A DNA stretch of 64,000 bases from an uncultured Candidatus Saccharibacteria bacterium (GTDB taxonomy: Bacteria > Patescibacteriota > Minisyncoccia > Minisyncoccales > JAGMDC01): positions 128,510 through 192,509 of the forward strand of contig CAZTQA010000001.1 of assembly GCA_964615205.1 (NCBI GenBank), read 5' to 3'. A program made the position numbers and the translations under genes. Shown here one piece after another: positions 1 through 64,000 of the stretch. Each line of letters starts with the position of its first letter. Positions within the stretch are counted from its first letter, which is position 1. The notes beneath the pieces are model-generated. The model searched no databases. It was not told the origin of the DNA and worked only from the letters and a program-made list of their open reading frames with translations.

Positions 1-756
1 AAGCCTGAAAAAGGTTTAATTTCCACATTAAAAAAAAGAGGGGGTAGAAATATTCAGGGAAGAATTACTTCTCGCCATAAGGGAGGCGGAGTTAAGAAAA
101 TGTACAGGCATATAGATTTTAAAAGGGAAAAAATAGATGTTCCGGCTAAGGTTATAGCTTTGGAATATGATCCTAATCGTTCTGCTTTCATTGCTCTTTT
201 AGAATACCAGGATAAAGAAAAAAGATATATTTTAGCTCCCCAGAAAATGAAAGTAGATGATGAAGTTATAACCTCTGAAAAAACAGAGTTAAAGCCGGGA
301 AACAGAATGAGATTAAAGAATATTCCTATCGGAACTTTAGTGTATAATGTTGAGCTTGAACCCAATAAAGGCGGAATTGCAGTGCGAGGGGCAGGTGTAG
401 GAGCTAAAGTTTTAGCCCATGAAGGGAAATATACCCATTTGGTGATGCCTTCTTCAGAAACAAGGAAAGTTCCCCAGGAATGTTTTGCTTCTGTTGGCTT
501 GGTCTCTAATCCCGAACATAGATATGTTAGAATAGGAAAGGCAGGTCGTTCCCGTTTAAAGGGAAAAAGACCTCGTGTTAGGGGTACGGCCATGAATCCA
601 GTTGATCATCCTCATGGAGGAGGTGAAGGAAGAACAGGAATTGGAATGAAACACCCCAAGACCCCTTGGGGAAAACCAGCTTTGGGCGTTAAAACCAGAA
701 AAAAAAGATGGACAAAAAAATTGATTATTAAAAGACGTAAAAAGAAAAATAAATAA
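1..756 (+). CDS. rplB: 50S ribosomal protein uL2, 5'-truncated by window edge
   Basis: Frame 1 is open from nt 1 ([30 protein letters not shown]...). It contains [13 protein letters not shown], typical of uL2. The ATG at 100 is internal. Confidence 0.95.
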
Positions 757-761
757 AAAAT

Positions 762-1070
762 ATGCCAAGGAGTTTAAAAAAAGGTCCATATATAGACCCA
801 AAATTATTAAAGAAAATGAGCCGGCTTAAGAAAGGAGATAAAACCATTATTAAGACCTGGGCCAGAAGTTCTACGATTTCTCCAGAAATGGTTAGTTTTA
901 CTTTTGGAGTTCATAATGGAAAGGAACACATTCCAGTTTTAATCACTGAAGATATGGTGGGTCATAAATTAGGTGAATTTGCTCCCACCAAGAAATTTGT
1001 CAGACATGGAGGAAAAATGCAGAAAGAACAGGAAATGAAAGCTAAACAGGCAGAAAAGGAAAAAGCTTAA
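762..1070 (+). CDS. rpsS: 30S ribosomal protein uS19
   Basis: [11 protein letters not shown]... and [13 protein letters not shown] signatures; position after rplB; short K/E-rich C-terminal tail. Confidence 0.95.
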
Positions 1071-1086
1071 AATTAAGTTTTAAATT

Positions 1087-1623
1087 ATGTTAACTACAGC
1101 CAAGTTGAGATATCTAAAAATAGCACCCAGAAAAGTAAGATTAGTTGCTGATTCAATTAGAGGAAAAAATATTGAGGAAGCTCAAGCCATTTTAAGTTTT
1201 AGTTCTAAAAGAGCTTGTCAGTCATTGTTAAAACTTTTAAAATCAGCTTTGGCTAATGCTAAAAGTAATTTTGACAATATTAATGAAAAAAACCTATATA
1301 TTTCCAGAATTTTCGTGGATGAAGGGCCAAAGATGAAAAGATGGAGAGCCCAATCCAGAGGTAGGGCGGCTCAAATTCAGAATAAAAGCTCCCATGTTTC
1401 TTTGGAATTAAGTTTAATTGAAGGAAAGGCAAAAAAGATTAAAAAATCAGTTAAAGAAAAACAAAAGTTAGTGGAAGAAAAACCAGTGGAAGAAAAGAAA
1501 GAAGAAAAGGCCACTGAAGTTAAAGAAAAACCCAAAACAGAAGTAAAGAGAGATTGGATTCAGGAAAGAGCTAAGCCAAGATTAAGCCAAAAAATGAAAA
1601 TATTTAGAAGAAAATCATTCTAA
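1087..1623 (+). CDS. rplV: 50S ribosomal protein uL22 with long K/E-rich C-terminal extension
   Basis: The N-terminal ~110 aa look like uL22 (AKLRYLKIAPRKVRLVAD...). The protein is 178 aa in total; operon position fits. Confidence 0.9.
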   Translation: MLTTAKLRYLKIAPRKVRLVADSIRGKNIEEAQAILSFSSKRACQSLLKLLKSALANAKSNFDNINEKNLYISRIFVDEGPKMKRWRAQSRGRAAQIQNKSSHVSLELSLIEGKAKKIKKSVKEKQKLVEEKPVEEKKEEKATEVKEKPKTEVKRDWIQERAKPRLSQKMKIFRRKSF

Positions 1624-1625
1624 TT

Positions 1626-2282
1626 ATGTCACATAGAGTCCATCCAAAAGCATATAGATTGAGAGAAACAAGTAATTGGGATTCCAGATGGCAGAACAAA
1701 AAGAAAATTCCTCAATATTTAAAGGAAGATTTTCTGATACGATCTTTTCTTGAAAAGAAATTAAAAGATTCCGGAGTTGACAGGATAGAAATAGAAAGAT
1801 TTCCTGGAAGAGTTAATATTATTATAACTACTTCCAAGCCCGGCTTCATCATCGGCAGAGGAGGAAAGGGGGTTGAAGAAATCAAAAGAGAATTAGAAAA
1901 AAGAATTATAAAAGAGTTCAAGCCGTTACCCGAAGAGAGGAGAGAAATGAAAATTGATATTAAGGAAATAAGAAATCCTTGGATTTATTCTTCCATTGTA
2001 GGCCAATGGGTGGCTCAGCAAATTGAGAAAAGGATGCCTTATCGAAGAGTTTTAAAGCAGGCCTTAAGTAAAGCTAGCGCTAATAAAGAAGTTCAGGGAA
2101 TTAGAATACAGGTTTCTGGTCGTTTGAATGGAACTCAAATTGCTCGTAGAGAATGGCTGCAAAATGGCCATTTACCCAGACAAACCTTAAGGGCAGATAT
2201 TGATTATACTTTGACTATGGCAAACTGCACCTATGGAGTAATAGGCGTAAAGGTCTGGATATATAAAGGAGAAAAGTTTTAA
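1626..2282 (+). CDS. rpsC: 30S ribosomal protein uS3
   Basis: KH-domain region ([15 protein letters not shown]) and [12 protein letters not shown] motif; operon position. Confidence 0.95.
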
Positions 2283-2290
2283 TTCTTAAC

Positions 2291-2695
2291 ATGTTAATGC
2301 CCAAAAAAGTAAAACATAGAAAATGGTGCAAAGGACGTTCTAAGGGAATAGAAAACAGAGCTACCTATTTAGCTTTTGGGAGTTATGGATTGAAATCCCT
2401 GGAATCCTGCTGGATCACAGCTCGTCAAATTGAGGCTGGAAGAAGAGCAGTTATAAGGTATCTTAAAAAAGGAGGCAAGCTTTGGATAAGAATATTTCCA
2501 GATAAGCCGGTAACCAAAAAAGGGACAGAAGTCCCCATGGGTGGAGGCAAGGGCAGTGTTGAATATTATGCCTTTCCTATCAGGCCGGGCAGGATTATTT
2601 TTGAACTGGAAGGTGTGAGCGAAGAAATAGCTCGGGAGGCCTTTAGAAAAGCAGCTGACAAAATGCCTGTTAAAACAAAGTTTATAAAACGCTAA
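2291..2695 (+). CDS. rplP: 50S ribosomal protein uL16
   Basis: [11 protein letters not shown]... and PMGGGKGS motifs; operon position. Confidence 0.95.
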
Positions 2696-2697
2696 TT

Positions 2698-2880
2698 ATG
2701 AAAACAAAGGAATTAGAACAAAAAAACAAACCAGAGCTTGAAAATATATTGAAGGAGATTCAGGAAAAGTTGAGGCAATTGCGTTTTAACCTAGCTTCTG
2801 GTAAGGTTAAAAATGTTAGAGAGATTAGAAAAACAAAAAAAGACATTGCTAGAATTTTAACCGTAATGAAACAAAAATAA
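2698..2880 (+). CDS. rpmC: 50S ribosomal protein uL29
   Basis: 60-aa helical protein (LRQLRFNLASGKVKN) between rplP and rpsQ. Confidence 0.9.
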   Translation: MKTKELEQKNKPELENILKEIQEKLRQLRFNLASGKVKNVREIRKTKKDIARILTVMKQK

Positions 2881-2881
2881 T

Positions 2882-3112
2882 ATGAGAAAAAAGCTTCAAG
2901 GAACAATTGTTTCTGCTAAAACACCCCAAACTTTAGTGGTAGAAATAGAAAGGATAAAGGTTCACCCTAAATATAAAAGACGATATAAGTCTCACAAGAG
3001 ATACAAGGCTCACTATGATGAGGGTGAATTTAATGTAGGGGCAAAAGTAATTATTGAGGAATGCAGGCCCATATCTAAAGATAAAAATTGGAAAGTCGTT
3101 AAAAAAATATGA
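2882..3112 (+). CDS. rpsQ: 30S ribosomal protein uS17
   Basis: 76-aa OB-fold-like sequence (GTIVSAKTPQTLVVEIER...HPKYKR); operon position. Confidence 0.9.
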   Translation: MRKKLQGTIVSAKTPQTLVVEIERIKVHPKYKRRYKSHKRYKAHYDEGEFNVGAKVIIEECRPISKDKNWKVVKKI

Positions 3113-3480
3113 TTCAACCACAAACAATGTTAAATATCGCTGACAATACTGGAGCTAAAGTTGTTCAGTGCTTTAAGGTATTAGGCGGAACCAAAAGAAG
3201 ATATGCTCAAATTGGAGATATAGTTGTGGTCTCAGTTAAAAAAGCGGAACCTCGGAAGATAGTCAAAAAACATGACAAAGTGCGAGTAGTAATTGTGAGG
3301 CAGAAAAAAGCTTATCGTCGCTCTGACGGTTCCTATGTTCGTTTTGATGACAATGCCGCCGTAGTTTTGGAAGGAAACACTAAAGAACCCAAAGGCAATC
3401 GTATTTTAGGGCCTGTGGCCAGAGAATTAAAGGAAAAAGGTTTTGACAAGGTAATGGGAATGGCCCAGGATATAGTTTAA
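3109..3480 (+). CDS. rplN: 50S ribosomal protein uL14
   Basis: MIQPQTMLNIADNTGAK... N-terminus typical of uL14; ATGA overlap with rpsQ. Confidence 0.95.
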   Translation: MIQPQTMLNIADNTGAKVVQCFKVLGGTKRRYAQIGDIVVVSVKKAEPRKIVKKHDKVRVVIVRQKKAYRRSDGSYVRFDDNAAVVLEGNTKEPKGNRILGPVARELKEKGFDKVMGMAQDIV

Positions 3481-3482
3481 TT

Positions 3483-3806
3483 ATGAAAATAAAGAAGAAT
3501 GATATAGTTTTAATAATTTCAGGCAAGGACCGGGCCAGAAAAGGCAAGGTTATTCAGGCATTGCCTAAAGAAGAAAAGATTATCGTGGAAGGAATCAATA
3601 TTAAAAAAAAGTCAGTTCGGCCCAAGAAGAGTGGTGAGAAGGGTCAGATTGTAGAAGTGCCGGGTCCTATTTCAGTTTCCAGCGTAAAGATTATTTGTCC
3701 TAAATGCAAAAAACCAGCTCGAGTAGGTTACAAGATAGTAGAATCTGAAAAAAATAAAAAAAAGACAAAAGTTAGAATATGTAAAAAGTGTCAAGCAGAA
3801 ATATGA
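3483..3806 (+). CDS. rplX: 50S ribosomal protein uL24 with C-terminal CxxC...CxxC
   Basis: KOW-like N-terminus (KKNDIVLIISGKDRARKGKV); C72/C75/C100/C103 form a zinc-ribbon pattern. Confidence 0.9.
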   Translation: MKIKKNDIVLIISGKDRARKGKVIQALPKEEKIIVEGINIKKKSVRPKKSGEKGQIVEVPGPISVSSVKIICPKCKKPARVGYKIVESEKNKKKTKVRICKKCQAEI

Positions 3807-4363
3807 TAGTTAAACTTAAAGACAAATACACAAAAGAAGCTGTTCCAGCTATGAAAAAGAAATTTGGCTATAAAAATATTATGGCTGTTCCTAAAATTGA
3901 TAAGGTTGCTATTAATACCAGTTTTGGAAGAATGATAACTGAAAAAACATCAGATGAGAAGAAAAAAATCAAGGAAGCTATCTTAAATGATTTGAGTTTA
4001 ATTACTGGCCAGCGACCAATTTTAACCAAAGCTAAAAAATCCATTTCCAGCTTCAAGCTTCGAGAAGGGATGGAGATAGGAGCCAAGGTAACTTTAAGAA
4101 AAAAGAAAATGTATGATTTTTTAGAAAGGTTGATACATATTACCCTTCCTCGTTCTAGAGATTTTCAGGGTATTAATCCTAAATCAATTGACAAAGAAGG
4201 AAACTTAACTATGTCTATCAAAGAACATATTTCTTTTCCTGAAATTTCTCCAGAAAAAACGAAATTCCTTTTTGGTTTTGAATTAACAGTTGTAACTACA
4301 GCTAAAAACAAAGAACAAGGATTAGAATTGTTTAAATTATTAGGTTTTCCAATGAAAAAATAA
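3803..4363 (+). CDS. rplE: 50S ribosomal protein uL5
   Basis: uL5-like sequence (LKDKY...[14 protein letters not shown]...). The ORF track starts at GTG 3788. I prefer ATG 3803, which overlaps the rplX stop as ATGA. Confidence 0.9.
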
Positions 4364-4364
4364 T

Positions 4365-4550
4365 ATGGCTACAAAATCACAGATAGCAAAATCAAATAAA
4401 AAACCCAAGTATTCCTCCCGAATTACGAGAAGGTGTTTTCGCTGCGGAAGAAAAAGAGGGTATCTAAGAAAGTTTGGATTATGCAGGATATGTTTTCGGG
4501 AATTATCCAATAAAGGTCAGATTCCAGGAGTTAAAAAATCTTCCTGGTAA
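4365..4550 (+). CDS. rpsN: 30S ribosomal protein uS14, zinc-type (61 aa)
   Basis: CFRCGR...CRIC cysteine pairs; the length and position match type-Z S14. Confidence 0.95.
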
Positions 4551-4556
4551 AAACTT

Positions 4557-4943
4557 ATGGATTCAGTAGTTGATATGTTTAATATTATAAAGAATGGACA
4601 AGCCGTACTTAAAGCTACGGTGGATGTTCCTTTTTCCAAATTTAAATATGAGATAGCTAAAATCTTAGAGAGGGAGGGCTATATTGGCAAGATAGAGAAA
4701 AAAAGAAGAAAAAATAAAAACATATTGCAGATTAATTTGAAATACGATAAAAATGTTCCGGCCATTAATGCAATTAAAAAAGTTTCCAAGCCGGGTCAGA
4801 AAATATATCTTCCTTATAAAAAAATTAATAAAGTAAAAGGAGGATTTGGAATGGCTATTATTTCTACTTCCAAAGGGTTGCTTAGCGATAAAGAAACCAG
4901 GAAACAAAAGTTAGGAGGAGAAATAGTAGCTCAAGTTTGGTAA
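4557..4943 (+). CDS. rpsH: 30S ribosomal protein uS8
   Basis: DMFNIIKNGQ... N-terminus and C-terminal GGEIVAQVW; operon position. Confidence 0.95.
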   Translation: MDSVVDMFNIIKNGQAVLKATVDVPFSKFKYEIAKILEREGYIGKIEKKRRKNKNILQINLKYDKNVPAINAIKKVSKPGQKIYLPYKKINKVKGGFGMAIISTSKGLLSDKETRKQKLGGEIVAQVW

Positions 4944-4944
4944 T

Positions 4945-5511
4945 ATGAGTAGAATTGGTAAAAAAAATATTCCTATTCCAGAAGGAGTAGAAGTAAAAAT
5001 AGAGGACAACAATGTAAAAATTAAGGGTCCCAAAGGAGAGCTTGAAAGAGAGATTAGGCCCGAAATCAATGTCGAAATTAAAGATAAAGAGATTAAGGTG
5101 AGTGTTAAAGAGTTAAGCCCCAGAGAAATGAAGAAACGAGCCAAAGAAATAAAGGCTTTTTGGGGTTTGAGTAGAGCTTTAATCGCTAACATGGTCATAG
5201 GCGTTGTTAATGGTTACGAAAAAAAACTACAGATAGAAGGTTTGGGTTACAAAGCTTCTTTAGAGGGCAAGGATTTAGTTTTAAATATTGGTTTCAGCCA
5301 CCCGGTTAAAATTAAAGTTTCGGAAGATTTAGAAGTAAAAGTAGAGAAAAACATTATTAGTGTTTTTGGGATAGACAAAGAAAAAGTAGGGCTTCTGGCT
5401 GCCAAAATAAGGAAAGCTAAACCACCAGAACCATATAAGGGTAAAGGAATACGTTATGTGGGAGAGGTGGTGAGAAAGAAAGAGGGTAAAAAAGCCGTAG
5501 GCGCAGAATAA
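4945..5511 (+). CDS. rplF: 50S ribosomal protein uL6
   Basis: [17 protein letters not shown]... typical uL6 start; operon position. Confidence 0.95.
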
Positions 5512-5516
5512 AAAAA

Positions 5517-5870
5517 ATGGAAATTCAAAGAAAGGAAAAAAGAATAAAAAGACATAAAAGAGTAAGGGGCAGGATATCGGGAACAATCCAGATGCCTCGG
5601 CTTTGTGTTTTTCGATCCAATAAACATATTTACGCTCAATTAATAGATGATGAAAATTCAAAAACTATTTTATCTGCCAATGACATAGAATTGAAAGGAA
5701 AAGCAAAAGAAAAGCAATCTGTCTTAGCTTCAAAGGTGGGAGAATTAATAGCTGAAAAAGCAGAAAAGAAAAAAATTAAAAAAGTTCTTTTTGACAGAGG
5801 AGGATATAAATATCACGGAACAATTAAAGCTCTGGCTGAAGGAGCCAGAAAAAAAGGATTAGAATTTTAA
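5517..5870 (+). CDS. rplR: 50S ribosomal protein uL18
   Basis: [19 protein letters not shown] and [10 protein letters not shown] motifs. Confidence 0.95.
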
Positions 5871-5873
5871 ATT

Positions 5874-6341
5874 ATGTATAAAAAAAGTTTCAGACAAGAG
5901 AAAAAAGACGATTTCGAATCAAAACTACTGGATTTAGCTAGAGTGGACAGAATGACAGCCGGAGGCAGACGGCTCCGTTTTCGGGCTGTCATAATAATAG
6001 GCGACAAAAAAGGAAATGTGGGTTTGGGTGTTGCCAAGGGAAGAGATGTGGCTCAAGCAGTAGAAAAGGCTACCCGTTTGGCAAAGAAAAAATTAATTAA
6101 GGTTCCTATTAAAGAAGGAACAATTCCTTACGAAGTTTTTTCGAAATTTGGAGCGGCAAAAATACTTTTAAGACCTCAAAGAAAGACCAGAGGTTTGGTG
6201 GCAGGAGGAACTGTAAGAGTAATTTGTGAATTAGCTGGAATAAAGAATATTTCTTCCAAAATGCTGGGTAGAACTTCCAGTAAACTCAATAATGCTAAAG
6301 CCACTATCAATGCTTTAGAAAAACTAAGAATGGAAAAATAA
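5874..6341 (+). CDS. rpsE: 30S ribosomal protein uS5
   Basis: RVDRMTAGGRRLRFRAVIIIGD... typical uS5; operon position. Confidence 0.95.
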   Translation: MYKKSFRQEKKDDFESKLLDLARVDRMTAGGRRLRFRAVIIIGDKKGNVGLGVAKGRDVAQAVEKATRLAKKKLIKVPIKEGTIPYEVFSKFGAAKILLRPQRKTRGLVAGGTVRVICELAGIKNISSKMLGRTSSKLNNAKATINALEKLRMEK

Positions 6342-6342
6342 T

Positions 6343-6777
6343 ATGCAGATTCATCAAATTAAACCCAAACATTTAAATAAAGATAGAAAACGTGTTGGCC
6401 GGGGCGGTAAACGCGGGACTTTTTCTGGTAGAGGAGTAAAGGGCCAGAAATCACGTTCAGGCAAGAAAATGCAGCCGGTTATCCGGGAAATAATCAAAAG
6501 ATATCCTAAGCTTAAAGGTTATAGATTTAGTCCGATTTTAAAAACTGGCAAAGCAAGAAAAGTGGTTTTGAATTTGGATGTTCTGGAAAAGAATTTTAAA
6601 GCCGGAGAAAAAGTTACTCCCCGGGTATTGATTGAAAAGAAATTAATTTCTAAAATAAAAGGGAAGATGCCTTTGGTGAAAATCTTGGGAAAAGGGGAAT
6701 TAACCAAGGCCTTAACTATTGAAAAATGTGAATTATCAGAAAAAGCTAAAACTAAAATTGAAAAAATAAAAAAGTAA
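6343..6777 (+). CDS. rplO: 50S ribosomal protein uL15
   Basis: KRVGRGGKRGTFSGRG motif. It starts 1 nt after the rpsE stop, so there is no room for rpmD. Confidence 0.95.
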   Translation: MQIHQIKPKHLNKDRKRVGRGGKRGTFSGRGVKGQKSRSGKKMQPVIREIIKRYPKLKGYRFSPILKTGKARKVVLNLDVLEKNFKAGEKVTPRVLIEKKLISKIKGKMPLVKILGKGELTKALTIEKCELSEKAKTKIEKIKK

Positions 6778-6778
6778 G

Positions 6779-8086
6779 ATGAATTGGTTTACTAAATTAA
6801 TACAAGTTTTTAAAATAAAAGACCTTAGAAAAAAGATTCTATTTGTCTTTTTTATTTTTGCCGTTTTCAGATTAATGGCTAATATTCCGGTTCCTGGGGT
6901 TAATCTTGAAAATCTAAGAATGTTTTTTGAAAGCAATCAAAGTTTAAGTTTGCTAAATCTTTTTACAGGTGGAGCCTTAGAACGATCTTCTATTGTTATG
7001 CTGGGATTAGGCCCATATATTACGTCTGTTATTATTCTTCAATTATTAACAATGATATTTCCCCAATTAGAAAAGATGTATAAAGAAGAAGGAGAAGCTG
7101 GAAGGCAAAAATTTAACCAGTACGGAAGAATCTTGACTGTTCCATTAGCTGCTTTGCAGGGGTTTGCCATGCTGAATTTATTAAGCCGGCAAAATCCTCC
7201 AGTAGTAGAATTTGCTTCACCTCTTTTGTTTTTGTCAGCCATTATTACCATTACAGCTGGAGCTGTTTTTCTGATGTGGTTAGGGGAATTAATTACCGAA
7301 AAAGGTGTTGGCAACGGAGTTTCTTTACTTATTTTTGCCGGTATTATAGCCGGTTTTCCCAGCTCTATTTACCAAAGTTATTTTCAAGTGGAAAGCAATC
7401 CCGCTATGGTTTTCAATTTTCTGGTTTTCTTTGTTCTGGCTCTCTTGATTATTTTTAGTGTTGTCTTAGTGAATGAAGCCAGAAGAAATATTCCGGTTTC
7501 TTATGCTAAGAGGGTAAGAGGCACTAAAATGTATGGCGGGGTTTCTACTTATTTACCCTTAAACCTTAATCCAGCCGGTGTTATTCCTATTATTTTTGCT
7601 TTAGCCATAATGCTTTTCCCAGGAATGATTGCCACTTTCTTAGGAGGCGCAGGGGGATGGATAGGCGCTATTGCTCAAAAAGTTGGTAGCATTTTTAATT
7701 CTCAAGAAAATCTTTTAGCTTACAGCGTTTTCTATTTTCTTTTAGTGGTTTTATTTACTTTTTTCTATACAGCAGTTACTTTTGATCCCAAAGCCATTGC
7801 CACTAATTTGCAGAAAATGGGCGGTTTTGTTCCCGGTATCAGGCCCGGTTCTTCTACCGCTAATTTTTTGAAGTATATTTTAAACAGGGTTCTACTTTTT
7901 GGAGCTCTCTTTCTGGGCTTGATTGCAGTTATGCCTTTTGTTGTGAGTTATTTCACTAAAGTTCAGCAAGGGACTTTTTCTTTCTTGATTGGAGGAACTT
8001 CGTTATTGATTGTTGTTAGTGTAGTTTTGGAAACAATGAAGCAAATTAACTCCCAGCTCCAAATGCGGGAATACGACACATTTTAA
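6779..8086 (+). CDS. secY: preprotein translocase subunit SecY
   Basis: 435-aa polytopic protein with SecY-like segments (GLGPYITSVIILQLL, GELITEKGVGNGVSLLIF); follows rplO. Confidence 0.95.
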   Translation: MNWFTKLIQVFKIKDLRKKILFVFFIFAVFRLMANIPVPGVNLENLRMFFESNQSLSLLNLFTGGALERSSIVMLGLGPYITSVIILQLLTMIFPQLEKMYKEEGEAGRQKFNQYGRILTVPLAALQGFAMLNLLSRQNPPVVEFASPLLFLSAIITITAGAVFLMWLGELITEKGVGNGVSLLIFAGIIAGFPSSIYQSYFQVESNPAMVFNFLVFFVLALLIIFSVVLVNEARRNIPVSYAKRVRGTKMYGGVSTYLPLNLNPAGVIPIIFALAIMLFPGMIATFLGGAGGWIGAIAQKVGSIFNSQENLLAYSVFYFLLVVLFTFFYTAVTFDPKAIATNLQKMGGFVPGIRPGSSTANFLKYILNRVLLFGALFLGLIAVMPFVVSYFTKVQQGTFSFLIGGTSLLIVVSVVLETMKQINSQLQMREYDTF

Positions 8087-8094
8087 TAAAAATT

Positions 8095-8757
8095 ATGTCT
8101 AAACCATTATTAATAATTATTTTTGGACCGCCTGGTTCCGGCAAAGGTACCCAGGCTAAATTAATTGCTAAAGAGCTTGGATTAGAATATTTTGGAAGTG
8201 GGGTGGCTCTTCGTGAGCGTCAAAAAGTGGGCGACTTTACAGGAAAAAAACTTTCAGAAGTTATGAATCGCGGGAATTGGGTTTCTGAATCTACGGTTAT
8301 TAAATTATGGATGGATAATTTGGAGGAATGCAAAAAGAAAAGAAATTTTAAGGGTTGGGTTTATGACGGTGGTCCCCGAAAGACATTAGAGGCGCAACTT
8401 TTGGATGTAGCCTTAGAATGGTATGAATGGGATAAAAGAGTAAAAGTTCTCTATATTTATATTTCAAGTAAAGAATCTTTTAATCGTCTAACTAAAAGAA
8501 GACAATGTAAAAAATGCGGGGAACTTATTCCTTGGGTTGGAGAATTTAAGAAACTTAAGAAATGTCATAAGTGCGGGGGTGAATTAGTTTACAGACCTGA
8601 TGATAAACCAGAAGCTATAAGAAAACGTTTAGGAGAATTCAAAAAACATACCTTGCCAGTGATAAATCATTTTAAAAAACAAGATAGAATTATAAAAATA
8701 GATGGAGAGCAAGACATTGAAGGTGTTTTCAAGGATATTTTGAAAGTTATAAAATAG
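8095..8757 (+). CDS. adk: adenylate kinase (zinc-lid type)
   Basis: P-loop GPPGSGKGTQ; lid with CKKCG...CHKCG; position after secY. Confidence 0.9.
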   Translation: MSKPLLIIIFGPPGSGKGTQAKLIAKELGLEYFGSGVALRERQKVGDFTGKKLSEVMNRGNWVSESTVIKLWMDNLEECKKKRNFKGWVYDGGPRKTLEAQLLDVALEWYEWDKRVKVLYIYISSKESFNRLTKRRQCKKCGELIPWVGEFKKLKKCHKCGGELVYRPDDKPEAIRKRLGEFKKHTLPVINHFKKQDRIIKIDGEQDIEGVFKDILKVIK

Positions 8758-8763
8758 TGATTT

Positions 8764-9330
8764 ATGAATAATAAAATTATTTGCGTTGTGGGAATGACTG
8801 GTTCTGGCAAAAGTGAAGCGGCAGATGAATTATCCAAACAAGGTTTTATATATTTAAGATTCGGGCAGATTACGCTTAATAAAATTAACGAGAGGGGACT
8901 AAAACCAACTGCAGAAAATGAAAGAAAAATTAGAGAAGAGATTAGGGAAAAATATGGTATGGCTGCTTTTGCTACTTTAAATATTTTTAAAATAGATAAA
9001 TTACTCAAGAAATTTAACGTAGTGGTTGATGGACTCTATAGCTGGTCAGAATATAAAGTTTTAAAAGATAAATATGGTGAAAAATTGATAACCTTAGCGA
9101 TTTATACTCCACCAGAAATAAGATATACTAGATTGGAGAAGAGGATCGTTGAAGACGATAAAGCTCAACGTTTTAGAATTTTTACAAGAAAAGAAGCAAA
9201 AGCGCGAGACTATGCTGAAATTGAAAACATTGAGAAAGGTGGACCAATTGCTATGGCTGACTTTACGATTATCAATACCGGAACAAAAAAGGAACTAAAA
9301 GAAAAAGTCAGAGATATTTTAAAAAACTAA
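8764..9330 (+). CDS. small P-loop nucleotide kinase (dephospho-CoA-kinase/UPF0200-like), function uncertain
   Basis: Walker A GMTGSGKS at the N-terminus; 188 aa; the overall layout resembles small NMP/dephospho-CoA kinases by eye. Confidence 0.5.
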   Translation: MNNKIICVVGMTGSGKSEAADELSKQGFIYLRFGQITLNKINERGLKPTAENERKIREEIREKYGMAAFATLNIFKIDKLLKKFNVVVDGLYSWSEYKVLKDKYGEKLITLAIYTPPEIRYTRLEKRIVEDDKAQRFRIFTRKEAKARDYAEIENIEKGGPIAMADFTIINTGTKKELKEKVRDILKN

Positions 9331-9334
9331 AGTT

Positions 9335-10078
9335 ATGATTTCTATTAAAACGGAGCAAGAAATTAAAATAATGGCTGAAGGAGGAAAAATTTTAGCCCAA
9401 GTAATGAAAGAATTGATGTTGATGGTTAAATCGGGCATAACTACCAAGGAATTAGATAAGGTCGCAGAAGACCTTATTTTTAAATTTGGAACAGAGCCAG
9501 CCTTTAAAGGCTATGATGGTTTTCCCAATACTTTATGTGTTTCTCTTAATGAGACTATTGTTCACGGAGTTCCTTCAGATCGGGAATTAAGGGAAGGGGA
9601 TATTATTTCTCTGGATTTGGGTTTGAAACATAAAGGATATTTTGCAGATATGGCTGTAACTCTTCCCGTGAGCAATGTTTCTCCGGAAGCCCAAAGAATA
9701 ATCAGAATTACCAAAAAAGCTCTTAAAAGAGGAATTAAAAAAGTTAAGCCGGGAAATACTTTTGGCGACATTAGCAATACCATTCAAAGATTCGCCGAAT
9801 CGCAGAAATACCAGATTATTCGGGATTTATGCGGTCATGGTATTGGTAAAGAATTGCATGAAGAGCCGCAGATTTTAAATTATGGAAAGAGAGGTAAGGG
9901 GCAGAAACTAAAGCCAGGAATGGTTTTTTGTTTAGAGCCTATGCTGGCAATCGGAGACTGGAGAATTATTAAATCAGAGGATGGTTATGGCTTTGAAACC
10001 AGAGACGGCTCTTTATCTGCCCATTTTGAACACACTGTGGCTGTCACCGACCGCGGTTGCCAGGTGTTAACAGAATAA
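9335..10078 (+). CDS. map: methionine aminopeptidase type I
   Basis: Pita-bread fold motifs (GDIISLDLG, CGHGIG, FCLEPM, HFEHTV); position after adk. Confidence 0.9.
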   Translation: MISIKTEQEIKIMAEGGKILAQVMKELMLMVKSGITTKELDKVAEDLIFKFGTEPAFKGYDGFPNTLCVSLNETIVHGVPSDRELREGDIISLDLGLKHKGYFADMAVTLPVSNVSPEAQRIIRITKKALKRGIKKVKPGNTFGDISNTIQRFAESQKYQIIRDLCGHGIGKELHEEPQILNYGKRGKGQKLKPGMVFCLEPMLAIGDWRIIKSEDGYGFETRDGSLSAHFEHTVAVTDRGCQVLTE

Positions 10079-10098
10079 AATTGTGGTATAATATTTTA

Positions 10099-10833
10099 AT
10101 GTCTAACGGAATTCATTTATCAGTAATCATACCGGCGTATAAAGAGGAAAAAAGGATTCCTGAAACCTTAAAGGAGGTTGATAAATATTTATCAAAGCAG
10201 GTTTACGGTTATGAAATTATTGTTGTCTGCGATGGTTCTCCGGATAGAACAGCTGAAGTAGTCCAGAAGATGACAAAAGACATTAAAAACCTGCGCTTAA
10301 TTGATAACAAAGAAAATCACGGCAAAGGTTATGTGGTCAGGCAAGGTTTATTGGAAGCTAAAGGAAAATTTCGCCTTTTTATGGATGCGGATAATTCCAC
10401 ATCCGTGGACCAGGTGGAAAAGATGTGGCCTGAATTTGAAAAAGATTTTGGGGTTGTTATCGGATCTAGGGATATTAAAGGAGCTGTTTTGGAACCGGCC
10501 CAGCCCTGGTGGCGCATAACGCTGGGTAATACCTATAATCTTATTGTACAGATTATTTCCGGACTTTGGGGAATCTGGGATACCCAATGCGGTTTTAAGG
10601 GTTTTACAGCCAAAGCTGCAAAGGATATTTTTTCCAAATGCCAAATTAATCGTTTTTCTTTTGACGTTGAGGTATTGGTTACAGCCAAAAAGATGGGCTA
10701 TAAAATAAAAGAAATTCCAGTTACTTGGAAAAATGATTTATCTAGTACAGTTGGTTTTAAATCAATGTTTAAGATGCTTGTTGAGGTTTTTCAAATTAGA
10801 TGGAATTTGATAACAGGAAAATATAATCTATGA
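10099..10833 (+). CDS. family-2 glycosyltransferase (dolichyl/polyprenyl-phosphate hexosyltransferase-like)
   Basis: LSVIIPAYKEE... and a DAD (DxD) motif. The ORF track starts at 10057, inside map. I prefer ATG 10099, which lies 6 nt after TGgTATAAT. Confidence 0.75.
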   Translation: MSNGIHLSVIIPAYKEEKRIPETLKEVDKYLSKQVYGYEIIVVCDGSPDRTAEVVQKMTKDIKNLRLIDNKENHGKGYVVRQGLLEAKGKFRLFMDADNSTSVDQVEKMWPEFEKDFGVVIGSRDIKGAVLEPAQPWWRITLGNTYNLIVQIISGLWGIWDTQCGFKGFTAKAAKDIFSKCQINRFSFDVEVLVTAKKMGYKIKEIPVTWKNDLSSTVGFKSMFKMLVEVFQIRWNLITGKYNL

Positions 10834-11891
10834 TAGATTTTTCTAAAAAAACTCTTACTTGTGATATTCCGAAATTTCCTTCAGAATTACGTTTTGATTT
10901 AGCTTCCAGGGATTGGGTTATTATTGCCACTGGCAGAGCCCGACGTCCGGAAACTTTTAAAAAGGAAAGGAGAAAAATAGAAAAAGTTTCTAAAAAGAAT
11001 TGTCCTTTTTGCCAAGTTCATACCCAAGAAATACCCACTCTTATTTTTTCTCAAGGCAAGAGATTAGATTTTAAGCCCACTCAAAAAATTCCTGAAGATT
11101 GGACTACCATTGTTGTACCCAATAAATTTCCAGCTTTTATTCCTTGCGCTGAACTAAACAAACAAATTGAGGTAAGAATGTTTGAGAAAATGAATGCAGT
11201 TGGTTTTCATGAAGTGGTTATCACTCGCGATCATAAAAAACAAATAAGCCAATTTTCTGTAGAAAAAATAAAAGAAGTCATAGATGTTTACCAGGCAAGA
11301 TATTTAAGTTTAATGAAAGAAAAATTTGTCCATTATGTTTCTATTTTCCATAATCATGGAATAGAAGCAGGAGCTTCCATAGCGCATCCTCATTCCCAAA
11401 TTATTACTTCTCCTCTTATTGATACAGATTTAAAAACTGCTATTAGCGATTCTAAAAAATTTTGGAAAAAGAATAAAAAATGCGTTTATTGTTTACTAGC
11501 TGAACTAGAATCAAAGAAAAAAGTAAGAGTGGTCTTTGAAAATGAAGGATTTCTGGTTATTTGTCCTTTTGCTTCCAAAATGGCTTTTGAAACAATTATT
11601 ACACCTAAAAAACATTCAGCTTATTTTGAAAAAATTACAGAGAAAGAAAAATGGCTTTTAGCTGAAGCTTTTCAACAAGCCACTAACCGGCTTTATAAGG
11701 CACTGGGAGATCCGGCTTATAATTTTTATTTACATACCGCTCCCTGCGACAAAAAAAAATATGAGTATTATCACTGGCACTGGACAATCTTGCCTAAAAC
11801 TTCTACTTGGGCTGGATTTGAAATAGGCACGGGTATGGAAATTTCCACTATTGAGCCAGAAAAAGCAGCCCAATATTTAAGAAAACAATGA
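10830..11891 (+). CDS. galactose-1-phosphate uridylyltransferase-like HIT-family enzyme
   Basis: CPFCQ zinc motif and HPHSQI (HxHxQ) active-site motif, twice-repeated half-barrel layout; 353 aa. Confidence 0.7.
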   Translation: MIDFSKKTLTCDIPKFPSELRFDLASRDWVIIATGRARRPETFKKERRKIEKVSKKNCPFCQVHTQEIPTLIFSQGKRLDFKPTQKIPEDWTTIVVPNKFPAFIPCAELNKQIEVRMFEKMNAVGFHEVVITRDHKKQISQFSVEKIKEVIDVYQARYLSLMKEKFVHYVSIFHNHGIEAGASIAHPHSQIITSPLIDTDLKTAISDSKKFWKKNKKCVYCLLAELESKKKVRVVFENEGFLVICPFASKMAFETIITPKKHSAYFEKITEKEKWLLAEAFQQATNRLYKALGDPAYNFYLHTAPCDKKKYEYYHWHWTILPKTSTWAGFEIGTGMEISTIEPEKAAQYLRKQ

Positions 11892-12346
11892 TTTTAGAAT
11901 TAAAAACATTTTTATTAGCCATGACTCCCTTGGGAGAACTGCGCTTGTCTATTCCTATTGCTTTGACTAGTTATCAGCTTTCTGTATGGTCTGCTTATCT
12001 CATTTCTGTTTTTGGTAATATAGTTCCGGCTATTTTTATTCTTTTGTTCTTGGAATCTTTTCTTAAACATGTAAAGGAAAAATCTCCTTTTTTGCATAAT
12101 TTTTTAAATTGGGTCTTTGTAAGAAATGAAAATAATCACAGAAAGAAATTTGAATATTGGAAGGAATTGGCCCTGGTAATCTTAGTAGCTATTCCCTTGC
12201 CTTTTACCGGTGCATGGACTGGTGCTATCTGCTCTTTTATTTTCCGAATTCCTTTTAAAAGAGCCGTTCCTTTGATATTCTTAGGCGTTCTTATCGCAGG
12301 AGCGTTAGTTACGTTATTCACCTTAGGCATACTACATTTATTTTAA
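11888..12346 (+). CDS. small multi-pass membrane protein (putative small multidrug-export family, PF06695-like)
   Basis: LGELRLSIPIAL and PLPFTGAWTGA motifs; 4 hydrophobic segments. Confidence 0.55.
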   Translation: MILELKTFLLAMTPLGELRLSIPIALTSYQLSVWSAYLISVFGNIVPAIFILLFLESFLKHVKEKSPFLHNFLNWVFVRNENNHRKKFEYWKELALVILVAIPLPFTGAWTGAICSFIFRIPFKRAVPLIFLGVLIAGALVTLFTLGILHLF

Positions 12347-12356
12347 ATATTAATCT

Positions 12357-14660
12357 ATGACTAAAAAAAAGAAAAATATACTTTTGTTTAGAGAAATTTC
12401 TAAAGAGGACGTAGCTTTAGTAGGAGGTAAAAATGCTTCTTTAGGCGAGATGTTCTCTAATTTGACTAAAAAAGGCATTAATATTCCTGATGGTTTTGTT
12501 TTAACCTCAAAAGCATACTGGTATTTTTTAAAAGCAAACAAAATTGATAAAGAATTAAAAGAAATTTTTAAGAATTTTAATTCCACAAATTTAGAATCTT
12601 TAAAAAAAACAGGCAAAGCAGCCCGAGAATTAATTTTAAAATCAGAAATTCCCCAAGACTTGAAAAAAGAAATTTTTAAAAACTATAAAAAACTTTCTCA
12701 AAAATACAACCAAGAAAATTTAAGCGTGGCTGTCAGAAGTTCAGCTACAGCCGAGGACTTGCCCAGCGCTAGTTTTGCTGGTCAACACGAAACCTATTTA
12801 AATATTTCCGGACAGGAAGAACTTTTAGTAGCTATTAAAAAATGTTTATCCTCTCTTTTTACTGACCGAGCTATTGCTTATCGCGAAGAAAAAGGATTTG
12901 ATCATATTAAAATTGCTCTTTCAGTAGGTATCCAAAAAATGATTCGTTCTGATTTAGCTTCAGCTGGAATCATTTTTACTTTAGACACAGAAACTGGTTT
13001 TCAGAATGTGGTTTTAATTAATTCTATCTATGGAGTTGGCGAGATGATAGTTAAGGGCAAGATTACGCCAGATGAGTTTTACGTTTTTAAGCCGACTCGA
13101 GCCATAATCTCAAAAAATTTAGGCAGAAAAAATAAAAAATACATTTATAATCAAAAAGGAGGCTTAAAAGAAGTTAAGGTTCCAGAAAACCAGCAGATAA
13201 AATTTAGTTTAACTGATCAAGAAATTTTATTTTTAGCTAAATGGGCTTGCCAGATTGAAGAACACTATCAGATACCTCAAGATATTGAGTGGGCAAAAGA
13301 CGGAATTTCCGGCCAATTATTTATTGTTCAAGCTAGGCCAGAAACAATTTACGCTTCTGAAAAAGAAACTAGTTATCAAGAATATGAAATTCAGACGAAA
13401 AAAGAACCTATTTTAAAAGGTATTGCTATAGGTAATAATATAGGACAGGGAAAGGTGCGAGTTATAGAAAATGTTTCTAAAATTTCTCAATTTAAAAAGG
13501 GAGAAGTTTTAGTGACCAAGATGACTGATCCTGATTGGATGCCAATTATGAGACTAGCTTCGGCTATTGTTACTGAAGAAGGTGGCAAAACGTGTCATGC
13601 AGCCATTATTGGCAGGGAGTTGGGAGTAACAGCAATTGTTGGTGCAAAGATGGCAACTAAAGTTTTAAGAACAGGGGAGATGGTCACCGTAGATTGTACC
13701 CAGGGTTTAAATGGTAGGATTTTTTCAGGAAAAATTCCTTTTAAAGTTAAAAGCTATAATTTAAAAAAAATACCTAAACTTAAGACTAAGATAATGATTA
13801 ATATCGGAGCTCCGGAAATCGCTTTTAAAACTTCGTTCCTTCCCAATGACGGAGTAGGATTAGCCAGAGAAGAATTTATTATTGCTGAAAAAATAAAAGT
13901 TCATCCTTTAGCTTTAAATAACTCCAAAGAAAAAAGACAGTATTTTATTGATAAATTAGCTGAAGGTATTGCTCAAATTGCGGCTGCTTTTTATCCTAAA
14001 GAGGTAATTTTGCGTTTTTCTGATTTTAAGAGTAATGAATATAAAAATCTTATTGATGGTCAATTATTTGAAGGAGAAGAGGCTAATCCAATGTTGGGAT
14101 TTAGAGGCGCTTGCCGCTACCTAGACAAAGATTTTCAGCCTGCTTTTAAAATGGAATGCCAGGCCATAAAAAAAGTCAGAGAGGAGATGGGATTGAAAAA
14201 TCTTACCTTAATGGTTCCTTTCTGCCGAACAGTGGAGGAAGGGAAGAAAGTTTTAGATCTGATGAAAAAATTCGGTTTAGAGAAAGGCAAAGACGGATTG
14301 AAAGTTATTGTTATGTGTGAAATTCCTTCTAATGTAATTCTGGCTGAAGAATTTTTAGAAATTTTTGATGGCATGTCTATTGGCAGTAATGATTTAACCC
14401 AATTAGTTTTAGGTTTAGACCGAGACAATGCTAAGATTGCTTATATTGGCGATGAAAGAAACGAAGCAGTCAAAAAAATGATCAGCCGAGTTATTAAACT
14501 CTGCCGTCAGAAAAAGAAATACTGTGGTATTTGTGGTCAGGCACCAAGTGATTTTCCAGATTTTGCTCAATTTTTAATGCAGGAAGGAATTGAAAGTATT
14601 TCTCTGAACCCGGACAGCGTTGTCAAAACCATTTTTAAATTATCCAAAAAAAAGTTATAA
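12357..14660 (+). CDS. ppsA: phosphoenolpyruvate synthase (pyruvate, water dikinase)
   Basis: 767 aa; N-terminal ATP-grasp (VGGKNASLGEM), phosphohistidine motif GGKTCHAAIIGRELG, C-terminal PEP-utilising TIM domain. Confidence 0.9.
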   Translation: MTKKKKNILLFREISKEDVALVGGKNASLGEMFSNLTKKGINIPDGFVLTSKAYWYFLKANKIDKELKEIFKNFNSTNLESLKKTGKAARELILKSEIPQDLKKEIFKNYKKLSQKYNQENLSVAVRSSATAEDLPSASFAGQHETYLNISGQEELLVAIKKCLSSLFTDRAIAYREEKGFDHIKIALSVGIQKMIRSDLASAGIIFTLDTETGFQNVVLINSIYGVGEMIVKGKITPDEFYVFKPTRAIISKNLGRKNKKYIYNQKGGLKEVKVPENQQIKFSLTDQEILFLAKWACQIEEHYQIPQDIEWAKDGISGQLFIVQARPETIYASEKETSYQEYEIQTKKEPILKGIAIGNNIGQGKVRVIENVSKISQFKKGEVLVTKMTDPDWMPIMRLASAIVTEEGGKTCHAAIIGRELGVTAIVGAKMATKVLRTGEMVTVDCTQGLNGRIFSGKIPFKVKSYNLKKIPKLKTKIMINIGAPEIAFKTSFLPNDGVGLAREEFIIAEKIKVHPLALNNSKEKRQYFIDKLAEGIAQIAAAFYPKEVILRFSDFKSNEYKNLIDGQLFEGEEANPMLGFRGACRYLDKDFQPAFKMECQAIKKVREEMGLKNLTLMVPFCRTVEEGKKVLDLMKKFGLEKGKDGLKVIVMCEIPSNVILAEEFLEIFDGMSIGSNDLTQLVLGLDRDNAKIAYIGDERNEAVKKMISRVIKLCRQKKKYCGICGQAPSDFPDFAQFLMQEGIESISLNPDSVVKTIFKLSKKKL

Positions 14661-14678
14661 TAAAACATAATTCTAATC

Positions 14679-14723
14679 TACGAATAAATACGAATGCTAC
14701 GAATAAATACGAATGCTACGAAT
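14679..14723. repeat. five phased copies of TACGAAT (two and a half 19-nt tandem units)
   Basis: TACGAAT begins at 14679, 14689, 14698, 14708 and 14717 (spacing 10/9/10/9). An inverted ATTCGT lies at 14749-14754. The array sits between the ppsA stop and the fbp start. Confidence 0.9.
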
Positions 14724-14766
14724 AATATTTATTTGTACATTTGTATAAATTCGTGATTAGCGGAAT

Positions 14767-15867
14767 ATGAGAACAACTTTATCTATCATTAAAGCTGATA
14801 TTGGCAGCATCGGCGGACACATTAAACCCAGTCAGGCTCTTTTAGGAGCTGTGGCAGACTATATCCAAAAAAAAGGAAAAAAACTCATTATTGATTATTA
14901 TATTGCCCATACGGGTGATGATATAGCCATTTTAAGCACTCATACCAGAGGAGCTTCGGATGAAAAGATTCATGAGCTTTGCTGGAATGCCTTTATAGCT
15001 GGAACGGAAGAGGCTAAAAAACAAGGTCTTTATGGAGCTGGTCAGGATCTGTTAAAGGATACCTTTTCTGGGAATGTGAGAGGAATGGGGCCCGCAGTGG
15101 CAGAAATGGAAATAGAAGAAAGACCAGCCGAACCATTTTTAATGTTCGCTGCTGACAAAACTGAACCGGGCGCATATAATCTTCCTCTTTTTCTTTCTTT
15201 TTGCGATCCTATGCATACTGCGGGATTGATTCTTTCTCCACGCTTAAAACAAGGTTTTAAGTTTAGAATTATGGATGTAGCTTATGCTGAAGCCAATAAA
15301 GTTATTGAGTTGAATTCCCCAGAAGAAATATATGATATTGCCGCTCTTTTGAGAGACAATGGAAGATTTGTGGTAGAAAGCATTTGGTCTCGGGCCAGCG
15401 GAGAACAGATAGCTTCTGCCAGCACTACCAGATTACATAACATTGCCGGAAAATATGTTGGTAAAGATGATCCTGTTTTATTAGTCAGAAGCCAGAAAGA
15501 TTTTCCAGCTACAGGTGAAATTCTTTCACCTTATACTATCGGTCATTACGTAGCTGGTTTTATGAGAGGAAGTCATAACGGGCCTTTAATGCCAGTTAAA
15601 GAAAATTCTACTATTTCTTTCTTTGACGGACCTCCGGTTGTTTCTTGCCTTGCTTTTTCTGTTAAAAATGGTAAATTGACAGAGCCAGCAGATGCTTTTG
15701 ACCATCCTTACTGGGATTATGTAAGAGATAATGTTTCCAGAAAAGCAGAAGAAATAAGGAGGCAGGGATTTTCCGGCGCAGCTATGTTGCCCATGACTGA
15801 ATTAGAATACACCGGAGTTATGGAAACCTTAGACAAATTAGAAAAGAGGTTCGAGATTGAAGGATAA
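14767..15867 (+). CDS. fbp: bifunctional fructose-1,6-bisphosphate aldolase/phosphatase (class V, archaeal type)
   Basis: N-terminus MRTTLSIIKADIGSIGGH... and the ~366-aa length match the FBP aldolase/phosphatase family as I recall it. Confidence 0.8.
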   Translation: MRTTLSIIKADIGSIGGHIKPSQALLGAVADYIQKKGKKLIIDYYIAHTGDDIAILSTHTRGASDEKIHELCWNAFIAGTEEAKKQGLYGAGQDLLKDTFSGNVRGMGPAVAEMEIEERPAEPFLMFAADKTEPGAYNLPLFLSFCDPMHTAGLILSPRLKQGFKFRIMDVAYAEANKVIELNSPEEIYDIAALLRDNGRFVVESIWSRASGEQIASASTTRLHNIAGKYVGKDDPVLLVRSQKDFPATGEILSPYTIGHYVAGFMRGSHNGPLMPVKENSTISFFDGPPVVSCLAFSVKNGKLTEPADAFDHPYWDYVRDNVSRKAEEIRRQGFSGAAMLPMTELEYTGVMETLDKLEKRFEIEG

Positions 15868-15869
15868 AT

Positions 15870-16064
15870 ATGGCGAAGATTGTTTTAGACAAAGAAAAAT
15901 GTGTAGGATGCGGAGCTTGTCAGGCAATATGCCCTGAATATTTTGAAGTAGACAAAGACGGAAAATCTAAAGTTAGGAGAGAAGAAGTGGAAAAAGAAAA
16001 AATGAATTGCATTAGAGAAGCTATCGAAGGTTGTCCGACTCAATGTATTAAATTAGAAGAATAA
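15870..16064 (+). CDS. small single-cluster ferredoxin
   Basis: 64 aa; CVGCGACQAICP ... CPTQC cysteine pattern. Confidence 0.8.
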   Translation: MAKIVLDKEKCVGCGACQAICPEYFEVDKDGKSKVRREEVEKEKMNCIREAIEGCPTQCIKLEE

Positions 16065-16065
16065 A

Positions 16066-16752
16066 ATGTTAAAATTATCCGCCAAAGTTAAAAAAGAAAA
16101 CGAAAAAATAGAAGACCTTAAAAATAAGGGCTTTTTGCCTGCTGTTCTTTATGGACCTAAAATAAAGAATATCAATTTAGCAATGGATAAAAAAGAGTTT
16201 GAAAAAATATTTAACGAAGCTGGAGAAAGTTCTTTAATTGATTTAGGGGTAGAAGGCGATAAAAATAAATATTTAGTTCTTATCCATGATTTTCAACAAG
16301 ATCCAGTAAGCAATAATTTTATACATATTGATTTTTATCAGCCAGCCTTAGACGAAGAAACAGAGGCTACTGTGCCTTTGGAATTTATTGGTGAAGCACC
16401 GGCAGTAAAAGAATTGGGGGGTACTTTGGTTAAGAATTTAAAAGAAGTAGAAGTGAAAGCCCTACCTCAAAATCTTCCCCATAGCATAAAAGTTAATGTA
16501 GAGAAATTAAAAACCTTTGAGGATAGTTTTATGATTAAGGACTTAGTTCTTCCTCAAGAAGTGAAAATTGAGAGAGATCTGGAAGACATTATTGTTTTAG
16601 TTACTGCGCCTGAGAAAGTTGAAGAAGAATTAGAAAAGCCGGTAGAGGAAGGAGTCAAGGAGGTTGAAAGAGTGGGTGAAAAAGAAAAAGAAGAAAAAAA
16701 AGCCGCCGAAGCAGAGACAATTAAGGGAGAGAAAAAAAATGAAAGCAAATAA
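16066..16752 (+). CDS. rplY: 50S ribosomal protein bL25 (Ctc form) with acidic/K-rich tail
   Basis: GFLPAVLYGP..., two-domain Ctc length (228 aa). Confidence 0.85.
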   Translation: MLKLSAKVKKENEKIEDLKNKGFLPAVLYGPKIKNINLAMDKKEFEKIFNEAGESSLIDLGVEGDKNKYLVLIHDFQQDPVSNNFIHIDFYQPALDEETEATVPLEFIGEAPAVKELGGTLVKNLKEVEVKALPQNLPHSIKVNVEKLKTFEDSFMIKDLVLPQEVKIERDLEDIIVLVTAPEKVEEELEKPVEEGVKEVERVGEKEKEEKKAAEAETIKGEKKNESK

Positions 16753-18142
16753 TAATATCTTAAAACCCATAATTTTTCTCTTATGCTTTTTGGCATTAAT
16801 TTTGCCAATTTTTTATTTGTCAGCAAAAGAAGATTTGGAAGAAACTTGCCAGATAGAAAATATTGAAAAGAAAGAAAAAGAATTATCTAAAAAAGATTAC
16901 GAAGCTTTTTTAAAGAAATGCGAGACCTACTTTGTTGAAAAAAGCCAGGAAATAGAGAAGGATATTAATAAAACAGAAGCTGAAAAAGAGGACTTACAAA
17001 ATACTATTTCTAGCTTGAGAAAAAAGATTCAGAACTTAAATTATAAAATAAATGAAAGCAACTTGATTATTAAGGATCTTGGTCTTCAGATTGAAGATAC
17101 TGAATTATCCATAGACGAAACTACTTTGGAGATAGAAGATTTAGAGGAAAGATTAACAGAAATATTGAGAACCATTTACAAGGGAGATCAAAAGTCTTTG
17201 ATAGAGATTTTTATTTCTGAAGAAGAAATATCTGATTTCTTTGAGGATTTAGTAGCCTTAGAAATACTTAATGCCGAAAACCAGAAAATACTTGAAGACA
17301 TTAAGGATCTAAAATCTTATTTAGAGAATCAGAAAGTTTCTTTAGATGGAGAAAAAGAAGATAGAGAAAATACCCTAGCTGTTTATGCCCTGCAAAAGCA
17401 AGAAAATGATACGACCAAAAAAGAACAGGAATATCTTTTAAAACTAACCGAAAAAGAATATCAGAAATATCTTGCAGAGAAGGAGAAAGTAGACAAGACA
17501 GCGGCTGAAATAAGAGCTAGAATTTTTGAATTAGTAGGCATTACAGAAGCTCCTACTTTTGGAGAGGCATATGAAATTGCCAAATACGTTGAAAGTGTAA
17601 CCAATGTGCGTCCCGCTTTCCTTTTAGCCATTTTGACCCAAGAGTCAAACATTGGTAAAAATGTAGGCCAATGCTATTTAAAAGATACCAAAACTGGTGA
17701 CGGCATATATATTAAAAGCGGAAATACAGCTCCCAAAACTATGAGTCCTAAAAATATTCCTATTTTTGTAGAAATCACAAAAGAATTGGGAAGAGATCCA
17801 TTTGCCACACCGGTTTCCTGTTGCATGTATTATCAGGGTGAACCTTATGGTTGGGGAGGAGCTATGGGCCCGGCCCAGTTTATTCCCTCTACATGGAATC
17901 TCTATAGAGACAAAATAAAAGCCGTAACTGGCAGTCCGGCTGATCCTTGGAATATTAGAGATGCTTTCCTGGCATCAGGTATTTACTTAAAGGAATTGGG
18001 CGCTGCTAAGAATGAGTTTAGTGCTGCTATGCATTATTTCTCTGGCACTACTTGGACAAGTTACGAAGAGTTTTATGGCCGTTCTGTTTTAAACATGGCA
18101 GCGGGCTATGAAAAAGATATTGCTAAGATTGAATCTGAGTAA
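16739..18142 (+). CDS. secreted/anchored coiled-coil protein with C-terminal lytic transglycosylase (SLT_2/MltB-like) domain
   Basis: Signal/anchor MKANNNILKPIIFLLCFLALIL, a long heptad-rich middle, and C-terminal LTQESNIG...GAMGPAQFIPSTW. The start is moved from the track's 16664, whose poly-K extension reads through the rplY tail. Confidence 0.7.
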   Translation: MKANNNILKPIIFLLCFLALILPIFYLSAKEDLEETCQIENIEKKEKELSKKDYEAFLKKCETYFVEKSQEIEKDINKTEAEKEDLQNTISSLRKKIQNLNYKINESNLIIKDLGLQIEDTELSIDETTLEIEDLEERLTEILRTIYKGDQKSLIEIFISEEEISDFFEDLVALEILNAENQKILEDIKDLKSYLENQKVSLDGEKEDRENTLAVYALQKQENDTTKKEQEYLLKLTEKEYQKYLAEKEKVDKTAAEIRARIFELVGITEAPTFGEAYEIAKYVESVTNVRPAFLLAILTQESNIGKNVGQCYLKDTKTGDGIYIKSGNTAPKTMSPKNIPIFVEITKELGRDPFATPVSCCMYYQGEPYGWGGAMGPAQFIPSTWNLYRDKIKAVTGSPADPWNIRDAFLASGIYLKELGAAKNEFSAAMHYFSGTTWTSYEEFYGRSVLNMAAGYEKDIAKIESE

Positions 18143-18884
18143 GTTTCTTAACGACCGGTTCCATATGTCCGTCTAATATTTTCTCAATATTGTGCCATGA
18201 CTTTTTTATACGGTGATCAGTAATTCTATCTTGAGGAAAGTTATAGGTTCTGATTTTTTCCGCTCTCATCGCCCAGCCAATCTGGGATTTTCTTTCCCCG
18301 CCTATTTTTTCCTGTTCTTCTATTTGTTTTTTTTCCAATAAGCGCGCTTCTAAAACACTTAGAGCGTTTTCTTTGTTTTCTAACTGGTTTCTTTCTGTTT
18401 GGCAGGTAACTGTAATCCCTGTAGGAATATGAGTTACCCTGACAGCTGTTTCCCTTCGGTTAACATACTGTCCACCTGCACCAGAAGAACGGTAAAAATC
18501 AATTTTCAATTCATCAGGCCTTATATTAATCTGGGCTTTCTTTGACTTAGGGAGGACAGCTACTGTAGCTGTAGAAGTGTGAATTCTTCCTCCCTTTTCT
18601 GTTTTGGGAATTCTTTGAACTCTGTGGACACCGGCTTCGTATTTCAATTTATCCCAGGCCTCTGGACTTTTTACTTCAAAGATAACGCTTTTGTAACCTC
18701 CTAATTCGGTTCTTTGAGAATCCAAGATTTTCTGCTTCCATTCTTTATTTTCAGAATACCTGCTGTACATCCTAAATAAATCAGCAGCAAAAAGGGCGGC
18801 TTCTTCGCCACCAGTGCCTGCCCGGATTTCTATAATCGTAGAAGAAATCTCCGGCTCTATATTTGTAGTTTGATTTTCCTCCAT
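18123..18884 (-). CDS. prfA: peptide chain release factor 1-like, lacking N-terminal domain 1
   Basis: GGQ motif (SSGAGGQYVN), RF1-type tripeptide region RIPKTEKGGRIHTS, EIRAGTGGEEAALFAADLFRMYSRY. It is only 253 aa and starts where E. coli RF1 is at about residue 100. Confidence 0.8.
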   Translation of the reverse strand: MEENQTTNIEPEISSTIIEIRAGTGGEEAALFAADLFRMYSRYSENKEWKQKILDSQRTELGGYKSVIFEVKSPEAWDKLKYEAGVHRVQRIPKTEKGGRIHTSTATVAVLPKSKKAQINIRPDELKIDFYRSSGAGGQYVNRRETAVRVTHIPTGITVTCQTERNQLENKENALSVLEARLLEKKQIEEQEKIGGERKSQIGWAMRAEKIRTYNFPQDRITDHRIKKSWHNIEKILDGHMEPVVKKLTQIQS

Positions 18885-18885
18885 A

Positions 18886-19107
18886 CTATTTCTTTTTTTT
18901 GACTTGTTTTTTAGCTAAGCGTTTGCGGAATTTTTCCACTCTTCCAGCTGTATCTACCATTTTTTCTTTACCAGTATAAAAAGGATGGCATTGAGAACAG
19001 ATTTCAATTTCAATCAATTCCTTAGTTGAGCCAATATTAAAAACATTTCCGCAGGCGCAGCGGACTTGAGCGTTTTCATAGTATTTCGGATGTATCTCTT
19101 TTTTCAT
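18886..19107 (-). CDS. rpmE: 50S ribosomal protein bL31 (zinc type)
   Basis: MKKEIHPKY..., CACGN...[10 protein letters not shown]. Confidence 0.95.
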
Positions 19108-19114
19108 ATATTTT

Positions 19115-19142
19115 ATATTAACAAAATCCTTTGAAAAATCAA
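19115..19142 (-). promoter_or_regulatory. putative rpmE-prfA promoter (TTGATT-16-TAATAT, 7 nt before ATG)
   Basis: Read on the minus strand: agggTTGATTtttcaaaggattttgtTAATATaaaatatATG. Confidence 0.55.
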
Positions 19143-19168
19143 CCCTTCGGCAAGCTCAAGGCAGGCTC

Positions 19169-19197
19169 TTGATTAATTTTAGAGGCAGTGATATATT
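19169..19197 (+). promoter_or_regulatory. putative rpsB promoter (TTGATT-17-TATATT, 9 nt before ATG)
   Basis: Hexamers at 19169-19174 and 19192-19197; divergent from the rpmE promoter. Confidence 0.5.
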
Positions 19198-19206
19198 ATA
19201 AGTATT

Positions 19207-19947
19207 ATGACGGAAGAAAAAAAAGAAAAAGTTAACGAAGTTAAAAAGACGTCTCCAAAAGAGACTAATTTTAAAATTGATATTAATGAAATGGTAAAAG
19301 CCGGTCTTAATTTTGGGCATCGGACTTCGCGTCTTCATCCTAAAATGTCTCCATATATTGAAGGGATTAAAAACACGGTTCATGTAATTGACTTAGCAAA
19401 GACTGCTCAAGAGTTGGGGAAAGCCCTTAAATTTATTCAGGAGATTGTTGTCCAGGATAAAGTTATGCTCGTGGTAGGAACCAAAATTCAGGTTAAGGAG
19501 TTGGTTAAAGAAATAGCTGAAGAGTGCGATCTTCCTTATGTAAGCGAAAGATGGCTTGGAGGGACTTTAACTAATTTTCCAGTTGTCTCCCAAAGAGTAG
19601 GATATTTAAAAGATTTAGAGAAAAAGAAATCCAGTGGAGAATGGGATAAATATACAAAGAAGGAAAAGATTAAAATGAACAAAGACCTTTCAAACTTAAA
19701 AATAAAGTTTGATGGTCTTAAAAAATTGGAACGGGTTCCAGATTGTTTACTGGTGCTGGATATTAAAAAAGATGATTTGGCTGTTAAAGAAGCTAAAATG
19801 AAAGGAATTAAAATTGTGGCTATCACAGACACCAATACTGATCCCAGTTTAGTTGATTATCCTATTCCTGCTAACGATGATGCTGTTTCTTCAGTAAAAT
19901 ATATTTTAGATAAAATAAAGGAAGTAATAAAAAAATCAAAAAAATAA
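19207..19947 (+). CDS. rpsB: 30S ribosomal protein uS2
   Basis: MVKAGLNFGHRTSRLHPKM..., RWLGGTLTNF motif. Confidence 0.95.
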   Translation: MTEEKKEKVNEVKKTSPKETNFKIDINEMVKAGLNFGHRTSRLHPKMSPYIEGIKNTVHVIDLAKTAQELGKALKFIQEIVVQDKVMLVVGTKIQVKELVKEIAEECDLPYVSERWLGGTLTNFPVVSQRVGYLKDLEKKKSSGEWDKYTKKEKIKMNKDLSNLKIKFDGLKKLERVPDCLLVLDIKKDDLAVKEAKMKGIKIVAITDTNTDPSLVDYPIPANDDAVSSVKYILDKIKEVIKKSKK

Positions 19948-19948
19948 T

Positions 19949-20395
19949 ATGATTTCTATAGAACGAATCAAACAGCTCCGAGAAGAGACAGATGTTTCTG
20001 TCTCAGAATGCAAAAAGGCTTTGGAAGAAAGCAATGGCGATATTGCTAAAGCCAAAGAAATTTTAAAGCAGTGGGGCAAAGATTTGGCTAATAAAAAAGC
20101 AGATAGGAAAGTCAAACAAGGAATTGTTGAAAGCTATATTCATCCCAATAAGAAAATAGGTGTTGTTTTAAAGCTTCTCTGCGAAACAGATTTTGTTGCC
20201 AAATCAGATGAGTTTAGAAAACTAGCTCATGAAATTTGTCTTCAGATTGCAGCCGTGAATTCCGAAGAAATTTCTCTTTTGGAACAAGCCTGGATTAAAG
20301 ACGAAAGCAAAACCATAGCTGATTTAATTAATGAATATATTGCTAAAATCGGTGAAAATATTGTTATAAGAGAATTTAAAAGATTGGAAATTTAA
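19949..20395 (+). CDS. tsf: elongation factor Ts, short form (148 aa)
   Basis: UBA-like N-terminus (IKQLREETDVSVSECKKALEESNGDIAKAKEIL) and the TDFVAK motif; follows rpsB. Confidence 0.85.
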   Translation: MISIERIKQLREETDVSVSECKKALEESNGDIAKAKEILKQWGKDLANKKADRKVKQGIVESYIHPNKKIGVVLKLLCETDFVAKSDEFRKLAHEICLQIAAVNSEEISLLEQAWIKDESKTIADLINEYIAKIGENIVIREFKRLEI

Positions 20396-20404
20396 TTCTC
20401 TTTT

Positions 20405-20746
20405 ATGACCACTCTAATTTTATCTATAACTTTGCTCGTTAGCTTGGCTGGAATGATAATAATTATTTACCGCAAGCTTCCTCTGCTTATAGAATTACCT
20501 CTTGATAGTAGGGAGGGCGTTCTTTTGAGGGTCAAAGAAACTATTAAAGAGAAGGATTGGTCCAAGGTTTTTAATACTCGTAATTTTTTACGCAAGACAT
20601 TAATGCGCATTCGTATTTTAAATCTAAAGTCTGAAAATATGATTAACAAAAAATTAGAGGAATGGAGACATAGAGAAATCGAGAGACCTTCCCACGAAGA
20701 TAATTACTGGAGTAAGTTAAAAGATCTCACTCAAAAGAAGAAATAG
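20405..20746 (+). CDS. hypothetical single-pass membrane protein
   Basis: N-terminal hydrophobic helix followed by a charged tail; no recognisable motif. Confidence 0.5.
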   Translation: MTTLILSITLLVSLAGMIIIIYRKLPLLIELPLDSREGVLLRVKETIKEKDWSKVFNTRNFLRKTLMRIRILNLKSENMINKKLEEWRHREIERPSHEDNYWSKLKDLTQKKK

Positions 20747-20820
20747 GCCAGGGTAGCTCAATCGGCAGAGCAGCGCTTTTGTAAAGCGAAGGTTTGGGGG
20801 TTCGATTCCTCTCCCTGGCT
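20747..20820 (+). tRNA. tRNA-Thr (anticodon UGU)
   Basis: Manual cloverleaf: acceptor GCCAGGG/CCCTGGC, D arm GCTC-AATCGGCA-GAGC, anticodon arm GCGCT-TTTGTAA-AGCGA, T arm GGGGG-TTCGATT-CCTCT. No encoded CCA. Confidence 0.8.
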
Positions 20821-20835
20821 TGAGTTTAGCAGTTA

Positions 20836-20864
20836 TTGACAAAGAGAAAGAAAGAATATAAGAT
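20836..20864 (+). promoter_or_regulatory. putative 16S rRNA promoter (TTGACA-17-TAAGAT)
   Basis: TTGACA at 20836-20841, a 17-nt spacer, and TAAGAT at 20859-20864, about 70 nt upstream of the 16S 5' end. Confidence 0.6.
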
Positions 20865-20916
20865 GAAAATACGAATATAAAGGAAAGTTCCTTGAGAATT
20901 TATAATTGGTTTTTTC

Positions 20917-20929
20917 GAGTTGTCCCGAC
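20917..20929 (+). other. 5' half of the pre-16S processing stem
   Basis: gagttgtcccgac is perfectly complementary to gtcgggacaactc at 22512-22524. Confidence 0.75.
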
Positions 20930-20935
20930 TCATTT

Positions 20936-22424
<1,489 letters not shown>

Positions 22425-22511
22425 TAAAAAAGTTGTCGACAATGGTTGAAGTTTGGAATTCGAACTTTAACTATTCAGGTATTGGTCTCAGAACCTCAAA
22501 TCGAGACTATT

Positions 22512-22524
22512 GTCGGGACAACTC
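22512..22524 (+). other. 3' half of the pre-16S processing stem
   Basis: Complement of 20917-20929. It lies ~88 nt past the 16S 3' end and 18 nt before ATG 22542. Confidence 0.75.
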
Positions 22525-22541
22525 AAAGAAACCACTTTCTT

Positions 22542-24599
22542 ATGGAGGATTTGGAAAACAATTTAATAAAACTTAAGAGCCTTTCTAAACTTTTAAGAGA
22601 AAGCTGGGAATTGTATAAAACAAGGATCCGAACTCTGTTGACGATTGCTTTTTTGCCAATTGTTTTTTCATTATTTTTTTCTTTTTTGCTTCACTCTTTA
22701 GAAAAAACTAATTTACAATACTCAATTTTATTTTCTATAGTAGAGGTAATTTCTCTTTTAGTTTCTTTTTTTCTTTTGTTATGGATTACTCCTTCTCTAA
22801 TTTTAAGCATTAAAAACGATACTGACGCAGTAGATTCTTTAAAAGAGGGTTTAAGTTTTGTCGTTTCCTATTTCTGGCTTTATTTTCTAGTTAACATCAT
22901 TGTTTTGGGCGGAAGTTTGCTTTTAATAATTCCAGGAATATTATTTTCAATCTGGTTTGGTTTATCTGTTTATATTTTAGTTTTTGAACAAGAAAAAGGA
23001 TTCAAAGCTTTATTCGCCAGCAAAGAACTTGTTTCCGGTAATTTTATTAAAGTTTTATGGAGATTTTTAGCTTTTGGTTTAGTCATTTTCTTGTTTTTTT
23101 TATTTCTTAGTATTTTTCTTGTTTTTTTATTTCAAAGTTATGATTTTGTTGGTGATTTGATAGGTTATCTATTTAATTGGTTAGCTTTTCCTTTATTAGT
23201 TGTTTTTGGAATTTTACTTTACAAAAATTTAAGAGAACTAAAGAAAGAAGTTATATATCCAGAACCTTCAGTTGGAAGAAAAATAAAGTATATGATCCCA
23301 GGCTTTTTGGGAATACTGGTGGTTATGGCAACGGTGACCTTTGTTTCTTTAAATGTTTTTTGGGGAAGAGATGAACCGCCTTTTGATGATAGTGATTTGT
23401 GGTTATCTAAGGTAGAGATTAATCAAGAAGACAATGCTTTTTATTATTTCCAGGATATTGAGGAAAAAATTTACATTCCTTCCGATAAAGAGGAGAGAGA
23501 ATTATTCCGAGATATGGCTAACGGCAAAGTCTGGGATAGCGATTTTGCCAAAGATTTAATAGACAGAAACCAGGAAGCTTTTGAATATTTAGACAAAGCC
23601 CTTGCTTGCCCGGTTTATCAACAGCCATCATTAATGAATCCAGAAGAAATTTCAGGTTATACAATTTATCCTGCTCATGGTTCTATTCGAGAGATTGCCA
23701 GATTAACTTCTATAAAATCTGCTTATTTATTAGAACAAAATAAACCAGAAGAAGCTTTTAATGAAGCAATGAAAATATTAGAAATAACTTTTTTATTGAG
23801 AACAGCGCCCAATCCTACTATAATTGATTCTTTAATGTCTCTGGGCGTTAATCAGGTTGGATTGAATAGAATAAAATTAATTTTAGAAGAAGCTGATTTT
23901 TCTTCGCTAACATTAAAAAAATATATAGATAGACTAGATAACTTTAAAGAAAATAAAGATTGGGTAGAAAACAGTCTTAAAAGAGAATATATTGAATGGG
24001 TCAATAGTCAAGAGATGAGTTTGCAAAGTGATTTACCGCCATTTTCAGAGTATGCAGAACCTCCGTTAAGCGAAAGAATGCTTTCAGAAAAAAATCTAGC
24101 TAAATTTTATCTTTACAAGCCTAATAAAACTAAAAGAATCTTTGCTGATAATTATCAAAGAATGGTTAGAAACGCTGAGCAAGATTATTACAAGGATATA
24201 GAAGTCTTTGAGTATCAACGTTTTTGTCCAGATTCTGTAATAAAAATGCCCTTTACAGAAAATTTAGTAGGCAGAGTACTTCTTGATATGAGTGTAGTTT
24301 CTTTAGATGGATGCTTTGCAAAAAGTTGCTTGGATAATTTTAATTTAGATGCTATACAGGTTTTGATGGCCTTAAAGGCTTACCAGATTGACAATGGAGA
24401 ATTGCCGGATTCTTTAGAAAAACTTGTTCCAGAATACCTTTCGGAAGTGCCAAAAGATCCTTTTGACGGCCAACTAATTAGATTTTCTTTGGAAAAGAAA
24501 ATCATTTATTCAGTCGGTCAAGATCTTATAGATTCTGGCGGGAGCCAAGGAGATGATTTAGACTCAATGTCTGATCCTACTATTAAAATCGAGTTTTGA
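22542..24599 (+). CDS. large polytopic membrane protein with helical-repeat ectodomain and pseudopilin (GspG)-like C-terminus
   Basis: About 7 hydrophobic helices in the first ~300 aa. The C-terminus ALKAYQIDNGELPDSLEKLVPEYLSEVPKDPFDG...SVGQDLIDSGG resembles the T2SS protein G core. The track's TTG start at 22446 lies in the rRNA trailer, so I prefer ATG 22542. Confidence 0.6.
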   Translation: MEDLENNLIKLKSLSKLLRESWELYKTRIRTLLTIAFLPIVFSLFFSFLLHSLEKTNLQYSILFSIVEVISLLVSFFLLLWITPSLILSIKNDTDAVDSLKEGLSFVVSYFWLYFLVNIIVLGGSLLLIIPGILFSIWFGLSVYILVFEQEKGFKALFASKELVSGNFIKVLWRFLAFGLVIFLFFLFLSIFLVFLFQSYDFVGDLIGYLFNWLAFPLLVVFGILLYKNLRELKKEVIYPEPSVGRKIKYMIPGFLGILVVMATVTFVSLNVFWGRDEPPFDDSDLWLSKVEINQEDNAFYYFQDIEEKIYIPSDKEERELFRDMANGKVWDSDFAKDLIDRNQEAFEYLDKALACPVYQQPSLMNPEEISGYTIYPAHGSIREIARLTSIKSAYLLEQNKPEEAFNEAMKILEITFLLRTAPNPTIIDSLMSLGVNQVGLNRIKLILEEADFSSLTLKKYIDRLDNFKENKDWVENSLKREYIEWVNSQEMSLQSDLPPFSEYAEPPLSERMLSEKNLAKFYLYKPNKTKRIFADNYQRMVRNAEQDYYKDIEVFEYQRFCPDSVIKMPFTENLVGRVLLDMSVVSLDGCFAKSCLDNFNLDAIQVLMALKAYQIDNGELPDSLEKLVPEYLSEVPKDPFDGQLIRFSLEKKIIYSVGQDLIDSGGSQGDDLDSMSDPTIKIEF

Positions 24600-24649
24600 T
24601 TGAGGTCCGGCCTCAATCATTTTCTCCGGCTTGATTATAGACAGCCGGA
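24598..24649 (+). terminator. two consecutive hairpins after the 22542-24599 gene
   Basis: GATTGAGG-tccgg-CCTCAATC (24598-24618) followed by attttct; TCCGGCT-11 nt-AGCCGGA (24625-24649) followed by tttaatttt. Confidence 0.6.
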
Positions 24650-24672
24650 TTTAATTTTGTTAGAATAATAAG

Positions 24673-26343
24673 ATGAAATCTAACCAGTTAAGGAAGGAAT
24701 TTTTAGATTTTTTCCAGAAAAAAGGACATAAAATTGTACATTCTTCTTCGCTTTTACCTTCTGATCCAAGCGTTTTGTTAACCACGGCAGGCATGCAACA
24801 ATTCAAACCTTTTTATTTAGGAAAAGAATCTCCTTACGGTAGAAATGTTGCTTCCTGCCAAAAATGTTTTCGTACCTCGGATATTGAAGAAGTAGGCGAT
24901 ATCAGTCATCTAACTTTTTTAGAAATGCTGGGTAATTTTTCCTTTGGCGGCTATTTCAAAGAAGAAGCCATTGAATTAGCTTATAATTTTCTTTTCAAAC
25001 AGTTAAAGCTGCCTTTAGAAAAAGCTTTTTTTACTGTTTTTAGAGGAGATAAAAATGTTCCTCAAGATGAAGAGTCTATTCTTATTTGGAAGAAATTAGG
25101 CGTGCCTGAAAGTAAAATAAAAAAGTATGGAGGAGAAGATAATTTTTGGGGTCCTACCGGTAAAGAAGGTCCCTGCGGTCCCAACACAGAAATTCATATT
25201 AATAATGTAGAAATTTGGAATTTGGTTTTTAACGAATATTTTCAAGATGAGAAAGGCAAGTTAACTTCTCTAGATAAAAAAGGAGTTGATACGGGAATGG
25301 GGCTTGAGCGATTGGCAATGATTAGCCAAGAAAAAGATAATGTTTTTGAAACAGATCTCTTTTCTCCCATAAACGATCTTATTAATAATAAATCTAAGAA
25401 AACAGAAAAAGCATTCAGGATTATAGCTGATCATATTAGGGGAGCTGTTTTCTTAATAAGCGAAGGAGTGCTTCCCTCTAATATGGAAGAAGGATATATC
25501 TTAAGACGTGTTTTGCGTAGAGCTATTCGTTATGGTAGAATAATAGAAGCTGAACCAGGATTCTTAATTCCCTTGGCCAACAAGGTTATTGAGACCTATA
25601 AAGATGTTTATCCAGAGCTTTTTTCCAAGCAGGCAGAGATTTTAACTGTTATTCAGAAAGAAGAGGAAAAGTTTGAAAAAAGCTTAGAAAAAGGGATAAC
25701 AGCTACTTCTTCAGATCTGATTAAGGGTGATTTATCAGGAAAGCAAGCCTTTGATAAATACCAGAGTTATGGTTTCCCAATTGAAATGATAAGAGAAATG
25801 GCTGAAGAAAAGGGAAGAAAAGTGGATATAGAGGGTTTTCAAGAAGAGTTGAAAAAACATCAAGAAATATCTCGGGCTGGCAAAGAAAAAAAGTTTGGAG
25901 GAGGTGGAGAATTTTCCCCCCAGCTTCACACTGCCACACATCTTTTACACGCAGCTTTAAGAAAAGTTTTAGGGGAACAGGTCAAGCAAATGGGTTCAGA
26001 TATTAATTTAGAAAGATTGAGGTTTGATTTTTCCTTTTCCAGAAAATTATCTCCAGAAGAAATAAAAAAAGTTGAAGATTTGGTGAATGAAATAATAAAA
26101 AAAGATTTGGAAGTTAAAAAAGAAGAAATGTCTTTAGATAAGGCATTGGAATCAGGTGCTCTGGCTTTTTTCAAAGAAAAATACCCAGAAAAAGTAAACG
26201 TTTATTCAATTCAAGGTTTTTCAAAAGAGATTTGCGCTGGGCCTCATATTGAGAGAACCAACCAACTGGGAAAATTCAAAATAATAAAAGAAGAATCCAG
26301 CAGCGCTGGAGTCAGAAGAATAAAAGCCATTTTAGAAAGATGA
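24673..26343 (+). CDS. alaS: alanyl-tRNA synthetase, compact (no C-Ala domain)
   Basis: The N-terminus (LRKEFLDFFQKKGHKIVHSSSLLPSDPSVLLTTAGMQQFKP) and editing-core motifs HTATHLLH and CAGPH are present. It is 556 aa versus ~875 in E. coli. Confidence 0.9.
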   Translation: MKSNQLRKEFLDFFQKKGHKIVHSSSLLPSDPSVLLTTAGMQQFKPFYLGKESPYGRNVASCQKCFRTSDIEEVGDISHLTFLEMLGNFSFGGYFKEEAIELAYNFLFKQLKLPLEKAFFTVFRGDKNVPQDEESILIWKKLGVPESKIKKYGGEDNFWGPTGKEGPCGPNTEIHINNVEIWNLVFNEYFQDEKGKLTSLDKKGVDTGMGLERLAMISQEKDNVFETDLFSPINDLINNKSKKTEKAFRIIADHIRGAVFLISEGVLPSNMEEGYILRRVLRRAIRYGRIIEAEPGFLIPLANKVIETYKDVYPELFSKQAEILTVIQKEEEKFEKSLEKGITATSSDLIKGDLSGKQAFDKYQSYGFPIEMIREMAEEKGRKVDIEGFQEELKKHQEISRAGKEKKFGGGGEFSPQLHTATHLLHAALRKVLGEQVKQMGSDINLERLRFDFSFSRKLSPEEIKKVEDLVNEIIKKDLEVKKEEMSLDKALESGALAFFKEKYPEKVNVYSIQGFSKEICAGPHIERTNQLGKFKIIKEESSSAGVRRIKAILER

Positions 26344-27563
26344 AAAAAATATTTGACATAATTCCTCCAGAAGGAGTAATAAAAAAGGAGAAAAGAGCCA
26401 AGCTCCTGAAAAAGAAAGAGAAAAAGAGTTTTTTCACCACTTGCAGGGTTTTTGTTCTCCTATTTTTGTTTGTTTTTTCAGGAGTTTTTATTCATGTTTT
26501 TCTTTCAAAGGCAGAAATAATTATCCAGCCTCAAACTGAATTAGTTCAATTTGAAGAGAATTTATCTATAAATTCAGATATTAACAAAAGTGATTTCAGT
26601 CATAATCTTATTCAAGGGAAATTAGTTGAAAAGGAAAAAGAATTTAGCCAAGAATTTCCAAGCACAGGTTCAGTCACTAAAAAAGCCAGAGGCACTATTC
26701 GCATTTATAATGCTTATTCAACTTCTCCCCAATCTTTAGTAGCTACTACCAGGTTTGTTTCTGCTTCAGGAAAGTTATTCCGCATTCCAGAGAAAGTAAC
26801 TGTGCCTGGGGGGCATTATGAAAAAGGAAAGTTAGTTCCGGGTGAAATAGATGTGGAGATTGTAGCTGACCAGCCCGGAGAAGAATATAATATAGAGCCA
26901 ACCACCTTTTCTATTCCTGGTTTTGCCGGACATGCCAAGTATACCTATTTCTATGCCAAATCTTTCAGCGATATGACTGGAGGAGGTGAATTTCCTCAAG
27001 TCACAGAAGAAGATTTTAAAAAAGCTGAAAAAATTATGATAGAAAGTTTAGAAAAAGAACTTAAAAACGCACTTTTAGAAGAAAATCAATTAGAATATCT
27101 TATTTTAGATGGAGCTTTTAAAAAAGAAGTTTTGGAATCTTTTTCTTCAATTGAAGCAGAATCAGAATCAGATAGATTTACTTACACAGTTAGGTTAAAA
27201 TTATCAGCATTAATTTTTAAGAGGGAGGATATAAAGGATTTTGCCGTTAATTATATTTCTTTGCAGACTATTTCAGACAAGCAGGTTTATGAAGAAAGTT
27301 TTCAGTCAAACTATTCTTTGCAATCAATGGACTTAGATAATGGCAAAATGGATATTTCATTAAATTTTTCAGCTAAGATTTATCCAAGTATTAATATTCA
27401 AGATTTGAAAGAGAATTTAAAAAATATGCCCTTGAATGAAGCTGAATTTGTTTTAAACAATCAAGCCGGAATTGTTAATTTTAAGATAAAGCTTTGGCCT
27501 TTTTGGCTAAAAAGGATTCCTAAAGACATAAACAAGATCGAAGTAGAGTTAATTATTAAATAG
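26340..27563 (+). CDS. hypothetical N-terminally anchored extracytoplasmic protein
   Basis: Basic N-terminus plus one TM (VFVLLFLFVFSGVFIHVFL), then a beta-rich region with no recognisable motif; ATGA overlap with alaS. Confidence 0.5.
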   Translation: MKKIFDIIPPEGVIKKEKRAKLLKKKEKKSFFTTCRVFVLLFLFVFSGVFIHVFLSKAEIIIQPQTELVQFEENLSINSDINKSDFSHNLIQGKLVEKEKEFSQEFPSTGSVTKKARGTIRIYNAYSTSPQSLVATTRFVSASGKLFRIPEKVTVPGGHYEKGKLVPGEIDVEIVADQPGEEYNIEPTTFSIPGFAGHAKYTYFYAKSFSDMTGGGEFPQVTEEDFKKAEKIMIESLEKELKNALLEENQLEYLILDGAFKKEVLESFSSIEAESESDRFTYTVRLKLSALIFKREDIKDFAVNYISLQTISDKQVYEESFQSNYSLQSMDLDNGKMDISLNFSAKIYPSINIQDLKENLKNMPLNEAEFVLNNQAGIVNFKIKLWPFWLKRIPKDINKIEVELIIK

Positions 27564-27572
27564 TAATCTTAT

Positions 27573-29453
27573 ATGAGATTAAGGAATCAAATTAAATTTT
27601 TTGCAATTTTATTAATTTTTTTATCTATCGTTTGTGCGTCAAAGATTTCTGGAACGGAATATCCAATAGGTGATTTGAATCAAAATGGTTATGTCAATTC
27701 AGATGATTGGCTGATAATGCGAGATAACTGGCAGATCAGCAATAGTAATGCTGATCTCAACAACGATGTCATTGTCAATACAGTAGATTTCAGCTTAATG
27801 AATAAAAATTGGCAGAATATTGCTGTCCTTTCGCCTAACGGTGGAGAGATGCTAATAAAAGATAACCCTTGCGAGATAGAATGGATATCAACCAACATAA
27901 CTAGTGTTACAATTAGTCTTCACAAAGGTTCAAATTCAAATTTGGTAAGGACGATTAGTTCAAACTTTCCAGCTTTTTCGGGTCAATGTACTTGGACTGT
28001 ACCAGTAGATATTGCCGTGAGTTCTGATTATAAAATTATGGTTATGAATAATGTTTCCCCGCACGAAATCGATATGAGTGATGATTATTTCAGCGTTAGA
28101 GACCCAGAAACTTGCACAGATGGAACGATTTACGGCCAATGTTCTACTACTAAGCCGCTGTATTGTGATAATGGAATTTTAGTAGATAAAGCTTCTCTGT
28201 GTGGTTGTCCATCGGGTTTTACAATTTACAGTGATGGCTGTCTTAGAGTAGTTCCGGCTAATGAGCAAATAGTCAAAAGTTTTAATTTTGAAGATGGAAG
28301 CGGCGAGAAGCCGGAGTCATGGATCACCGGAACTGATAATCCTTCAGGGACTGAATTTAATTGGGAAAATTCAACAGGATATTTAAGTTCTCGAAGTATT
28401 AGTATTACATCAACTAGCGCAAGTGATGCTAAGTGGATTTATAATATTAACTTAAATCCTCAAGAAATTTATCGACTTAGCGGCTATATTAAGGGCCAGA
28501 ATATTATAAATGTAGATGGAGGTACTATAGGAGCACATCTTAACGCACTTACTTGGGACATGACAGAAGACCTGAAGGGCAGTTTTGATTGGAGAAAGGT
28601 CAATGAGGTATTTCATGCTTCTTCAGGAACAACTGATATTAAGGCTCGTTTGGGATTCTTCTGGAATACAGTTACTGGCAAAGCTTGGTTTGATAATATT
28701 GTTCTGACCTCAAACCCGCTTACCAGATACGAGGGATCTCATATTTATCTAATGCTCGAACCCAGCGATTTAACTGCTATCTCAGATAGCAAAATGAAGC
28801 AATGGATAATTAATCTTGATAAGGCATATAATTCCTATCTTGATCTTGTTGGAACTAAACCCTATGACGGAGAGAAAATAGAAGTTCTTTCAGTTATTAG
28901 ATATCCAGGCGGTTGGGCAGTTGCTGGTCCTCCAATAAGATGGATGCAGCAATACGTAAGACCTGAATTAACAGCCATCAATAATTACAATGATTGGTCT
29001 TTTGGAATTATACATGAGATAGGGCATGCTTTTGATATAGATTATCGTTGGGTATGGGATGGTGAATTTTTTGCTAATCTTAAATTGTGTTATGTAGTAG
29101 AAAATCTTAATGCTAAGGTAGAACAAAGTGGAAAATATTATGTAGGAAATCAATTGGAAACATTTTACAAAACCGATGCTGAAAATAGTTATGAGAAAAC
29201 GCTTAAAATAGGCATATATCACAATGATGGTTTAGATTATAAGTTCCTTTATATTAAAAATCAGATTGGTTGGGAGCCCTTTAAGCAAACTTTTAGATAC
29301 TTTACGGCTCTTCCTCAAGACCAAGTGCCATCTACCAGATTAGATAAATTTAATCTTTTTGTTGACAAATTAGCAGAGTTTTCTGGAGTTAATGTAAGAA
29401 ATATGTTTACCCAAGTAGAGATGAACGCTATTCTGGCAGAGCTTAATAAATAG
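27573..29453 (+). CDS. secreted multidomain protein: dockerin-like repeats, Cys-rich and CBM-like modules, C-terminal M60-like zinc metallopeptidase
   Basis: Signal peptide; DLNQNGYVNSDD / DLNNDVIVNTVD repeats; a carbohydrate-binding-like middle; HEIGHAFD...E (HExxH plus downstream Glu). Confidence 0.6.
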   Translation: MRLRNQIKFFAILLIFLSIVCASKISGTEYPIGDLNQNGYVNSDDWLIMRDNWQISNSNADLNNDVIVNTVDFSLMNKNWQNIAVLSPNGGEMLIKDNPCEIEWISTNITSVTISLHKGSNSNLVRTISSNFPAFSGQCTWTVPVDIAVSSDYKIMVMNNVSPHEIDMSDDYFSVRDPETCTDGTIYGQCSTTKPLYCDNGILVDKASLCGCPSGFTIYSDGCLRVVPANEQIVKSFNFEDGSGEKPESWITGTDNPSGTEFNWENSTGYLSSRSISITSTSASDAKWIYNINLNPQEIYRLSGYIKGQNIINVDGGTIGAHLNALTWDMTEDLKGSFDWRKVNEVFHASSGTTDIKARLGFFWNTVTGKAWFDNIVLTSNPLTRYEGSHIYLMLEPSDLTAISDSKMKQWIINLDKAYNSYLDLVGTKPYDGEKIEVLSVIRYPGGWAVAGPPIRWMQQYVRPELTAINNYNDWSFGIIHEIGHAFDIDYRWVWDGEFFANLKLCYVVENLNAKVEQSGKYYVGNQLETFYKTDAENSYEKTLKIGIYHNDGLDYKFLYIKNQIGWEPFKQTFRYFTALPQDQVPSTRLDKFNLFVDKLAEFSGVNVRNMFTQVEMNAILAELNK

Positions 29454-29475
29454 GTTTTTTATTTTTTTCTAAATC

Positions 29476-29504
29476 TTGACTAAAAAAAGAAAATTTGTTA
29501 ATCT
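29476..29504 (+). promoter_or_regulatory. putative infA-operon promoter (TTGACT-17-TAATCT, 8 nt before ATG)
   Basis: Hexamers at 29476-29481 and 29499-29504. Confidence 0.55.
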
Positions 29505-29512
29505 AACTCCAG

Positions 29513-29725
29513 ATGGAAAATAAGATAAAAAAACAAGGGATTGTTACAGAAACCTTGCCTAGTTTAAAATTTAGAGTCAAACTGGATGACGGAAAAGAAA
29601 TAATCGCCCATTTAGCTGGACGTTTGCGCATGTATAGAATCAAAATTTTAGCAGGCGATAAAGTGACTGTAGAAATGAGTCCTTATGATGAGAGCAAAGG
29701 AAGAATTGTCTACAGAGGGAAATAG
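29513..29725 (+). CDS. infA: translation initiation factor IF-1
   Basis: 70-aa S1-like OB protein ([32 protein letters not shown]...). Confidence 0.95.
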
Positions 29726-29738
29726 GCTTTTTTTATTT

Positions 29739-29855
29739 ATGAAAGTAAGACCTTCAGTTAAAAAAATGTGTAGAGATTGTAAAGTCGTCCGAAGAAAGGG
29801 GCGAGTTTATATTATTTGTAAAAAAAATCCCAAACACAAACAAAGACAAGGTTAA
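29739..29855 (+). CDS. rpmJ: 50S ribosomal protein bL36
   Basis: Not in the ORF track (38 aa). My translation is [38 protein letters not shown]; it lies between infA and rpsM. Confidence 0.9.
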
Positions 29856-29856
29856 T

Positions 29857-30246
29857 ATGCCTAGAATAGTCGGGGTTAATATTCCCGAGAAAAAACAAAT
29901 AAGAATTGCTTTGACCTATATTTACGGAATAGGTCCTTCTTTAGCTGAAAAGATTTTGAAGACGGCCAAGATTGATTCTCAGCTACCGGCTCATAAACTT
30001 TCTACAGAACAGATTAATTTATTAAAAGAAATTATTGAAAAAAATTACAAGATTGAAGGGGACCTAAGACATGAAAAAAGTACTGCCATTAGGAGATTAA
30101 AGGACATCGGATGCTTGAGAGGACTTCGGCATATTAAAGGCCTGCCGGTTCATGGCCAAAGGACAAAAAGCAATAGTCGTACAGTCAGAGGTAATGTAAG
30201 AAAAACCGTGGGTAGTGGTAGAAAACCACCCCCTGCTCCTAAGTAA
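29857..30246 (+). CDS. rpsM: 30S ribosomal protein uS13
   Basis: MPRIVGVNIPEKKQIRIALTYIYGIG... Confidence 0.95.
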   Translation: MPRIVGVNIPEKKQIRIALTYIYGIGPSLAEKILKTAKIDSQLPAHKLSTEQINLLKEIIEKNYKIEGDLRHEKSTAIRRLKDIGCLRGLRHIKGLPVHGQRTKSNSRTVRGNVRKTVGSGRKPPPAPK

Positions 30247-30254
30247 TAAATAAT

Positions 30255-30707
30255 ATGGGAAAGAAACGTATTATCCAGAAAACTAAAGAAGAGTTGATTA
30301 AGGAAGAAGAAGCCTTAGAAGCGGCTATGAAAAAAGAAGGGAAAGTTAAATCCTCAAAAAGAATAAACGAGGGGAGAATTTATGTTTCTTCATCTTATAA
30401 TAATACTCTTATGAATTTAGCGGATTCAAAAGGTAATATGCTTGCTTGGGTAAGCGCTGGGAACATAGGATTTAAGGGCACTAAGAAAGCCACTCCCTTT
30501 GCCGCTTCCAAGGTGGCTGAAGCTTTAGTTCAAAAAGCTCAAAAAATAGGCATTCAGAAGGTCCAAGTTATAGTCAAGGGAGTAGGCAGCGGGAGAGATT
30601 CAGCCATTCGAACATTAAGCAACAGAGGATTGGATATTTTATCTATCGAAGACGTTACTCCCATTCCTCACAATGGATGCCGGGCTAAAAAACCTCGTAG
30701 AGTGTAA
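30255..30707 (+). CDS. rpsK: 30S ribosomal protein uS11 with N-terminal extension
   Basis: GRIYVSSSYNNTLMNLADSKGN...; C-terminal PIPHNGCRAKKPRRV. Confidence 0.95.
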   Translation: MGKKRIIQKTKEELIKEEEALEAAMKKEGKVKSSKRINEGRIYVSSSYNNTLMNLADSKGNMLAWVSAGNIGFKGTKKATPFAASKVAEALVQKAQKIGIQKVQVIVKGVGSGRDSAIRTLSNRGLDILSIEDVTPIPHNGCRAKKPRRV

Positions 30708-30719
30708 AACGATTAGTCT

Positions 30720-31346
30720 ATGATCAAAAATAAATGTAAAATTTGTAGACGGACAGGAACAAAGCTTTTCTTAAAAGGAGAAAGATGTTTTTCTCCTAAA
30801 TGTGCTATGGTTAGAAAAGCTTATCCGCCTGGACTTAAAGCTAAAAGACCGAAGTCTCTTTCTGAATACGGTAAAGAGTTAAAGGAAAAACAAAAACTTA
30901 AGAACTGGTATAATTTAAGTGAACAACAGTTCAGCGCTTATGTCAAAAAAGCTCTAAAGAAAAGAGGCAAAGTGGAAGATGCAGGCACTTTTTTAATAAA
31001 AGAATTAGAGAGCCGTTTAGACAATGTTATTGTTAGATTGGGTTGGGCCACTTCTCATTCTCAAGCTCGGGAAATGATTTCCCATGGCCATTTTTTAATA
31101 AATAACAGAGTGGTTGATATACCTTCTTATAAAGTAAAGAAAAAAGATAAGATAAGTATTAAGCCTTCTTCAGCTAAATTGAAATCTTTTTCCGATCTTT
31201 CGGCCAAGCTTAAAAAATATGAAGTTCCTTCTTGGTTGTCAGTAAACAAAGAGAAATTAGAAACAGAAGTAATAGAAGAACCAGTGGTAGACAAAGAAAA
31301 TCTACCAGCAGAAGTTTCAGTTATTTTTGAATATTATTCAAGGTAA
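30720..31346 (+). CDS. rpsD: 30S ribosomal protein uS4
   Basis: CKICRRTGTKLFLKGERCFSPKC zinc-finger N-terminus and an S4 domain. Confidence 0.95.
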   Translation: MIKNKCKICRRTGTKLFLKGERCFSPKCAMVRKAYPPGLKAKRPKSLSEYGKELKEKQKLKNWYNLSEQQFSAYVKKALKKRGKVEDAGTFLIKELESRLDNVIVRLGWATSHSQAREMISHGHFLINNRVVDIPSYKVKKKDKISIKPSSAKLKSFSDLSAKLKKYEVPSWLSVNKEKLETEVIEEPVVDKENLPAEVSVIFEYYSR

Positions 31347-31417
31347 AAATATAGTAACATCTAAACATGCTAACATGTTAATAAAATGTTAAAATGTTAA
31401 ATTGTTTATATGTTTAA

Positions 31418-32356
31418 ATGAATTATATGATTCCTTTACCCAAACATATCAAAGTTATTGAAAAAAAAGATAATTCGGCTCGTTTTCAAATAGAGGCTCT
31501 TTATCCTGGTTATGGAGCAACTATTGGAAACAGCATGCGCAGGATTCTGCTTTCTTCTTTGCCCGGAGCAGCTATAACCCAAGTCAAAATTAAGGGTGTT
31601 TCCCACGAGTTTTCAACTATTCCCGGAGTGTTAGAAGATGTGATTTCGGTTTTACTGAACTTAAAGCAGCTACGTTTCAAAATGCATACCCAGGAACCTC
31701 AAAGAGCTGTTCTTTCTGTTAAGGGTGAAAAAAAAGTAAAGGGTTCTGATTTTAAAGTACCCAGTCAATTAGAATTAATTAACAAAGATGTATATATTGC
31801 TAACTTGACTGGCAAAAAATCAGAATTAGAAATGGAAGTTTTAGTTGAGCATGGGTTAGGTTATGAACCGGTGGAAGAAAGAAAGAAAGAAAAATTAGAA
31901 ATTGGAGAAATTCCTTTAGATGCCATTTATACTCCGGTTAGAAAAGTTAATTTTACAGTTGAGAATGTAAGGGTTGAAGAAAAAACTGATTTTGACAAAT
32001 TAAAAATGGAAATTGAAACAGATGGAACCATAACTCCGGAAGAATCTATGTCTCAAGCTTCAGCTATTTTAATTAATCATCTTTCCTTAATTAAGCAAGC
32101 TTTTGAAACCAAGCCGGAGGTTAAAAAAATCAAAAAAGAGAAGAAAGAGGAAGAAGATTTGACAAAATTAAAAATAGAGGAATTAGGGCTTTCAGCGCGA
32201 ACCTTAAACGCCTTAGATAAAAACAACATAAAGAGCATAACTGGGATAATTAAAAAAACAGAAGACCAACTTTTAGATTTGGAAAGCATGGGAGAAGCAG
32301 GCGTAAAAGAGATCAAGAAAGTCTTAAAGAAAAATAATTTAGAATTAAAATCTTAA
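31418..32356 (+). CDS. rpoA: DNA-directed RNA polymerase subunit alpha
   Basis: FQIEALYPGYGATIGNSMRRILLSSLPGAA...; C-terminal HhH domain (LGLSARTLNAL). Alternative start at ATG 31427. Confidence 0.9.
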   Translation: MNYMIPLPKHIKVIEKKDNSARFQIEALYPGYGATIGNSMRRILLSSLPGAAITQVKIKGVSHEFSTIPGVLEDVISVLLNLKQLRFKMHTQEPQRAVLSVKGEKKVKGSDFKVPSQLELINKDVYIANLTGKKSELEMEVLVEHGLGYEPVEERKKEKLEIGEIPLDAIYTPVRKVNFTVENVRVEEKTDFDKLKMEIETDGTITPEESMSQASAILINHLSLIKQAFETKPEVKKIKKEKKEEEDLTKLKIEELGLSARTLNALDKNNIKSITGIIKKTEDQLLDLESMGEAGVKEIKKVLKKNNLELKS

Positions 32357-32362
32357 TTTATT

Positions 32363-32713
32363 ATGCGTAAACTTAAAAAAGGAAGAAAATTCCAAAGAAC
32401 CTCTGCTCAACGCAAAGCTTTGCTAATCAGCTTAGCAAGTTCTTTGATTCTAAATGGAAAAATTAAAACCACAGAGATAAAAGCCAAGGAACTTTCTTCC
32501 TTTATTGAGAAAAAGATCACTCAAGCTAAAAAGAACGATTTAGGTGCCAGGAGATTATTAGCAAAATATTTTTCTCCTCGGGTAGTTAAAAAAATAATAG
32601 AAGAGGTTGCTCCAAATTACAAAGAAAGAAAAGGGGGATATACGCGAATAATTAAATTAGGACCCAGAGAGAGAAACGGAGCCAAAATGGTTATTATTGA
32701 ATTAGTTAAATAA
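32363..32713 (+). CDS. rplQ: 50S ribosomal protein bL17
   Basis: Follows rpoA; ...GGYTRIIKLGPRERNGAKMVIIELV. Confidence 0.95.
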   Translation: MRKLKKGRKFQRTSAQRKALLISLASSLILNGKIKTTEIKAKELSSFIEKKITQAKKNDLGARRLLAKYFSPRVVKKIIEEVAPNYKERKGGYTRIIKLGPRERNGAKMVIIELVK

Positions 32714-32714
32714 T

Positions 32715-33065
32715 ATGAAAAGAGAAACCCATACTATTGATGCTAAAAATAGAATATTAGGAAGATTAGCTACAGAAATAGCTGTTCTTTTGAGGGGGAA
32801 GAATAAAACCGAATTTAGTCCCAATAAGGATACAGGAGCGTTTGTTATTATTAAGAATATTGGTAAGATTAAGCTAACCGGTAAAAAAATTGAGCAAAAA
32901 GTCTATTATCAGCATAGTGGTTATCTAGGTGGACTAAAAGAAACACCCTTGAAAAAACTTTTAAAAGAAAATCCAGAACAGGTCTTAAAGAATGCTGTCT
33001 GGGGCATGCTTCCTAAAAACAGATTAAGGAGTGAGATGATTAAACGTTTAAAGTTTGAAAAATAA
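32715..33065 (+). CDS. rplM: 50S ribosomal protein uL13 (short, 116 aa)
   Basis: HTIDAKNRILGRLATEIAVLLRGK... typical uL13. Confidence 0.9.
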   Translation: MKRETHTIDAKNRILGRLATEIAVLLRGKNKTEFSPNKDTGAFVIIKNIGKIKLTGKKIEQKVYYQHSGYLGGLKETPLKKLLKENPEQVLKNAVWGMLPKNRLRSEMIKRLKFEK

Positions 33066-33068
33066 TTT

Positions 33069-33485
33069 ATGGAAAAGAAAACAAATCCTAAAAAAGATTC
33101 ATATATTGAAACAGTGGGAAGAAGGAAAACATCGGTGGCTCGTGTGCGGATTTGGACTAAGGGCGATAGGGAATTCAAGGTGAACGGAAAGACGGTTGAG
33201 GATTATTTTCCTGACACAGAAACAAGGAAGATTGCTACTGATAGTTTATTAAAAATGAAGAGCGAGGATAAATTTCGCATTCAGGCCTTGGTTAAGGGCG
33301 GCGGCTTTCATTCCCAAGCTGAAGCTGTTCGTCACGGAGTAGCCAGGGGTTTGGTTGAATTTAACCCTGATTTCAGAAAGCGTTTGAAAAAAGTTGGTTT
33401 TTTAACCAGAGACTCAAGAATGAGGGAGAGAAAGAAGTTCGGCCTCAAAAGAGCCCGTCGCGCTCCACAATGGAGAAAAAGGTAA
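33069..33485 (+). CDS. rpsI: 30S ribosomal protein uS9
   Basis: GRRKTSVARVRIW...; C-terminal RRAPQWRKR. Confidence 0.95.
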   Translation: MEKKTNPKKDSYIETVGRRKTSVARVRIWTKGDREFKVNGKTVEDYFPDTETRKIATDSLLKMKSEDKFRIQALVKGGGFHSQAEAVRHGVARGLVEFNPDFRKRLKKVGFLTRDSRMRERKKFGLKRARRAPQWRKR

Positions 33486-33486
33486 T

Positions 33487-34161
33487 ATGCTTACGGAACG
33501 CATAGACCAATTTTATTTAGATCAGCAAAAGCACAGAGAACAGAACCACTTCTATATTACCGATGTTGGCAAATGCCCTCGGGCGGTTTTTTTTAAGTTC
33601 AAAAATGTTCCCCGGGAAAAAATGGATGCTCGCATTTTAAGGATTTTTGAAAGAGGAGAATCAATGCATATGAATATTATCAATACCCTTATTAGAATGG
33701 GATTGGTGGTAGCAGCTGAAATAAATATACCCAGTCAGGAAATAATTTCTGGAAGAGCAGATGCCATTATTTCCTTAGATGGAGAACTTTATGTTTTAGA
33801 TATTAAAAGTATTAATAGTATGATTTTCAGAACATTAGAAGAGTCCAAACCGGAAAATTTCCAGCAGGTTCAACTTTATCTTCATTTTTTTAATATTAAA
33901 AAAGGCGTCCTTCTTTATGTTGATAAGGATCAGCAGAATATGAAAGAATTTGTCTTTGATTATGACAAACAATTAAGCGATTCGCTTTTAGAAGATTTTA
34001 AAAAATTAAAAGTTAAGATTGATAAGGATACTATTCCGCAACGGTTGGCTGACTGGCCCCAAAATTGGCAGTGTCAGTATTGTCAGTTCAAAGATATTTG
34101 CTCAACAGCTGGTGGAGAAGAAGTTAATTGGGAGGAATTTAAAAAGAAGATAGATAAGTAA
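33487..34161 (+). CDS. Cas4-like PD-(D/E)xK nuclease with 4-Cys (Fe-S) signature, stand-alone
   Basis: N-terminal Cys (GKCPRAV), nuclease motifs D...LDIK and QQVQLY, C-terminal CQYCQFKDIC (Cx2Cx5C). Confidence 0.7.
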   Translation: MLTERIDQFYLDQQKHREQNHFYITDVGKCPRAVFFKFKNVPREKMDARILRIFERGESMHMNIINTLIRMGLVVAAEINIPSQEIISGRADAIISLDGELYVLDIKSINSMIFRTLEESKPENFQQVQLYLHFFNIKKGVLLYVDKDQQNMKEFVFDYDKQLSDSLLEDFKKLKVKIDKDTIPQRLADWPQNWQCQYCQFKDICSTAGGEEVNWEEFKKKIDK

Positions 34162-35428
34162 ATTTTAATTCTTTTTGAGAATCAACGCAATAAATTATTT
34201 TGTTATTGCTGTTCCAATAAAATTTTTCTGCAGTTAGCGATAAATCATAACCGTTAATCCTGTCCCGGTCATCTATTTCGATGACTTTTATTTTATCTCC
34301 TAAGATAAAGACAAGATACTCTGAATTCAGCCAGGCAACGTCTTTAATTTCATCTGAAAAACGATTAATAAATTGTCTGCTCATAGCTTCTTTATAGAGT
34401 TGACCGGTTTGTTCTTCCAAAAATAGAATCCAGATTTCGTGTTTATTGAAATAAAGCATTTTTTTATTATCAGGAGAAAACTCGATTTCTTGGACTGAAT
34501 CAGAAAATTTTTCAAATTCTTTTTTTTCAGAATCAAATAAATACAAACAGGTATCTTCAAAAAGAAAAATGAAATTGTTCTTTATTGTTAATTTGTAAAA
34601 AGTTTCATTTTTTATTTCAAAGGCCGTCTGGCTCAATTTTTCTTCTCTTTCAAAAGAAAGATTATTTTTGAATAGATTTCCTGATTTGTCTAAGTAATAA
34701 GCATCGTTTCCCACAATTTCATAAACAAACACTTTTTCAGATTCTATTTCCTCGGGCAGGAAATTAATCTCTGTTACTACTGGAGGATTCTGCCCTAAAT
34801 CTACAGAATAATATTGAATTTGCTCTTTTAACCCTAAGCTTAGATAAATTTCTTCCTTATCTGAAGAAATCTTTAAATCCAAAAGCTGTGAATTCTTTTT
34901 GGAGATTTCATCTTGATCTATAAGATGGATTTTTAAATTTCTATCAGTATTGATAATCTTTAAACCCCATTTTTCTCCCGAAATTTCTTTTACTAAAATT
35001 TTATTTTCAGATAAAATCCAAAATTCTTCTACAGATTGGCTTAGTTGCTGAACGTCTAAGTTTTCGGGAATTAAAACAATATATTTGGCTTCTGTAACCT
35101 GTTTTTCCTTTACTTCCAAATTCTTTTCCCAGGCATAATATCCTTCTTTTTCTACGCGGATATTGTATTTTTTAGGAATCAGATTATTAACCACGGCAGT
35201 AGTAAAAAAAATGCCGGTTTTCTTCTTTAATTTTCCGTCTAAAAAAATACTTACATTATTAGGAGAAGCGCCAATAGCTATTCCTCCGGTTTGGATCAAT
35301 TTTATTTTTTTCTCTTGCCAGTTGAAGTCAAAACGATATCCTTGAGAGTAAAGGATTAAAACAGGGGCAGTTAAAATAAAAAAAAGAAGGAAAAGCAATA
35401 TTATAGTTTTTCTCAATCTATTAGTCAT
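34139..35428 (-). CDS. N-terminally anchored PEGA-domain protein with beta-propeller-like C-terminal region
   Basis: TM helix (IILLFLLFFILTAPVLIL); PEGA-like segment (VSIFLDGKLKKKTG...YNIRVEKEGYYAWEK). Confidence 0.55.
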   Translation of the reverse strand: MTNRLRKTIILLFLLFFILTAPVLILYSQGYRFDFNWQEKKIKLIQTGGIAIGASPNNVSIFLDGKLKKKTGIFFTTAVVNNLIPKKYNIRVEKEGYYAWEKNLEVKEKQVTEAKYIVLIPENLDVQQLSQSVEEFWILSENKILVKEISGEKWGLKIINTDRNLKIHLIDQDEISKKNSQLLDLKISSDKEEIYLSLGLKEQIQYYSVDLGQNPPVVTEINFLPEEIESEKVFVYEIVGNDAYYLDKSGNLFKNNLSFEREEKLSQTAFEIKNETFYKLTIKNNFIFLFEDTCLYLFDSEKKEFEKFSDSVQEIEFSPDNKKMLYFNKHEIWILFLEEQTGQLYKEAMSRQFINRFSDEIKDVAWLNSEYLVFILGDKIKVIEIDDRDRINGYDLSLTAEKFYWNSNNKIIYCVDSQKELKFTYLSSF

Positions 35429-35447
35429 ATTTCATTTTAACTCTTTA

Positions 35448-35476
35448 TTGACAAAAATCAAACTCTTTGCTACCCT
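35448..35476 (+). promoter_or_regulatory. putative promoter of cassette A (TTGACA-17-TACCCT)
   Basis: TTGACA at 35448-35453; TACCCT at 35471-35476. SD GGGAGGA at 35485-35491 lies 6 nt before ATG 35498. Confidence 0.5.
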
Positions 35477-35497
35477 ATAAATCAGGGAGGATATGAA

Positions 35498-35707
35498 ATG
35501 GCTATGGAAGTAGGCATTCTCGGAGATTATCTGCGAGATATAAAAGTAGATGTTGCAGAGCACGGTGGATCAAAACAAGTAACAGCGCTTATACAATTTG
35601 AGGGTGACAGAGAAGAAAAGGTTGATTTTACAATCAACCCCCCCGCTTTGTTTGGACATTTTTCATGTGGAAACAATGGGCGAGACATGGACATGCAATT
35701 CTCTTGA
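35498..35707 (+). CDS. hypothetical 69-aa protein (island cassette A)
   Basis: ORF with a strong SD, visibly higher G+C than its neighbours, and an internal C7 run at 35638-35644; no recognisable family. Confidence 0.55.
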   Translation: MAMEVGILGDYLRDIKVDVAEHGGSKQVTALIQFEGDREEKVDFTINPPALFGHFSCGNNGRDMDMQFS

Positions 35708-35756
35708 ATGCGTAAAAAGGTTTCTTTCCAGAAAAGGAGCCAAATAAATCATTCAT

Positions 35757-35793
35757 GCTGGGGTTTGAAATTCATTCTTCTGCTTATTTTTTT
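35757..35793 (+). terminator. terminator-like hairpin T1 (related to T2/T3)
   Basis: gctgggg-13 nt-cttctgc followed by ttattttttt. The stem is imperfect. Confidence 0.5.
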
Positions 35794-35829
35794 CAATTTT
35801 TATCTAATTTTATCTAAAACAATAAACTA

Positions 35830-35857
35830 AAGTAATCTCACGATCGTGAGATTACTT
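35830..35857. repeat. perfect 28-nt palindrome AAGTAATCTCACGA|TCGTGAGATTACTT
   Basis: 14-nt arms with no spacer, centred on CGATCG, followed by atttttac. A tandem ttttatctaa x2 lies at 35798-35817 just upstream. Confidence 0.9.
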
Positions 35858-35868
35858 ATTTTTACAAT

Positions 35869-35897
35869 TTTACAAAGCAATTAAAAGAAGCTAATAT
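35869..35897 (+). promoter_or_regulatory. putative promoter of cassette B (TTTACA-17-gcTAATAT)
   Basis: Hexamers at 35869-35874 and 35892-35897; a 37-nt leader contains AGGAG (35915-35919). Confidence 0.45.
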
Positions 35898-35934
35898 ATC
35901 ATCAGAAGAAAGTTAGGAGATGAGATAGAAAGAA

Positions 35935-36648
35935 ATGAGAATTAAAGATTTTGAGGAAAGAATAGAGGAAATTGGTGCTCTTTATGCGAAAGCAGTTGAC
36001 GAGGAAGAGTATACAACGGTTATGGAGAATTCCCTGTTATTAAGGGAAGAAATGGAAAAAGCAGGTTGCATTCTAGAAGAGATTGCAGAGGCTGTGTTCA
36101 GTGGATTTTTTGCAAGGTATTACTGGATAAGAAAGTTCTTCATAAACGAAGAGGTTACCGAGGGACTCAAGGAAGAGGTAAAGAAGTTCTATGAGCGGAT
36201 AACTGATCCGTTGCTGAAAGTAAGGTACGGCTATCTACTTGCGATTATCGTAGGCGAACTTGAAGAAGATTTTGACGAGGCTAAGAGATTAAATAAGGAA
36301 ATTCGTCAAATCGCGGAGAGTACAGGCAACATATCGGAAATATTAAGAGAGATAAATTCTCGAGGATTGCAAGCAGCGAAAGAAGGTAACCATATACTCG
36401 CAATAAAGATTTTCAGCGAGATAGAAGCATTTACTAATATTCCAGAAAAAGCCTTCAGGCATGCTGGAAATATTCTTAATAATAGAGGAGCTTCAAAGAT
36501 CCGGGGAGACATAAGCCCAATCGATGGTGCTGTAGATCTTATTGCTGCAGTTGCTGATTATTATTTACGAGAGGAAGAACCATCGCTGAAACACCTTGAT
36601 GGGATACGGAATAGATTAAGGGAGGCACAAGAAAAAATAAAGCAATAA
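35935..36648 (+). CDS. hypothetical 237-aa all-helical (TPR-like?) protein (island cassette B)
   Basis: Long ORF rich in E/K/R/L with helical-repeat character; G+C visibly above its neighbours; no recognisable family. Confidence 0.65.
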   Translation: MRIKDFEERIEEIGALYAKAVDEEEYTTVMENSLLLREEMEKAGCILEEIAEAVFSGFFARYYWIRKFFINEEVTEGLKEEVKKFYERITDPLLKVRYGYLLAIIVGELEEDFDEAKRLNKEIRQIAESTGNISEILREINSRGLQAAKEGNHILAIKIFSEIEAFTNIPEKAFRHAGNILNNRGASKIRGDISPIDGAVDLIAAVADYYLREEEPSLKHLDGIRNRLREAQEKIKQ

Positions 36649-36655
36649 AGCTTAT

Positions 36656-36693
36656 GCAGAGGTTTGCATTTATAATCTCTGCTTATTTTTTTT
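36656..36693 (+). terminator. intrinsic terminator T2
   Basis: GCAGAG-15 nt-CTCTGC followed by ttatttttttt, 8 nt after the stop of cassette B. Confidence 0.75.
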
Positions 36694-36736
36694 GTGAACA
36701 TTAGTACTTTTTAAGAGTTTGTTGTAAAATAGGTTT

Positions 36737-37468
36737 ATGCAGTTTAAAATTTTTAGAAAGTATAACTTAATACAGGGAATTTCTGACAGTTCTTTTGGTT
36801 CGATTAGAACCAGTAAGCAGGCAATAAAATTTTTAAAATCTTTAGGTTATAGAAATATTAAACCAAAGAACTTGATTTGGGCCGAGCATATTTTTAGTTC
36901 AAATGTTCATATATGTCGCACAAAAGATTCAGGAGAAACGATAAAAAATGTAGATGGTTTAATTTCTAATGTCCCCGGACAGATTCTGATTTCTTTTTCT
37001 GCTGATTGTGCTCCAATTTTATTGTGCGATCCAAAACAAAAAGTAATAGCTGCTTTGCATGGGGGAAGAAAATGTTTAACTAAAGGAATCATAAAAAACA
37101 CCATTAAAAAGATGATTAAAAATTTTAATACAAATCCAAAAGATGTTTTAGTGGGAATTGGACCGCACATAAGGGTTTGTCATTATTGGTTAAAAGAAAA
37201 AGCTTATAAGAATTTGAAGAATACCAAGTTTAAAAAATATTTTAAAAAGAAAAATAATAAAATATTTTTTGATTTGACTAAATTAGCAATGGAAGATCTT
37301 TTGAAGGCAGGCGTAAAAAGAAAAAACATTGAAGACTGTAAAATTTGTACTTTTTGTGAATATAGAAGATATTTTTCAGCCAGAAAACAAGAAGAATTTC
37401 CTAAAATCTATAAGCAAAAAAATCCCAGATTTGTTACAGTTATTGGCTTAAGGCTTGATAATTTATAA
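36737..37468 (+). CDS. pgeF: peptidoglycan editing factor PgeF / YfiH (DUF152 laccase-domain) family
   Basis: SADCAPILLCD, AALHGGRKCL and C-terminal CTFCEYRRYFSARK motifs. The composition is host-like (AT-rich, no SD). Confidence 0.75.
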   Translation: MQFKIFRKYNLIQGISDSSFGSIRTSKQAIKFLKSLGYRNIKPKNLIWAEHIFSSNVHICRTKDSGETIKNVDGLISNVPGQILISFSADCAPILLCDPKQKVIAALHGGRKCLTKGIIKNTIKKMIKNFNTNPKDVLVGIGPHIRVCHYWLKEKAYKNLKNTKFKKYFKKKNNKIFFDLTKLAMEDLLKAGVKRKNIEDCKICTFCEYRRYFSARKQEEFPKIYKQKNPRFVTVIGLRLDNL

Positions 37469-37482
37469 TATTGTGGTAATAA
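37455..37482 (+). promoter_or_regulatory. putative promoter of cassette D (TTGATA-16-TGgTAATAA)
   Basis: The -35 lies inside the pgeF 3' end. An extended -10 lies at 37474-37482; GAGG is at 37490-37493, 9 nt before ATG 37503. Confidence 0.45.
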
Positions 37483-37502
37483 AAATATAGAGGAAATACA
37501 AA

Positions 37503-37706
37503 ATGGTAAAAATAGATGAAAGGATAGATTGTCCAGCGTGCAAGAAAGATAAGGCGGTATTAAGCACAGCAATACGTAGTCCTGATGAAGATGGACCTGT
37601 TGATCCAGAAGGAGGTCCAAACGACTTTATGCAAGAGATGCTTCACTTGATGTATTTTTGTAGATCTTGCAAGAAGATAACCATTGTTACTATACATGGG
37701 CTATAA
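37503..37706 (+). CDS. hypothetical 67-aa zinc-ribbon protein (island cassette D)
   Basis: CPACKK ... CRSCKK cysteine pairs with an acidic P/D/E-rich linker; SD-like AGAGGAAA upstream. Confidence 0.55.
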   Translation: MVKIDERIDCPACKKDKAVLSTAIRSPDEDGPVDPEGGPNDFMQEMLHLMYFCRSCKKITIVTIHGL

Positions 37707-37716
37707 AGAATTTTAT

Positions 37717-37751
37717 GCAGGGGGTTTACATCTGTAATCTCTGCCTTTTTT
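37717..37751 (+). terminator. intrinsic terminator T3 (sequence-related to T2)
   Basis: GCAGGG-16 nt-CTCTGC (one G-U pair) followed by cttttttatt. Confidence 0.7.
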
Positions 37752-37794
37752 ATTTAGATTTTCTTAAGATCGGGTCTTAGAGAGTGTCTAAAAT

Positions 37795-37823
37795 TTGACA
37801 TAAAGATAAAAAGATATTATAAT
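37795..37823 (+). promoter_or_regulatory. consensus sigma-70-type promoter of cassette E (TTGACA-17-TATAAT)
   Basis: Both hexamers are perfect with a 17-nt spacer. GAGGTGAT (37828-37835) lies 7 nt before ATG 37843. Confidence 0.7.
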
Positions 37824-37842
37824 TATTGAGGTGATGTAAAAG

Positions 37843-38241
37843 ATGGCTTTTGGTAAAGAAAAGGCGAGTTACGAAGATACAGCAACCGATCTAGAGATTC
37901 AAAAAGCAAGAAGGCAAATTAAGGAGGAGACAGGGATAAGCGTTTCCATACAAAAGGGAGCCTACAAAGGAATAATTCCCATAGCCGAAGTCTATGATCC
38001 GAAGAAAAAAATTGATGTCGAGGAATTGACAAGGATATTAGAACACGAATTTCTTGGAGTGAGAATTAGTGTGAGACGCGATAAGCATGACGTTATCTGT
38101 GAGGCAGTAATAAGGGCGGATACATGTGGAGAATTCGTGTTATTAGCCCGTGATTTTTCTGCCGGTAAAGTAGCAGTGAAACAAGAATTCTCACGACTGG
38201 TAAAGGGAAAGATTCCCTTTCCGGTCATAATACCCAAATGA
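37843..38241 (+). CDS. hypothetical 132-aa protein (island cassette E; paralog of F)
   Basis: Aligns by eye with F: TGISVSI/TGVKVNI, YKG, EELTRILEHEFL/EEIVGITKKEFL, VICEAV/IICAVE, QEFSRLVKGK/AEFLRLCGKK. Confidence 0.65.
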   Translation: MAFGKEKASYEDTATDLEIQKARRQIKEETGISVSIQKGAYKGIIPIAEVYDPKKKIDVEELTRILEHEFLGVRISVRRDKHDVICEAVIRADTCGEFVLLARDFSAGKVAVKQEFSRLVKGKIPFPVIIPK

Positions 38242-38247
38242 TATTTT

Positions 38248-38283
38248 GCTTGGTGCCAAGGGTACTCAAGCTCCTTTTTTTTA
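38248..38283 (+). terminator. terminator T4
   Basis: GCTTG-14 nt-CAAGC (with inner CTTGG/CCAAG) followed by tccttttttttatt. Confidence 0.6.
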
Positions 38284-38284
38284 T

Positions 38285-38313
38285 TTGATAGGATTAGAGA
38301 TTTATGCTATATA
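38285..38313 (+). promoter_or_regulatory. putative promoter of cassette F (TTGATA-17-gcTATATA)
   Basis: Hexamers at 38285-38290 and 38308-38313. Confidence 0.5.
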
Positions 38314-38358
38314 TAATTAGTGTCACAATACAACAAAGATTAGGAAGTGAGGAAAGAG

Positions 38359-38751
38359 ATGGTCCTTTACAAAAACATAATAGATGTACAATGGGCAGGG
38401 GGATTGATAAAGGCAAGTGATCTGTCGGATAAAATCTTTTCAGATACAGGAGTGAAGGTTAATATAGATCCAGGAAAAAGACCAAAATACAAGGGAGAAG
38501 TAGTATTTTCGAAGTTCTCAGGTAAGCCAGCTCGTTCTCCAGAAGAAATTGTAGGGATAACAAAGAAAGAGTTTTTGCCTCTTCCGAATGGCATCACAGT
38601 GACAATTAAGGAAGAAAAAGCTGGAATAATCTGCGCAGTGGAATTTACAGAAAAAAATTACCGAGAATTCATAAAAACAATAAAAGATTTCTTCGGTGGT
38701 AATTCTAAAACGATAGAAGCAGAGTTCTTGAGGTTGTGCGGTAAAAAATAA
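38359..38751 (+). CDS. hypothetical ~130-aa protein (island cassette F; paralog of E)
   Basis: The ORF track starts at GTG 38347. ATG 38359 is preceded by GAGGAAAGAG. See E for the paralogy evidence. Confidence 0.65.
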   Translation: MVLYKNIIDVQWAGGLIKASDLSDKIFSDTGVKVNIDPGKRPKYKGEVVFSKFSGKPARSPEEIVGITKKEFLPLPNGITVTIKEEKAGIICAVEFTEKNYREFIKTIKDFFGGNSKTIEAEFLRLCGKK

Positions 38752-38754
38752 ATC

Positions 38755-38788
38755 GCTTGGGGATATTTAGAGCCAAGCCATTTTTTTT
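38755..38788 (+). terminator. intrinsic terminator T5 (stem related to T4)
   Basis: GCTTGG-12 nt-CCAAGC followed by cattttttttg. Its T-run overlaps the murA -35. Confidence 0.75.
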
Positions 38789-38815
38789 GACAAAAAGGAA
38801 GTTTTGAGCTAAGAT
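38787..38815 (+). promoter_or_regulatory. putative murA promoter (TTGACA-17-gcTAAGAT, 10 nt before ATG)
   Basis: Hexamers at 38787-38792 and 38810-38815. Confidence 0.55.
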
Positions 38816-38825
38816 TAAAAATGCT

Positions 38826-40088
38826 ATGGCTGAAAAATTCATTATTAAAAGCGGAAAACCTCTGCAGGGAGAAGTGGAGATCGAAGGTTACAAAAACTCG
38901 GCAGGAGCAGTTTTAGCTGCTTCTCTTTTGACTGATAAAGAAGTAATTATAAGCAACCTTCCTTTGGTGGAAGATGTTTTCGGTATGTTAGATATTCTCA
39001 AAGAGATGGGGGCAGAAATAAAATGGATGGGAAAAAGAAAATTGAAAATTAGAACTGAAAATATAAATTTAGACAAGTTGAATCCTGATAAGATTTCCAA
39101 AACCAGGGTGGCTGTTCTTTTGCTTGGTCCCTTAACTGCTCGTCTTAATAATTTCAAATTTTATAAGCCTGGAGGTGATAAAATTGGATTAAGGCCTATT
39201 ACTACTCATTTAAAAGCCCTAGAAAAATTAGGCGCTAAAATTAAAGAAGAAAATAATATTTACAATTTCAAAACTGATAATCTTTATCCTCAAGAAGTGG
39301 TTTTGAAAGAATTTAGTGTTACAGCTACGGAAAACGCTATGATGGCAGCTTCTTTGTTAAATGGAAAAACCACTATAAAAGGAGCGGCCTGCGAGCCCCA
39401 AGTCCAAGATTTAGGAGAAATGCTTCAGAAAATGGGAGTTGAAATCACTGGTTTGGGAACACATACTATTAGTTTAAAAGGCAAAAAAAAATTAAATGGT
39501 GTTTCTCATAAAATTATTCCCGATCCAATCGTAACAGCTACTTTTATTGTTGCAGGATGTCTTACTCCTGGAAAATTAACTGTTAAAAATATTCGTTTAG
39601 ATCACTTAGACCTTTTCTTAGATAAGTTAGAAGAAATAGGAGTTAAATTTAAGAAACAAAAAAATAGCATTACTGTTTTTTATTCTCCAAATTTGAAATC
39701 CAGTCGGGTGCAGACATTTTTCTATCCAGGATTTCCGACTGACTTTTTGCCCTTTACAGCTGTTTTATTAACTCAAGCCGAAGGAAAGAGTTTAATCCAT
39801 GATCCCTTGTATGAATCGCGTTTCAATTATCTTCAAGAATTGAAAAAAATGGGAGCGGATATTGAAATTGTGGATCCTCACCGAGCCATAATTTTTGGTA
39901 AAAGCTCTCTTCATGGCCTAAATATTGAAAGTTGGGATATAAGGGGAGGAGCTTCTTTAATCCTTGCCGGACTTTTAGCTAAAGGAAAGACAACTTTAAA
40001 TAATATTTATCAAATTGACCGAGGATATGAAAAAATAGAAGAGCGATTGCAGAAACTTGGAGCAGACATTAAAAGAGTAGATATTTAA
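38826..40088 (+). CDS. murA: UDP-N-acetylglucosamine 1-carboxyvinyltransferase
   Basis: 420-aa EPSP-synthase fold (GEVEIEGYKNSAGAVLAASLL..., DRGYEKIEERLQKLGADI). Confidence 0.9.
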   Translation: MAEKFIIKSGKPLQGEVEIEGYKNSAGAVLAASLLTDKEVIISNLPLVEDVFGMLDILKEMGAEIKWMGKRKLKIRTENINLDKLNPDKISKTRVAVLLLGPLTARLNNFKFYKPGGDKIGLRPITTHLKALEKLGAKIKEENNIYNFKTDNLYPQEVVLKEFSVTATENAMMAASLLNGKTTIKGAACEPQVQDLGEMLQKMGVEITGLGTHTISLKGKKKLNGVSHKIIPDPIVTATFIVAGCLTPGKLTVKNIRLDHLDLFLDKLEEIGVKFKKQKNSITVFYSPNLKSSRVQTFFYPGFPTDFLPFTAVLLTQAEGKSLIHDPLYESRFNYLQELKKMGADIEIVDPHRAIIFGKSSLHGLNIESWDIRGGASLILAGLLAKGKTTLNNIYQIDRGYEKIEERLQKLGADIKRVDI

Positions 40089-40094
40089 AATTTT

Positions 40095-41102
40095 ATGTTA
40101 GTAAGAAAAATCGGCATAGATTTAGGTACCTGTAATTCATTGGTTTTTTTACCGGGCAAAGGAATTGTTTTACACGAGCCATCAGTGGTGGCGGTTTCTT
40201 TGGATGAAAATAAAATTTTAGCTGTAGGTCAGGAAGCCAAAGATATGACCGGAAGAACGCCGGATACAATAAAAGTTTATCGTCCCTTAAAAGACGGAGT
40301 TATTGCCGATTTCAGAGTTACTCAAGCCATGATATCTTATTTTATCAGAAAAACAGCTGGAACCTTAAAGTTTTTTAAGCCTGAATTAATGGTTTCTGTT
40401 CCGGCTGGCGTTAGTTCAACAGAACGGAGGGCGGTTATTGAGGCGGGTACAAACGCTGGAGCTAAAGCAGTTTATGTTGCCAAAGAACCTATTTTAGCTG
40501 CTATTGGTGCTGGAATACCTATCAATTCTTGCTCCGGTAATTTAATTTTAGATATTGGAGGAGGAACTTCTGAAGTAGCCACTATCTCCTTAGGCGGAAT
40601 TGTGACAGCTTCTTCCATCAGAGTAGCCGGAGATAAAATGAATACAGCTATTTCTGACTATATTAAAAAGAAATATAATTTAGCTGTAGGCGAGCAAACA
40701 GCTGAAGAGATAAAAATAAAAATAGGAACAGCTCTTCCTGAAAAGCAAGCTAAATATTTAGAAATAAGGGGCAGGGATTTGGTTCTTGGTCTTCCTCGAG
40801 TAATAAAAATTTCTTCAAATGAAGTCTGCGGAGCTATTAGTGAGGTTTTGGAAGAAATACTTCAGGTGGTAAAATTTGTATTAAGAGATACTCCTCCTGA
40901 AATTTCAGCTGATATTATGGACAAAGGGATGATTGTTTCTGGCGGAGGGGCTCTTTTAAGAAACATTAATGAATTAATTACCAAAAGAATTGGGGTGCCT
41001 TGTTTTATTGCTGAGGATTCTTTGCGATGCGTAGCTAAAGGAACAGGGGTTGTACTTGAGAACTTAGACGTTTACAAAAAAAGCATAATGTCTAAAAAAT
41101 GA
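40095..41102 (+). CDS. mreB: rod-shape/actin-like protein MreB (copy 1)
   Basis: IGIDLGTCNS..., DIGGGTSEVA, GGGALLRN motifs. Confidence 0.9.
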   Translation: MLVRKIGIDLGTCNSLVFLPGKGIVLHEPSVVAVSLDENKILAVGQEAKDMTGRTPDTIKVYRPLKDGVIADFRVTQAMISYFIRKTAGTLKFFKPELMVSVPAGVSSTERRAVIEAGTNAGAKAVYVAKEPILAAIGAGIPINSCSGNLILDIGGGTSEVATISLGGIVTASSIRVAGDKMNTAISDYIKKKYNLAVGEQTAEEIKIKIGTALPEKQAKYLEIRGRDLVLGLPRVIKISSNEVCGAISEVLEEILQVVKFVLRDTPPEISADIMDKGMIVSGGGALLRNINELITKRIGVPCFIAEDSLRCVAKGTGVVLENLDVYKKSIMSKK

Positions 41103-42016
41103 TAATCGGTCATCAAAAAGAGTGGCAGTTTTTAACAAATTCCTTTCAAAAAAATAGGCTTTCCCATGCTTATTTATTTTCCGGTCCAGAATCAGTAGGC
41201 AAAAGAGCTTTGGCTATTGAGTTTGCTAAGTTTATAAATTGTATTTCTAAAAAAAATAATCAGCCTTGTCAAAACTGCCGTAATTGTAAGGATATTGAAA
41301 AAGGTATTTTTCCTGATTTGGTTTTAATTCAGTCCGACACAGAGATTAAAATTAAACAGATAAGAGATATGGAAGGGTATCTTTCTCTTTATCCTTCTAC
41401 GTCCCACTTTAAGGTAGCTGTTATAGATGGAGCTCACAAGATGACTACAGATGCGCAAAATTCTTTTTTAAAAACCTTAGAAGAACCAAAGGGCAATACC
41501 ATTTTCATTTTAATAAGCGAGTATCCAGAAATGCTTTTGTCGACAATTTTGTCCAGAGTGCAAAAAATTAAGTTTAATCAAGTGCAAAATAAATACATAG
41601 AAGGATATTTTAAGAACCAAAATCTTTCTGAAGATAAAATAAAAGAGATAATCAAATTTTCTTCAGGAAAACCGGGAAGGGCGCTAAGTTTACTTAAGGA
41701 TTATAGAAAAGTTCAAGAATTAAAAAATAAGATAAAAGAAATTAAAGTTTTAGCTCAAAAAGATTTTGCTTATCGTTTCCAATATATCAAAAATTTAATT
41801 GACGGCGCAGAAGATTTAAAAAATATTTTAGAAATATGGTTAAGGTATTACAGAAAAGATTTATTGAAGCAAATACAATCTTCAGACAAAGAAAATAAAA
41901 CAGAGATTAGGAAAATAAAAAAGATTATTGAGAAGATATTTGAAGTTCAACTTTTATTATCCACTACCAATATTAATTCAAAACTGGCCTTGGAAAGTTT
42001 AATACTGGATTTGTGA
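41099..42016 (+). CDS. holB: DNA polymerase III subunit delta-prime
   Basis: RLSHAYLFSGPESVGKRALA, CxxCxxC zinc module, SRVQKIKF (sensor motif). Confidence 0.8.
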   Translation: MIIGHQKEWQFLTNSFQKNRLSHAYLFSGPESVGKRALAIEFAKFINCISKKNNQPCQNCRNCKDIEKGIFPDLVLIQSDTEIKIKQIRDMEGYLSLYPSTSHFKVAVIDGAHKMTTDAQNSFLKTLEEPKGNTIFILISEYPEMLLSTILSRVQKIKFNQVQNKYIEGYFKNQNLSEDKIKEIIKFSSGKPGRALSLLKDYRKVQELKNKIKEIKVLAQKDFAYRFQYIKNLIDGAEDLKNILEIWLRYYRKDLLKQIQSSDKENKTEIRKIKKIIEKIFEVQLLLSTTNINSKLALESLILDL

Positions 42017-42046
42017 AAAAAATAATTTTAGTTATAATGTAATTAT

Positions 42047-42604
42047 ATGGATTATAAAGAGATTGTAAATAATATTAAACCGGAGATGGAAAAGACGATT
42101 AGTTTCCTGAAAGAAGAATTAAATAGAGTTCGCACAGGCCGAGCTTCCGTTTCTTTGGTGGAGGATGTAGAGGTTGAATGTTTTAATCAAAAGTTTCCCT
42201 TGAAGCAATTAGCCACTATTTCTATTCCTGAAGCCAGAACCATTGTTGTCCAACCCTGGGATAAATCTTATTTAGAACCCATTGAGAAAGCCATTTCACG
42301 ATCTTCCTTGAGCGCTTCACCGATAGTAGATAAGGATATAATAAGAATTAATTTGCCGCCCATGAGCGAAGAATACAGAAAAAGTTTTTTGAGATTTATT
42401 TCTGAAAAACAGGAAGAGTCAAGGAAGACTGTTCGTCGCTGGCGGGAAAAAGCCTGGGATGAGATTCAGGATAAAACCAGAGAAGGAGAAGTTAGGGAAG
42501 ACGATAAATTCAGGGCTAAAGACGATCTTCAGAAGTTAGTAGATGAGTATAATAGAAAGATTGAGGAAATGGGGGAGAAAAAGAAAAAAGAAATTTCAGA
42601 ATAA
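42047..42604 (+). CDS. frr: ribosome recycling factor
   Basis: 185 aa; LNRVRTGRASVSLVEDVEVE..., typical RRF. Confidence 0.95.
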   Translation: MDYKEIVNNIKPEMEKTISFLKEELNRVRTGRASVSLVEDVEVECFNQKFPLKQLATISIPEARTIVVQPWDKSYLEPIEKAISRSSLSASPIVDKDIIRINLPPMSEEYRKSFLRFISEKQEESRKTVRRWREKAWDEIQDKTREGEVREDDKFRAKDDLQKLVDEYNRKIEEMGEKKKKEISE

Positions 42605-42606
42605 AA

Positions 42607-43473
42607 ATGATTCTTAGTATTATAGTTTTCATTTTAATATTAAGTTTGTTAATTTTTGTCCACGAGCTGGGCCATTTTATTTTTTCCAAGATGACCGGAG
42701 TTAGGGTGGAAGAATTTTGCATAGGTTATCCTCCCAGAATCTGGAAAAAGAAGAAAGGGGATACCCTTTATTCCATCGGCATTATTCCTTTTGGAGGATT
42801 TAACAAGATCTATGGAGAGACTGACGATCAGCACAGAGATGATTCGGAAAGTTTTTCCAATAGATCAATAAGAACAAGAGCCTTAATCTCGGCTGGAGGA
42901 GTAATGATGAATATTTTACTAGCCGTTGTCATATTCTATTCCTTGTTTGGATTTAGCGAGTTGCAACTCAAAATAAATTTAATGTTTGACTACCAGTTTC
43001 CTTTTGGGCATCAAGAACAAATATCTGAAGATTCGATTTTATTAAGCTATCCTACAACTTTAGAAAAAGCTTCAGTTGGTTTTTTGCATTCTTACAATAT
43101 TATGCATTATTCTCTTTTGGGACTTGGCCATGTTATCAAAACTTCCTTTCAAGAAGGAGACACAGAACCATTGAAATCTTCTGTAGCTGGCCCTGTACGT
43201 ATTTTTAGTTTTGTAGGACCAATTATGGCCCAAGGATTTATCGCTATTTTAAATTTAATAGCTATTATTTCCTTAGCTTTAGCTTTATTTAATATTCTGC
43301 CCATTCCTGCTTTGGACGGAGGCAAGCTCTTATTTCTAGGGATTGAGGGTATTAGAGGGAAACCCATATCTCAAAAAACAGAAGAAAGAATAACGGTTTT
43401 CTTTTTCGGCTTGTTAATTCTTTTAATGATAGTAGTTACCGTCAACGACATTCAAAGCGTCTTTATGAAATAA
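42607..43473 (+). CDS. site-2 (M50/RseP-family) membrane metalloprotease, no obvious PDZ
   Basis: HELGHF motif in TM1 and NILPIPALDGG motif near the C-terminus. Confidence 0.85.
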   Translation: MILSIIVFILILSLLIFVHELGHFIFSKMTGVRVEEFCIGYPPRIWKKKKGDTLYSIGIIPFGGFNKIYGETDDQHRDDSESFSNRSIRTRALISAGGVMMNILLAVVIFYSLFGFSELQLKINLMFDYQFPFGHQEQISEDSILLSYPTTLEKASVGFLHSYNIMHYSLLGLGHVIKTSFQEGDTEPLKSSVAGPVRIFSFVGPIMAQGFIAILNLIAIISLALALFNILPIPALDGGKLLFLGIEGIRGKPISQKTEERITVFFFGLLILLMIVVTVNDIQSVFMK

Positions 43474-43487
43474 ACTTTGCAATATGA

Positions 43488-43522
43488 AATCGCTATGAGG
43501 TTTGACCTCGTAGCGATTTTTT
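43488..43522 (+). terminator. intrinsic terminator after the M50 protease gene
   Basis: 13-bp stem AATCGCTATGAGG/CCTCGTAGCGATT, loop tttga, followed by a T-run. Confidence 0.8.
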
Positions 43523-43523
43523 G

Positions 43524-43552
43524 TTGATTATTTTTAGTTTTTGAGATAAGAT
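43524..43552 (+). promoter_or_regulatory. putative proS promoter (TTGATT-17-TAAGAT), -10 ends 6 nt before ATG
   Basis: Hexamers at 43524-43529 and 43547-43552; ATG at 43559. Confidence 0.6.
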
Positions 43553-43558
43553 TAAAAA

Positions 43559-44800
43559 ATGAGGCAGTCAGAGCTTTTAACTAAAACTTTAAGAAAAAGC
43601 CCTAAAGACGAAAAGAGTATTAGTGCCCAGCTTTTAATTAGAGCTGGTTTTATTGATAAACTAAGCTCTGGAGTATACACTCTTCTGCCTTTTGGTTTTA
43701 GAGTCTTAAGGAATATCCAAGATATTATTGCTCAAGAAATAGAAAACATCGGCGGACAAAGAGTATTAATGCCGGTTTTAGTTCCTAAAAAGAACTGGGA
43801 GCAAACAGGCCGCTGGGAAACCTTCGAAGAACTTTACAAACTGAAAGGAAAAGCAAATCAGAAATATGCTTTAGGTTCTACCCATGAAGAGGTAGTGGTT
43901 CCTTTAGTCCAAAAATATGTTTCTTCTTACAAAGATTTACCTTGTTTTGTTTATCAGATTCAAACAAAATTTAGAGATGAGCTAAGAGCAAAATCAGGTA
44001 TCTTAAGAACTAGAGAATTTGATATGAAAGATCTCTATTCTTTTCATAGAAATGAAGAAGATTTAGATGGGTATTATGAAAAAGTTAAAAAAACATATTT
44101 CAAAATTTTAGATAGAATAGACTTAAAAGATAAAACCTATTTAACTTTAGCTTCAGGAGGTACTTTTTCTAAATTTTCCCATGAATTTCAAACCCTTACT
44201 TCTGCAGGAGAAGATATTATTCATATTTGTCAAAATTGCGGATTGGCCGTTAATGAAGAAATAAAAAAAGATTATCCTAAATGTCCCAATTGTGGAAAAA
44301 ATAAATTTAGCAAAGAAAAAGCCATTGAAGTAGGAAATATTTTCAGGTTAGGACAGAAATACACCCAGCCCTTTAATTTCCAATTTACAGATAAGGATGG
44401 TTTCAAAAAAACAGTTGTTATGGGATGTTATGGTATAGGGCCTACGCGTTTAATGGGAACCGTTGCAGAAATTTATCATGATGATAAAGGAATTATCTGG
44501 CCAAAAGAGGTAGCTCCTTTTGATATCCATTTGATTCAAATAGGGAATAACCAAAAGATAAAGAGAGAATCTCAAAGAATATACCGAGAATTAAAAGAGC
44601 GGGGAAAGGAAGTATTGTTTGACGAGAGAGAAGACAGAACTCCGGGAGAAAAGTTTGCAGATGCTGATTTAATAGGTATGCCTGTTAGAATTTTGATAAG
44701 CCAGAAAACATTAGAAAAGAATTCAGTGGAATTTAAAGAGCGAGACAAAAAACAAATTAAATTAGTAAAAATAAACAATCTATTTAAATTCTGTGTTTAA
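43559..44800 (+). CDS. proS: prolyl-tRNA synthetase, compact, zinc ribbon in place of the INS editing domain
   Basis: Class II motifs (SGVYTLLPFGFRVLRNI, FRDELRAKSGILRTREFDMKD, GCYGIGPTR); CQNCG...CPNCG at aa 224-245; 413 aa. Confidence 0.85.
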   Translation: MRQSELLTKTLRKSPKDEKSISAQLLIRAGFIDKLSSGVYTLLPFGFRVLRNIQDIIAQEIENIGGQRVLMPVLVPKKNWEQTGRWETFEELYKLKGKANQKYALGSTHEEVVVPLVQKYVSSYKDLPCFVYQIQTKFRDELRAKSGILRTREFDMKDLYSFHRNEEDLDGYYEKVKKTYFKILDRIDLKDKTYLTLASGGTFSKFSHEFQTLTSAGEDIIHICQNCGLAVNEEIKKDYPKCPNCGKNKFSKEKAIEVGNIFRLGQKYTQPFNFQFTDKDGFKKTVVMGCYGIGPTRLMGTVAEIYHDDKGIIWPKEVAPFDIHLIQIGNNQKIKRESQRIYRELKERGKEVLFDEREDRTPGEKFADADLIGMPVRILISQKTLEKNSVEFKERDKKQIKLVKINNLFKFCV

Positions 44801-45845
44801 GGAAATTTTTAGACATTTTTCTCAAGATATTGCCATTGATTTGGGAACAGCTAATTCTTTGGTTTATGTGAGAGGTCAGGGGATTGTTATCTCTGAACCT
44901 TCAGTAGTGGCCTTAAACCAAAAAACAGGCCAGATTTTGGCTATAGGAAATGAAGCCAAAAAAATGGTGGGCAGAACCCCAGCCTATATCATCGCCACTC
45001 GTCCCTTGGTTAAGGGCGTAATTTCTGATTTTGAAGTCACGGAACAAATGTTGAAATATTTCATTGAAAAAGTACGCAAGAGCAAGCTAAGCTTTATTAA
45101 CCAGCCAAGAGTGATTATAGGGATTCCCTGTGGTGTGACAGAAGTGGAAAAAAAAGCGGTTCATGATGCAGTTAAATCTGCTGGAGCCAGAAAAGTGTAT
45201 TTAATTGAACAACCTATGGCAGCTGCTATTGGAGCTAGATTAGCTGTCCAAGAAGCAGGAGGAAATTTCATAGTTGACATAGGGGGTGGAACAACCGAAA
45301 TAGCAGTTATTTCTTTGGGAGGATTGGTGATTGCCAAGAGTTTGAGAATTGCCGGTGACAAACTTAATGAAGACATTAAAAATTTTGCCCAGGAAGAATA
45401 TAAACTTTTAATTGGTGAAAGAACAGCTGAAGAAATTAAAATCGGCATTGGCTCTGCCTTCCCCCAAAAAGAAAAATTGGAGATGCCTATGAGGGGAAGA
45501 AATTTAGTTAGTGGGCTTCCTGAAGAAATTATGGTTTCCGAGAGCGATATTCGCAAGGCCTTGGAGAGATCTATAAAACAGATTGTGGATGAGGTTAAAA
45601 TAACAGTTGAAGAAACTCCTCCCGAACTTTTAGCAGATATAATGTCTAAGGGAATATATTTAGCTGGCGGAGGTTCTCTTTTGCGTGGATTGGACATCCT
45701 TATAACCAAAGAGACCAAAATACCTACCAAAATCATTGACGATCCCTTAACAGCTGTAGCCCGGGGAGCAGGTATGGTTTTGGAAAACTTAGACGAATTA
45801 CAGGAAGTTTTGGCGGAAACAGAGGAGCTGGAACCACCTAAATAG
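44793..45845 (+). CDS. mreB: MreB (copy 2)
   Basis: IAIDLGTANS..., DIGGGTTEIA, GGGSLLRG. GTG start overlaps the proS end. Confidence 0.9.
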   Translation: MFKEIFRHFSQDIAIDLGTANSLVYVRGQGIVISEPSVVALNQKTGQILAIGNEAKKMVGRTPAYIIATRPLVKGVISDFEVTEQMLKYFIEKVRKSKLSFINQPRVIIGIPCGVTEVEKKAVHDAVKSAGARKVYLIEQPMAAAIGARLAVQEAGGNFIVDIGGGTTEIAVISLGGLVIAKSLRIAGDKLNEDIKNFAQEEYKLLIGERTAEEIKIGIGSAFPQKEKLEMPMRGRNLVSGLPEEIMVSESDIRKALERSIKQIVDEVKITVEETPPELLADIMSKGIYLAGGGSLLRGLDILITKETKIPTKIIDDPLTAVARGAGMVLENLDELQEVLAETEELEPPK

Positions 45846-45870
45846 AATTTTTAATTTTTAAAATATACCT

Positions 45871-46158
45871 ATGATTAACAAAAAGGAAGTAGAACACATT
45901 GCCAAATTAGCCAGATTAAAATTAAGTGCGCAGGAGATAAAAGCTATGGAGAAAGAACTTTCTTCGGTTTTGGAGCATTTTAAGTTTCTGAATAAATTAG
46001 ATGTTTCTAAAATAAAGCCCACCAGTCATTTGGTTTCCTTAAAGAACGTTATGAGAGAAGACGAAGCTAGAAAACATTCGGAAGAAAAAGTAGAAAGATT
46101 ATTAAAAGCTATGCCTCAAAGGGAAGGAAGATATCTTAAGGTTAAATCTGTTTTTTAA
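45871..46158 (+). CDS. gatC: Asp/Glu-tRNA amidotransferase subunit C
   Basis: 95 aa; [13 protein letters not shown]...; precedes gatA. Confidence 0.9.
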
Positions 46159-46159
46159 T

Positions 46160-47596
46160 ATGGATATCACTTGTTTAAATATTCAACAAACCCATCAAGG
46201 TTTAATAAAAAAAGAATTTTCTGCTTTAGAATTAGTTAAAGAGTATTTTAAAAAAATTAAGAAAGAAGATAAAATCATACATTCTTTTCTTTTTCTTTGT
46301 GAAGATTCGGCCTTAAATCAAGCTAAGAAAATAGATGAAAAAATTTCCAGAAATGAAAAAATAGGATTGTTATCCGGGATTCCAGCAGCCGTAAAAGATA
46401 ATATAATGGTGGAGGATGTAAAATGTACAGCTGCTTCTAAAATTCTTGAAAACCATATTTCTTTTTATGATGCCACTGTAATCAAGAAGCTTAAAGAACA
46501 GGGAGTGATAATTTTAGGTAAGACAAACTTAGATGAGTTTGCTATGGGTTCTTCCTGTGAGAATTCTGCTTTTGGTCCTACCAGGAATCCCTGTGACACA
46601 ACCAGGGTTCCAGGGGGCTCTTCTGGAGGTTCTGGTGCAGCTGTTGCTTCTGATATGTGTGTTTTCTCTTTAGGATCTGACACGGGCGGGTCTATTCGTT
46701 TGCCGGCTTCTTTTTGCGGAACGGTAGGATTTAAACCAACTTATGGAGCTGTTTCTCGTTACGGTTTAATAGCTTTTGCTTCTTCTTTGGATCAGATTGG
46801 TCCTTTAGCTAAAACCGTTGAAGATGTTCATATTGTTTTTCAAGCCATTTCTGGTAAAGACCCAATGGATTCTACTTCTGTTGAAGTGAAAAAAAATGAA
46901 GATTCTAATTTAAAAATTGAAAATTTAGTTATTGGTGTTCCTAAAGAATATTTTATCAAGGGTATGAATCCCGAAGTTGAGAAATTAATCAGAAAAGCTA
47001 TTAAAAAATATGAGGAAATGGGAACTAAAATTATAGAGATTTCTCTGCCCCATACTGAATATGCTCTACCAGTTTATTATATTATTAGTCCCTCTGAAGC
47101 CAGTGCTAATTTAGCTCGTTTTGACGGAATAAGATACGGAGAGGTAAAATTAAAAAGTAAAAATGAAAAAGGAAAAAGTTTGCTGGATTTTTACCTAGAA
47201 AACAGAGGAGAAGGATTTGGCAAGGAAGTAAAAAGAAGGATTATGCTCGGAACTTACGCTTTATCTTCAGGTTATTACGATGCTTATTATTTGAGAGCTC
47301 AAAAAGTACGAACCTTGATTAAAAATGATTTTGAAAAAGCCTTTCAAAAAGTGAATGCTATTTTGACTCCGGTATCGCCCACCACTGCTTTTAAAATCAA
47401 AGAAAAAACAAAAGATCCTCTCCAAATGTATTTGTCTGACATTTTTACTCTTTCTGTTAATTTAGCTGGATTACCAGCAATATCTGTTCCTTGTGGTAAA
47501 ATAAAGAAACTTCCAGTAGGACTTCAAATTATAGGCAAACATTTTGAAGATAATAAAATTTTAGAAATAGCCAAACTTTATGACAGAAATAAATGA
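46160..47596 (+). CDS. gatA: Asp/Glu-tRNA amidotransferase subunit A
   Basis: Amidase signature ([13 protein letters not shown]...[16 protein letters not shown]). Confidence 0.95.
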
Positions 47597-48104
47597 ACTA
47601 ATTTTATATTTAATTTCACCGGAAATAAATGATTTCTTGGCTCCTATTAGAAATCTTTTCCTGGGTGTTTCTTTCATTCTTTTAATACTTATTTTAGTTC
47701 TTTTTTTAAAGACTAGTTGGAAACAATATGCTTTTGTGGAAGATACAGTCCATTTTTTTACTTCCAAAGCTTATGGAGTAAAAAAATTTGCTAAAACCTG
47801 GCATAAAGTTGCTAAAAGATTGAAAACTAATCAAGAATCCGAGCATAAACTGGCTATTATTGAGGCAGATGAGCTTTTAAATGATGTTTTAGACGGACTG
47901 GGCTATAAAGAAAAGAAATTTGAAGATAAATTAAAAAGGGTAAGTTTATCTTTGATTTCGACTTCAGGGAAAGAAAATATAATTGAGGCTCATAAAGTTA
48001 GAGAGAGCATTATGCATAATCCTAATTACAGAATGGATGTAGACGAAGCCAAGAAGGTTCTGGAAATTTACAGAAAAACACTTTCTGACTTAGGAATGTT
48101 ATAA
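47580..48104 (+). CDS. hypothetical single-pass membrane protein
   Basis: One TM ([18 protein letters not shown]) then a helical cytoplasmic part; no recognisable motif. Confidence 0.5.
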
Positions 48105-48116
48105 TTACAATTTAGG

Positions 48117-48145
48117 TTGACTCTTGTTTAATTTTAAGCTAAAAT
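48117..48145 (+). promoter_or_regulatory. putative tRNA-cluster promoter (TTGACT-17-gcTAAAAT)
   Basis: Hexamers at 48117-48122 and 48140-48145, about 40 nt upstream of the first tRNA. Confidence 0.55.
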
Positions 48146-48183
48146 CTAACTATAGCTTTTTTTATTCATAGCTTTTAATTCAT

Positions 48184-48254
48184 AGCGGGGTGGAGAAGTA
48201 GTATCTTACAAGCCTCATAAGCTTGGGACCCAGGTGCAATTCCTGGCCCCGCAA
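48184..48254 (+). tRNA. atypical tRNA with CAU anticodon (initiator-like features)
   Basis: Manual fold: acceptor AGCGGGG/CCCCGCA (A1xA72 mismatch), D arm GAGA-AGTAGTA-TCTT (A11:U24, no GG in the loop), anticodon arm CAAGC-CTCATAA-GCTTG, 4-nt variable loop, T arm CCAGG-TGCAATT-CCTGG. Confidence 0.6.
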
Positions 48255-48271
48255 CACTTTGACTAATGCAG

Positions 48272-48345
48272 GCCGGTGTAGCTCAGTGGTTAGAGCAGGG
48301 TCTTCATAAGGCCAAGGTCGTCGGGTTCGAGTCCCACCACCGCTA
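48272..48345 (+). tRNA. tRNA with CAU anticodon (Met or Ile2), weak T stem
   Basis: Canonical D arm (TAGCTCAGTGGTTAGAGC) and anticodon loop TTCATAA. The T stem has only 3 G-C pairs (TCGGG/CCCAC), and there is a C2xC71 mismatch. Confidence 0.55.
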
Positions 48346-48357
48346 CAAAATTAGTAT

Positions 48358-48432
48358 GCGGACGTAGCTTAGCTGGTTTAAAGCGCTGCCCTGTCACGGC
48401 AGAGATCGTGGGTTCAAATCCCATCGTCCGCG
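48358..48432 (+). tRNA. tRNA-Asp (anticodon GUC)
   Basis: Acceptor GCGGACG/CGTCCGC, anticodon arm CTGCC-CTGTCAC-GGCAG, T arm GTGGG-TTCAAAT-CCCAT. Confidence 0.9.
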
Positions 48433-48511
48433 CAATAATAAACATCTTTTTTCAATGGGGGGGGTTCTTTAACCTTTACATTTATTTTACCCGTGCTATT
48501 TTTTTCCACAG

Positions 48512-48540
48512 TTGATTTTGCCTTAAAAATAAGCTAAAAT
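48512..48540 (+). promoter_or_regulatory. putative pheST promoter (TTGATT-17-gcTAAAAT), -10 ends 4 nt before ATG
   Basis: Hexamers at 48512-48517 and 48535-48540. ATG at 48545, with a second in-frame ATG at 48551. Confidence 0.55.
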
Positions 48541-48544
48541 AGAA

Positions 48545-49564
48545 ATGTATATGGATATAGAAACAATTAAAAAAGAGGCAGAAGAGGAGATAGGTTCGGT
48601 TAAAACATTGAAAGAATTAGACGATGTTTATAAAAAATATCTGGGTAAAAAGGGCAAACTAACCCAGATTTTGCGTTCTTTAAAAGACCTTTCTGAAAAA
48701 GAAAAAAAAGAAATTGGCAGAAAAGCTAATCAAGCTAAAACATATATAGAAACAAGTATTCGGGAAAAGAAATATATACTCCAATCAGCTCATTGGCTTT
48801 CTGCAAAAATTGAAGAATTTTTTGATATTACAGTTCCTTCCAAAAAGCCTTTAATTGGCCATCTCCATCCTATCACCCTAGCGAGGAGAAGGGTAGAAGA
48901 AATTTTCCAGCAAATGGGTTTTTCTGTAATAGAGGGTCCGGAAATAGAAACAGAATGGTATAATTTTGATGCTTTGAATATTCCCAAAGATCATCCGGCT
49001 CGGGATGCTTGGGATACTTTTTATCTTAAGAATAATCTTCTTCTGCGTACTCATACTTCGCCGGTTCAGATTCATCATATGGAAAAGCATCAACCGCCCT
49101 TAAGGATTATTGCTCCGGGCAAAGCTTTTCGTCATGAAGCCACTGATGCTGCTCACGAAGCTCAGTTCTACCAGTTAGAGGGATTAATGGTTGATAAAGA
49201 TGTTTCTGTGGCTAATTTTAAGGCAATAATGAAAGAATTCTTTCAGAAATTCTTTAATAAAGAATTGAAAATAAGAATAAGGCCTGGATTTTTTCCTTTT
49301 ACCGAACCCAGCTTTGAAATGGATATCAGCTGCGTTAATTGTGATGGCAAAGGATGTAGCGTTTGCAAACAGACAGGCTGGGTGGAAACATTGGGAGCTG
49401 GAATGGTTCATCCCGATGTTTTAAAAGCTGGCGGATTAAATCCCAGAAATTGGCAGGGTTTTGCTTTTGGTGTGGGATTGGATCGTTTAATAATGATGAA
49501 ATATAAAATTAATAACATCCGCTTGTTTTATTCCAGCGACCTACGTTTCTTAGAACAATTTTAA
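48545..49564 (+). CDS. pheS: phenylalanyl-tRNA synthetase alpha subunit
   Basis: Class II core (HPITLARRRVEEIF, LRTHTSPVQ, FRHEATDAAHEAQFYQLEG, GFAFGVGLDRL). Confidence 0.95.
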   Translation: MYMDIETIKKEAEEEIGSVKTLKELDDVYKKYLGKKGKLTQILRSLKDLSEKEKKEIGRKANQAKTYIETSIREKKYILQSAHWLSAKIEEFFDITVPSKKPLIGHLHPITLARRRVEEIFQQMGFSVIEGPEIETEWYNFDALNIPKDHPARDAWDTFYLKNNLLLRTHTSPVQIHHMEKHQPPLRIIAPGKAFRHEATDAAHEAQFYQLEGLMVDKDVSVANFKAIMKEFFQKFFNKELKIRIRPGFFPFTEPSFEMDISCVNCDGKGCSVCKQTGWVETLGAGMVHPDVLKAGGLNPRNWQGFAFGVGLDRLIMMKYKINNIRLFYSSDLRFLEQF

Positions 49565-49565
49565 T

Positions 49566-51551
49566 ATGATTTTTTCATATAATTGGTTACAATCTTTTTT
49601 TGGAAAAAAGTTGCCTGAACCAGAGAAATTAGCAGAAGTTTTAACTATGCATGCTTTTGAAGTTGAAAGTATAGACAAGAAAGACAATGACTGGGTGTTA
49701 GATATTGCTGTGACTCCAAATCGTGGCAGTGATTGTTTCTGCCATTTTGGCATAGCTCGTGAAATTGCCGCAATCTTAAGATACAAAATACAAGACACTA
49801 AATACAAAACACAAGAAGACAGAAAAATTAAAGCCAAGGACTTTATTAAAATAGAAGTCGAAGATAAAAAGGCCTGTCCTAGATATACAGCCAGAGTAAT
49901 AACTGATATTAGGGTTGGTTTTTCTCCTAAATATATCAGAGAAAGATTAGAGGTCTGCGGTTTACAATTCATCAATAATGTAGTTGATATTGCTAATTAT
50001 GTTATGCTGGAAACCGGACAGCCACTGCATGCTTTTGATTTAGATAAACTAGAAGGAAAGAAAATCATTGTGAGAAGAGCCAACAAAAATGAAAAGATCA
50101 TAACTTTAGATAATCAAAAGTTTGATTTGGATAAAGACATTTTAGTTATTGCAGATGCTAAAAATCCAGTGGCTATTGCTGGTATTAAAGGCGGAAAAAA
50201 TCCAGAGATTGATGAAAAAACCAAAACCATTGTTATAGAATCAGCTAATTTTGATTATTCTGTAATTCGCCAGGCTTCTCGGAAATTGAACTTGAAAACA
50301 GATGCTTCCTGGAGATTTGAGCATAGTATAGATCCTAATATAACAGAGATGGCAATCAACAGAACAGCTTATTTAATTCAGGAAACAGTCAAAGGAAAAA
50401 TAGCTTCAGGGTTGATTGATGTTTATCCTCAAAAAGTTTTGCCTAAGAAAATCAAATTAGATTTAAATTATGTTGAAAAATTATTAGGGATAAAAATATC
50501 TCAAAAGGAAGTAATAAAAATTTTAGAGTCCTTAGGTCTGAAAATTAAAAATCACAAATCAAATATTTTAAATGTTGAGATTCCTACTTTTAGAAAAGAT
50601 TTGTCTATTCCAGAGGATTTGATTGAAGAAATAGGTCGCATCTACGGATATGAAAAAATAAAGCCAATTTTGCCGATGAGTAGTTTGATACCGCCTCAAA
50701 AAAACGAAGATATTTTTTGGCAGAATATGGTAAAAAATATTCTAAAAGAATTATCTTTTTCCGAAACATACAATTATTCTTTTGTCAGTCAGAGAGATAA
50801 AGAAATTTTTTCTTTGCAAAATCTGCTTGAATTAAAAAATCCCATGAATGAAGATCAAAAATACTTAAGGCCTAATTTAATAGTTAATTTAATTAGAAAT
50901 ATTGAAAATAATAGGAGAAATTATTCTAGAATAAATATTTTTGAAATAGGAAAAATTTATCAACCTGGTTTAGAAAAAACAGCTTTGGGAGGAATTATAT
51001 TTCAAAAAGAGAATAAGGGATTGTTTTATGAACTGAAGGGAATGATTGATTTATTATTGAATAAATTAGGTATTAGCGATATTATGTATCAACCAAACAG
51101 TCATATTTTATTGCATCCAAATAAAAGTGCCCAAATCAAAGCCAATAAAGAGATTATCGGGTTTTTGGGCGAAACAAGAATGGATAAAAATATTTGTGTT
51201 TTTGAAATAGATTTTGACAAATTACAAAAAGTTTCATCTGAAGAACAGGAATATCGTCCCATTTCTATTTTCCCAAGCGCTGTAAGGGATTTGGCTGTTT
51301 TAGTCTCTCAAAAAACAAAAGTAGTAGATGTTTTAAATATAATCAATGCAGCTGGTGGAGCTATAGTAAGAGATGTTGATTTATTTGATATTTATGGGGG
51401 CGGAGAACTACCTGAGGGAAAAAAGAATTTTGCCTTCCATATTGTCTATCAATCTGAAAATCATACTTTATCTTCAAAAGAGATAGAGGATATCCACAAA
51501 AAGATTATTAAAGCTTTGGAAAAGGATCCAGAGTGGCAAGTAAGAAAATGA
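49566..51551 (+). CDS. pheT: phenylalanyl-tRNA synthetase beta subunit, lacking the N-terminal OB tRNA-binding insert
   Basis: B1 start MIFSYNWLQSFF..., runs directly into LDIAVTPNRGSDC; B3/4, B5 and FDX-ACB-like C-terminus are present; 661 aa. Confidence 0.9.
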   Translation: MIFSYNWLQSFFGKKLPEPEKLAEVLTMHAFEVESIDKKDNDWVLDIAVTPNRGSDCFCHFGIAREIAAILRYKIQDTKYKTQEDRKIKAKDFIKIEVEDKKACPRYTARVITDIRVGFSPKYIRERLEVCGLQFINNVVDIANYVMLETGQPLHAFDLDKLEGKKIIVRRANKNEKIITLDNQKFDLDKDILVIADAKNPVAIAGIKGGKNPEIDEKTKTIVIESANFDYSVIRQASRKLNLKTDASWRFEHSIDPNITEMAINRTAYLIQETVKGKIASGLIDVYPQKVLPKKIKLDLNYVEKLLGIKISQKEVIKILESLGLKIKNHKSNILNVEIPTFRKDLSIPEDLIEEIGRIYGYEKIKPILPMSSLIPPQKNEDIFWQNMVKNILKELSFSETYNYSFVSQRDKEIFSLQNLLELKNPMNEDQKYLRPNLIVNLIRNIENNRRNYSRINIFEIGKIYQPGLEKTALGGIIFQKENKGLFYELKGMIDLLLNKLGISDIMYQPNSHILLHPNKSAQIKANKEIIGFLGETRMDKNICVFEIDFDKLQKVSSEEQEYRPISIFPSAVRDLAVLVSQKTKVVDVLNIINAAGGAIVRDVDLFDIYGGGELPEGKKNFAFHIVYQSENHTLSSKEIEDIHKKIIKALEKDPEWQVRK

Positions 51552-53494
51552 GAAAAGAAAAAATTCAACCCAAAATTAAAAAAAAGAACAGGGAAGAAGA
51601 ATACGGAGCTAAAGACATTTATGTTTTAGAAGGCCTTGAACCGGTGAGGAGAAGGCCGGGTATGTATATTGGCTCCACTGGTCCAGACGGATTACATCAT
51701 TTAATCTGGGAGGTTTTAGATAATGGTATTGATGAATGTATGGGTGGTTATGCTAATGAGATTGAAATTGCTCTTCTCTCTGGGAATAGAGTCAGCTGTC
51801 AGGATAATGGAAGAGGCATTCCTGTGGATATTCATTCTCAAACTAAAAAGTCAGCTTTGGAAACAGTTATGACAACGCTTCATGCCGGAGCCAAATTTGG
51901 AGGAAAAGCCTATCAGGTTGCTGGTGGTCTTCATGGCGTAGGAGTTTCTGTTGTTTGTGCTCTTTCTAAGTGGATGAGAGCTGAAGTTTGCCGAAATAAT
52001 ATCAAATACACACAGGAATATTCTAAGGGTAAACCCACTACTAAATTAAAGAAAGATGGAAAATGCAGACAAACCGGAACCCGGGTCTGCTTTGAACCAG
52101 ATGAAGAAATCTTTAAGGAAGTTCAGTTCGATCTAAAAAGAATCATTAATCATCTGCGCCAGCAAGCTTATTTAACCAAAGGAGTGAGAATTAATATCAG
52201 AGATAAAAGAGAAAAAGACGAAAAGATTTATAATTTCTATTTTGAGGGAGGACTTACAGCATATATAAAGCATTTGATTCGAGGAAGAGAAGTAAAAAAT
52301 GAAAATGCTTTTTATGTTTCTGGGAAAAAAGATGAAATTGTGGTAGAGTCAGTTTTTCAATATACTCAAGAATATGAATGCTATGAAGAAAGTTTTGTTA
52401 ATAATATTTACACTGGAGAAGGGGGGACTCATTTAACAGGGTTTAGAGCAGCTTTGACTAGAAGTTTGAATGACTATGCTCGCAGAAATGGATTGATTAA
52501 AGGAAGTGAAGAAAATCTAAGCGGTGATGACGTAAGAGAAGGTCTTACAGCTGTGGTTTCAGTTAAAATAAGGGAGCCTCAGTTTGAAGGTCAGACTAAA
52601 GCTAAATTAGGTAATCCCGAAGCCAAAATGGCCGTAGAATCAGTTATTACTGAAGGATTAGCCGATTTTTTGGAAAGAAATCCTCAAGATGCCCGTACAA
52701 TTATTAACAGTTGTCTATTATCAGCCAAAGCCAGAAAGGCAGCCAAAGCAGCCAAGCAGACAGTTTTAAGAAAAGGAGCCTTGGATGGTTTGGCTTTGCC
52801 TGGAAAATTAGCTGATTGTTCTTCCCGAGAGCCAGAAGAATCAGAAATCTATATCGTGGAAGGAGAGTCGGCAGGGGGAAGTGCTAAGGGAGCGCGGGAC
52901 AGAAGATTCCAGGCCATTTTGCCTTTACGCGGAAAAATTCTTAACACGGAGAGGGCACGTTTAGATAAAATTTTAGCTTCCAAAGAGATTAAGTCTTTAA
53001 TTATCGCTTTAGGTACAGCTATTGCCGAAGATTTTAATATTGAGAAAGCAAGATATCACAGGATTATTATAATGTGTGATGCTGATTCAGACGGTAATCA
53101 TATTAGAACTTTACTTTTAACTCTTTTTTTCAGATATTTTAAGCCTCTTATTGAAGCCGGCTACTTATATATCGCTCAACCGCCCCTTTACCGTATTCAA
53201 ACAGGTTCCCGGATTGAATATGCTTACACTGATTCAGACAAAACAGAGATTTTAAGCGACATGAAAAAAACAGCCGGAATAAATATCCAAAGGTATAAGG
53301 GTTTAGGCGAAATGAATCCCCAGCAGCTTTGGGAAACGACCATGAATCCAGAAAACAGAGTGCTTTTGAAGGTTAATATCGAAGATGCTAAAGAGGCAGA
53401 TTTAATCTTTGATACCTTAATGGGACAGGAGGTTTTACCCAGAAAAAGGTTTATTCAGACTCACGCTAAAAAGGTTAAGAATCTTGACATTTAA
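51548..53494 (+). CDS. gyrB: DNA gyrase subunit B
   Basis: LEGLEPVRRRPGMYIGST, GHKL ATPase, Toprim (EIYIVEGESAGGSAK), PLRGKILN. ATG 51548 (ATGA overlap with pheT) is preferred over the track's GTG 51533. Confidence 0.95.
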   Translation: MRKEKIQPKIKKKNREEEYGAKDIYVLEGLEPVRRRPGMYIGSTGPDGLHHLIWEVLDNGIDECMGGYANEIEIALLSGNRVSCQDNGRGIPVDIHSQTKKSALETVMTTLHAGAKFGGKAYQVAGGLHGVGVSVVCALSKWMRAEVCRNNIKYTQEYSKGKPTTKLKKDGKCRQTGTRVCFEPDEEIFKEVQFDLKRIINHLRQQAYLTKGVRINIRDKREKDEKIYNFYFEGGLTAYIKHLIRGREVKNENAFYVSGKKDEIVVESVFQYTQEYECYEESFVNNIYTGEGGTHLTGFRAALTRSLNDYARRNGLIKGSEENLSGDDVREGLTAVVSVKIREPQFEGQTKAKLGNPEAKMAVESVITEGLADFLERNPQDARTIINSCLLSAKARKAAKAAKQTVLRKGALDGLALPGKLADCSSREPEESEIYIVEGESAGGSAKGARDRRFQAILPLRGKILNTERARLDKILASKEIKSLIIALGTAIAEDFNIEKARYHRIIIMCDADSDGNHIRTLLLTLFFRYFKPLIEAGYLYIAQPPLYRIQTGSRIEYAYTDSDKTEILSDMKKTAGINIQRYKGLGEMNPQQLWETTMNPENRVLLKVNIEDAKEADLIFDTLMGQEVLPRKRFIQTHAKKVKNLDI

Positions 53495-53546
53495 TTTCTT
53501 TGTAATAATATAAAAGTAGGCCCGACGAGGGCTGTTTTAAAAACTT

Positions 53547-53750
53547 ATGGATATCAAAAATTTACCTAAAAAAATTATCACTTTTTTAAAGGAAGCTAAA
53601 CTAGAATTGAAAAAAGTAAACTGGCCCACGCGCGAGGAGAGTTTGCGTTATACTATGATTGTTATTGTTGTTTCTGTTTTTGTGGCTGCTTTTTTGGGTG
53701 GACTGGATGTGGTTTTTAACAGACTGCTTGAAAAGATGCTCTCTTTGTAA
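53547..53750 (+). CDS. secE: preprotein translocase subunit SecE
   Basis: 67 aa; ...ELKKVNWPTREE... plus one C-terminal TM; precedes nusG. Confidence 0.85.
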   Translation: MDIKNLPKKIITFLKEAKLELKKVNWPTREESLRYTMIVIVVSVFVAAFLGGLDVVFNRLLEKMLSL

Positions 53751-53786
53751 CTTTTAATTTTTCACTTTTAATTTTAAACTTGAAAC

Positions 53787-54332
53787 ATGCCTAAACAACA
53801 AATTCCACAAGAGAAAAATTGGTATGTGCTTCATACTTATTCTGGTTATGAAGATGCTGTTGCTAAGAGCTTAAAACAGCGTATTGAATCTTTAGGAATG
53901 GAAGATAAGATTTTTGATGTTATTGTTCCCAAAGAAAAGAAAATCAAGATAAAAAATGGCAAAAGAAAGGTGATAGAAGAGAAAATTTACCCAGGTTATG
54001 TTTTAGTTCAAATGCTGGTTACTGATGATTCCTGGTATGTAGTTAGAAATACTCCCAATGTAACTGGTTTTGTTGGTGCGGGAACTACTCCTGTTCCTGT
54101 TTCTAAGACAGAGATTGATTCATTAAAAAAGAGAATGGGAGTAGAAGAGCCTCAATTTAAGATTGATGTTAGAGTAGGGGACGCAGTTAAGGTTACAGAT
54201 GGGCTTTTCAAGGATTATGACGGAAGAGTGGCAGAAGTGGATGAAGAAAGAGGAAAAGTCAAAGTTTTAATTAATATGTTTGGTAGAGATACTCCGGTAG
54301 AATTAGATTCTCTCCAAATTAAAAAAATATGA
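53787..54332 (+). CDS. nusG: transcription termination/antitermination factor NusG
   Basis: [14 protein letters not shown]..., C-terminal KOW ([18 protein letters not shown]). Confidence 0.95.
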
Positions 54333-54748
54333 AGAAGATAAAAGCTGTAGTCAAAGTACAAATTCAAGCTGGACAGGCTAATCCAGCTCCTCCACTAGGC
54401 CCGGCTTTAGCCCAGCATGGTGTTAATATTTCTGAATTCTGTCAGAAATTTAATGATGCTACCAAAAATCAGACCGGTTTTAAGCTCCCGGTAGAAATTA
54501 CAATCTATGAAGATAAAAGCTATAATTTTAAGATAAAACAGCCTCCAGCTGCTGAGCTTTTGAAAAAAATAGCTGCTATTGAAAAAGGTTCTGGTACTCC
54601 CAACAAAAAGAAAGCGGCTAAAATAACTAAAGCTCAATTAAAGGAAATTGCGGAAAAGAAAATGCCGGATTTAAATGCTTTTGATATTGAGGCAGCAATG
54701 AAAATCATTGAAGGTACTGCAAAACAAATGGGAATAGAAATAGAATAA
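54329..54748 (+). CDS. rplK: 50S ribosomal protein uL11
   Basis: [26 protein letters not shown]... Confidence 0.95.
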
Positions 54749-54749
54749 T

Positions 54750-55253
54750 ATGCGTTCTACAAAAGACCAATATTATTTAAATATTGCCAAAGAAGTGGCT
54801 CAACGTTCTACTTGTCAGAGGATGAAATTCGGAGCTATTATTGTAAGAGATGATCAGATTATTGCTACTGGCTATAACGGAGCTCCTAGAAAAACAAAAG
54901 ATTGCTTTGAAAGAGGCGATTGTTTTAGAGACAAAAACACTATTCCCCATGGCCAGAAATATGAGCTCTGCCGGAGTGTGCATGCTGAACAGAATGCCAT
55001 TATTAACGCAGCTAGAGCAGGTGTTTCTCTCCTTAACGGGGATATGTTTATTTATGCAGAGGATATAAAGAAAGGAAATATTGTTGATTCTTTTCCCTGC
55101 TTTATTTGCAAAAAAATAATTATTAATGCTGGTTTGAACAGAGTTATCTGTTCAACGGCTGATAAAAGTTATAAGGTTTTTAATATTGAGGATTGGATTA
55201 AAGATTGGCAGGAAAAAGATATTTCAGATGATAAATATCAATACGGCAAATAA
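54750..55253 (+). CDS. dCMP deaminase (ComEB family)
   Basis: HAEQNAI and PCFICKK zinc-binding motifs of the cytidine/dCMP deaminase fold. Confidence 0.8.
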   Translation: MRSTKDQYYLNIAKEVAQRSTCQRMKFGAIIVRDDQIIATGYNGAPRKTKDCFERGDCFRDKNTIPHGQKYELCRSVHAEQNAIINAARAGVSLLNGDMFIYAEDIKKGNIVDSFPCFICKKIIINAGLNRVICSTADKSYKVFNIEDWIKDWQEKDISDDKYQYGK

Positions 55254-55272
55254 ATGTATAAACGGCAAATAA

Positions 55273-55899
55273 ATGTATAAAAACACTTATCCAGGAAAAT
55301 TTATTGTTTTTGATGGATTAGATGGGGCTGGACAATCAACTCAAGCTGCCAAATTATTTGATTACTTGGATGAAAAAAAACAAAAAACTCGCTTTGGGCA
55401 TAGTGGTGTTCAGATTACTAAAGAACCAACAGGCAATTTGATTGGCGGATTGATAAAAGGGCAGCTGACCCATGACTGGAAGTCGTCTCCCGAATGTCTT
55501 CAGCTTCTCTTTGCTGCTGACAGGGCTCACCATTTGGAAAAGGAGGTAATTCCTCTCTTAGAAAAAGGCGTAGATGTGATTTGCGACCGTTATTTTTTTT
55601 CCAGCTTTGCTTTTGGATCTTTGAATCTAAATATGGATTGGCTTATAAAAATCAATCATAATTTTTTATTACCTGATATAACATTTTTTCTTAAGGTTTC
55701 TCCTAAAGTCTGCATAGAAAGGATTAAAAGAACGCGTTACGAAATAAATTTATTTGAAAAAGAGGAAATTACGGGGAAAGTATGGGATAATTACAAGAAA
55801 TTAAGTAAAAAGTTTAAAAACGTCTATATTATTAATGGTGAACAGCCGGTAGATAGGGTTTTTCAAGACGTAAAAAAAATAATTGACCGCAAGCTTTAG
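55273..55899 (+). CDS. tmk: thymidylate kinase
   Basis: FIVFDGLDGAGQSTQ P-loop, DRY-like motif (CDRYFFSS). Confidence 0.85.
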   Translation: MYKNTYPGKFIVFDGLDGAGQSTQAAKLFDYLDEKKQKTRFGHSGVQITKEPTGNLIGGLIKGQLTHDWKSSPECLQLLFAADRAHHLEKEVIPLLEKGVDVICDRYFFSSFAFGSLNLNMDWLIKINHNFLLPDITFFLKVSPKVCIERIKRTRYEINLFEKEEITGKVWDNYKKLSKKFKNVYIINGEQPVDRVFQDVKKIIDRKL

Positions 55900-55909
55900 T
55901 TTTCCACTA

Positions 55910-55937
55910 TTGACTTATCTTTTTATTCATTTATAAT
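55910..55937 (+). promoter_or_regulatory. putative promoter of orphan small-ORF cassette (TTGACT-16-TATAAT)
   Basis: Hexamers at 55910-55915 and 55932-55937. GGGAGGA at 55946-55952 lies 8 nt before TTG 55961. Confidence 0.55.
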
Positions 55938-55960
55938 GTATACTTGGGAGGATAGAAATA

Positions 55961-56095
55961 TTGCGGAACGTAACTGGAACACCTGGAGTGGTGAAGGTGG
56001 ATGACGTAATCGATTTTATACCTGGCATAGATGGCGAAAAGCCAGAAATACTCGTCAGGGATGAATCGGTGATCGTAAAACCAGGAACAAGATAG
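55961..56095 (+). CDS. hypothetical 44-aa protein (TTG start), orphan SD-bearing cassette
   Basis: Not in the ORF track (<60 aa). My translation is (M)RNVTGTPGVVKVDDVIDFIPGIDGEKPEILVRDESVIVKPGTR. It has a promoter, an SD and a terminator around it, and is visibly G+C-richer than its flanks. Confidence 0.45.
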   Translation: MRNVTGTPGVVKVDDVIDFIPGIDGEKPEILVRDESVIVKPGTR

Positions 56096-56101
56096 TCTGG
56101 A

Positions 56102-56128
56102 AAAGAGGATTTTATTTTTTTCCTCTTT
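56102..56128 (+). terminator. hairpin terminator after the 44-aa ORF
   Basis: AAAGAGGA-11 nt-TCCTCTTT followed by ctattttttt. Confidence 0.6.
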
Positions 56129-56218
56129 CTATTTTTTTAGCACATTTATTAGTACTTTAATTTTGGTGAAGAGCTCAAATGCCCTTCCTTTTATTTTCAA
56201 AAAAGCTATAATAAAAAT

Positions 56219-56869
56219 ATGAAAAATATCGCTCAATACATTGACCATACCAATATAGAGAAAGGTACTACAGCTCAAGATATTAAAAAAACCTGTCAAG
56301 AAGCTAAAAAATATGGTTTTAGGGGGGTTTGCGTTAATCCTCAATGGGTAAAATTAGTTAAAAAAGAAGTAGAGGGAACTGATATTAAGGTTGTGGTTTT
56401 AATTGATGGACCTATGGGTTTGAGTTCTCATCAAAAAAGATTAAAAATATGCCAAAAAGCAAAGAAAGACGGAGCTGATAATTTAGACATAGTTATGAAT
56501 GTCGTTGATTTAAAATATGAAAGATATAGTAAAATTTTAAAAGATTTAAAGCCTCTTTGTAAAATCCTATCTACTAAAGTTATTATTGGTTCAGGTTATT
56601 TAACTGATGAAGAAATCATTAAAGCGTCTCAATTAGTTAAAAGAGCAGGAGCTAAATGTGTAAAAACAGCTACTTTTAAAGATCCTTTAGAACACAGGGA
56701 GCTGGAAGAAAAATTATATCATTTAAAATTAATGAGAGAAGGAGCACCCGGACTTTTAATTAAAACAGCTGGAAAAATTAAAGATTTATCAGATGTTAAA
56801 AAAGCTATAAAATCTGGTGCAGATATAATCGGCACCAGTTCCGGTGTGAAAATAATGAAAGAATTATGA
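56219..56869 (+). CDS. deoC: deoxyribose-phosphate aldolase
   Basis: [15 protein letters not shown]...GFRGVCVNP...; active-site Lys context [14 protein letters not shown] (56207-56212) ends 6 nt before the ATG. Confidence 0.8.
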
Positions 56870-57699
56870 CTTATATCCCTACAATTGGATTGGAGATACA
56901 TTCCGAGTTAAAAACAGAGTCAAAGATGTTTTGTTCCTGCCTTAATGATCCTAATGAAAAAACGCCTAACATTAATATTTGTCCTATTTGTACAGCTCAT
57001 CCTGGTACTCTTCCGGTGATAAATAAAGAAGCAGTTAAAAAGGTTATCAAAACAGGGTTAGCTCTTAATTGCGAAATTTCTAAACAGTCAAAATTTGATC
57101 GTAAAAACTATTTTTATCCGGATTTGCCAAAAGCATATCAAATCAGCCAGTACGATATGCCTTTATGCCAGAAAGGATTTCTAAAAATTAACAATACGAA
57201 AATAAGGATAACCAGAATACATTTAGAAGAAGATACAGCCCGATTAATCCATCCTTCGGGAAAAGATTACAGCTTGGTTGATTTTAACAGGGCTGGCATT
57301 CCCTTGATGGAGTTAGTAACTGAACCAGATATCCATTCTGCCAGAGAAGCCAGGAAATTTGCTGAAGAATTGCAGTTGATTTTAAGATATTTGGGTGTTT
57401 CCAATGCTGATATGGAAAAAGGGGAGATGAGAGTTGAAGCTAATATTTCTCTAAGCAAAAATGAAAAATTAGGAACAAAAGTAGAAATCAAAAACCTTAA
57501 CTCTTTTCGTTCTGTAGAAAAAGGTATAAACTATGAGATAGGGAGGCAGATAGAGATTTTAGATAAAAAAGAGAAAGTAATCCAAGAAACCAGAGGCTGG
57601 CATGATACTAAACAAATAACTTTCAGCCAAAGAGAAAAGGAAGAAGCCCATGATTATAGATACTTTCCTGAACCAGATTTACCCGTCCTTTGTTTTTAA
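56866..57699 (+). CDS. gatB: Asp/Glu-tRNA amidotransferase subunit B, N-terminal (catalytic cradle) fragment
   Basis: [21 protein letters not shown]..., LEEDTARL, ends ...[14 protein letters not shown] then TAA; 277 aa. Confidence 0.85.
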
Positions 57700-57713
57700 A
57701 AATTAGCTAAAAT

Positions 57714-58349
57714 ATGGATATAGATATAAATAAAATAAAAAATGAAATAGGGGAATTGCCTCAAGCTAGAAGAGAAAGATTTCAAAAAGAATACGGCTTA
57801 ACAGAAGAAGTTGAGGTTTTTATTCGCAACACTGATTTTGGAGAATATTTTGAAAAAGTAATGTCAGAACTAATGAATTGGATTAAAGAGACAGATGAAG
57901 AAAGAGAAACCAATGAAAAAGAGTATTTTAATTTAGCTAAAATTTGCGCTAATTATTTAATTACCGATTTTCAGGGTTTGCTCAAAGGAACTTCTTTTGT
58001 TGAAAAGAATATTTTAATTACTCCTGAGAATTTTGCTGAATTTGTAACCTTAATCTATAAGAAAGAGATTTCTTCTAAGATGGCTAAAGCCATTTTAGAA
58101 GAAATGTTTAAAACAGGGGCTGATCCTTCTCGAATTATTGAAACTAAAGGGATGAAGCAAGTGAGCGATGAGTCAGAAATAGAAATTATTGTTAAAGAAG
58201 TTATTTCTAAGAATGAGAGGGCAGTCGAGGATTATAAGAAAGGAAAAGAAAATGCTTTTCAATTTTTAATTGGCCAGATAATGGCAGCCAGCCACGGCAA
58301 AGCTGTCCCAGAAGTAGTTAGCCAAGTTCTTAAAAAAAACATAAAATAA
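57714..58349 (+). CDS. gatB: Asp/Glu-tRNA amidotransferase subunit B, C-terminal (helical + YqeY-like tail) fragment
   Basis: ELPQARRERFQKEYGLTEE..., FLIGQIMAASHGKA; different frame from the N-terminal fragment; 14-nt gap. Confidence 0.8.
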   Translation: MDIDINKIKNEIGELPQARRERFQKEYGLTEEVEVFIRNTDFGEYFEKVMSELMNWIKETDEERETNEKEYFNLAKICANYLITDFQGLLKGTSFVEKNILITPENFAEFVTLIYKKEISSKMAKAILEEMFKTGADPSRIIETKGMKQVSDESEIEIIVKEVISKNERAVEDYKKGKENAFQFLIGQIMAASHGKAVPEVVSQVLKKNIK

Positions 58350-58443
58350 AAAAATAGGAGGTGGTAAGGATGCAAAAAAAATTTTGTGACGAATTACGAA
58401 AAAAACAAATAATGCAATAGCAGTTTATTTTTTCCGCTGTTTT

Positions 58444-59655
58444 TTATTTTATTAATTCGCCTTTGAGTCCCCAGGGAATGGCGTTTATTACTTTAACTTT
58501 AACAAATTCTCCAATGAGGCTTGATTCTCTTGATTGAAATTTTATGGTTTTATACTCCCTGGTTTTTCCAATTATCCAGCTCTTTCTTTCATATTCTGGC
58601 AAAACCTCTACAATTTTTCCAATATATTTTTTATTGTTCTTCAAAGCAGTTTTCTTTAAAACTTCAGTTAAAGCCTTATCTCTTCTTTGTTTTTCTTTTA
58701 AAGAAACCGTGTCTTTGAGTTTAAAAGCAGCTGTTCCTGGCCGGGGGGAATACTGGGAAATGTAAGCTATGTCAAACTCTATTTCTCTAAATAATTTGAC
58801 AGTGTTTTGAAACTGTTTTTTGGTTTCTCCGGGAAATCCCACGATTACATCAGTAGAAAGGTTTACGTCTGGAATGTTTTTCCGGATTTTTTTAACCAAT
58901 TCCTTATACTTTTTCACAGTATAAGGGCGGTTCATTTTCTTTAAGATTTGATTGTCTCCGGATTGAACAGGCAAGCTAATATAAGGAGTAATTTTTTTGC
59001 CTTGTTTAATGGTTTTAATTAATTCTTGAGAAAAATCTTTAGGATGGCAGGAAATAAACCTTATCCAGAACTTTCCAGGAATTTTGTCTATTTGTTTTAA
59101 AAGCTGGGAAAAGTTTTTCTTATTTGATTTGTATGAATTTACATTTTCTCCTACCAGCCATATTTCTTTGTAATTTTCCTTAACTAAATATTTGATTTCT
59201 TCTAGTATTTCTTTCGCAGGCCTGGAAATTTCTGGGCCTCTAGTATAAGGCACTACGCAGTAAGAACAAAAATTATTGCATCCAATAACTACTGGAATAT
59301 AAACAGAGAATTGACTTTTATATTTAGGCCTTATTTTTGAGTAAGACAGGTCTTTTTTAGGCAGAATATAATTGAATTTATCTTTAAATTTCTTAAAATC
59401 GTATTTTATAATACAGCCGGTTAAAACAGTTTTTGGTTTATAGTTTTTAGTTTTTAGTTTAGTCAGTTGGGGGATTAATCCGTAAACCCTGTCTACGGCT
59501 GACTGTCTAACCGAGCACATATTGACTACAATTAAATCTGCCTCGTCAATTTTTGAGGCAGGAACATATTTCTTTTTTTCTAATTTGGCTGCGATTCTTT
59601 CGCTGTCGGACTTATTCATTTGGCAGCCGAAAGTAATAATCCAGTATTTTTTCAT
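58444..59655 (-). CDS. miaB: radical-SAM methylthiotransferase (MiaB-like)
   Basis: N-terminal FGCQMNKSDSE, radical-SAM CNNFCSYC, C-terminal TRAM-like domain; 403 aa. Confidence 0.8.
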   Translation of the reverse strand: MKKYWIITFGCQMNKSDSERIAAKLEKKKYVPASKIDEADLIVVNMCSVRQSAVDRVYGLIPQLTKLKTKNYKPKTVLTGCIIKYDFKKFKDKFNYILPKKDLSYSKIRPKYKSQFSVYIPVVIGCNNFCSYCVVPYTRGPEISRPAKEILEEIKYLVKENYKEIWLVGENVNSYKSNKKNFSQLLKQIDKIPGKFWIRFISCHPKDFSQELIKTIKQGKKITPYISLPVQSGDNQILKKMNRPYTVKKYKELVKKIRKNIPDVNLSTDVIVGFPGETKKQFQNTVKLFREIEFDIAYISQYSPRPGTAAFKLKDTVSLKEKQRRDKALTEVLKKTALKNNKKYIGKIVEVLPEYERKSWIIGKTREYKTIKFQSRESSLIGEFVKVKVINAIPWGLKGELIK

Positions 59656-59656
59656 T

Positions 59657-61300
59657 TTAATGCATTCTTTCTTTTTTCTCTTTCAAGAAATATCTCCACT
59701 GCTCTAAAAATTCTACAAAGGTTAAGAAGGGCATATCAATAAGGGCGGCCAGAATTAAAGCAATGTTCATTTTAGCCCATTTTCTGAAAAGCCATTTACC
59801 CAAGCTTAGAATAGGCAAGGTAAAAAAGTCCCAAAGAGTGACCCTAAAGGTCTCTCTTTCTTTTTCTATGTTTAGTTCTTTTCCTCTCTGCCTTATTTTT
59901 ATACCCAAAAAGCTAATGATAGAAAGGAAGAAAAGGAAAATAATAACAGACAAGCTACTAAAGTTTATTTTCCTTAAAAACCAAATTATTAAACCAAAAG
60001 AAAGAATAAAGGTTAGAAAATAAACAATAAAAATAATTGAATCTAAAACCTTGTTTTTCTTTTTGGGAATTTTTATTTGATAAACATCCTTTCTTTCTGT
60101 TATAGAAATAATTTTTATTACTTCCATAACTGCTCTTTGAAAATTTTCCTTTTTAGGGCTTTTAACTGTAGCTACTAAAAGAAACATTAAGAAGGGTGGA
60201 AAGAGAATGTTGATTCCTAAGCTCGCATAATTGAAATCTCCAGTAATAAATTTATCCAGAGGGACTTCTACAAGCAAAGCCAAAGCAATTTTAGTGATAA
60301 AGACAGAAAGGGTAGTGTAAATAGCAGCTCTTTTTATAGTTGTTTTTAATTTTTTCTTTCTTTGGTCATAAGCCTTCTTAATTAATGTCTCCTGCATTTC
60401 TTCATTTTCTAGATTCTCTTTGGCTTGCATAGGATCTTCTTCTATAATATCTCCTATAAGGAGATAGGGAGTGTCGTATTTCTCGCATAAACGATAAAAT
60501 TTTTCAGAGAGAGAATAATTAAGAGCTTTCTCAATTTTCTTTTTGAGAGAATAGATATTTACAGTGATTTTAGCAACTTCAGGAGAATGCGAAGAAAACT
60601 TACTCCAATCAGGATATTGTTTTTCTATAAGATTGTAACCAATGATAGAATCGTCTACTTTAAAGAGAGCTCTTTGGACAGCGATATAGATTTGAATATT
60701 TTTTTCATTTTCTGTTATCTTGGGCATGGTTATTCCCGCCATAGTCATTTCTCCATTACTGATTTTTATCTTTTGTTTCATTAAGGTAAACATAAAGTCA
60801 ATCATAGCTTCTTCTTTTAAGGGGGGAGCTAAATTCTTTTCCACTTCATAACTGGCTATTTCCAAAAGCCATTCCTGGATTTCTTTTTCTGATTCTTTCT
60901 TTTCACTAGGCAAGGGTTTTTTTTCCAAGACGTAGAAGTATTTATCAATAATCTTTTGAATGTCAGTGGTTTTTTCCTCTGGAACAAAGTCGTTAGGAAA
61001 ATGTCCTCCTCTAATTAATTCATATACCAAAGACTCTCCCATTTTTTCTTGTTTTTCCTTTTTATAAATGATCCTTCTTTTTAAAGAACGCTCTATAGCT
61101 CTTTTTCTTAAAAGATGTTCTTCTCTCCAATCAATAATACCTTTTACTTTTTCGTAAAAGGCAGCTACCCTTGAGGCAACTTCATCTACATGAATAGTAG
61201 AAACTTCTTCTCTTTTTTGTAGAAACAAGTGCCAGTTTTGATAGGCCTGGATTAACTTTTCTGTTTCTTCTGAAAGCATATTATATTCATATAATAACAT
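59657..61300 (-). CDS. hypothetical large membrane protein (soluble N-terminal half, ~6 TM C-terminal half)
   Basis: 547-aa ORF; no motif I can name. Confidence 0.55.
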   Translation of the reverse strand: MLLYEYNMLSEETEKLIQAYQNWHLFLQKREEVSTIHVDEVASRVAAFYEKVKGIIDWREEHLLRKRAIERSLKRRIIYKKEKQEKMGESLVYELIRGGHFPNDFVPEEKTTDIQKIIDKYFYVLEKKPLPSEKKESEKEIQEWLLEIASYEVEKNLAPPLKEEAMIDFMFTLMKQKIKISNGEMTMAGITMPKITENEKNIQIYIAVQRALFKVDDSIIGYNLIEKQYPDWSKFSSHSPEVAKITVNIYSLKKKIEKALNYSLSEKFYRLCEKYDTPYLLIGDIIEEDPMQAKENLENEEMQETLIKKAYDQRKKKLKTTIKRAAIYTTLSVFITKIALALLVEVPLDKFITGDFNYASLGINILFPPFLMFLLVATVKSPKKENFQRAVMEVIKIISITERKDVYQIKIPKKKNKVLDSIIFIVYFLTFILSFGLIIWFLRKINFSSLSVIIFLFFLSIISFLGIKIRQRGKELNIEKERETFRVTLWDFFTLPILSLGKWLFRKWAKMNIALILAALIDMPFLTFVEFLEQWRYFLKEKKERMH

Positions 61301-61329
61301 TTAAATAAAATCAAGAGAAGGGATTTTTT

Positions 61330-61358
61330 TTGACAAAACATAAAAAAGGTGCTAATAT
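61330..61358 (+). promoter_or_regulatory. putative promoter (TTGACA-17-gcTAATAT) of the 90-aa coiled-coil gene
   Basis: Hexamers at 61330-61335 and 61353-61358; a 15-nt leader contains AGAGAA. Confidence 0.55.
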
Positions 61359-61373
61359 CTTTTTAGAGAAAAA

Positions 61374-61646
61374 ATGGCAAACAAAGAGTTGAAGAAACAG
61401 GTTGAAAAATTGGGAAATGCAGTAGACTCATTGCTGGAGAGAGTAGTATCTCTGGAACAGAGGATTTCAGCCATAGATGAGGAATTAGGGTTACAATTGA
61501 CTGAAATCCAGAGCGATATTGAGGCTTTACTTGAAGCCAACGATATCTCTGACGAAGCGAGAGAGGTTTTAGTTAAAATACTTAATGCGGTTGAAAAAGC
61601 GGAAGAGATTCTTCAATCCCTTCCTGATTCTCCCAAGAGCGAATAG
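61374..61646 (+). CDS. hypothetical 90-aa acidic coiled-coil protein
   Basis: Heptad-like E/L-rich sequence. It is a lone plus-strand gene between two minus-strand genes and is visibly G+C-richer. Confidence 0.55.
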   Translation: MANKELKKQVEKLGNAVDSLLERVVSLEQRISAIDEELGLQLTEIQSDIEALLEANDISDEAREVLVKILNAVEKAEEILQSLPDSPKSE

Positions 61647-61666
61647 CTTCACAGAGTGAGTAAAGA

Positions 61667-63367
61667 TTAATTTCTTTGCTCTTCTTTTTTTATTTTCTCA
61701 AGGAATTTAGAGAGTTTTATTTCGCCGATGTCGCCTTTGCCCTGCTGGCGTACGCGGACAGATTTATTTTTTATTTCTTTGTCTCCCACAACCAAAAGAT
61801 AAGGAATTCTCTGAATTTCTCCTTCTCTGATTTTTTTAGAAACAGTTTCATTTTCGTCTTTCAACTCTGTGCGAGAACCGTTCTCGTACAGAGTTTTGAG
61901 GAGTTGCTGGGCGTATTTTTCATGATGAGAACCAATAGGTATAACCCAAATCTGCACTGGCGCCAGCCAGAAAGGCAATGCCCCAGCATAATTTTCAATA
62001 AGAATTCCGATAAATCTTTCCAAAGAACCCATTAAAGCTCGATGAATCATAACCGGTCTTTTTTTCTTTCCATTTTTATCAATGTATTCAAGGTCAAAAC
62101 GTTCCGGCATAAAAAAGTCCAATTGGATGGTTCCCATTTGCCAGGTTCGGCCTATAGAATCATCAATATGAATATCAATTTTAGGACCGTAAAAAGCGCC
62201 GTCTTTTTCTTTTATGCCGTATTTCATCTTGTTTGTTTTTAAAGCGTGAGCTAAAGCTTTTTCCGCTTTGTCCCAGGTTTTTTTATCGCCAATAGCATCA
62301 TCAGGCCTGGTAGAAAGATAAACCTTTCTTTTCATTGAAAACGGCTTATAAATTTCATCCACGATTTTCAATACAGCAGTTACTTCTGATTCAATGTTTT
62401 CTTTGGGAATAAAAATATGGGCATCGTCTTGGGTTATCTCTTGGACTCTGAATAAACCGTGTATTTCCCCGGATTTTTCATTTCTAAAGACTACGCCTAA
62501 TTCGCCAATTCTCAAAGGCATATCTTTATAGCTGCGAGGCTTTTCTTTATATAAAAGTATTGTGCCTGGGCAATCCATTGGCCTTAAGGCCAATTTTTTC
62601 TTTTCGCCAGTGGTAAAAAACATACTGTCTTTGTAATGTTCATAATGGCCTGATTGTTTCCAAAGCTTAACATCTAAGATATTAGGCAATTTTACTTCTT
62701 GATAGTTGTTTTCTCTTTGAATTTTCCTCCACCTTTCCACCAGTAATTTAAAAATTGTTAATCCCTTATCGTGCCAAAAAGGCATGCCGGGTGCTTCTTC
62801 ATGGAAGGAAAACAAATCAAGCTTAAGGCCTAATTTTCTATGGTCTCTTTTTTCTGCTTCTTCCTGGATTTTGAGGTGTTTTTCCAAATCTTTTTTGTTT
62901 TCAAAAGCCAGTCCGTAGATCCGCGTCAGCATTTTATTTTTTTCATCTCCTTTCCAATAAGCGCCGGCAATTTTAGTAAGTTTGAATCCTTCAACTGGAA
63001 TTTCTTTAGTGGATTTAATATGCGGTCCGGCGCACAAGTCAATAAATTCTCCTAATCGATAAATTGAAAGGTTTTTTTGTTTTCCTTTTATGACTTCTAA
63101 TTTATATTTTTGATCTTTAAATATTTTTTTAGCTTGAGCTAAAGTAATATTTTTCTTTTCAAATTTCAAATTCTTTTTGATTATTTCTTTCATTTTCTTT
63201 TCAATTTTATTTAAATCTTCCAGAGAAAGAGGAGAAGGTAAATTAAAGTCATAATAAAAACCATTCTCAATGGCTGGTCCAATGCCAAATTTAGTTCCAG
63301 GATATAGTTCCTGAACCGCAGCTGCTAAGACGTGGGCTAATGAATGACGTATTGTTTCTATTTTCAT
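61667..63367 (-). CDS. thrS: threonyl-tRNA synthetase lacking the N-terminal TGS domain
   Basis: Starts in the editing domain (HSLAHVLAAAV); class II core and anticodon-binding domain are present; 566 aa. Confidence 0.9.
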   Translation of the reverse strand: MKIETIRHSLAHVLAAAVQELYPGTKFGIGPAIENGFYYDFNLPSPLSLEDLNKIEKKMKEIIKKNLKFEKKNITLAQAKKIFKDQKYKLEVIKGKQKNLSIYRLGEFIDLCAGPHIKSTKEIPVEGFKLTKIAGAYWKGDEKNKMLTRIYGLAFENKKDLEKHLKIQEEAEKRDHRKLGLKLDLFSFHEEAPGMPFWHDKGLTIFKLLVERWRKIQRENNYQEVKLPNILDVKLWKQSGHYEHYKDSMFFTTGEKKKLALRPMDCPGTILLYKEKPRSYKDMPLRIGELGVVFRNEKSGEIHGLFRVQEITQDDAHIFIPKENIESEVTAVLKIVDEIYKPFSMKRKVYLSTRPDDAIGDKKTWDKAEKALAHALKTNKMKYGIKEKDGAFYGPKIDIHIDDSIGRTWQMGTIQLDFFMPERFDLEYIDKNGKKKRPVMIHRALMGSLERFIGILIENYAGALPFWLAPVQIWVIPIGSHHEKYAQQLLKTLYENGSRTELKDENETVSKKIREGEIQRIPYLLVVGDKEIKNKSVRVRQQGKGDIGEIKLSKFLEKIKKEEQRN

Positions 63368-63378
63368 ATTATTATTTA

Positions 63379-64000
63379 TTATGCTTCTTCGATTATTTCT
63401 TCAATTTGATTGCAAATTATTTTAGGAATCCCGTCGCGGGTATCCACACGACCCTTAACCATAACTATTTTATTTTCCTGAAAAACATTTTGATTTTGTT
63501 CAATAATAGAAGGAAAAACAACTAATTCAACTTTGGATGTCTGGTCTTCTAATTTTACAAAAAGCATGGGTTTTCCGGTTTTAGTAATGATTTTTTTAAT
63601 TCCGGAAATTACACCTCCGATTTTGATTATTCTACCAGTTATATCTTGGGATACATTCATTAAGGGTAAAGTTCTCTTTTCTAATATTTTTTTGAAGTTT
63701 TCCAGAGGATGGCTGCTAATATACAGACCCAAAAGTTCTTTTTCCCAAGTCAGTTTTTCTTTTTTAGAAGCTGGTTTGGTATTAGCTAAAGTGATGCCGT
63801 TATTATTTTTAAAATTATTGTTTTCCGGACCGGAATCAAAAAGTCCTTTTTGTCCGTTAATTTTATTTTTTTGTTTTTCCCGACTGAATTCCAGAAGTTT
63901 TTCAAGGTTTTCAAGAAGCTTGTTCCTCTCTTCAAACTTATCAAAAGCGCCGGCTTTTATCAAGCTTTCCAAGGATTTTTTGTTTAAATCCTTAGAAGAA
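63379..64000 (-). CDS. dnaE: DNA polymerase III alpha subunit, C-terminal part (gene continues beyond the window)
   Basis: ESLIKAGAFD..., OB-fold segment (GRIIKIGGVISGIKKIITKTGKPMLFVKLEDQT). The frame is open to nt 64000. Confidence 0.8.
   Translation of the reverse strand, partial: SSKDLNKKSLESLIKAGAFDKFEERNKLLENLEKLLEFSREKQKNKINGQKGLFDSGPENNNFKNNNGITLANTKPASKKEKLTWEKELLGLYISSHPLENFKKILEKRTLPLMNVSQDITGRIIKIGGVISGIKKIITKTGKPMLFVKLEDQTSKVELVVFPSIIEQNQNVFQENKIVMVKGRVDTRDGIPKIICNQIEEIIEEA

Follow-up and report, generated by a model that had tools for sequence, protein, structure and literature searches.

The 3' end of the 16S rRNA encoded in the analyzed stretch of DNA (64,000 nucleotides; hereinafter, the window) lacks the anti-Shine-Dalgarno (anti-SD) sequence, which raises the question of how translation starts in the respective organism. 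The full-length 16S rRNA gene (20935-22424, plus strand; Rfam RF00177, 1428 bits) ends with a tail, GGATCATTACATTC (22411-22424), in which UUACA takes the place of the canonical CCUCC; when the tail is aligned with the consensus, the end reads GGAUCAUUACAUUC compared to GGAUCACCUCCUUU. The ribosome without an anti-SD that had been proposed in the sequence-only reading is directly visible in the window, and CCUCC is also absent from the similar 16S tails of five relatives (L062, L065, L075, L076 and L078), one of them the cultured Minisyncoccus archaeiphilus. In AlaS comparisons, the best relatives (52-69% identity) are MAGs of Nealsonbacteria, Parcubacteria, Paceibacterota and Minisyncoccales as well as M. 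archaeiphilus, and the window comes from a tiny-genome groundwater member of the Parcubacteria, within the candidate phyla radiation (CPR), that resembles Nealsonbacteria and Minisyncoccales.

Given that a 16S rRNA tail without CCUCC cannot support Shine-Dalgarno (SD) pairing, translation starts would have to be organized in two SD-independent ways. We consider it probable that the first cistrons are leaderless or near-leaderless mRNAs and that downstream cistrons, which start no more than 10 nt from the preceding stop codon or overlap it, are translated via termination-reinitiation coupling; we infer from sequence both where transcription starts and how ribosomes are loaded. In many first cistrons, the coding sequence would be directly joined to a sigma-70 promoter, with the -10 hexamer ending 6-8 nt before the ATG, often in the extended form TGnTAnnnT, and with or without a TTGaca -35 element at 16-18 nt. 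Because the usual starting point of RNA polymerase is about 7 nt past the -10 element, the transcript should begin at the A of the AUG or 1-3 nt before it, and such a leaderless mRNA would be recognized through the 5'-terminal AUG and the initiator tRNA.

The sequence-only reading had listed six genes as leaderless, each with a -10 hexamer ending exactly 6 nt before the ATG (spacer 6). Re-inspection of the sequence found all six hexamers and ATGs in place, and the claim is well supported for GT2, alaS, proS and deoC. The GT2 glycosyltransferase gene (10084-10101, plus strand) has the extended -10 element TGgTATAAT (10084-10092) followed by 6 nt and the ATG at 10099, 20 nt past the stop of the previous gene, and (TGn)TAAAAT followed by 6 nt and ATG is kept in orthologues that align from residue 1 (L005, L008, L044 and L051). 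Upstream of alaS (24597-24675, plus strand), the -35 element TAGACA (24638-24643) is separated by 17 nt from TGtTAGAAT (24658-24666), which ends 6 nt before the ATG at 24673, and the promoter is directly preceded by an intrinsic terminator (24597-24619) with its T-run; where alaS is an operon head in the relatives, TGnTAnnnT is found 6-8 nt from the ATG, the mode being spacer 6 (12 loci). The proS promoter (43486-43561, plus strand) consists of TTGATT (43524-43529), a 17-nt spacer and TAAGAT (43547-43552), again 6 nt from the ATG (43559), and directly follows a 16-bp terminator hairpin (43486-43520), the distance from the hairpin to the ATG being only 38 nt. In the case of deoC (56207-56221, plus strand), the consensus hexamer TATAAT (56207-56212) lies 6 nt from the ATG at 56219, without a recognizable -35 element; several deoC orthologues that are heads have TGnTAnnnT 6-8 nt from the ATG (L127, L130 and L148). 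Two sites had been missed, namely pgeF (36725-36739, plus strand; TAAAAT at 36725-36730, 6 nt, ATG at 36737), the seventh site with spacer 6, and murA, with spacer 10. The -10 hexamer is the sole promoter element in both deoC and pgeF.

The starts of AlaS, ProS, GatC, DeoC, MurA and GT2, all of them ATG, correspond to position 1-2 of the full-length NCBIfam profiles and therefore are real starts (AlaS residues 1-555 align to profile positions 1-593, ProS residues 1-236 to positions 1-236 and DeoC residues 4-213 to positions 2-210, and the N-terminus of GT2 matches GT2 profiles from position 2).

The other two genes on the list, gatC and nusG, are weak cases because the motif is not conserved in the orthologues and a second promoter element is lacking. 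The gatC hexamer (TAAAAT at 45859-45864, 6 nt, ATG at 45871; 45859-45873, plus strand) is located in a 25-nt gap after the co-directional mreB, without a -35 element, TGn or a terminator, and none of the six gatC orthologues has a -10 element at 3-12 nt. For nusG (53775-53789, plus strand), TAAACT (53775-53780) lies 6 nt from the ATG at 53787, with a weak -35 element and without a terminator, 36 nt after the co-directional secE. Only 4 of the 61 distinct upstream regions of nusG orthologues contain TAnnnT at spacer 6, with a flat distribution, and in many of the relatives' sequences shown, nusG apparently lies within about 10 nt of the secE stop. The gatC and nusG motifs may be either chance matches or lineage-specific internal promoters.

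For the genes that had been described as near-leaderless, the spacers were right (pheS 4, PEGA-domain gene 5, rpmE 7, infA 8, frr 8 and rpsB 9 nt), but pheS and infA more likely have leaders of 3-7 nt. The rpmE promoter (19115-19142, minus strand) comprises TTGATT (19142-19137), 16 nt and TGtTAATAT (hexamer 19120-19115), 7 nt from the ATG at 19107. That of rpsB (19169-19209, plus strand) comprises TTGATT (19169-19174), 17 nt and TGaTATATT (hexamer 19192-19197), 9 nt from the ATG at 19207, a spacing that would imply a leader of about 2 nt. The PEGA-domain gene (promoter at 35429-35461, minus strand) has TTGATT (35461-35456), 16 nt, TAAAAT (35439-35434), 5 nt and the ATG at 35428; in about 15 of its orthologues, TAnnnT is located 6-9 nt from the ATG, often together with TGn or with TTGGCA at -35. 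Upstream of murA (38787-38828, plus strand), TTGACA (38787-38792), 17 nt and TAAGAT (38810-38815) are followed by 10 nt and the ATG at 38826, which would imply a leader of about 3 nt, and the orthologues show TTGCCA or TTGACA, 17 nt and TAnnnT at 6-11 nt from the ATG. The frr promoter (42011-42049, plus strand) combines TTGTGA (42011-42016) with TATAAT (42033-42038) across 16 nt, 8 nt from the ATG at 42047. The infA promoter (29476-29515, plus strand) includes TTGACT (29476-29481), 17 nt and TGtTAATCT (hexamer 29499-29504), 8 nt from the ATG at 29513; in the relatives, the -10 element is about 14 nt from the ATG and a short leader, AAUUAUCU, is conserved. In pheS (48512-48553, plus strand), TTGATT (48512-48517), 17 nt and TAAAAT (48535-48540) are followed by an ATG after 4 nt (48545) and by a second in-frame ATG after 10 nt (48551); in the relatives, the start corresponds to the second ATG and follows the -10 element at about 10-13 nt, which would imply a short leader of 3-6 nt rather than none. 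Altogether, the spacing is kept despite sequence divergence in the orthologues of GT2, alaS, deoC, tmk, murA and the PEGA-domain gene, the comparison being drawn from the related loci, among which orthologues of proS, rpmE, rpsB and the FBPase gene are absent.

As expected under the sequence-only reading, -10 elements are enriched relative to controls upstream of first-in-operon starts, both in the window and in about 1.9 Mb of sequence from 160 related loci. In the window, TAnnnT occupies spacer 6 in 8 of the 26 head genes, the mean for the other positions being about 1.1; among 5000 dinucleotide shuffles, a count of 8 was never reached at spacer 6 and was reached at any spacer in 0.04% (P = 0.0004). 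The first set of relatives (80 related Parcubacteria, 1.2 Mb, found through AlaS) yielded 635 crude heads, 11.8% of which have TAnnnT at spacer 6, compared to about 3.5% elsewhere; when a -35 element or TGn was required, the counts at spacers 6, 7, 8 and 9 were 48, 18, 27 and 11, compared to a background of about 5, and the in-frame controls at spacers 3 and 12 gave 3 and 7, respectively, under this strict promoter definition. In the second set (80 loci retrieved with NusG), the peak is at the same place but weaker. The spacer-6 hexamer has G at -14 in 57% of cases (background G, 16%), TGn (TG at -15/-14) in 48%, compared to 0-14% at control spacers, and a -35 TTG 16-18 nt upstream in 32%, compared to 4-15% at controls, the in-frame ones included in both comparisons. 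Given this co-occurrence of TGn and the -35 TTG with the spacer-6 hexamer, these appear to be real sigma-70 promoters rather than AT-rich noise or in-frame stops. Abutting promoters are most common at promoter-sized gaps (24% at 19-40 nt and 17% at 41-100 nt), whereas the control spacers (15-19 nt) give 4-5%. Because the gene calls in the relatives are crude (the first ATG of long ORFs), leaderless heads can be counted only approximately, at about 15% under the strict definition in the relatives and at 10-14 of about 26 in the window. The count of promoters in a generic scan of the window is by itself uninformative (64, 70 and 56, compared to 56.6, 54.3 and 53.5 in shuffled sequence), and the signal is present only in the positional analysis.

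The near-shuffle level of the generic scan and the lack of conservation of the gatC and nusG motifs are what one would expect if TAnnnT matches arose by chance in AT-rich intergenic DNA (35% GC) and the six sites had been picked after the fact. The spacer-6 peak, however, survives dinucleotide shuffling across all spacers, recurs in 1.2 Mb of other species at about 10 times the background and is accompanied by TGn and the -35 TTG at the right distances, all of which renders this account highly improbable; for the whole set it is largely refuted, whereas for gatC and nusG as single loci it could still hold. An even less credible source of the peak is the definition of the starts: ORFs that begin with the first ATG after an in-frame stop would inflate TAnnnT at spacers 0, 3, 6, 9 and 12. 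An in-frame TAA or TAG is indeed found at -12 in 5 of 7 spacer-6 sites, and the internal genes show a period-3 ripple (8.0, 5.8, 7.1, 6.0 and 5.3% at these five spacers, compared to 2-4.5% out of frame). The heads, nevertheless, show a higher frequency at spacer 6 than at the other in-frame spacers (4.4, 6.5 and 5.4%), and equal enrichment at spacers 3, 9 and 12 was not seen in the heads of the relatives; furthermore, the strict in-frame controls stay at background, and stop codons cannot yield the enrichment of TGn and -35 elements.

Better compatible with the data but still unlikely is the possibility that the promoters are real and produce leaders of 1-6 nt, or that a downstream start codon is used, with initiation on unstructured A/U-rich leaders as in Bacteroidota or Mycoplasma. 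The window spacers span 4 to 10 nt, the promoters of the pheS and infA orthologues are farther from the start than those in the window, and the peak in the relatives has a shoulder at spacers 7-9. Yet the mode is exactly 6, which places the canonical +1 on the A of the ATG, and downstream starts are ruled out by the profile N-termini for AlaS, ProS, GatC and DeoC. Moreover, a leader of 1-3 nt is functionally leaderless in the organisms studied so far.

Two SD-based alternatives to leaderless initiation combined with reinitiation were rejected. Residual use of SD sites is disfavored by SD-like 4-mers and 5-mers being near background: in the window, the 4-mers precede 21% of the genes compared to 14.5% of random 21-mers, GGAGG is not enriched in the intergenic DNA (3-4 seen, 2.9 expected), and in the relatives, SD-like motifs precede 3% of the heads with an abutting promoter and 3-14% of the internal genes across gap bins. 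Pairing with the new 16S tail would have to involve its reverse-complement k-mers, which are over-represented upstream of starts (TTAGAA 8 times compared to 1.4 expected; also TAGAAT and ATGTAA), but these were rejected as a ribosome-binding site because their distance from the ATG is not localized (2 to >25 nt) and they mostly belong to A-rich C-terminal coding sequence. At least six heads (secE, hyp69, hyp237, hyp67, hyp132 and hyp90) are leadered, given that 15-37 nt separate their strong promoters from the ATG. Purine runs resembling an SD, among them GGGAGG and GAGGTGAT, are present in 4-5 leadered genes (hyp69, hyp67, hyp132, hyp130 and, at a greater distance, hyp237), and such leaders of a few small ORFans lie outside the model of leaderless initiation and reinitiation. 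Because all 97 of the relatives' loci with 8 or more genes are SD-poor, the correlation between leaderless starts and SD use across the relatives is one without a contrast group.

Among the 68 same-strand gene junctions in the window, 43 are no longer than 10 nt, with 11 overlaps and 12 spacings of exactly 1 nt. A mini-ORF relay precedes tmk. No Rfam match at E <=1 was obtained for two long intergenic regions (55880-56230 and 35420-38840). We tentatively suggest, as a possibility about as open to doubt as to acceptance, that a wholly SD-free regime shapes the genome layout of anti-SD-less Parcubacteria, every cistron being either fused to a promoter, with the mRNA starting at the AUG, or within about 10 nt of an upstream stop, where terminating ribosomes would reinitiate. 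If so, several features would be accounted for: the bimodal gaps (<=10 nt or roughly the length of one promoter), the presence of internal promoters within 19-40 nt gaps and the relay mini-ORFs, e.g., that preceding tmk. The loss of the anti-SD would also become understandable in mechanistic terms, and the clade would then be the first among bacteria with leaderless initiation and reinitiation as the default rather than an add-on.

A -10 box located 6-8 nt from the AUG is textbook knowledge for Actinobacteria and Deinococcus, and the present findings therefore extend known biology to a new lineage without involving a new mechanism. According to the available part of the GeneMarkS-2 report (PMC6028130), bacterial leaderless genes are by consensus recognized by a -10 box located 6-8 nt from the start; its group C (Actinobacteria, e.g., Mycobacterium tuberculosis, and Deinococcus-Thermus) shares with the window the lack of SD and the AUG starts, in roughly a quarter to half of the operons, and Parcubacteria or CPR are not among the groups named in that part. 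In group C, however, SD sites serve the remaining genes and the anti-SD is retained in the 16S rRNA, whereas in the window the anti-SD is gone and the internal genes, without SD, lie no more than 10 nt from the upstream stop; furthermore, the promoters of the window and the relatives differ by being rich in AT and by frequently showing the extended TGn form. The archaeal leaderless lineages (e.g., Nanoarchaeia; GeneMarkS-2 group D) are described in the available parts of PMC10783764 and PMC6028130 as small-genome symbionts with scarce SD, no CCUCC and leaderless first cistrons, in which they resemble the window, but they use a TATA-like box about 22-26 nt from the start and TBP/TFB rather than bacterial sigma-70 -10/-35 elements with the -10 at 6-8 nt. 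Likewise, Flavobacterium johnsoniae (Bacteroidota) has mRNAs naturally without SD and A/U-rich upstream regions (PMC6847099, available part), but its anti-SD is kept, unlike in the window, although CCUCC is missing from many other Flavobacteriia (PMC10783764, available part). The mRNAs of F. johnsoniae are leadered, with Kozak-like upstream positions, and have no promoter at a fixed distance of 6-8 nt from the start.

A further likeness is with a subgroup of Parcubacteria in which loss of the anti-SD, that is, a tail without CCUCC or CCUCCU, and scarce SD use have been reported (Tsurumaki et al. 2022, RNA 28:1041, PMC9297842; PLoS One 2024, 19:e0289914, PMC10783764). In their available portions, both studies report the loss and leave open the mode of translation start; the word 'leaderless' does not occur in Tsurumaki et al. 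2022, and in the available text of the 2024 study, leaderless mRNAs come up only in connection with archaea and other bacterial groups. For CPR, a single start-site set was found in the literature, obtained by RNA-seq for Nanosynbacter lyticus (Saccharibacteria), and no description of leaderless organization in CPR, Patescibacteria or Parcubacteria was found in open-access texts and bioRxiv. Leaderless architecture and the anti-SD loss in Parcubacteria are each already published; the link between the two was not found in the same literature. Promoter-to-ATG fusion is a candidate mechanism for translation start in anti-SD-less Parcubacteria. For the first cistrons (promoter-fused, leaderless mRNAs), the window and about 160 related loci would offer a concrete, testable answer, and for the others (reinitiation) a plausible one. 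Start models based on SD would be expected to mis-call starts in CPR metagenome bins, and a GeneMarkS-2 group C-type model without the RBS component should be better suited; the same organization would also matter when expression is designed for the first cultured members, e.g., M. archaeiphilus. Finally, the anti-SD loss has been reported to overlap with the group lacking uL1 (Tsurumaki et al. 2022; PLoS One 2024, 19:e0289914; available parts), and, within the 64 kb of the genome covered by the window, a ComEB-like deaminase gene, rather than rplA, comes after rplK (54329-54748) at the place where nusG-rplK-rplA would usually be found.

The sequence-only reading had placed a -10 hexamer (TAnnnT) exactly 6 nt before the ATG at GT2, alaS, proS, gatC, nusG and deoC, and all six arrangements were recovered to the nucleotide; the spacers (distances between the end of the hexamer and the ATG) that it had assigned to pheS, the PEGA-domain gene, rpmE, infA, frr and rpsB also proved correct. 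To these can be added pgeF, a further exact 6-nt case (TAAAAT at 36725-36730, ATG at 36737), and murA, whose ATG lies 10 nt behind a perfect TTGACA-17-TAAGAT promoter. Given that AlaS, ProS, GatC, DeoC, MurA and the GT2 protein match full-length NCBIfam profiles starting at the first or second profile position, the start codons of these genes are not in doubt. Among the 26 operon heads (first genes of operons) in the window, delineated by an upstream gap of at least 19 nt or a divergent neighbour, 8 carry TAnnnT at spacer 6, compared with a mean of 1.1 at other spacers; in 5000 dinucleotide-preserving shuffles, a count of 8 never arose at spacer 6 and arose at any spacer in just 0.04% of the shuffles. 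A two-element promoter lies 4-10 nt ahead of the ATG in 10 heads, and 4 more possess only a -10 element at spacer 6. At least six heads (secE and several small ORFans) are clearly leadered, their strong promoters lying 15-37 nt ahead of the ATG.

The genome-scale test of positional enrichment that had been proposed along with this pattern came out positive. AlaS matches led to 80 loci of other Parcubacteria species, 1.2 Mb in total, in which, with deliberately simple gene calls, TAnnnT at spacer 6 is enriched before heads (11.8% of 635 crudely called heads vs. ~3.5% elsewhere). Because ORFs were defined from an in-frame stop, TAA or TAG at -12 could inflate the in-frame spacers, and internal genes of the relatives indeed show an in-frame ripple; however, when a second element was required (a -35 matching at least 4/6 positions at 16-18 nt, or the extended -10, TGn), the in-frame control spacers 3 and 12 yielded counts of 3 and 7, compared with 48 at spacer 6. 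Under this strict definition, which covers ~15% of the crude head calls, the 80 loci contain 48, 18, 27 and 11 promoters at spacers 6, 7, 8 and 9, respectively, against a background of ~5. Furthermore, the TGn and -35 hallmarks are impossible to derive from stop codons or base composition: where the hexamer is at spacer 6, 57% of the sites have G at -14 (background G, 16%), 48% have TGn (0-14% for control spacers) and 32% have the TTG of the -35 (4-15% for controls). These are hallmarks of sigma-70 promoters. The peak recurs, more weakly, in a further 80 metagenome loci that were collected independently via NusG. The abutting promoter is most common where the intergenic gap just fits a promoter, with 24% of genes at gaps of 19-40 nt and 17% at 41-100 nt, vs. 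4-5% for the controls (spacers 15-19 nt); overlapping genes have almost none. In a considerable fraction of heads, the sigma-70 promoter is placed such that the canonical start point coincides with or adjoins the A of the AUG.

The strongest cases among the individual loci are alaS and proS, where a strong intrinsic terminator (24597-24619 for alaS, 43486-43520 for proS) is directly followed by a -35 element, a 17-nt spacer, the -10 element, 6 nt and the ATG. The proS hairpin and ATG are just 38 nt apart, which leaves room for a promoter only if it abuts the start codon. Where alaS heads an operon in the relatives, TGnTAnnnT is found 6-8 nt from the ATG, with a modal spacer of 6, despite sequence divergence. 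GT2 has an extended -10, and its orthologues aligned from residue 1 retain (TGn)TAAAAT-6-ATG; deoC has the consensus TATAAT without a -35, and several of its orthologues have TGnTAnnnT at 6-8 nt. The promoters 6-10 nt from the ATG of the PEGA-domain gene, murA and tmk are also retained in relatives. For pheS and infA, the orthologues point to short leaders (3-7 nt) and not to leaderless transcripts. The weak cases are gatC and nusG, which have a -10 only, lack a terminator and lie 25 nt behind co-directional mreB and 36 nt behind co-directional secE, respectively. The motif is present in none of the 6 gatC orthologues and in 4 of the 61 nusG orthologues, the background level; among the relatives' upstream sequences listed, many seem to have nusG within ~10 nt of the secE stop. 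The motifs at these two loci may have arisen by chance or may represent internal promoters of recent origin. The leaderless interpretation, with start sites predicted from promoter position, is supported by every computational test available, with gatC and nusG, two of the six loci, doubtful.

The ribosome had been taken to lack an anti-SD, and the Rfam alignment bears this out: the 3' tail of the 16S rRNA (gene at 20935-22424) is GGAUCAUUACAUUC, where the bacterial consensus is GGAUCACCUCCUUU, with no CCUCC in the tail and none visible in the ~100 nt read downstream. CCUCC is likewise missing in all five relatives with a 16S rRNA gene inside the fetched flanks, including M. archaeiphilus (GGAUCAUUUAUUU or GGACUAUUUAUUU). 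SD-like 4-mers are found upstream of 21% of the window genes vs. 14.5% of random 21-mers, the SD-like fraction equals the background in every related locus, and GGAGG is not enriched in intergenic DNA. A localised motif complementary to the new 16S tail was sought upstream of the window genes, and none was found.

The organism has neither an anti-SD nor SD motifs, and its downstream genes lie tight against upstream stops: 43 of the 68 same-strand junctions in the window are 10 nt or shorter, including 11 overlaps and 12 spaced by 1 nt. We propose that the first cistrons would be transcribed as leaderless mRNAs, or mRNAs with 1-3 nt leaders, and initiated via the 5'-terminal AUG, and that the downstream cistrons would be translated by termination-reinitiation. 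A small supporting detail for the latter comes from tmk, where a 19-nt tandem duplication (ACGGCAAATAAATGTATAA, two copies, 55243-55280) extends across the stop of the dCMP-deaminase gene and the start of tmk. This duplication shifted the ATG away from the upstream stop, yet made a six-codon mini-ORF (MYKRQI; ATG TAT AAA CGG CAA ATA TAA), which is formed by the first copy, begins right after the upstream stop and has its own stop codon abutting the tmk ATG at 55273, so that stop-start contact is kept; the mini-ORF looks like a relay that would maintain translational coupling.

Leaderless bacterial genes have as their accepted mark a Pribnow box that lies 6-8 nt ahead of the start codon, the feature that defines the GeneMarkS-2 'group C'; this group comprises 90% of Actinobacteria and 97% of Deinococcus-Thermus, with 25-50% of the operons in those genomes (PMC6028130). 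The present system differs from group C in that the internal genes lack SD motifs and the ribosome lacks an anti-SD. It resembles leaderless archaea, such as Nanoarchaeia, in both these features, whereas the promoter is bacterial. The anti-SD motif is detected in only 48% of Parcubacteria, and its loss overlaps the uL1-lacking group (PMC9297842); CPR examples are included among 'SD-scarce organisms lacking CCUCC' (PMC10783764). In the window, the nusG-rplK-rplA-rplJ order is broken at 54329-55253, where rplK has the gene of a ComEB-like dCMP deaminase behind it in place of rplA, with no uL1 gene at this locus, which is consistent with membership in the uL1-lacking Parcubacteria group with the reported anti-SD-loss overlap. 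In open-access texts and bioRxiv, we found no paper that joins leaderless architecture to anti-SD loss in CPR, Patescibacteria or Parcubacteria; the word 'leaderless' is absent from the 2022 ribosome paper (PMC9297842), and the sole CPR start-site map found in the literature is for a Saccharibacterium. The mechanism itself is not new, and its bearing on CPR biology and on gene-start prediction in CPR genomes is moderate.

The window (64 kb, 35% GC) is coding nearly throughout on the + strand and encompasses the S10-spc-alpha ribosomal protein operons, several aminoacyl-tRNA synthetase genes, four tRNA genes and the isolated 16S rRNA gene. Given that AlaS shows 52-69% identity to proteins from Candidatus Nealsonbacteria, Parcubacteria, Paceibacterota and Minisyncoccales, including the cultured Minisyncoccus archaeiphilus PMX.108, and that identical contigs are found in groundwater-type metagenomes, the organism is a Parcubacteria-type CPR member. 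The label 'uncultured Candidatus Saccharibacteria bacterium' is attached to many of the closest genomes (binchicken MAGs, among the AlaS-found loci L004-L083); as the AlaS of these MAGs clusters with that of records named Nealsonbacteria, Parcubacteria and Minisyncoccales, the label is probably generic or wrong.

Several additional features were observed. The 16S rRNA gene (region 20746-24599) is unlinked from the 23S gene and has tRNA-Thr upstream and its own TTGACA-17-TAAGAT promoter (20836-20864); 21 nt past its 3' end lies a 717-aa membrane-type ORF (TTG start at 22446, no promoter of its own, weak UPF0259 match) that may be co-transcribed with the rRNA precursor. Despite the anti-SD-less 16S rRNA, a handful of small ORFans (35486-38360) have SD-like purine runs in true leaders behind strong consensus promoters: hyp69 (ATG 35498; GGGAGG 7 nt upstream), hyp67 (ATG 37503), hyp132 (ATG 37843; GAGGTGAT 7 nt upstream, perfect TTGACA-17-TATAAT promoter) and hyp130 (ATG 38359; GAGGAAAGAG upstream), together with an unannotated ORF of ~45 codons (~55960-56097, region 55910-56100) with TTGACT-16-TATAAT followed by GGGAGG. 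None of these ORFs has a Pfam or Rfam match, or homologues among the fetched relatives. In secE, a TTGACA-16-TAATAT promoter (53484-53511) is followed by a GC-rich hairpin and T-run (GGCCCGACGAGGGCUGUUUU, 53519-53538) ~8 nt before the ATG, and a similar hairpin directly precedes secE in many relatives; the structure could serve to terminate upstream transcription or act as a leader/attenuator for secE-nusG. The start of rpoA is ambiguous, with the longest ORF beginning at ATG 31418 (MNYMIPL...) and public gene calls at ATG 31427 (309 aa); neither has a convincing -10 at 5-9 nt, and TGtTAAATT lies 14 nt (or 23 nt) upstream. Finally, gatB is represented by two ORFs 14 nt apart, 56866-57699 (profile positions 1-284) and 57714-58349 (287-481), with a TAAAAT that ends directly at the ATG of the second; the split could be real or could stem from an error in assembly or sequencing.

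Follow-up and report, generated by a model that had tools for sequence, protein, structure and literature searches.

Absence of the CCUCC anti-Shine-Dalgarno tail from the 16S rRNA of a member of the Parcubacteria, and candidate routes of start-codon selection

[quoted passage not shown] This absence is confirmed. The SD/anti-SD interaction is the textbook route by which bacterial ribosomes find start codons, and lineages without the rRNA half of this pairing show what else suffices for start selection. The organism is very probably a CPR bacterium of the Parcubacteria/Paceibacteria (Minisyncoccia), with a small genome of 35% G+C, in which the anti-SD has been lost, most likely after its mRNAs had given up SD pairing. 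Loss of the anti-SD is already known, from other phyla since 2012 and from this clade since 2022. Consequently, the finding is confirmatory and its novelty is low, as the loss has already been documented for this lineage.

The 16S rRNA gene and its 3' end

The 16S rRNA gene occupies positions 20935–22424 of the window (features lie on the forward strand unless the reverse strand is named) and matches Rfam RF00177 over model positions 1–1533 of 1533 with 1428 bits, above the gathering score. This covariance search found one rrs copy in the 64-kb window, and CPR genomes as a rule have a single rrn copy. No match to 23S (LSU) rRNA was found across the whole 64-kb window, the DNA 3' of the 16S gene included. 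The 3' end of the gene was read from a separate covariance re-run on 22150–22560, in which every tail column carries an asterisk as its posterior symbol. In this alignment, the tail GGAUCAUUACAUUC stands against the consensus GGAUCACCUCCUUU, and the anti-SD core site (22417–22421) reads UUACA opposite CCUCC, with four of the five bases altered, each from C to U or A. The flanking elements are preserved. Helix 45 (22387–22411, GCACGCGUAGC-GGAA-GCUGUGCGUG) is intact, with the conserved GGAA loop and every pair standard, as is helix 44. The element GGAUCA (22411–22416), which to our knowledge is conserved 5' of the anti-SD in all bacteria, is kept, and UUC (22422–22424) makes up the final three model-aligned bases; the covariance model thereby predicts that the mature 16S rRNA ends at 22424. 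The position aligned to 1535–1539 of E. coli 16S rRNA is without CCUCC, which is the criterion for a non-anti-SD genome used by Lim et al. 2012 (PMC3457768). The original prediction had read the tail as lacking a CCUCC anti-SD and proposed an Rfam SSU alignment of the 3' end as a check; the alignment, an independent contig and the relatives described below all bear this reading out.

The precursor of this rRNA offers no alternative location for the motif. The 5' strand of the pre-16S processing stem (20901–20945, core GAGTTGTCCCGAC at 20918–20930) pairs with a 3' strand at 22496–22545 (core GTCGGGACAACTC at 22514–22526), giving a duplex energy of -38.3 kcal/mol with a perfect core of 13 bp and bounding a trailer of ~90 nt. 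As predicted from the sequence, no CCTCC precedes the stem: a scan of 22405–22545 found none, and the sole sequence that comes close, CCTCA at 22494, stands just 5' of the stem. Since the stem bounds the precursor, there is no room for a hidden anti-SD, and the candidate that one lies further downstream in the pre-rRNA was rejected, CCUCA beside the stem being all that was found. Directly upstream of the 16S gene lies tRNA-Thr(UGU) (20746–20821), and the order rpsB-tsf-orf-tRNA-16S is conserved in relatives.

Independent contigs were sought through exact matches to the protein of the adjacent EF-Ts gene; six were found, each assembled independently, in samples of ENA, Logan and JGI. One of these (L123, from the JGI metagenome 3300028169) spans the entire 16S gene and ~400 nt beyond, and is 99.89% identical to the window over 2801 nt, with tail (GGATCATTACATTC) and trailer both unchanged. 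Because an independent assembly has the identical tail, assembly error, which had been raised as a point to be checked, is rejected. The broader reading, in which the gene is a decaying rrs pseudogene or arose by misassembly or as a chimera, and a functional 16S gene with a normal CCUCC lies elsewhere, can hardly be entertained and is already largely refuted: metagenome-derived rRNA genes are often mis-assembled and this is the sole rrs copy visible within the window, but the gene scores across the full model with helices 44 and 45 intact, is flanked by the processing stem with its 13-bp core, has the identical tail and trailer in the assembly of another sample, and shares the missing CCUCC with every close relative found.

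Lineage of the organism and spread of the loss

The window has a G+C content of 34.6% and shows two CPR hallmarks, as uL30 is missing and uL1 is missing from its canonical place after uL11. No gene for uL30 is present between those for S5 (5874–6341) and L15 (6343–6777). At 53547–55253, secE-nusG-rplK (uL11) has directly after it a gene for a dCMP deaminase by Pfam match, and not rplA. An L1 domain was found in no window protein scanned; rplJ and rplL likewise lie outside the window, so rplA could sit elsewhere in the genome. Species representatives in GTDB were scanned with a 19-mer from the 16S 3' domain, giving 120 loci with 114 scorable 3' ends. The best full-length 16S matches are a Nealsonbacteria genome (L043, 80.4%), a metagenome-assembled genome (L040, 79.6%) and Minisyncoccus archaeiphilus (L064, 78.6%). 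These matches, together with the absence of uL30, place the organism in the Parcubacteria/Paceibacteria (Minisyncoccia) part of the Patescibacteria. There is no close sequenced relative among the GTDB loci of the 19-mer scan; the organism is probably an undescribed member of the anti-SD-less Parcubacteria subgroup, as the nearest fetched genome is only ~80% identical in 16S.

Among the 114 scorable 3' ends, all of which share the signature 19-mer, 87 carry CCTCC, 5 carry TCTCC (Gracilibacteria and Peribacteria) and 22 carry neither. Of these last, one (L096) seems to reflect an insertion and not a tail. The other 21 all have the GCAC/GCAU-type helix 45 of the window, and every named taxon among them belongs to the Patescibacteria, some records being labelled just 'bacterium'. 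The 16S genes nearest to that of the window have identities of 78–82%. The tails of the best-matching relatives read GGATCACTACATTT (L043), GGATCATAACATTC (L040) and GGATCATTTATTTA (M. archaeiphilus). A metagenome scan with ribosomal protein S2 added about 30 relatives with S2 identities of 52–66%, several of which keep the synteny from rpsB to the 16S gene, with tails such as GGATCACTTATTTT (L127–129) and GGATCAATTAATTT (L143); two loci (L149 and L139) were left out of the tail comparison, as their aberrant 16S 3' ends are probably insertions. In the anti-SD-less relatives, GGAUCA is kept or slightly altered and the sequence 3' of it is A/U-rich and lineage-variable. This pattern fits relaxed selection combined with an AT mutational bias, and it speaks against the tail having acquired a new conserved function. 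Judged from these tails, anti-SD loss is common to all closest relatives found and is thus lineage-wide.

This lineage-wide loss agrees with earlier work. Tsurumaki et al. 2022 (RNA 28:1041, PMC9297842) describe, in the passages that deal with it, loss of the anti-SD in a Parcubacteria subgroup that largely lacks uL1. The features given there are shared by the window: a CPR/Parcubacteria-type 16S rRNA, CCTCCT missing at the 3' end, absence of uL30 and no uL1 after uL11. There is no essential difference from the subgroup as described in those passages, where uL1 status in the present case refers to its place after uL11 in 64 kb. The relevant passages of the same paper report the loss of the motif and do not propose a mechanism of initiation.

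Loss of the anti-SD was first noticed in Carsonella. Lim et al. 2012 (PMC3457768) listed 15 'non-anti-SD genomes' in which C-to-U/A decay of the same kind is seen and an SD signal is lacking, and Nikolaeva et al. 2021 (bioRxiv 755876) tied the loss to genome reduction and to ribosomal proteins being lost. The genomes covered by these two studies are those of insect symbionts of the Carsonella, Sulcia, Blattabacterium and Hodgkinia type, haemotropic Mycoplasma and some Flavobacteria. They resemble the present lineage in having mainly C-to-U/A decay, tails that vary within a clade and no upstream SD signal, as well as reduced genomes and lost ribosomal proteins. In contrast, the present case concerns another phylum and a large environmental radiation, while the earlier cases concern a few host-restricted species. 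The one cultured relative, M. archaeiphilus, is a parasite of an archaeon (PMC12281837) and not an insect endosymbiont.

In the 16S gene of the window, the 515F primer region also contains a mismatch, and amplicon surveys probably under-sample the organism for this reason.

Signals upstream of genes and around start codons

The mRNA side was probed with 72 genes that begin with ATG, taken from the map of densely packed ORFs, with starts assigned by a simple first-ATG rule. No excess of SD signal was found upstream of these 72 genes, as neither motif counts nor duplex energies are better than controls. At -20 to -4, the observed counts of SD 4-mers compare with intragenic expectations as 4 vs 4.98 for GGAG, 5 vs 4.6 for GAGG and 7 vs 7.25 for AGGA. 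The mean energy of duplexes with a canonical tail is -3.13 upstream, -2.91 for shuffled sequence and -4.33 for intragenic sequence. The pipeline is able to detect SD use, since a Campylobacterota positive control from the same GTDB scan gives an SD fraction of 0.36 against a background of 0.01 (36% vs 1%). The corresponding values are 0.12 vs 0.11 in the relatives and 0.11 vs 0.13 in the GTDB anti-SD-less loci. The anti-SD-bearing Patescibacteria also show little enrichment (0.16 vs 0.11), which suggests, without proving it, that disuse of the SD came before decay of the anti-SD. The original prediction held that the genes here lack an SD motif and called for RBS-motif statistics; run on the 64-kb window, these statistics give no SD enrichment, and the claim holds in the statistical sense that motifs occur overall at the background rate in the 72 window genes. 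The upstream contexts quoted with it are present at the genes for S19 (762), S3 (1626) and adk (8095). Gene callers that depend on RBS motifs will misplace starts in genomes of this kind.

A few non-housekeeping genes at 35.5–38.2 kb have good, well-spaced SD-like motifs (35498, 37503 and 37843). Tested as a possible foreign island, this region has a GC content of 0.348, compared with 0.33–0.35 elsewhere, and the hypothetical proteins encoded at 35.5–38.2 kb have no significant match in Pfam, PHROG or NCBIfam.

The starts themselves show other features. The mean minimum free energy of 40-nt segments is -1.7 kcal/mol at the ATG vs about -5.0 at +100 (p = 8e-12), and the GC content is 0.23 vs 0.38 at the same positions. 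The start context is A at -3 in 67% of genes, A at -2 in 65% and U at -1 in 68%, and A makes up 46–58% at -11 to -5. Extra ATGs are depleted both upstream of starts (20 observed vs 32.2 expected, P = 0.007) and downstream of them (13 observed vs 27.9 expected, P = 0.001). Part of the AAU-AUG context is supplied by the TAA stop of the preceding gene, and A(-3) has a frequency of 0.80 at tight junctions, compared with 0.47 at other starts.

These features recall the Bacteroidetes. In Flavobacterium johnsoniae and other Bacteroidetes, Baez et al. 2019 (PMC6847099) reported a preference for A(-3) and local depletion of AUG; reduced structure at the start region was found in all three bacteria examined there. 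Shared with the Bacteroidetes (Baez et al. 2019; Jha et al. 2021, PMC7797042) are the absence of SD motifs, a Kozak-like context rich in A with A at -3, little structure at starts and local AUG depletion. The two differ in that the Bacteroidetes keep a canonical but sequestered anti-SD, which is gone in this organism, and in that U at -1 is prominent here, partly from TAA-U-AUG junctions. Initiation may thus work as in the Bacteroidetes without being of that type, because the retained, sequestered anti-SD is missing. It could still be argued that the system is of the Bacteroidetes type, with ribosomal proteins sequestering the anti-SD, so that SD motifs are ignored, and with a tail that is irrelevant or autoregulatory. 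The mRNA side, which matches that of F. johnsoniae, speaks for this reading, and the low SD enrichment in anti-SD-bearing Patescibacteria gives a hint that a stage of this kind preceded the loss. However, the canonical anti-SD whose retention defines that type is absent; this reading may fit the ancestral state and is improbable for the present ribosome.

Comparably improbable is that the mature 16S rRNA extends beyond the end of the model and that its additional A/U-rich stretch (UCUAAAAAAG..., in relatives U-rich) forms loose pairs with A-rich leaders, an idea put forward for Flavobacteria by Lim et al. 2012 (PMC3457768). The relatives are indeed U-rich after GGAUCA, and the regions upstream of genes are rich in A, as given above. 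In the window, however, the extension is A-rich, not U-rich, and therefore unable to pair with A-rich leaders. Duplexes with a 21-nt extended native tail offer no advantage upstream over controls, with energies of -3.68 upstream, -3.56 in intragenic sequence and -3.61 in shuffled sequence, where the shuffles keep base composition and a purely compositional effect is possible.

A co-evolved SD/anti-SD pair of new specificity, in which an mRNA motif (UGUAAU, AAUGUAAU, or UAAU next to the AUG with AUUA) pairs with the new tail, is less probable again. The common UAAU-AUG context could formally pair with AUUA of the tail (22416–22419). However, the regions upstream of genes show no excess of complementarity to the native tail: with the tail used in 14-nt and 21-nt versions, duplexes with -25 to -1 do not surpass those of intragenic or shuffled controls (-2.78 upstream, -2.87 intragenic, -3.01 shuffled), which rules out a replacement pair to the native tail at this sample size. 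Furthermore, UAAU is largely the preceding TAA stop, as the distribution of A(-3) indicates, and the tails of relatives vary (CUUAUUUU, AAUUAAUU, CUACAUUU, AUAACAUU, AUUUAUUU), most of them without AUUA; on these two grounds, pairing of UAAU-AUG with AUUA was rejected. As the tails vary but the start contexts are alike, there is no covariation between them. A pairing with zero spacing to the AUG would also clash with the place that the 16S 3' end takes on the 30S platform, which is established structural knowledge.

Candidate routes of start-codon selection

The preferred reading is a tail that has decayed after SD pairing fell out of use, with 30S or 70S ribosomes selecting start codons without rRNA–mRNA pairing. 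Three routes are proposed. First, AU-rich, unstructured starts with A(-3)A(-2)U(-1)AUG and no rival AUGs nearby would be recognized in a Bacteroidetes-like manner. Second, within operons, an AUG lying a few nucleotides from the previous stop (TAA-U-AUG or AUGA) would be used by terminating ribosomes that re-initiate. Third, in operon-first genes, a -10 box 5–10 nt before the AUG would yield a leaderless or near-leaderless mRNA that is bound directly via its 5' AUG.

The second route draws on the spacing of genes. In the S10/spc ribosomal-protein operon from L2 to map (1–10078), the stop-to-start junctions range from -4 to +8 nt, with one exception of 16 nt before L22. The 19 junctions from L2 to map include four TAA-T-ATG, three TAA-TT-ATG, two ATGA overlaps and one TAA-G-ATG (10/19), and across the window 23 of 64 same-strand junctions overlap or have a gap of ≤2 nt. 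It had been stated that 9 of 17 junctions in the spc region are TAA-T/TT-ATG or ATGA; the count of 9 stands, and the denominator lies between 17 and 19 depending on where the boundaries are drawn. The accompanying suggestion of termination–reinitiation coupling is compatible with the tight junctions, going by their spacing, which permits reinitiation within operons as a necessary condition only. Ribosomal operons with tight junctions are common in SD-using bacteria too, and such junctions are consequently no proof of reinitiation. Moreover, coupling is unable to serve operon-first genes.

Leaderless genes are classically recognized by computation from a -10 box that keeps a constant, small distance to the ATG. 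This signature was sought in 29 operon-first genes with an upstream spacer of ≥20 nt. The motif TANAAT lies 5–8 nt before the ATG in 7 of the 29, where column-preserving shuffles predict 1.43 (p = 0.0004); these shuffles replaced a uniform null because AT content climbs toward the ATG, and the signal survived the change. The same test in relatives gives 10 observed vs 3.1 expected (p = 0.001).

Several promoter-like sites illustrate the arrangement. Upstream of rpsB, TTGATT-17-TATATT (19169–19199) ends 9 nt before the ATG at 19207, making this gene a candidate for a leaderless or near-leaderless mRNA, and on the reverse strand a -10-like TAATAT (19115–19120) stands 7 nt before the rpmE ATG at 19107, with TTGATT 16 nt upstream. 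A -10 box stands 6 nt before the ATG in four putative cases: alaS (TAGAAT at 24661–24666 within TAGACA-17-TAGAAT, ATG 24673), proS (TAAGAT at 43547–43552 within TTGATT-17-TAAGAT, ATG 43559), a deoC-like gene (TATAAT at 56207–56212, ATG 56219) and gatC (TAAAAT at 45859–45864, ATG 45871). The gene for a PEGA-domain protein on the reverse strand has TTGATT-16-TAAAAT with the -10 box (35434–35439) 5 nt before the ATG at 35428. The sites of murA (TTGACA-17-TAAGAT, 38787–38815) and frr (TTGTGA-16-TATAAT, 42011–42038) end 10 nt before the ATG at 38826 and 8 nt before the ATG at 42047, respectively. For rpsB and rpmE, the promoter-at-ATG layout recurs in relatives despite diverged intergenic DNA; for example, two relatives (L144 and L139) have TTGAAT-17-TATAAT ending 9 nt before the rpmE ATG.

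Of the full -35/-10 promoter-like sites, 10 of 21 in the GTDB anti-SD-less loci (p = 1e-4) and 3 of 38 in the anti-SD-bearing Patescibacteria end 5–12 nt from the ATG, a distance window that was picked after the histograms had been seen. Within the window alone, the full-promoter test gives p = 0.02–0.06. These promoters are consensus matches in AT-rich DNA, and the replication comes in part from homologous rpsB/rpmE promoters. An unrelated control set is also enriched for the promoter-at-ATG layout and is heavily pseudo-replicated around one gene: it consists of S2 loci of ~40% identity that are many copies from one marine lineage at the same gene, and it does not serve as a clean negative control.

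A -10 box 5–10 nt before the AUG leads to the expectation of a leaderless or near-leaderless mRNA, and the evidence for such mRNAs at many operon-first genes is suggestive only. Leaderless-rich bacteria such as Mycobacterium and Deinococcus keep a functional anti-SD and use the SD for many genes. The likeness of the window to these bacteria and to the haloarchaea, seen here from sequence alone, is the -10 box placed at a constant, short spacing from operon-first ATGs. It is proposed tentatively, as a possibility somewhat more doubtful than probable, that the anti-SD-less Parcubacteria combine leaderless operon-first mRNAs with downstream reinitiation, so that no internal ribosome-binding site is needed, and that this combination goes with anti-SD loss. 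The signature that would split anti-SD-less from anti-SD-bearing Patescibacteria is based on a small sample of promoter-like sites (21 vs 38). In the literature searched, no paper was found that ties CPR bacteria to leaderless translation, and the promoter-at-ATG signature may be new. Since the cultured M. archaeiphilus has a similar tail, the choice between leaderless and coupled initiation, as well as the link to uL1 loss, is now open to experiment.

Shine-Dalgarno use and 16S variants in other genomes

The enrichment of Shine-Dalgarno (SD) motifs upstream of genes is close to nil in Patescibacteria whose 16S rRNA carries the canonical CCUCC anti-SD, at 0.16 relative to a background of 0.11 (n=207; loci L002-L117, which include Magasanikbacteria, Moranbacteria, Falkowbacteria, Uhrbacteria and others). 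The identical pipeline returns 0.36 for Campylobacterota, the positive control, against a background of 0.01. Consequently, disuse of the SD may be both older and more widespread in the phylum than loss of the anti-SD.

Variation at the 16S 3' end was also observed elsewhere. In Peribacteria and Gracilibacteria (L026, L044, L045, L094 and L103), the 16S ends in GGACUAUCUCCUUA or GGAUUAUCUCCUUA. The UCUCC in these tails differs from the anti-SD core at a single base and resembles the TCTC-type variants (TCTCA, TCTCT) known in Flavobacteria (Lim et al. 2012, PMC3457768). The 16S genes of two relatives, L139 (8083-10165) and L149 (9163-10602), have an aberrant 3' region, and their model-aligned 3' ends contain no recognisable helix 45 and tail. 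As the L139 gene spans 2083 nt, it probably carries an insertion.

SD-bearing hypothetical genes

A perfect sigma-70 consensus promoter (TTGACA-17-TATAAT, 37795-37823) lies upstream of a hypothetical gene at 37843-38241, promoter and gene together occupying 37795-38241. This gene is preceded by GAGGTGAT, an 8-nt perfect SD located 7 nt 5' of the ATG, whose pairing with the canonical tail amounts to -13 kcal/mol; this SD is found in a genome whose ribosome lacks the anti-SD. Two small hypothetical neighbours (35498-35707 and 37503-37706) bear well-spaced GGAGG and AGAGGA motifs. The GC content here is within the normal range, and searches of the encoded proteins against Pfam, PHROG and NCBIfam gave no significant match. 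These SD-bearing genes at 35.5-38.2 kb could be recently acquired DNA, or their motifs could have arisen by chance.

Surroundings of the 16S gene and other genes of note

At 21418-21439, the 515F universal-primer site, the 16S gene reads GTGCCAGAAGCGTCGGTAATAC in place of the consensus GTGCCAGCAGCCGCGGTAATAC; because of these mismatches, amplicon surveys would probably miss the organism. Neither tRNAs nor a 23S gene come next on the 3' side of the 16S gene (22425-24599), in contrast to the metagenome relative L127 and the Nealsonbacteria genome L043, in which tRNAs or 23S do follow. Instead, a gene for a 685-aa membrane-like protein begins at 22542, 16 nt past the processing-stem core. The rRNA genes of this organism appear to be unlinked.

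Release factor 1 (18123-18884, minus strand) is short, at 253 aa. Its alignment to the RF1 model, which has 347 positions, runs from 105 to 340, and the protein thus lacks the N-terminal domain of ~100 residues. The gatB gene (56866-58349, plus strand) is either genuinely split or disrupted, as its two ORFs, 14 nt apart, match model positions ~4-285 (56866-57699) and ~287-480 (57714-58349). Prolyl-tRNA synthetase (43559-44800, plus strand; 413 aa) matches the bacterial model at 1-236 and again in its C-terminal part, and appears from this alignment to lack the central insertion, which is the editing domain. Two full-length MreB paralogues (40095-41102 and 44793-45845, plus strand) lie less than 5 kb apart in an apparently small genome.

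Follow-up and report, generated by a model that had tools for sequence, protein, structure and literature searches.

The 64,000-nt stretch of DNA analysed here (the window), from a bacterium with a very small genome, carries gatB, the gene for the B subunit of the amidotransferase that produces Gln-tRNA and Asn-tRNA, as two open reading frames (ORFs) on the same strand in different frames (frame 1 for the N-half, frame 3 for the C-half; Table 1), raising the question whether the gene is broken or encodes a GatB made of two polypeptides. This layout had been described in the first-pass annotation, and is confirmed by ORF calls and translations. The sequence evidence assembled below very probably reflects a retained gene fission yielding a two-polypeptide GatB, in which the arm that binds tRNA in all likelihood acts as a protein of its own.

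Table 1. Features of the split gatB locus and genes for partner subunits in the window (G000 designates the window's own genome, other G numbers the genomes compared)
Feature	Position	Strand	Properties
gatC	45871..46158	+	intact; TIGR00135 68.8 bits vs cut-off 47.1 (G000:C1:174383-174655)
gatA, glutaminase subunit	46160..47596	+	intact; TIGR00132 637.7 bits vs cut-off 481.1
DeoC/LacD-family aldolase ORF	56219..56869	+	Pfam PF01791 E 8.3e-13; directly upstream of gatB N-half
gatB N-half	56866..57699	+	277 aa; complete GatB/GatE catalytic cradle domain
spacer between gatB halves	57700..57713	+	14 nt; A/T-rich
gatB C-half	57714..58349	+	211 aa; helical + YqeY-like tail domain; own ATG

The ATG of the N-half overlaps the stop codon of the upstream DeoC-family ORF (ATGA), and its protein terminates with DLPVLCF, followed by TAA at 57697-57699; the protein encoded by the C-half starts with MDIDINKIKNEIGELPQARRERFQKEYGL. 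Reading the junction in three frames reveals a stop in each of them: the TAA at 57697-99 in the frame of the N-half, a TAG at 57704-06 in the second frame, and a TAA at 57708-10 in the frame of the C-half, the latter having been noted in the first-pass annotation. Since all three frames are closed, no indel of 1-2 nt, i.e., no simple frameshift, can join the two halves. The earlier statement that a single indel cannot re-fuse them therefore holds for small indels, but not in general: the TAA of the N-half and the spacer together form a block of 17 nt, and one deletion of exactly 57697-57713 would place M1 directly after F277 in a continuous frame.

A sequencing or assembly artefact might be suspected from the homopolymer runs that flank the break (T5A5 at the junction, tttttaaaaa) and from a depth of only 3-7x in the runs used. 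However, a 17-nt block that carries a stop in each of the three frames does not arise from a homopolymer miscount, and the junction is identical, with 0 other letters and 0 gaps, in contigs assembled separately from four public runs (the contigs of runs X1, X2 and X4 span 57300/57334-58100, that of X6 spans 57585-57849). This agreement is only partly independent, the four runs being lake-water metagenomes of one year and this assembly perhaps having been built from X1, X2 and X4; it also rests on run-level contigs, which hide rare variants. Further evidence against an artefact comes from relatives assembled by others, which share the architecture, and from stand-alone C-halves in other database clusters (both detailed below). 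The probability of an artefact is thus virtually negligible, and the previous argument against a sequencing frameshift is sustained by the four run-level assemblies as well as by the relatives.

The N-half matches Pfam family GatB_N (PF02934) over residues 6-275 (E 9.5e-117; 389.5 bits vs cut-off 23.4) and on its own passes the GatB profiles NF004012 (453.8 bits vs 338) and TIGR00133 (389 vs 314.8). The C-half matches GatB_Yqey (PF02637) over residues 73-210 (E 1e-42; 146 bits vs cut-off 27), while alone it stays below the equivalog cut-off of NF004012 (146.1 bits vs 338). Of the 481 positions of the NF004012 profile (NCBIfam), 4-284 are covered by the N-half and 291-478 by the C-half, so that no part of GatB is missing. 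Of the columns conserved to ≥90 % in 24 fused orthologues, the N-half retains 134 out of 136 and the C-half 35 out of 36, and neither half contains further stops or frameshifts. Both halves are accordingly intact, as had been assumed from the letters alone. In addition, the C-half is 88 % identical (96 % similar) to a stand-alone database protein (P0002).

Mapped through a fused relative (G020), the break corresponds to a position between about residues 280 and 281 of Staphylococcus aureus GatB, whereas the published boundary between the cradle and the helical domain of the latter is 294/295 (PMC2811023). Hence, the final 14 residues of the structural cradle lie at the start of the C-half, ahead of the helical domain. 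The proposed location of the cut at the domain boundary applies insofar as the catalytic part is separated from the tRNA-binding part; it is not exact, however, as the cut lies 14 residues upstream of the published boundary.

Apart from the split subunit, the amidotransferase is complete, with gatC and gatA both intact (Table 1). The genome, which is 100 % complete, contains no second gatB, and neither a glutaminyl-tRNA synthetase (GlnRS; best match to the glnS model 72.5 bits vs cut-off 425.8) nor an asparaginyl-tRNA synthetase (AsnRS; best asnS match 130.8 bits vs cut-off 342.6) was found in it, the sub-threshold matches being other synthetases. Organisms that lack GlnRS and AsnRS cannot do without GatCAB. 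Given the presence of gatC and gatA together with the lack of a match for GlnRS and AsnRS, GatB is thus needed in this organism.

The DeoC/LacD-family ORF is probably co-transcribed with both gatB halves. No terminator-like site is present in 55900-58700, and a promoter-like site (11 of 12 matches) lies at 55910-55937, the number of promoter-like sites not being above that in shuffled sequences. A Shine-Dalgarno (SD)-like motif is absent in 44 of the 53 ORFs of ≥150 aa in the window, and the leader of the C-half is typical in this respect.

The same linker cut, on one contig, is shared by six further species of the order, i.e., G005, G006 and G007 of the same family, G029 and G102 of another family, and G186. 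In all seven split genomes the two halves adjoin on the same strand in the same order (in G186 with one gene in between), and the C-half is headed by an ATG. The gaps between the halves vary (1, 4, 11, 14, 33, about 110 and 331 nt), and so does their content: in G186 a 104-aa ORF with a MazG domain (PF03819, E 6.5e-17) is placed between the halves, and the gap of G005 contains a dispersed palindromic repeat of 102 nt (an Rfam scan of this spacer yielded no match). In G006 the halves share one frame and are separated by TAA and 33 nt. The window's genome and G006 have a common ...CTTTGTTTTTAA tail and stop, even though dS between them is saturated; moreover, the window's spacer has homologues in two places, namely the N-tail and early spacer of G006 and, in metagenome locus L059, the 17 nt that precede the ATG.

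Stand-alone C-halves of 207-213 aa starting with M[DN][IV][DN][IV][NK][KQ]IK constitute 13 further clusters at 90 % identity (14 of the 32 database sequences compared, if the window's own protein is included). A search of representative sequences furthermore retrieved, among the best 150 of 8281 matches, many proteins of ~195-225 aa from more distant lineages, and in 18 of 23 such representatives the initial M stands a few residues ahead of the ELP motif; these are not counted as splits, since without contig context real splits are indistinguishable from genes cut by contig ends.

Overall, split gatB is rare. It is present in at least 7 of the 401 genomes sampled in the order, a lower bound based on 150 of 448 matches, with 58 of the 401 genomes re-scanned, plus the 150 best matches to the C-half; genomes with two gatB matches mostly represented contig-end fragments (checked for G343 and G130) or in-frame indels and were excluded. 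An open frame of ≥430 aa was found in 118 of 120 matching genomes of a phylum sample besides the window. Scanning metagenomes with the C-half yielded 77 fused loci out of 80, mostly from more distant relatives; the exceptions are L131 with one in-frame stop, L059 with a cut 17 nt before the ATG, and L128, which is uninformative. Likewise, 79 of 80 matches were fused in a scan of genome contigs with P0057 for splits of the G186 type, the sole split being the known G006 contig.

Comparison with sister genomes, a check proposed in the first-pass annotation, shows that the break followed by an ATG recurs in the six other species and that the gene is fused in others (G001-G004). The deoC-gatB neighbourhood is kept in split and fused relatives alike, indicating that both forms of gatB are orthologues. 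In the phylogenetic tree, the closest fused relatives (G001, G003 and G004) are located inside the clade that contains the split forms, which means that fused GatB is not disfavoured; the branch of the window's gatB is of ordinary length (0.28). The split could therefore be nearly neutral rather than useful.

The predominance of the fused gene among relatives, together with a plain gatB frameshift in an A-run of G331, might also be taken to mean that gatB was only just broken in this lineage, with one or both halves heading to decay. Such a recent pseudogene is very improbable, as the break is common to other genera, the tail and stop shared with G006 persist despite saturated dS, the conserved columns are retained in halves devoid of further stops and frameshifts, and the search of the 100 %-complete genome revealed no other way of making Gln-tRNA or Asn-tRNA. 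The dN/dS ratios (Nei-Gojobori method, split-split and fused-fused pairs) point in the same direction. For the N- and C-half, respectively, they amount to 0.080 and 0.091 (G005-G006), 0.124 and 0.148 (G029-G102), 0.100 and 0.172 (G005-G007), and 0.110 and 0.216 (G006-G007). The resulting ranges for split-split pairs (0.08-0.12 and 0.09-0.22) resemble those of fused orthologues (0.047-0.152 and 0.063-0.263). On the window's own branch, dS is at saturation in comparisons with the N-half of most genomes, and no pair gives a value of 1 or less for either half; support for selection there comes from the retained conserved columns and from the similarity to P0002. Judged from the split-split pairs, both halves are under purifying selection in the split lineages. 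The N-tail and spacer, by comparison, are unconstrained: between G029 and G102 the coding DNA is 86-88 % identical, but the N-tail plus spacer matches at only 16 of 35 positions. Of the two signs of a pseudogene named beforehand, an intact gatB in sister genomes was indeed encountered, whereas an elevated dN/dS in one half was not seen in split-split pairs of the relatives.

A single fused GatB could in principle still be produced by recoding, with ribosomes crossing the gap through frameshifting, hopping or readthrough. The junction of the window has a slippery-looking T5A5 run, and readthrough in G006 would generate a fused protein with 12 additional residues. In the window, however, a -1 shift runs into the TAA at 57708-10 and a +1 shift into the TAG at 57704-06, and no RNA structure is formed around the junction (z +0.63; 146 of 200 shuffled sequences fold as well). 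Moreover, gap length (1 to 331 nt) and frame offset differ between species, some gaps harbour a gene or a mobile repeat, and the ATG heading the C-half is the one constant among the split species. Recoding is for these reasons extremely improbable. A hop of the ribosome like that in T4 gene 60 was weighed separately and rejected; matching take-off and landing codons (TTT before the stop and TTT before the ATG) exist only in G006, but not in the window or in G005.

Alternatively, the two products may have divided their labour: GatB-N would transamidate with GatA and GatC alone or with weak anchoring of the tRNA, and the C-half, rather than remaining a stable subunit, would have acquired a separate YqeY-like function that acts on tRNA or a synthetase. 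Free-standing YqeY and a YqeY domain fused to the GlnRS of Deinococcus do exist (PMC2811023; PMC1865053), the halves of G186 are interrupted by another gene, and one database protein (P0032) joins a C-half to a HicB-like N-terminus. On the other hand, yeast GatFAB devoid of the helical and YqeY domains forms a crystallisable trimer without measurable activity (PMC4027206), the columns retained in the C-half are those conserved in fused GatB, and the halves stay adjacent with constant order and strand in 7 of 7 split genomes. The C-half has PF02637 as its sole Pfam match at E ≤0.001, without a match to the YqeY family (PF09424). Its match to the family of GlnRS-YqeY fusions (NF011291) reaches 101.7 bits, below the cut-off of 681, and it aligns to chain 2hz7_A at 754-848. 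By these profile matches, the C-half does not belong to the YqeY family proper. Such a division of labour is improbable.

For the preferred reading of a two-polypeptide GatB, the following scheme may be envisaged. GatB-N would represent the cradle with the kinase/transamidase site, binding GatA and GatC, and GatB-C the helical and YqeY-like tail, anchoring the D-loop of the tRNA. The tail domain binds the tRNA D-loop in solved GatCAB. Deletion of the GatB C-terminus abolishes tRNA binding, and the helical/YqeY module, which binds tRNA, can exist outside GatB (PMC2811023). Both halves would be translated from one transcript, with the C-half started either independently of an SD motif or by reinitiation after termination, 14 nt past the stop of the N-half; its A/T-rich, presumably unstructured leader would resemble that of most genes of the window. 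GatB-C would then dock non-covalently on GatB-N to form a four-chain GatC-A-B(N)-B(C) enzyme, with the 14 cradle residues at the start of the C-half possibly acting as docking handle. The fission may have arisen in a variable, extendable linker and, considering the tail and stop common to G000 and G006, may in part be ancient; in some lineages the linker may later have been re-fused or re-split.

One may go further and speculate that the tRNA-binding arm is a dissociable fourth subunit and the linker a hinge that was repeatedly cut, filled (MazG gene, mobile palindromic repeat) and re-sealed within one clade, although this is rather doubtful. A free arm that binds tRNAGln or tRNAAsn alone could pass mischarged tRNA on to the amidotransferase, or could be shared with non-discriminating synthetases, and would represent a natural in-trans version of the tRNA anchor of the transamidosome.

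The C-terminal domains of GatCAB are known from deletions to be indispensable; their supply by a second gene, conserved in nature, would imply that covalent linkage is not required. The position equivalent to S. aureus 280/281 may accordingly be regarded as a permissive cut site, of use to protein engineers and in work on how the tail locates the tRNA D-loop. In genome annotation, pipelines may score gatB as broken in genomes of the Minisyncoccales type, wrongly suggesting missing Gln- and Asn-tRNA synthesis; two of these C-halves are named "hypothetical protein" in NCBI records. None of the papers searched gives an account of a split gatB, a two-polypeptide GatB or GatB of Patescibacteria, and PMC2614490 contains nothing on a split amidotransferase.

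Compared to canonical single-chain GatB (S. aureus 3IP4/2DF4, Thermotoga maritima 3AL0, Aquifex aeolicus 3H0L), the window's gatB encodes the same domains, in unchanged order and with the conserved residues in place; alignments of the N-half extend over 2df4_B 5-277 and 3al0_B 1-285, those of the C-half over 3h0l_B 336-475. It differs from the canonical form, in which both parts reside on one polypeptide of about 475-500 aa, in that the chain is cut at the equivalent of S. aureus 280/281, with a stop, 14 nt and a new ATG inserted. In engineered yeast GatFAB (4N0H/4N0I) the cradle alone folds and assembles with GatA and a GatC-like subunit, as GatB-N must, and the N-half aligns to 4n0h_B 13-294; the truncated yeast enzyme is inactive, whereas in the window the missing part comes from a second gene. 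Unlike free-standing YqeY, the C-half is orthologous to the tail of GatB (PF02637), located next to gatB-N and possessing the GatB-specific conserved columns.

The split known from Nanoarchaeota concerns the GatE subunit of GatDE, the halves of which are located far apart in the genome. The nanoarchaeal Glu-tRNAGln amidotransferase is encoded in two genes (NEQ245/NEQ396; Nst1 197/449), and two species that are only distantly related have the split "at the same site" (PMC3655853, Table 1). The two cases are alike in that an amidotransferase of the GatB/GatE family is present as two genes, in Nanoarchaeota in a lineage of episymbionts with reduced genomes. They differ in that the nanoarchaeal case is archaeal and that of the window a bacterial GatB with adjacent halves. 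The split gatB would place a bacterial case beside the split amidotransferase of Nanoarchaeota, and would agree with the notion that ultra-small, symbiont-like genomes tolerate or accumulate gene fissions.

The gatB gene of the window consists of two adjoining ORFs on one strand and in different frames (see table), as the first-pass annotation had proposed and as ORF reading, Pfam matches and model coverage confirm. Positions 4–284 of the NCBIfam GatB equivalog NF004012 (length 481) are spanned by the N-half (GatB-N, cradle domain) and 291–478 by the C-half (GatB-C, helical and YqeY-like tail), and therefore no part of GatB is missing. A three-frame read of the interval separating the C-half ATG from the final N-half codon finds one stop per frame (TAA 57697–99, TAG 57704–06, TAA 57708–10). 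Since excision of exactly 17 nt (57697–57713) would fuse the halves in frame, small indels alone are ruled out as re-fusing them; the proposal that no single indel can do so thus holds for small indels and fails for this deletion.

Features of split gatB loci and of the partner genes in the window
Feature	Location	Strand	Remarks
gatC	45871-46158		intact
gatA	46160-47596		intact
gatB N-half	56866..57699	+	277 aa; ends in TAA; Pfam GatB_N, E 9.5e-117
gatB C-half	57714..58349	+	211 aa; starts MDIDINKIKNEIGELPQARRERF; Pfam GatB_Yqey, E 1e-42
gatB-N of G186	L040 1029-1889
MazG-domain ORF of G186	L040 1892-2206		complete, 104 aa, between gatB halves; PF03819, E 6.5e-17
gatB-C of G186	L040 2221-2853
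G005 gatB spacer, palindromic repeat	L023 1646-1747	minus	102 nt

The cut was placed on the GatB fold by aligning S. aureus GatB with G020, a fused relative, and comparing the junctions of G020 and the window's genome (G000). N-half F277 corresponds to about I280 and C-half M1 to about D281 of S. aureus GatB, for which PMC2811023 gives cradle 1–294, helical domain 295–407 and tail 412–475. The break, earlier supposed to fall exactly at the cradle/tail boundary, therefore lies 14 residues upstream of the formal cradle/helical boundary, and the C-half bears the final stretch of the structural cradle. From DLP to ELP there are as many residues (4 + 13 = 17) as in ordinary fused orthologues (e.g., G039), and the fission has the appearance of an insertion of 17 nt that bears a stop, beside a Met codon.

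The stretch is present in six public sequencing runs, and contigs of four were compared over the junction. One contig each of X1, X2 and X4 spans 57300 or 57334 to 58100 and a 265-nt contig of X6 spans 57585–57849, all with 0 other letters and 0 gaps; this agreement is one of run-level contigs, not of reads, and of partial independence, since X1, X2 and X4 may have served as the source of the assembly and every run is a lake-water metagenome from one year.

No second gatB was found in the window's own genome (620,081 bp, 8 contigs, completeness 100, contamination 0.1). Comparison with sister genomes among the eight sampled for its family found the same break in G005, G006 and G007, a fused gene in G001, G002 and G004, and a fused gene with a 16-residue linker insert in G003. 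In the order, gatB was matched in 393 of 401 sampled genomes; 58 with two matches or weak scores were re-scanned and their junctions read, and the 150 best C-half matches were listed with open-frame lengths. Same-contig splits at this linker occur in at least seven of the 401 (G000, G005, G006, G007, G029, G102 and G186), the remaining re-scanned cases, apart from the frameshifted G331, being contig-end fragments or in-frame changes. The stop-to-ATG gap measures 1 nt in G102, 4 in G007, 11 in G029, 14 in the window, 33 in G006, about 110 in G005 and 331 in G186, and the frame offset varies. ATG heads all seven C-halves, which begin M-[DN]-I-[DN]-I-N-K-I-K in the six closest split genomes. The same head is found in 13 more 90 %-identity clusters of stand-alone C-halves of 207–213 aa (14 of 32 retrieved proteins, including the window's own); two clusters are labelled 'hypothetical protein' (Minisyncoccales or Parcubacteria bacterium) by their sources. 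The nearest stand-alone C-half, database protein P0002, shares 88 % identity and 96 % similarity with the window's C-half. Outside the order, 141 genomes sampled from the phylum (121 with a match) showed no split gatB; without the window, open frames reach at least 430 aa in 118 of 120, the other two being short partial matches.

G186, whose halves are separated by the MazG-domain ORF, represents a more distant split that arose independently in this linker. The G005 spacer repeat is GC-richer (48 % vs 34 % GC), has a fold energy of −44.3 kcal/mol and matches six times in G005 and ten times in G006, with no match in G000, G003 or G007 (E ≤ 0.01) and no family in an Rfam scan; its appearance is that of a small mobile repeat. 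The G006 spacer contains related remnants, and so does the G003 linker, where they are in frame.

In genome G331 (L041), gatB shifts frame in an A9 run of the same linker and no new ATG follows, which probably reflects either a very recent lesion or a sequencing error. The linker of the otherwise fused gatB at metagenome locus L131 is interrupted by a single in-frame stop (…KKEDI*KIRAEIPELP), which may be an error or a further split in the making. The lone in-frame TGA in the cradle domain of the otherwise full-length gatB of G347 (L047) could represent a recoded codon, a newly arisen nonsense mutation or an error. In family f59, the GatB profile is matched as two in-frame pieces in 10 of 11 sampled genomes (G065, G121, G152, G178, G201, G221, G239, G255, G269 and G295; one piece in G282), roughly positions 355–405, part of the helical domain, being missing or unrecognisable. 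The metagenome protein P0032 (256 aa) joins a GatB C-half to a HicB-like N-terminus (PF05534, E 4.8e-5).

In a tree of 32 concatenated GatB sequences built with IQ-TREE, the six close split rows all fall within a 9-row clade that also holds the fused G001, G003 and G004 (ultrafast bootstrap 86, SH-aLRT 75), and split G007 and fused G003 are sisters (100/98). None of 200 bootstrap trees unites the split rows as one clade, and no fewer than three state changes are required, which argues that fission or re-fusion occurred more than once. Judging from junction DNA, part of the split appears to be by common descent: ...CTTTGTTTTTAA and the start of the spacer are common to G000 and G006. The spacer of L059 (metagenome, C-half 73 % identical) resembles the window's, with in-frame stops ahead of its ATG, and fused G001 has an unusually long linker, which the N-half tails of G007 and G102 resemble. 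For the N-half, genus g4 and G000 show saturated dS, suggesting that the shared break is old. Split and fused gatB alike have a conserved deoC-like neighbour upstream and, in many genomes, a conserved miaB downstream; the two kinds of locus are orthologous.

The two ORFs are intact and conserved, and in split lineages both halves are under purifying selection. Nei-Gojobori dN/dS for split-split pairs with usable dS, a check suggested at first pass, amounts to 0.080 (N) and 0.091 (C) for G005-G006, 0.124 and 0.148 for G029-G102, 0.100 and 0.172 for G005-G007, and 0.110 and 0.216 for G006-G007, i.e., 0.080–0.124 (N) and 0.091–0.216 (C) vs 0.047–0.152 and 0.063–0.263 in fused-fused pairs. The window halves retain 134 of 136 (N) and 35 of 36 (C) columns conserved to at least 90 % in 24 fused orthologues, the same as fused genes, and the window's branch length is ordinary. 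N-tail and spacer, unlike the halves, are free to vary, with 16 of 35 positions identical between G029 and G102 vs 86–88 % identity in their coding DNA.

Since gatA and gatC are intact and the glnS and asnS models gave only sub-threshold matches in the window's genome (72.5 bits vs 425.8 and 130.8 bits vs 342.6), no route to Gln-tRNA and Asn-tRNA other than GatCAB is visible. Yeast GatFAB with a GatB devoid of the helical and YqeY domains is described as assembling and crystallising with no measurable activity, and yeast with this GatB as having severe respiratory growth defects (PMC4027206); deletion of the GatB C-terminus is stated to abolish tRNA binding (PMC2811023). As the C-terminal domains are indispensable in these systems, the C-half must, by analogy, act in trans. 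Four rival readings (an artefact, a pseudogene of recent origin, functional divergence of the C-half, and recoding that yields one chain) are improbable even when taken together, each being contradicted by the observations described here.

Both halves of a two-chain GatB would be translated from one transcript. A promoter-like site lies at 55910–55937 upstream of the deoC-like ORF (promoter scan not above shuffles), no terminator-like site was found as far as 58700, and the 14-nt gap is too short to hold signals. The C-half leader carries no Shine-Dalgarno motif and the junction region is unstructured as RNA (z +0.63); the C-half may plausibly start by ordinary Shine-Dalgarno-independent initiation or by re-initiation after the N-half stop. 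GatB-C would dock on GatB-N, perhaps via its first 14 residues, which are part of the structural cradle, and the enzyme would have four chains. Shine-Dalgarno-like motifs are missing at −20 to −4 in 44 of the 53 window ORFs of at least 150 aa (start taken as first ATG), the leaders being A/T-rich. Directly after gatB-C (58372–58420), a strong Shine-Dalgarno-like aggaggtgg stands 5 nt ahead of an ATG opening only a very short ORF (~16 codons) that faces the miaB end.

Among the papers searched, none reported a bacterial split GatB. Compared with canonical GatB, the parts of the window's protein are ordinary, whereas its architecture (two genes) differs. The closest precedent, likened to the window's gatB in being split, is the Glu-tRNAGln amidotransferase of Nanoarchaeota; Table 1 of PMC3655853 lists its cut at one shared site for two species.
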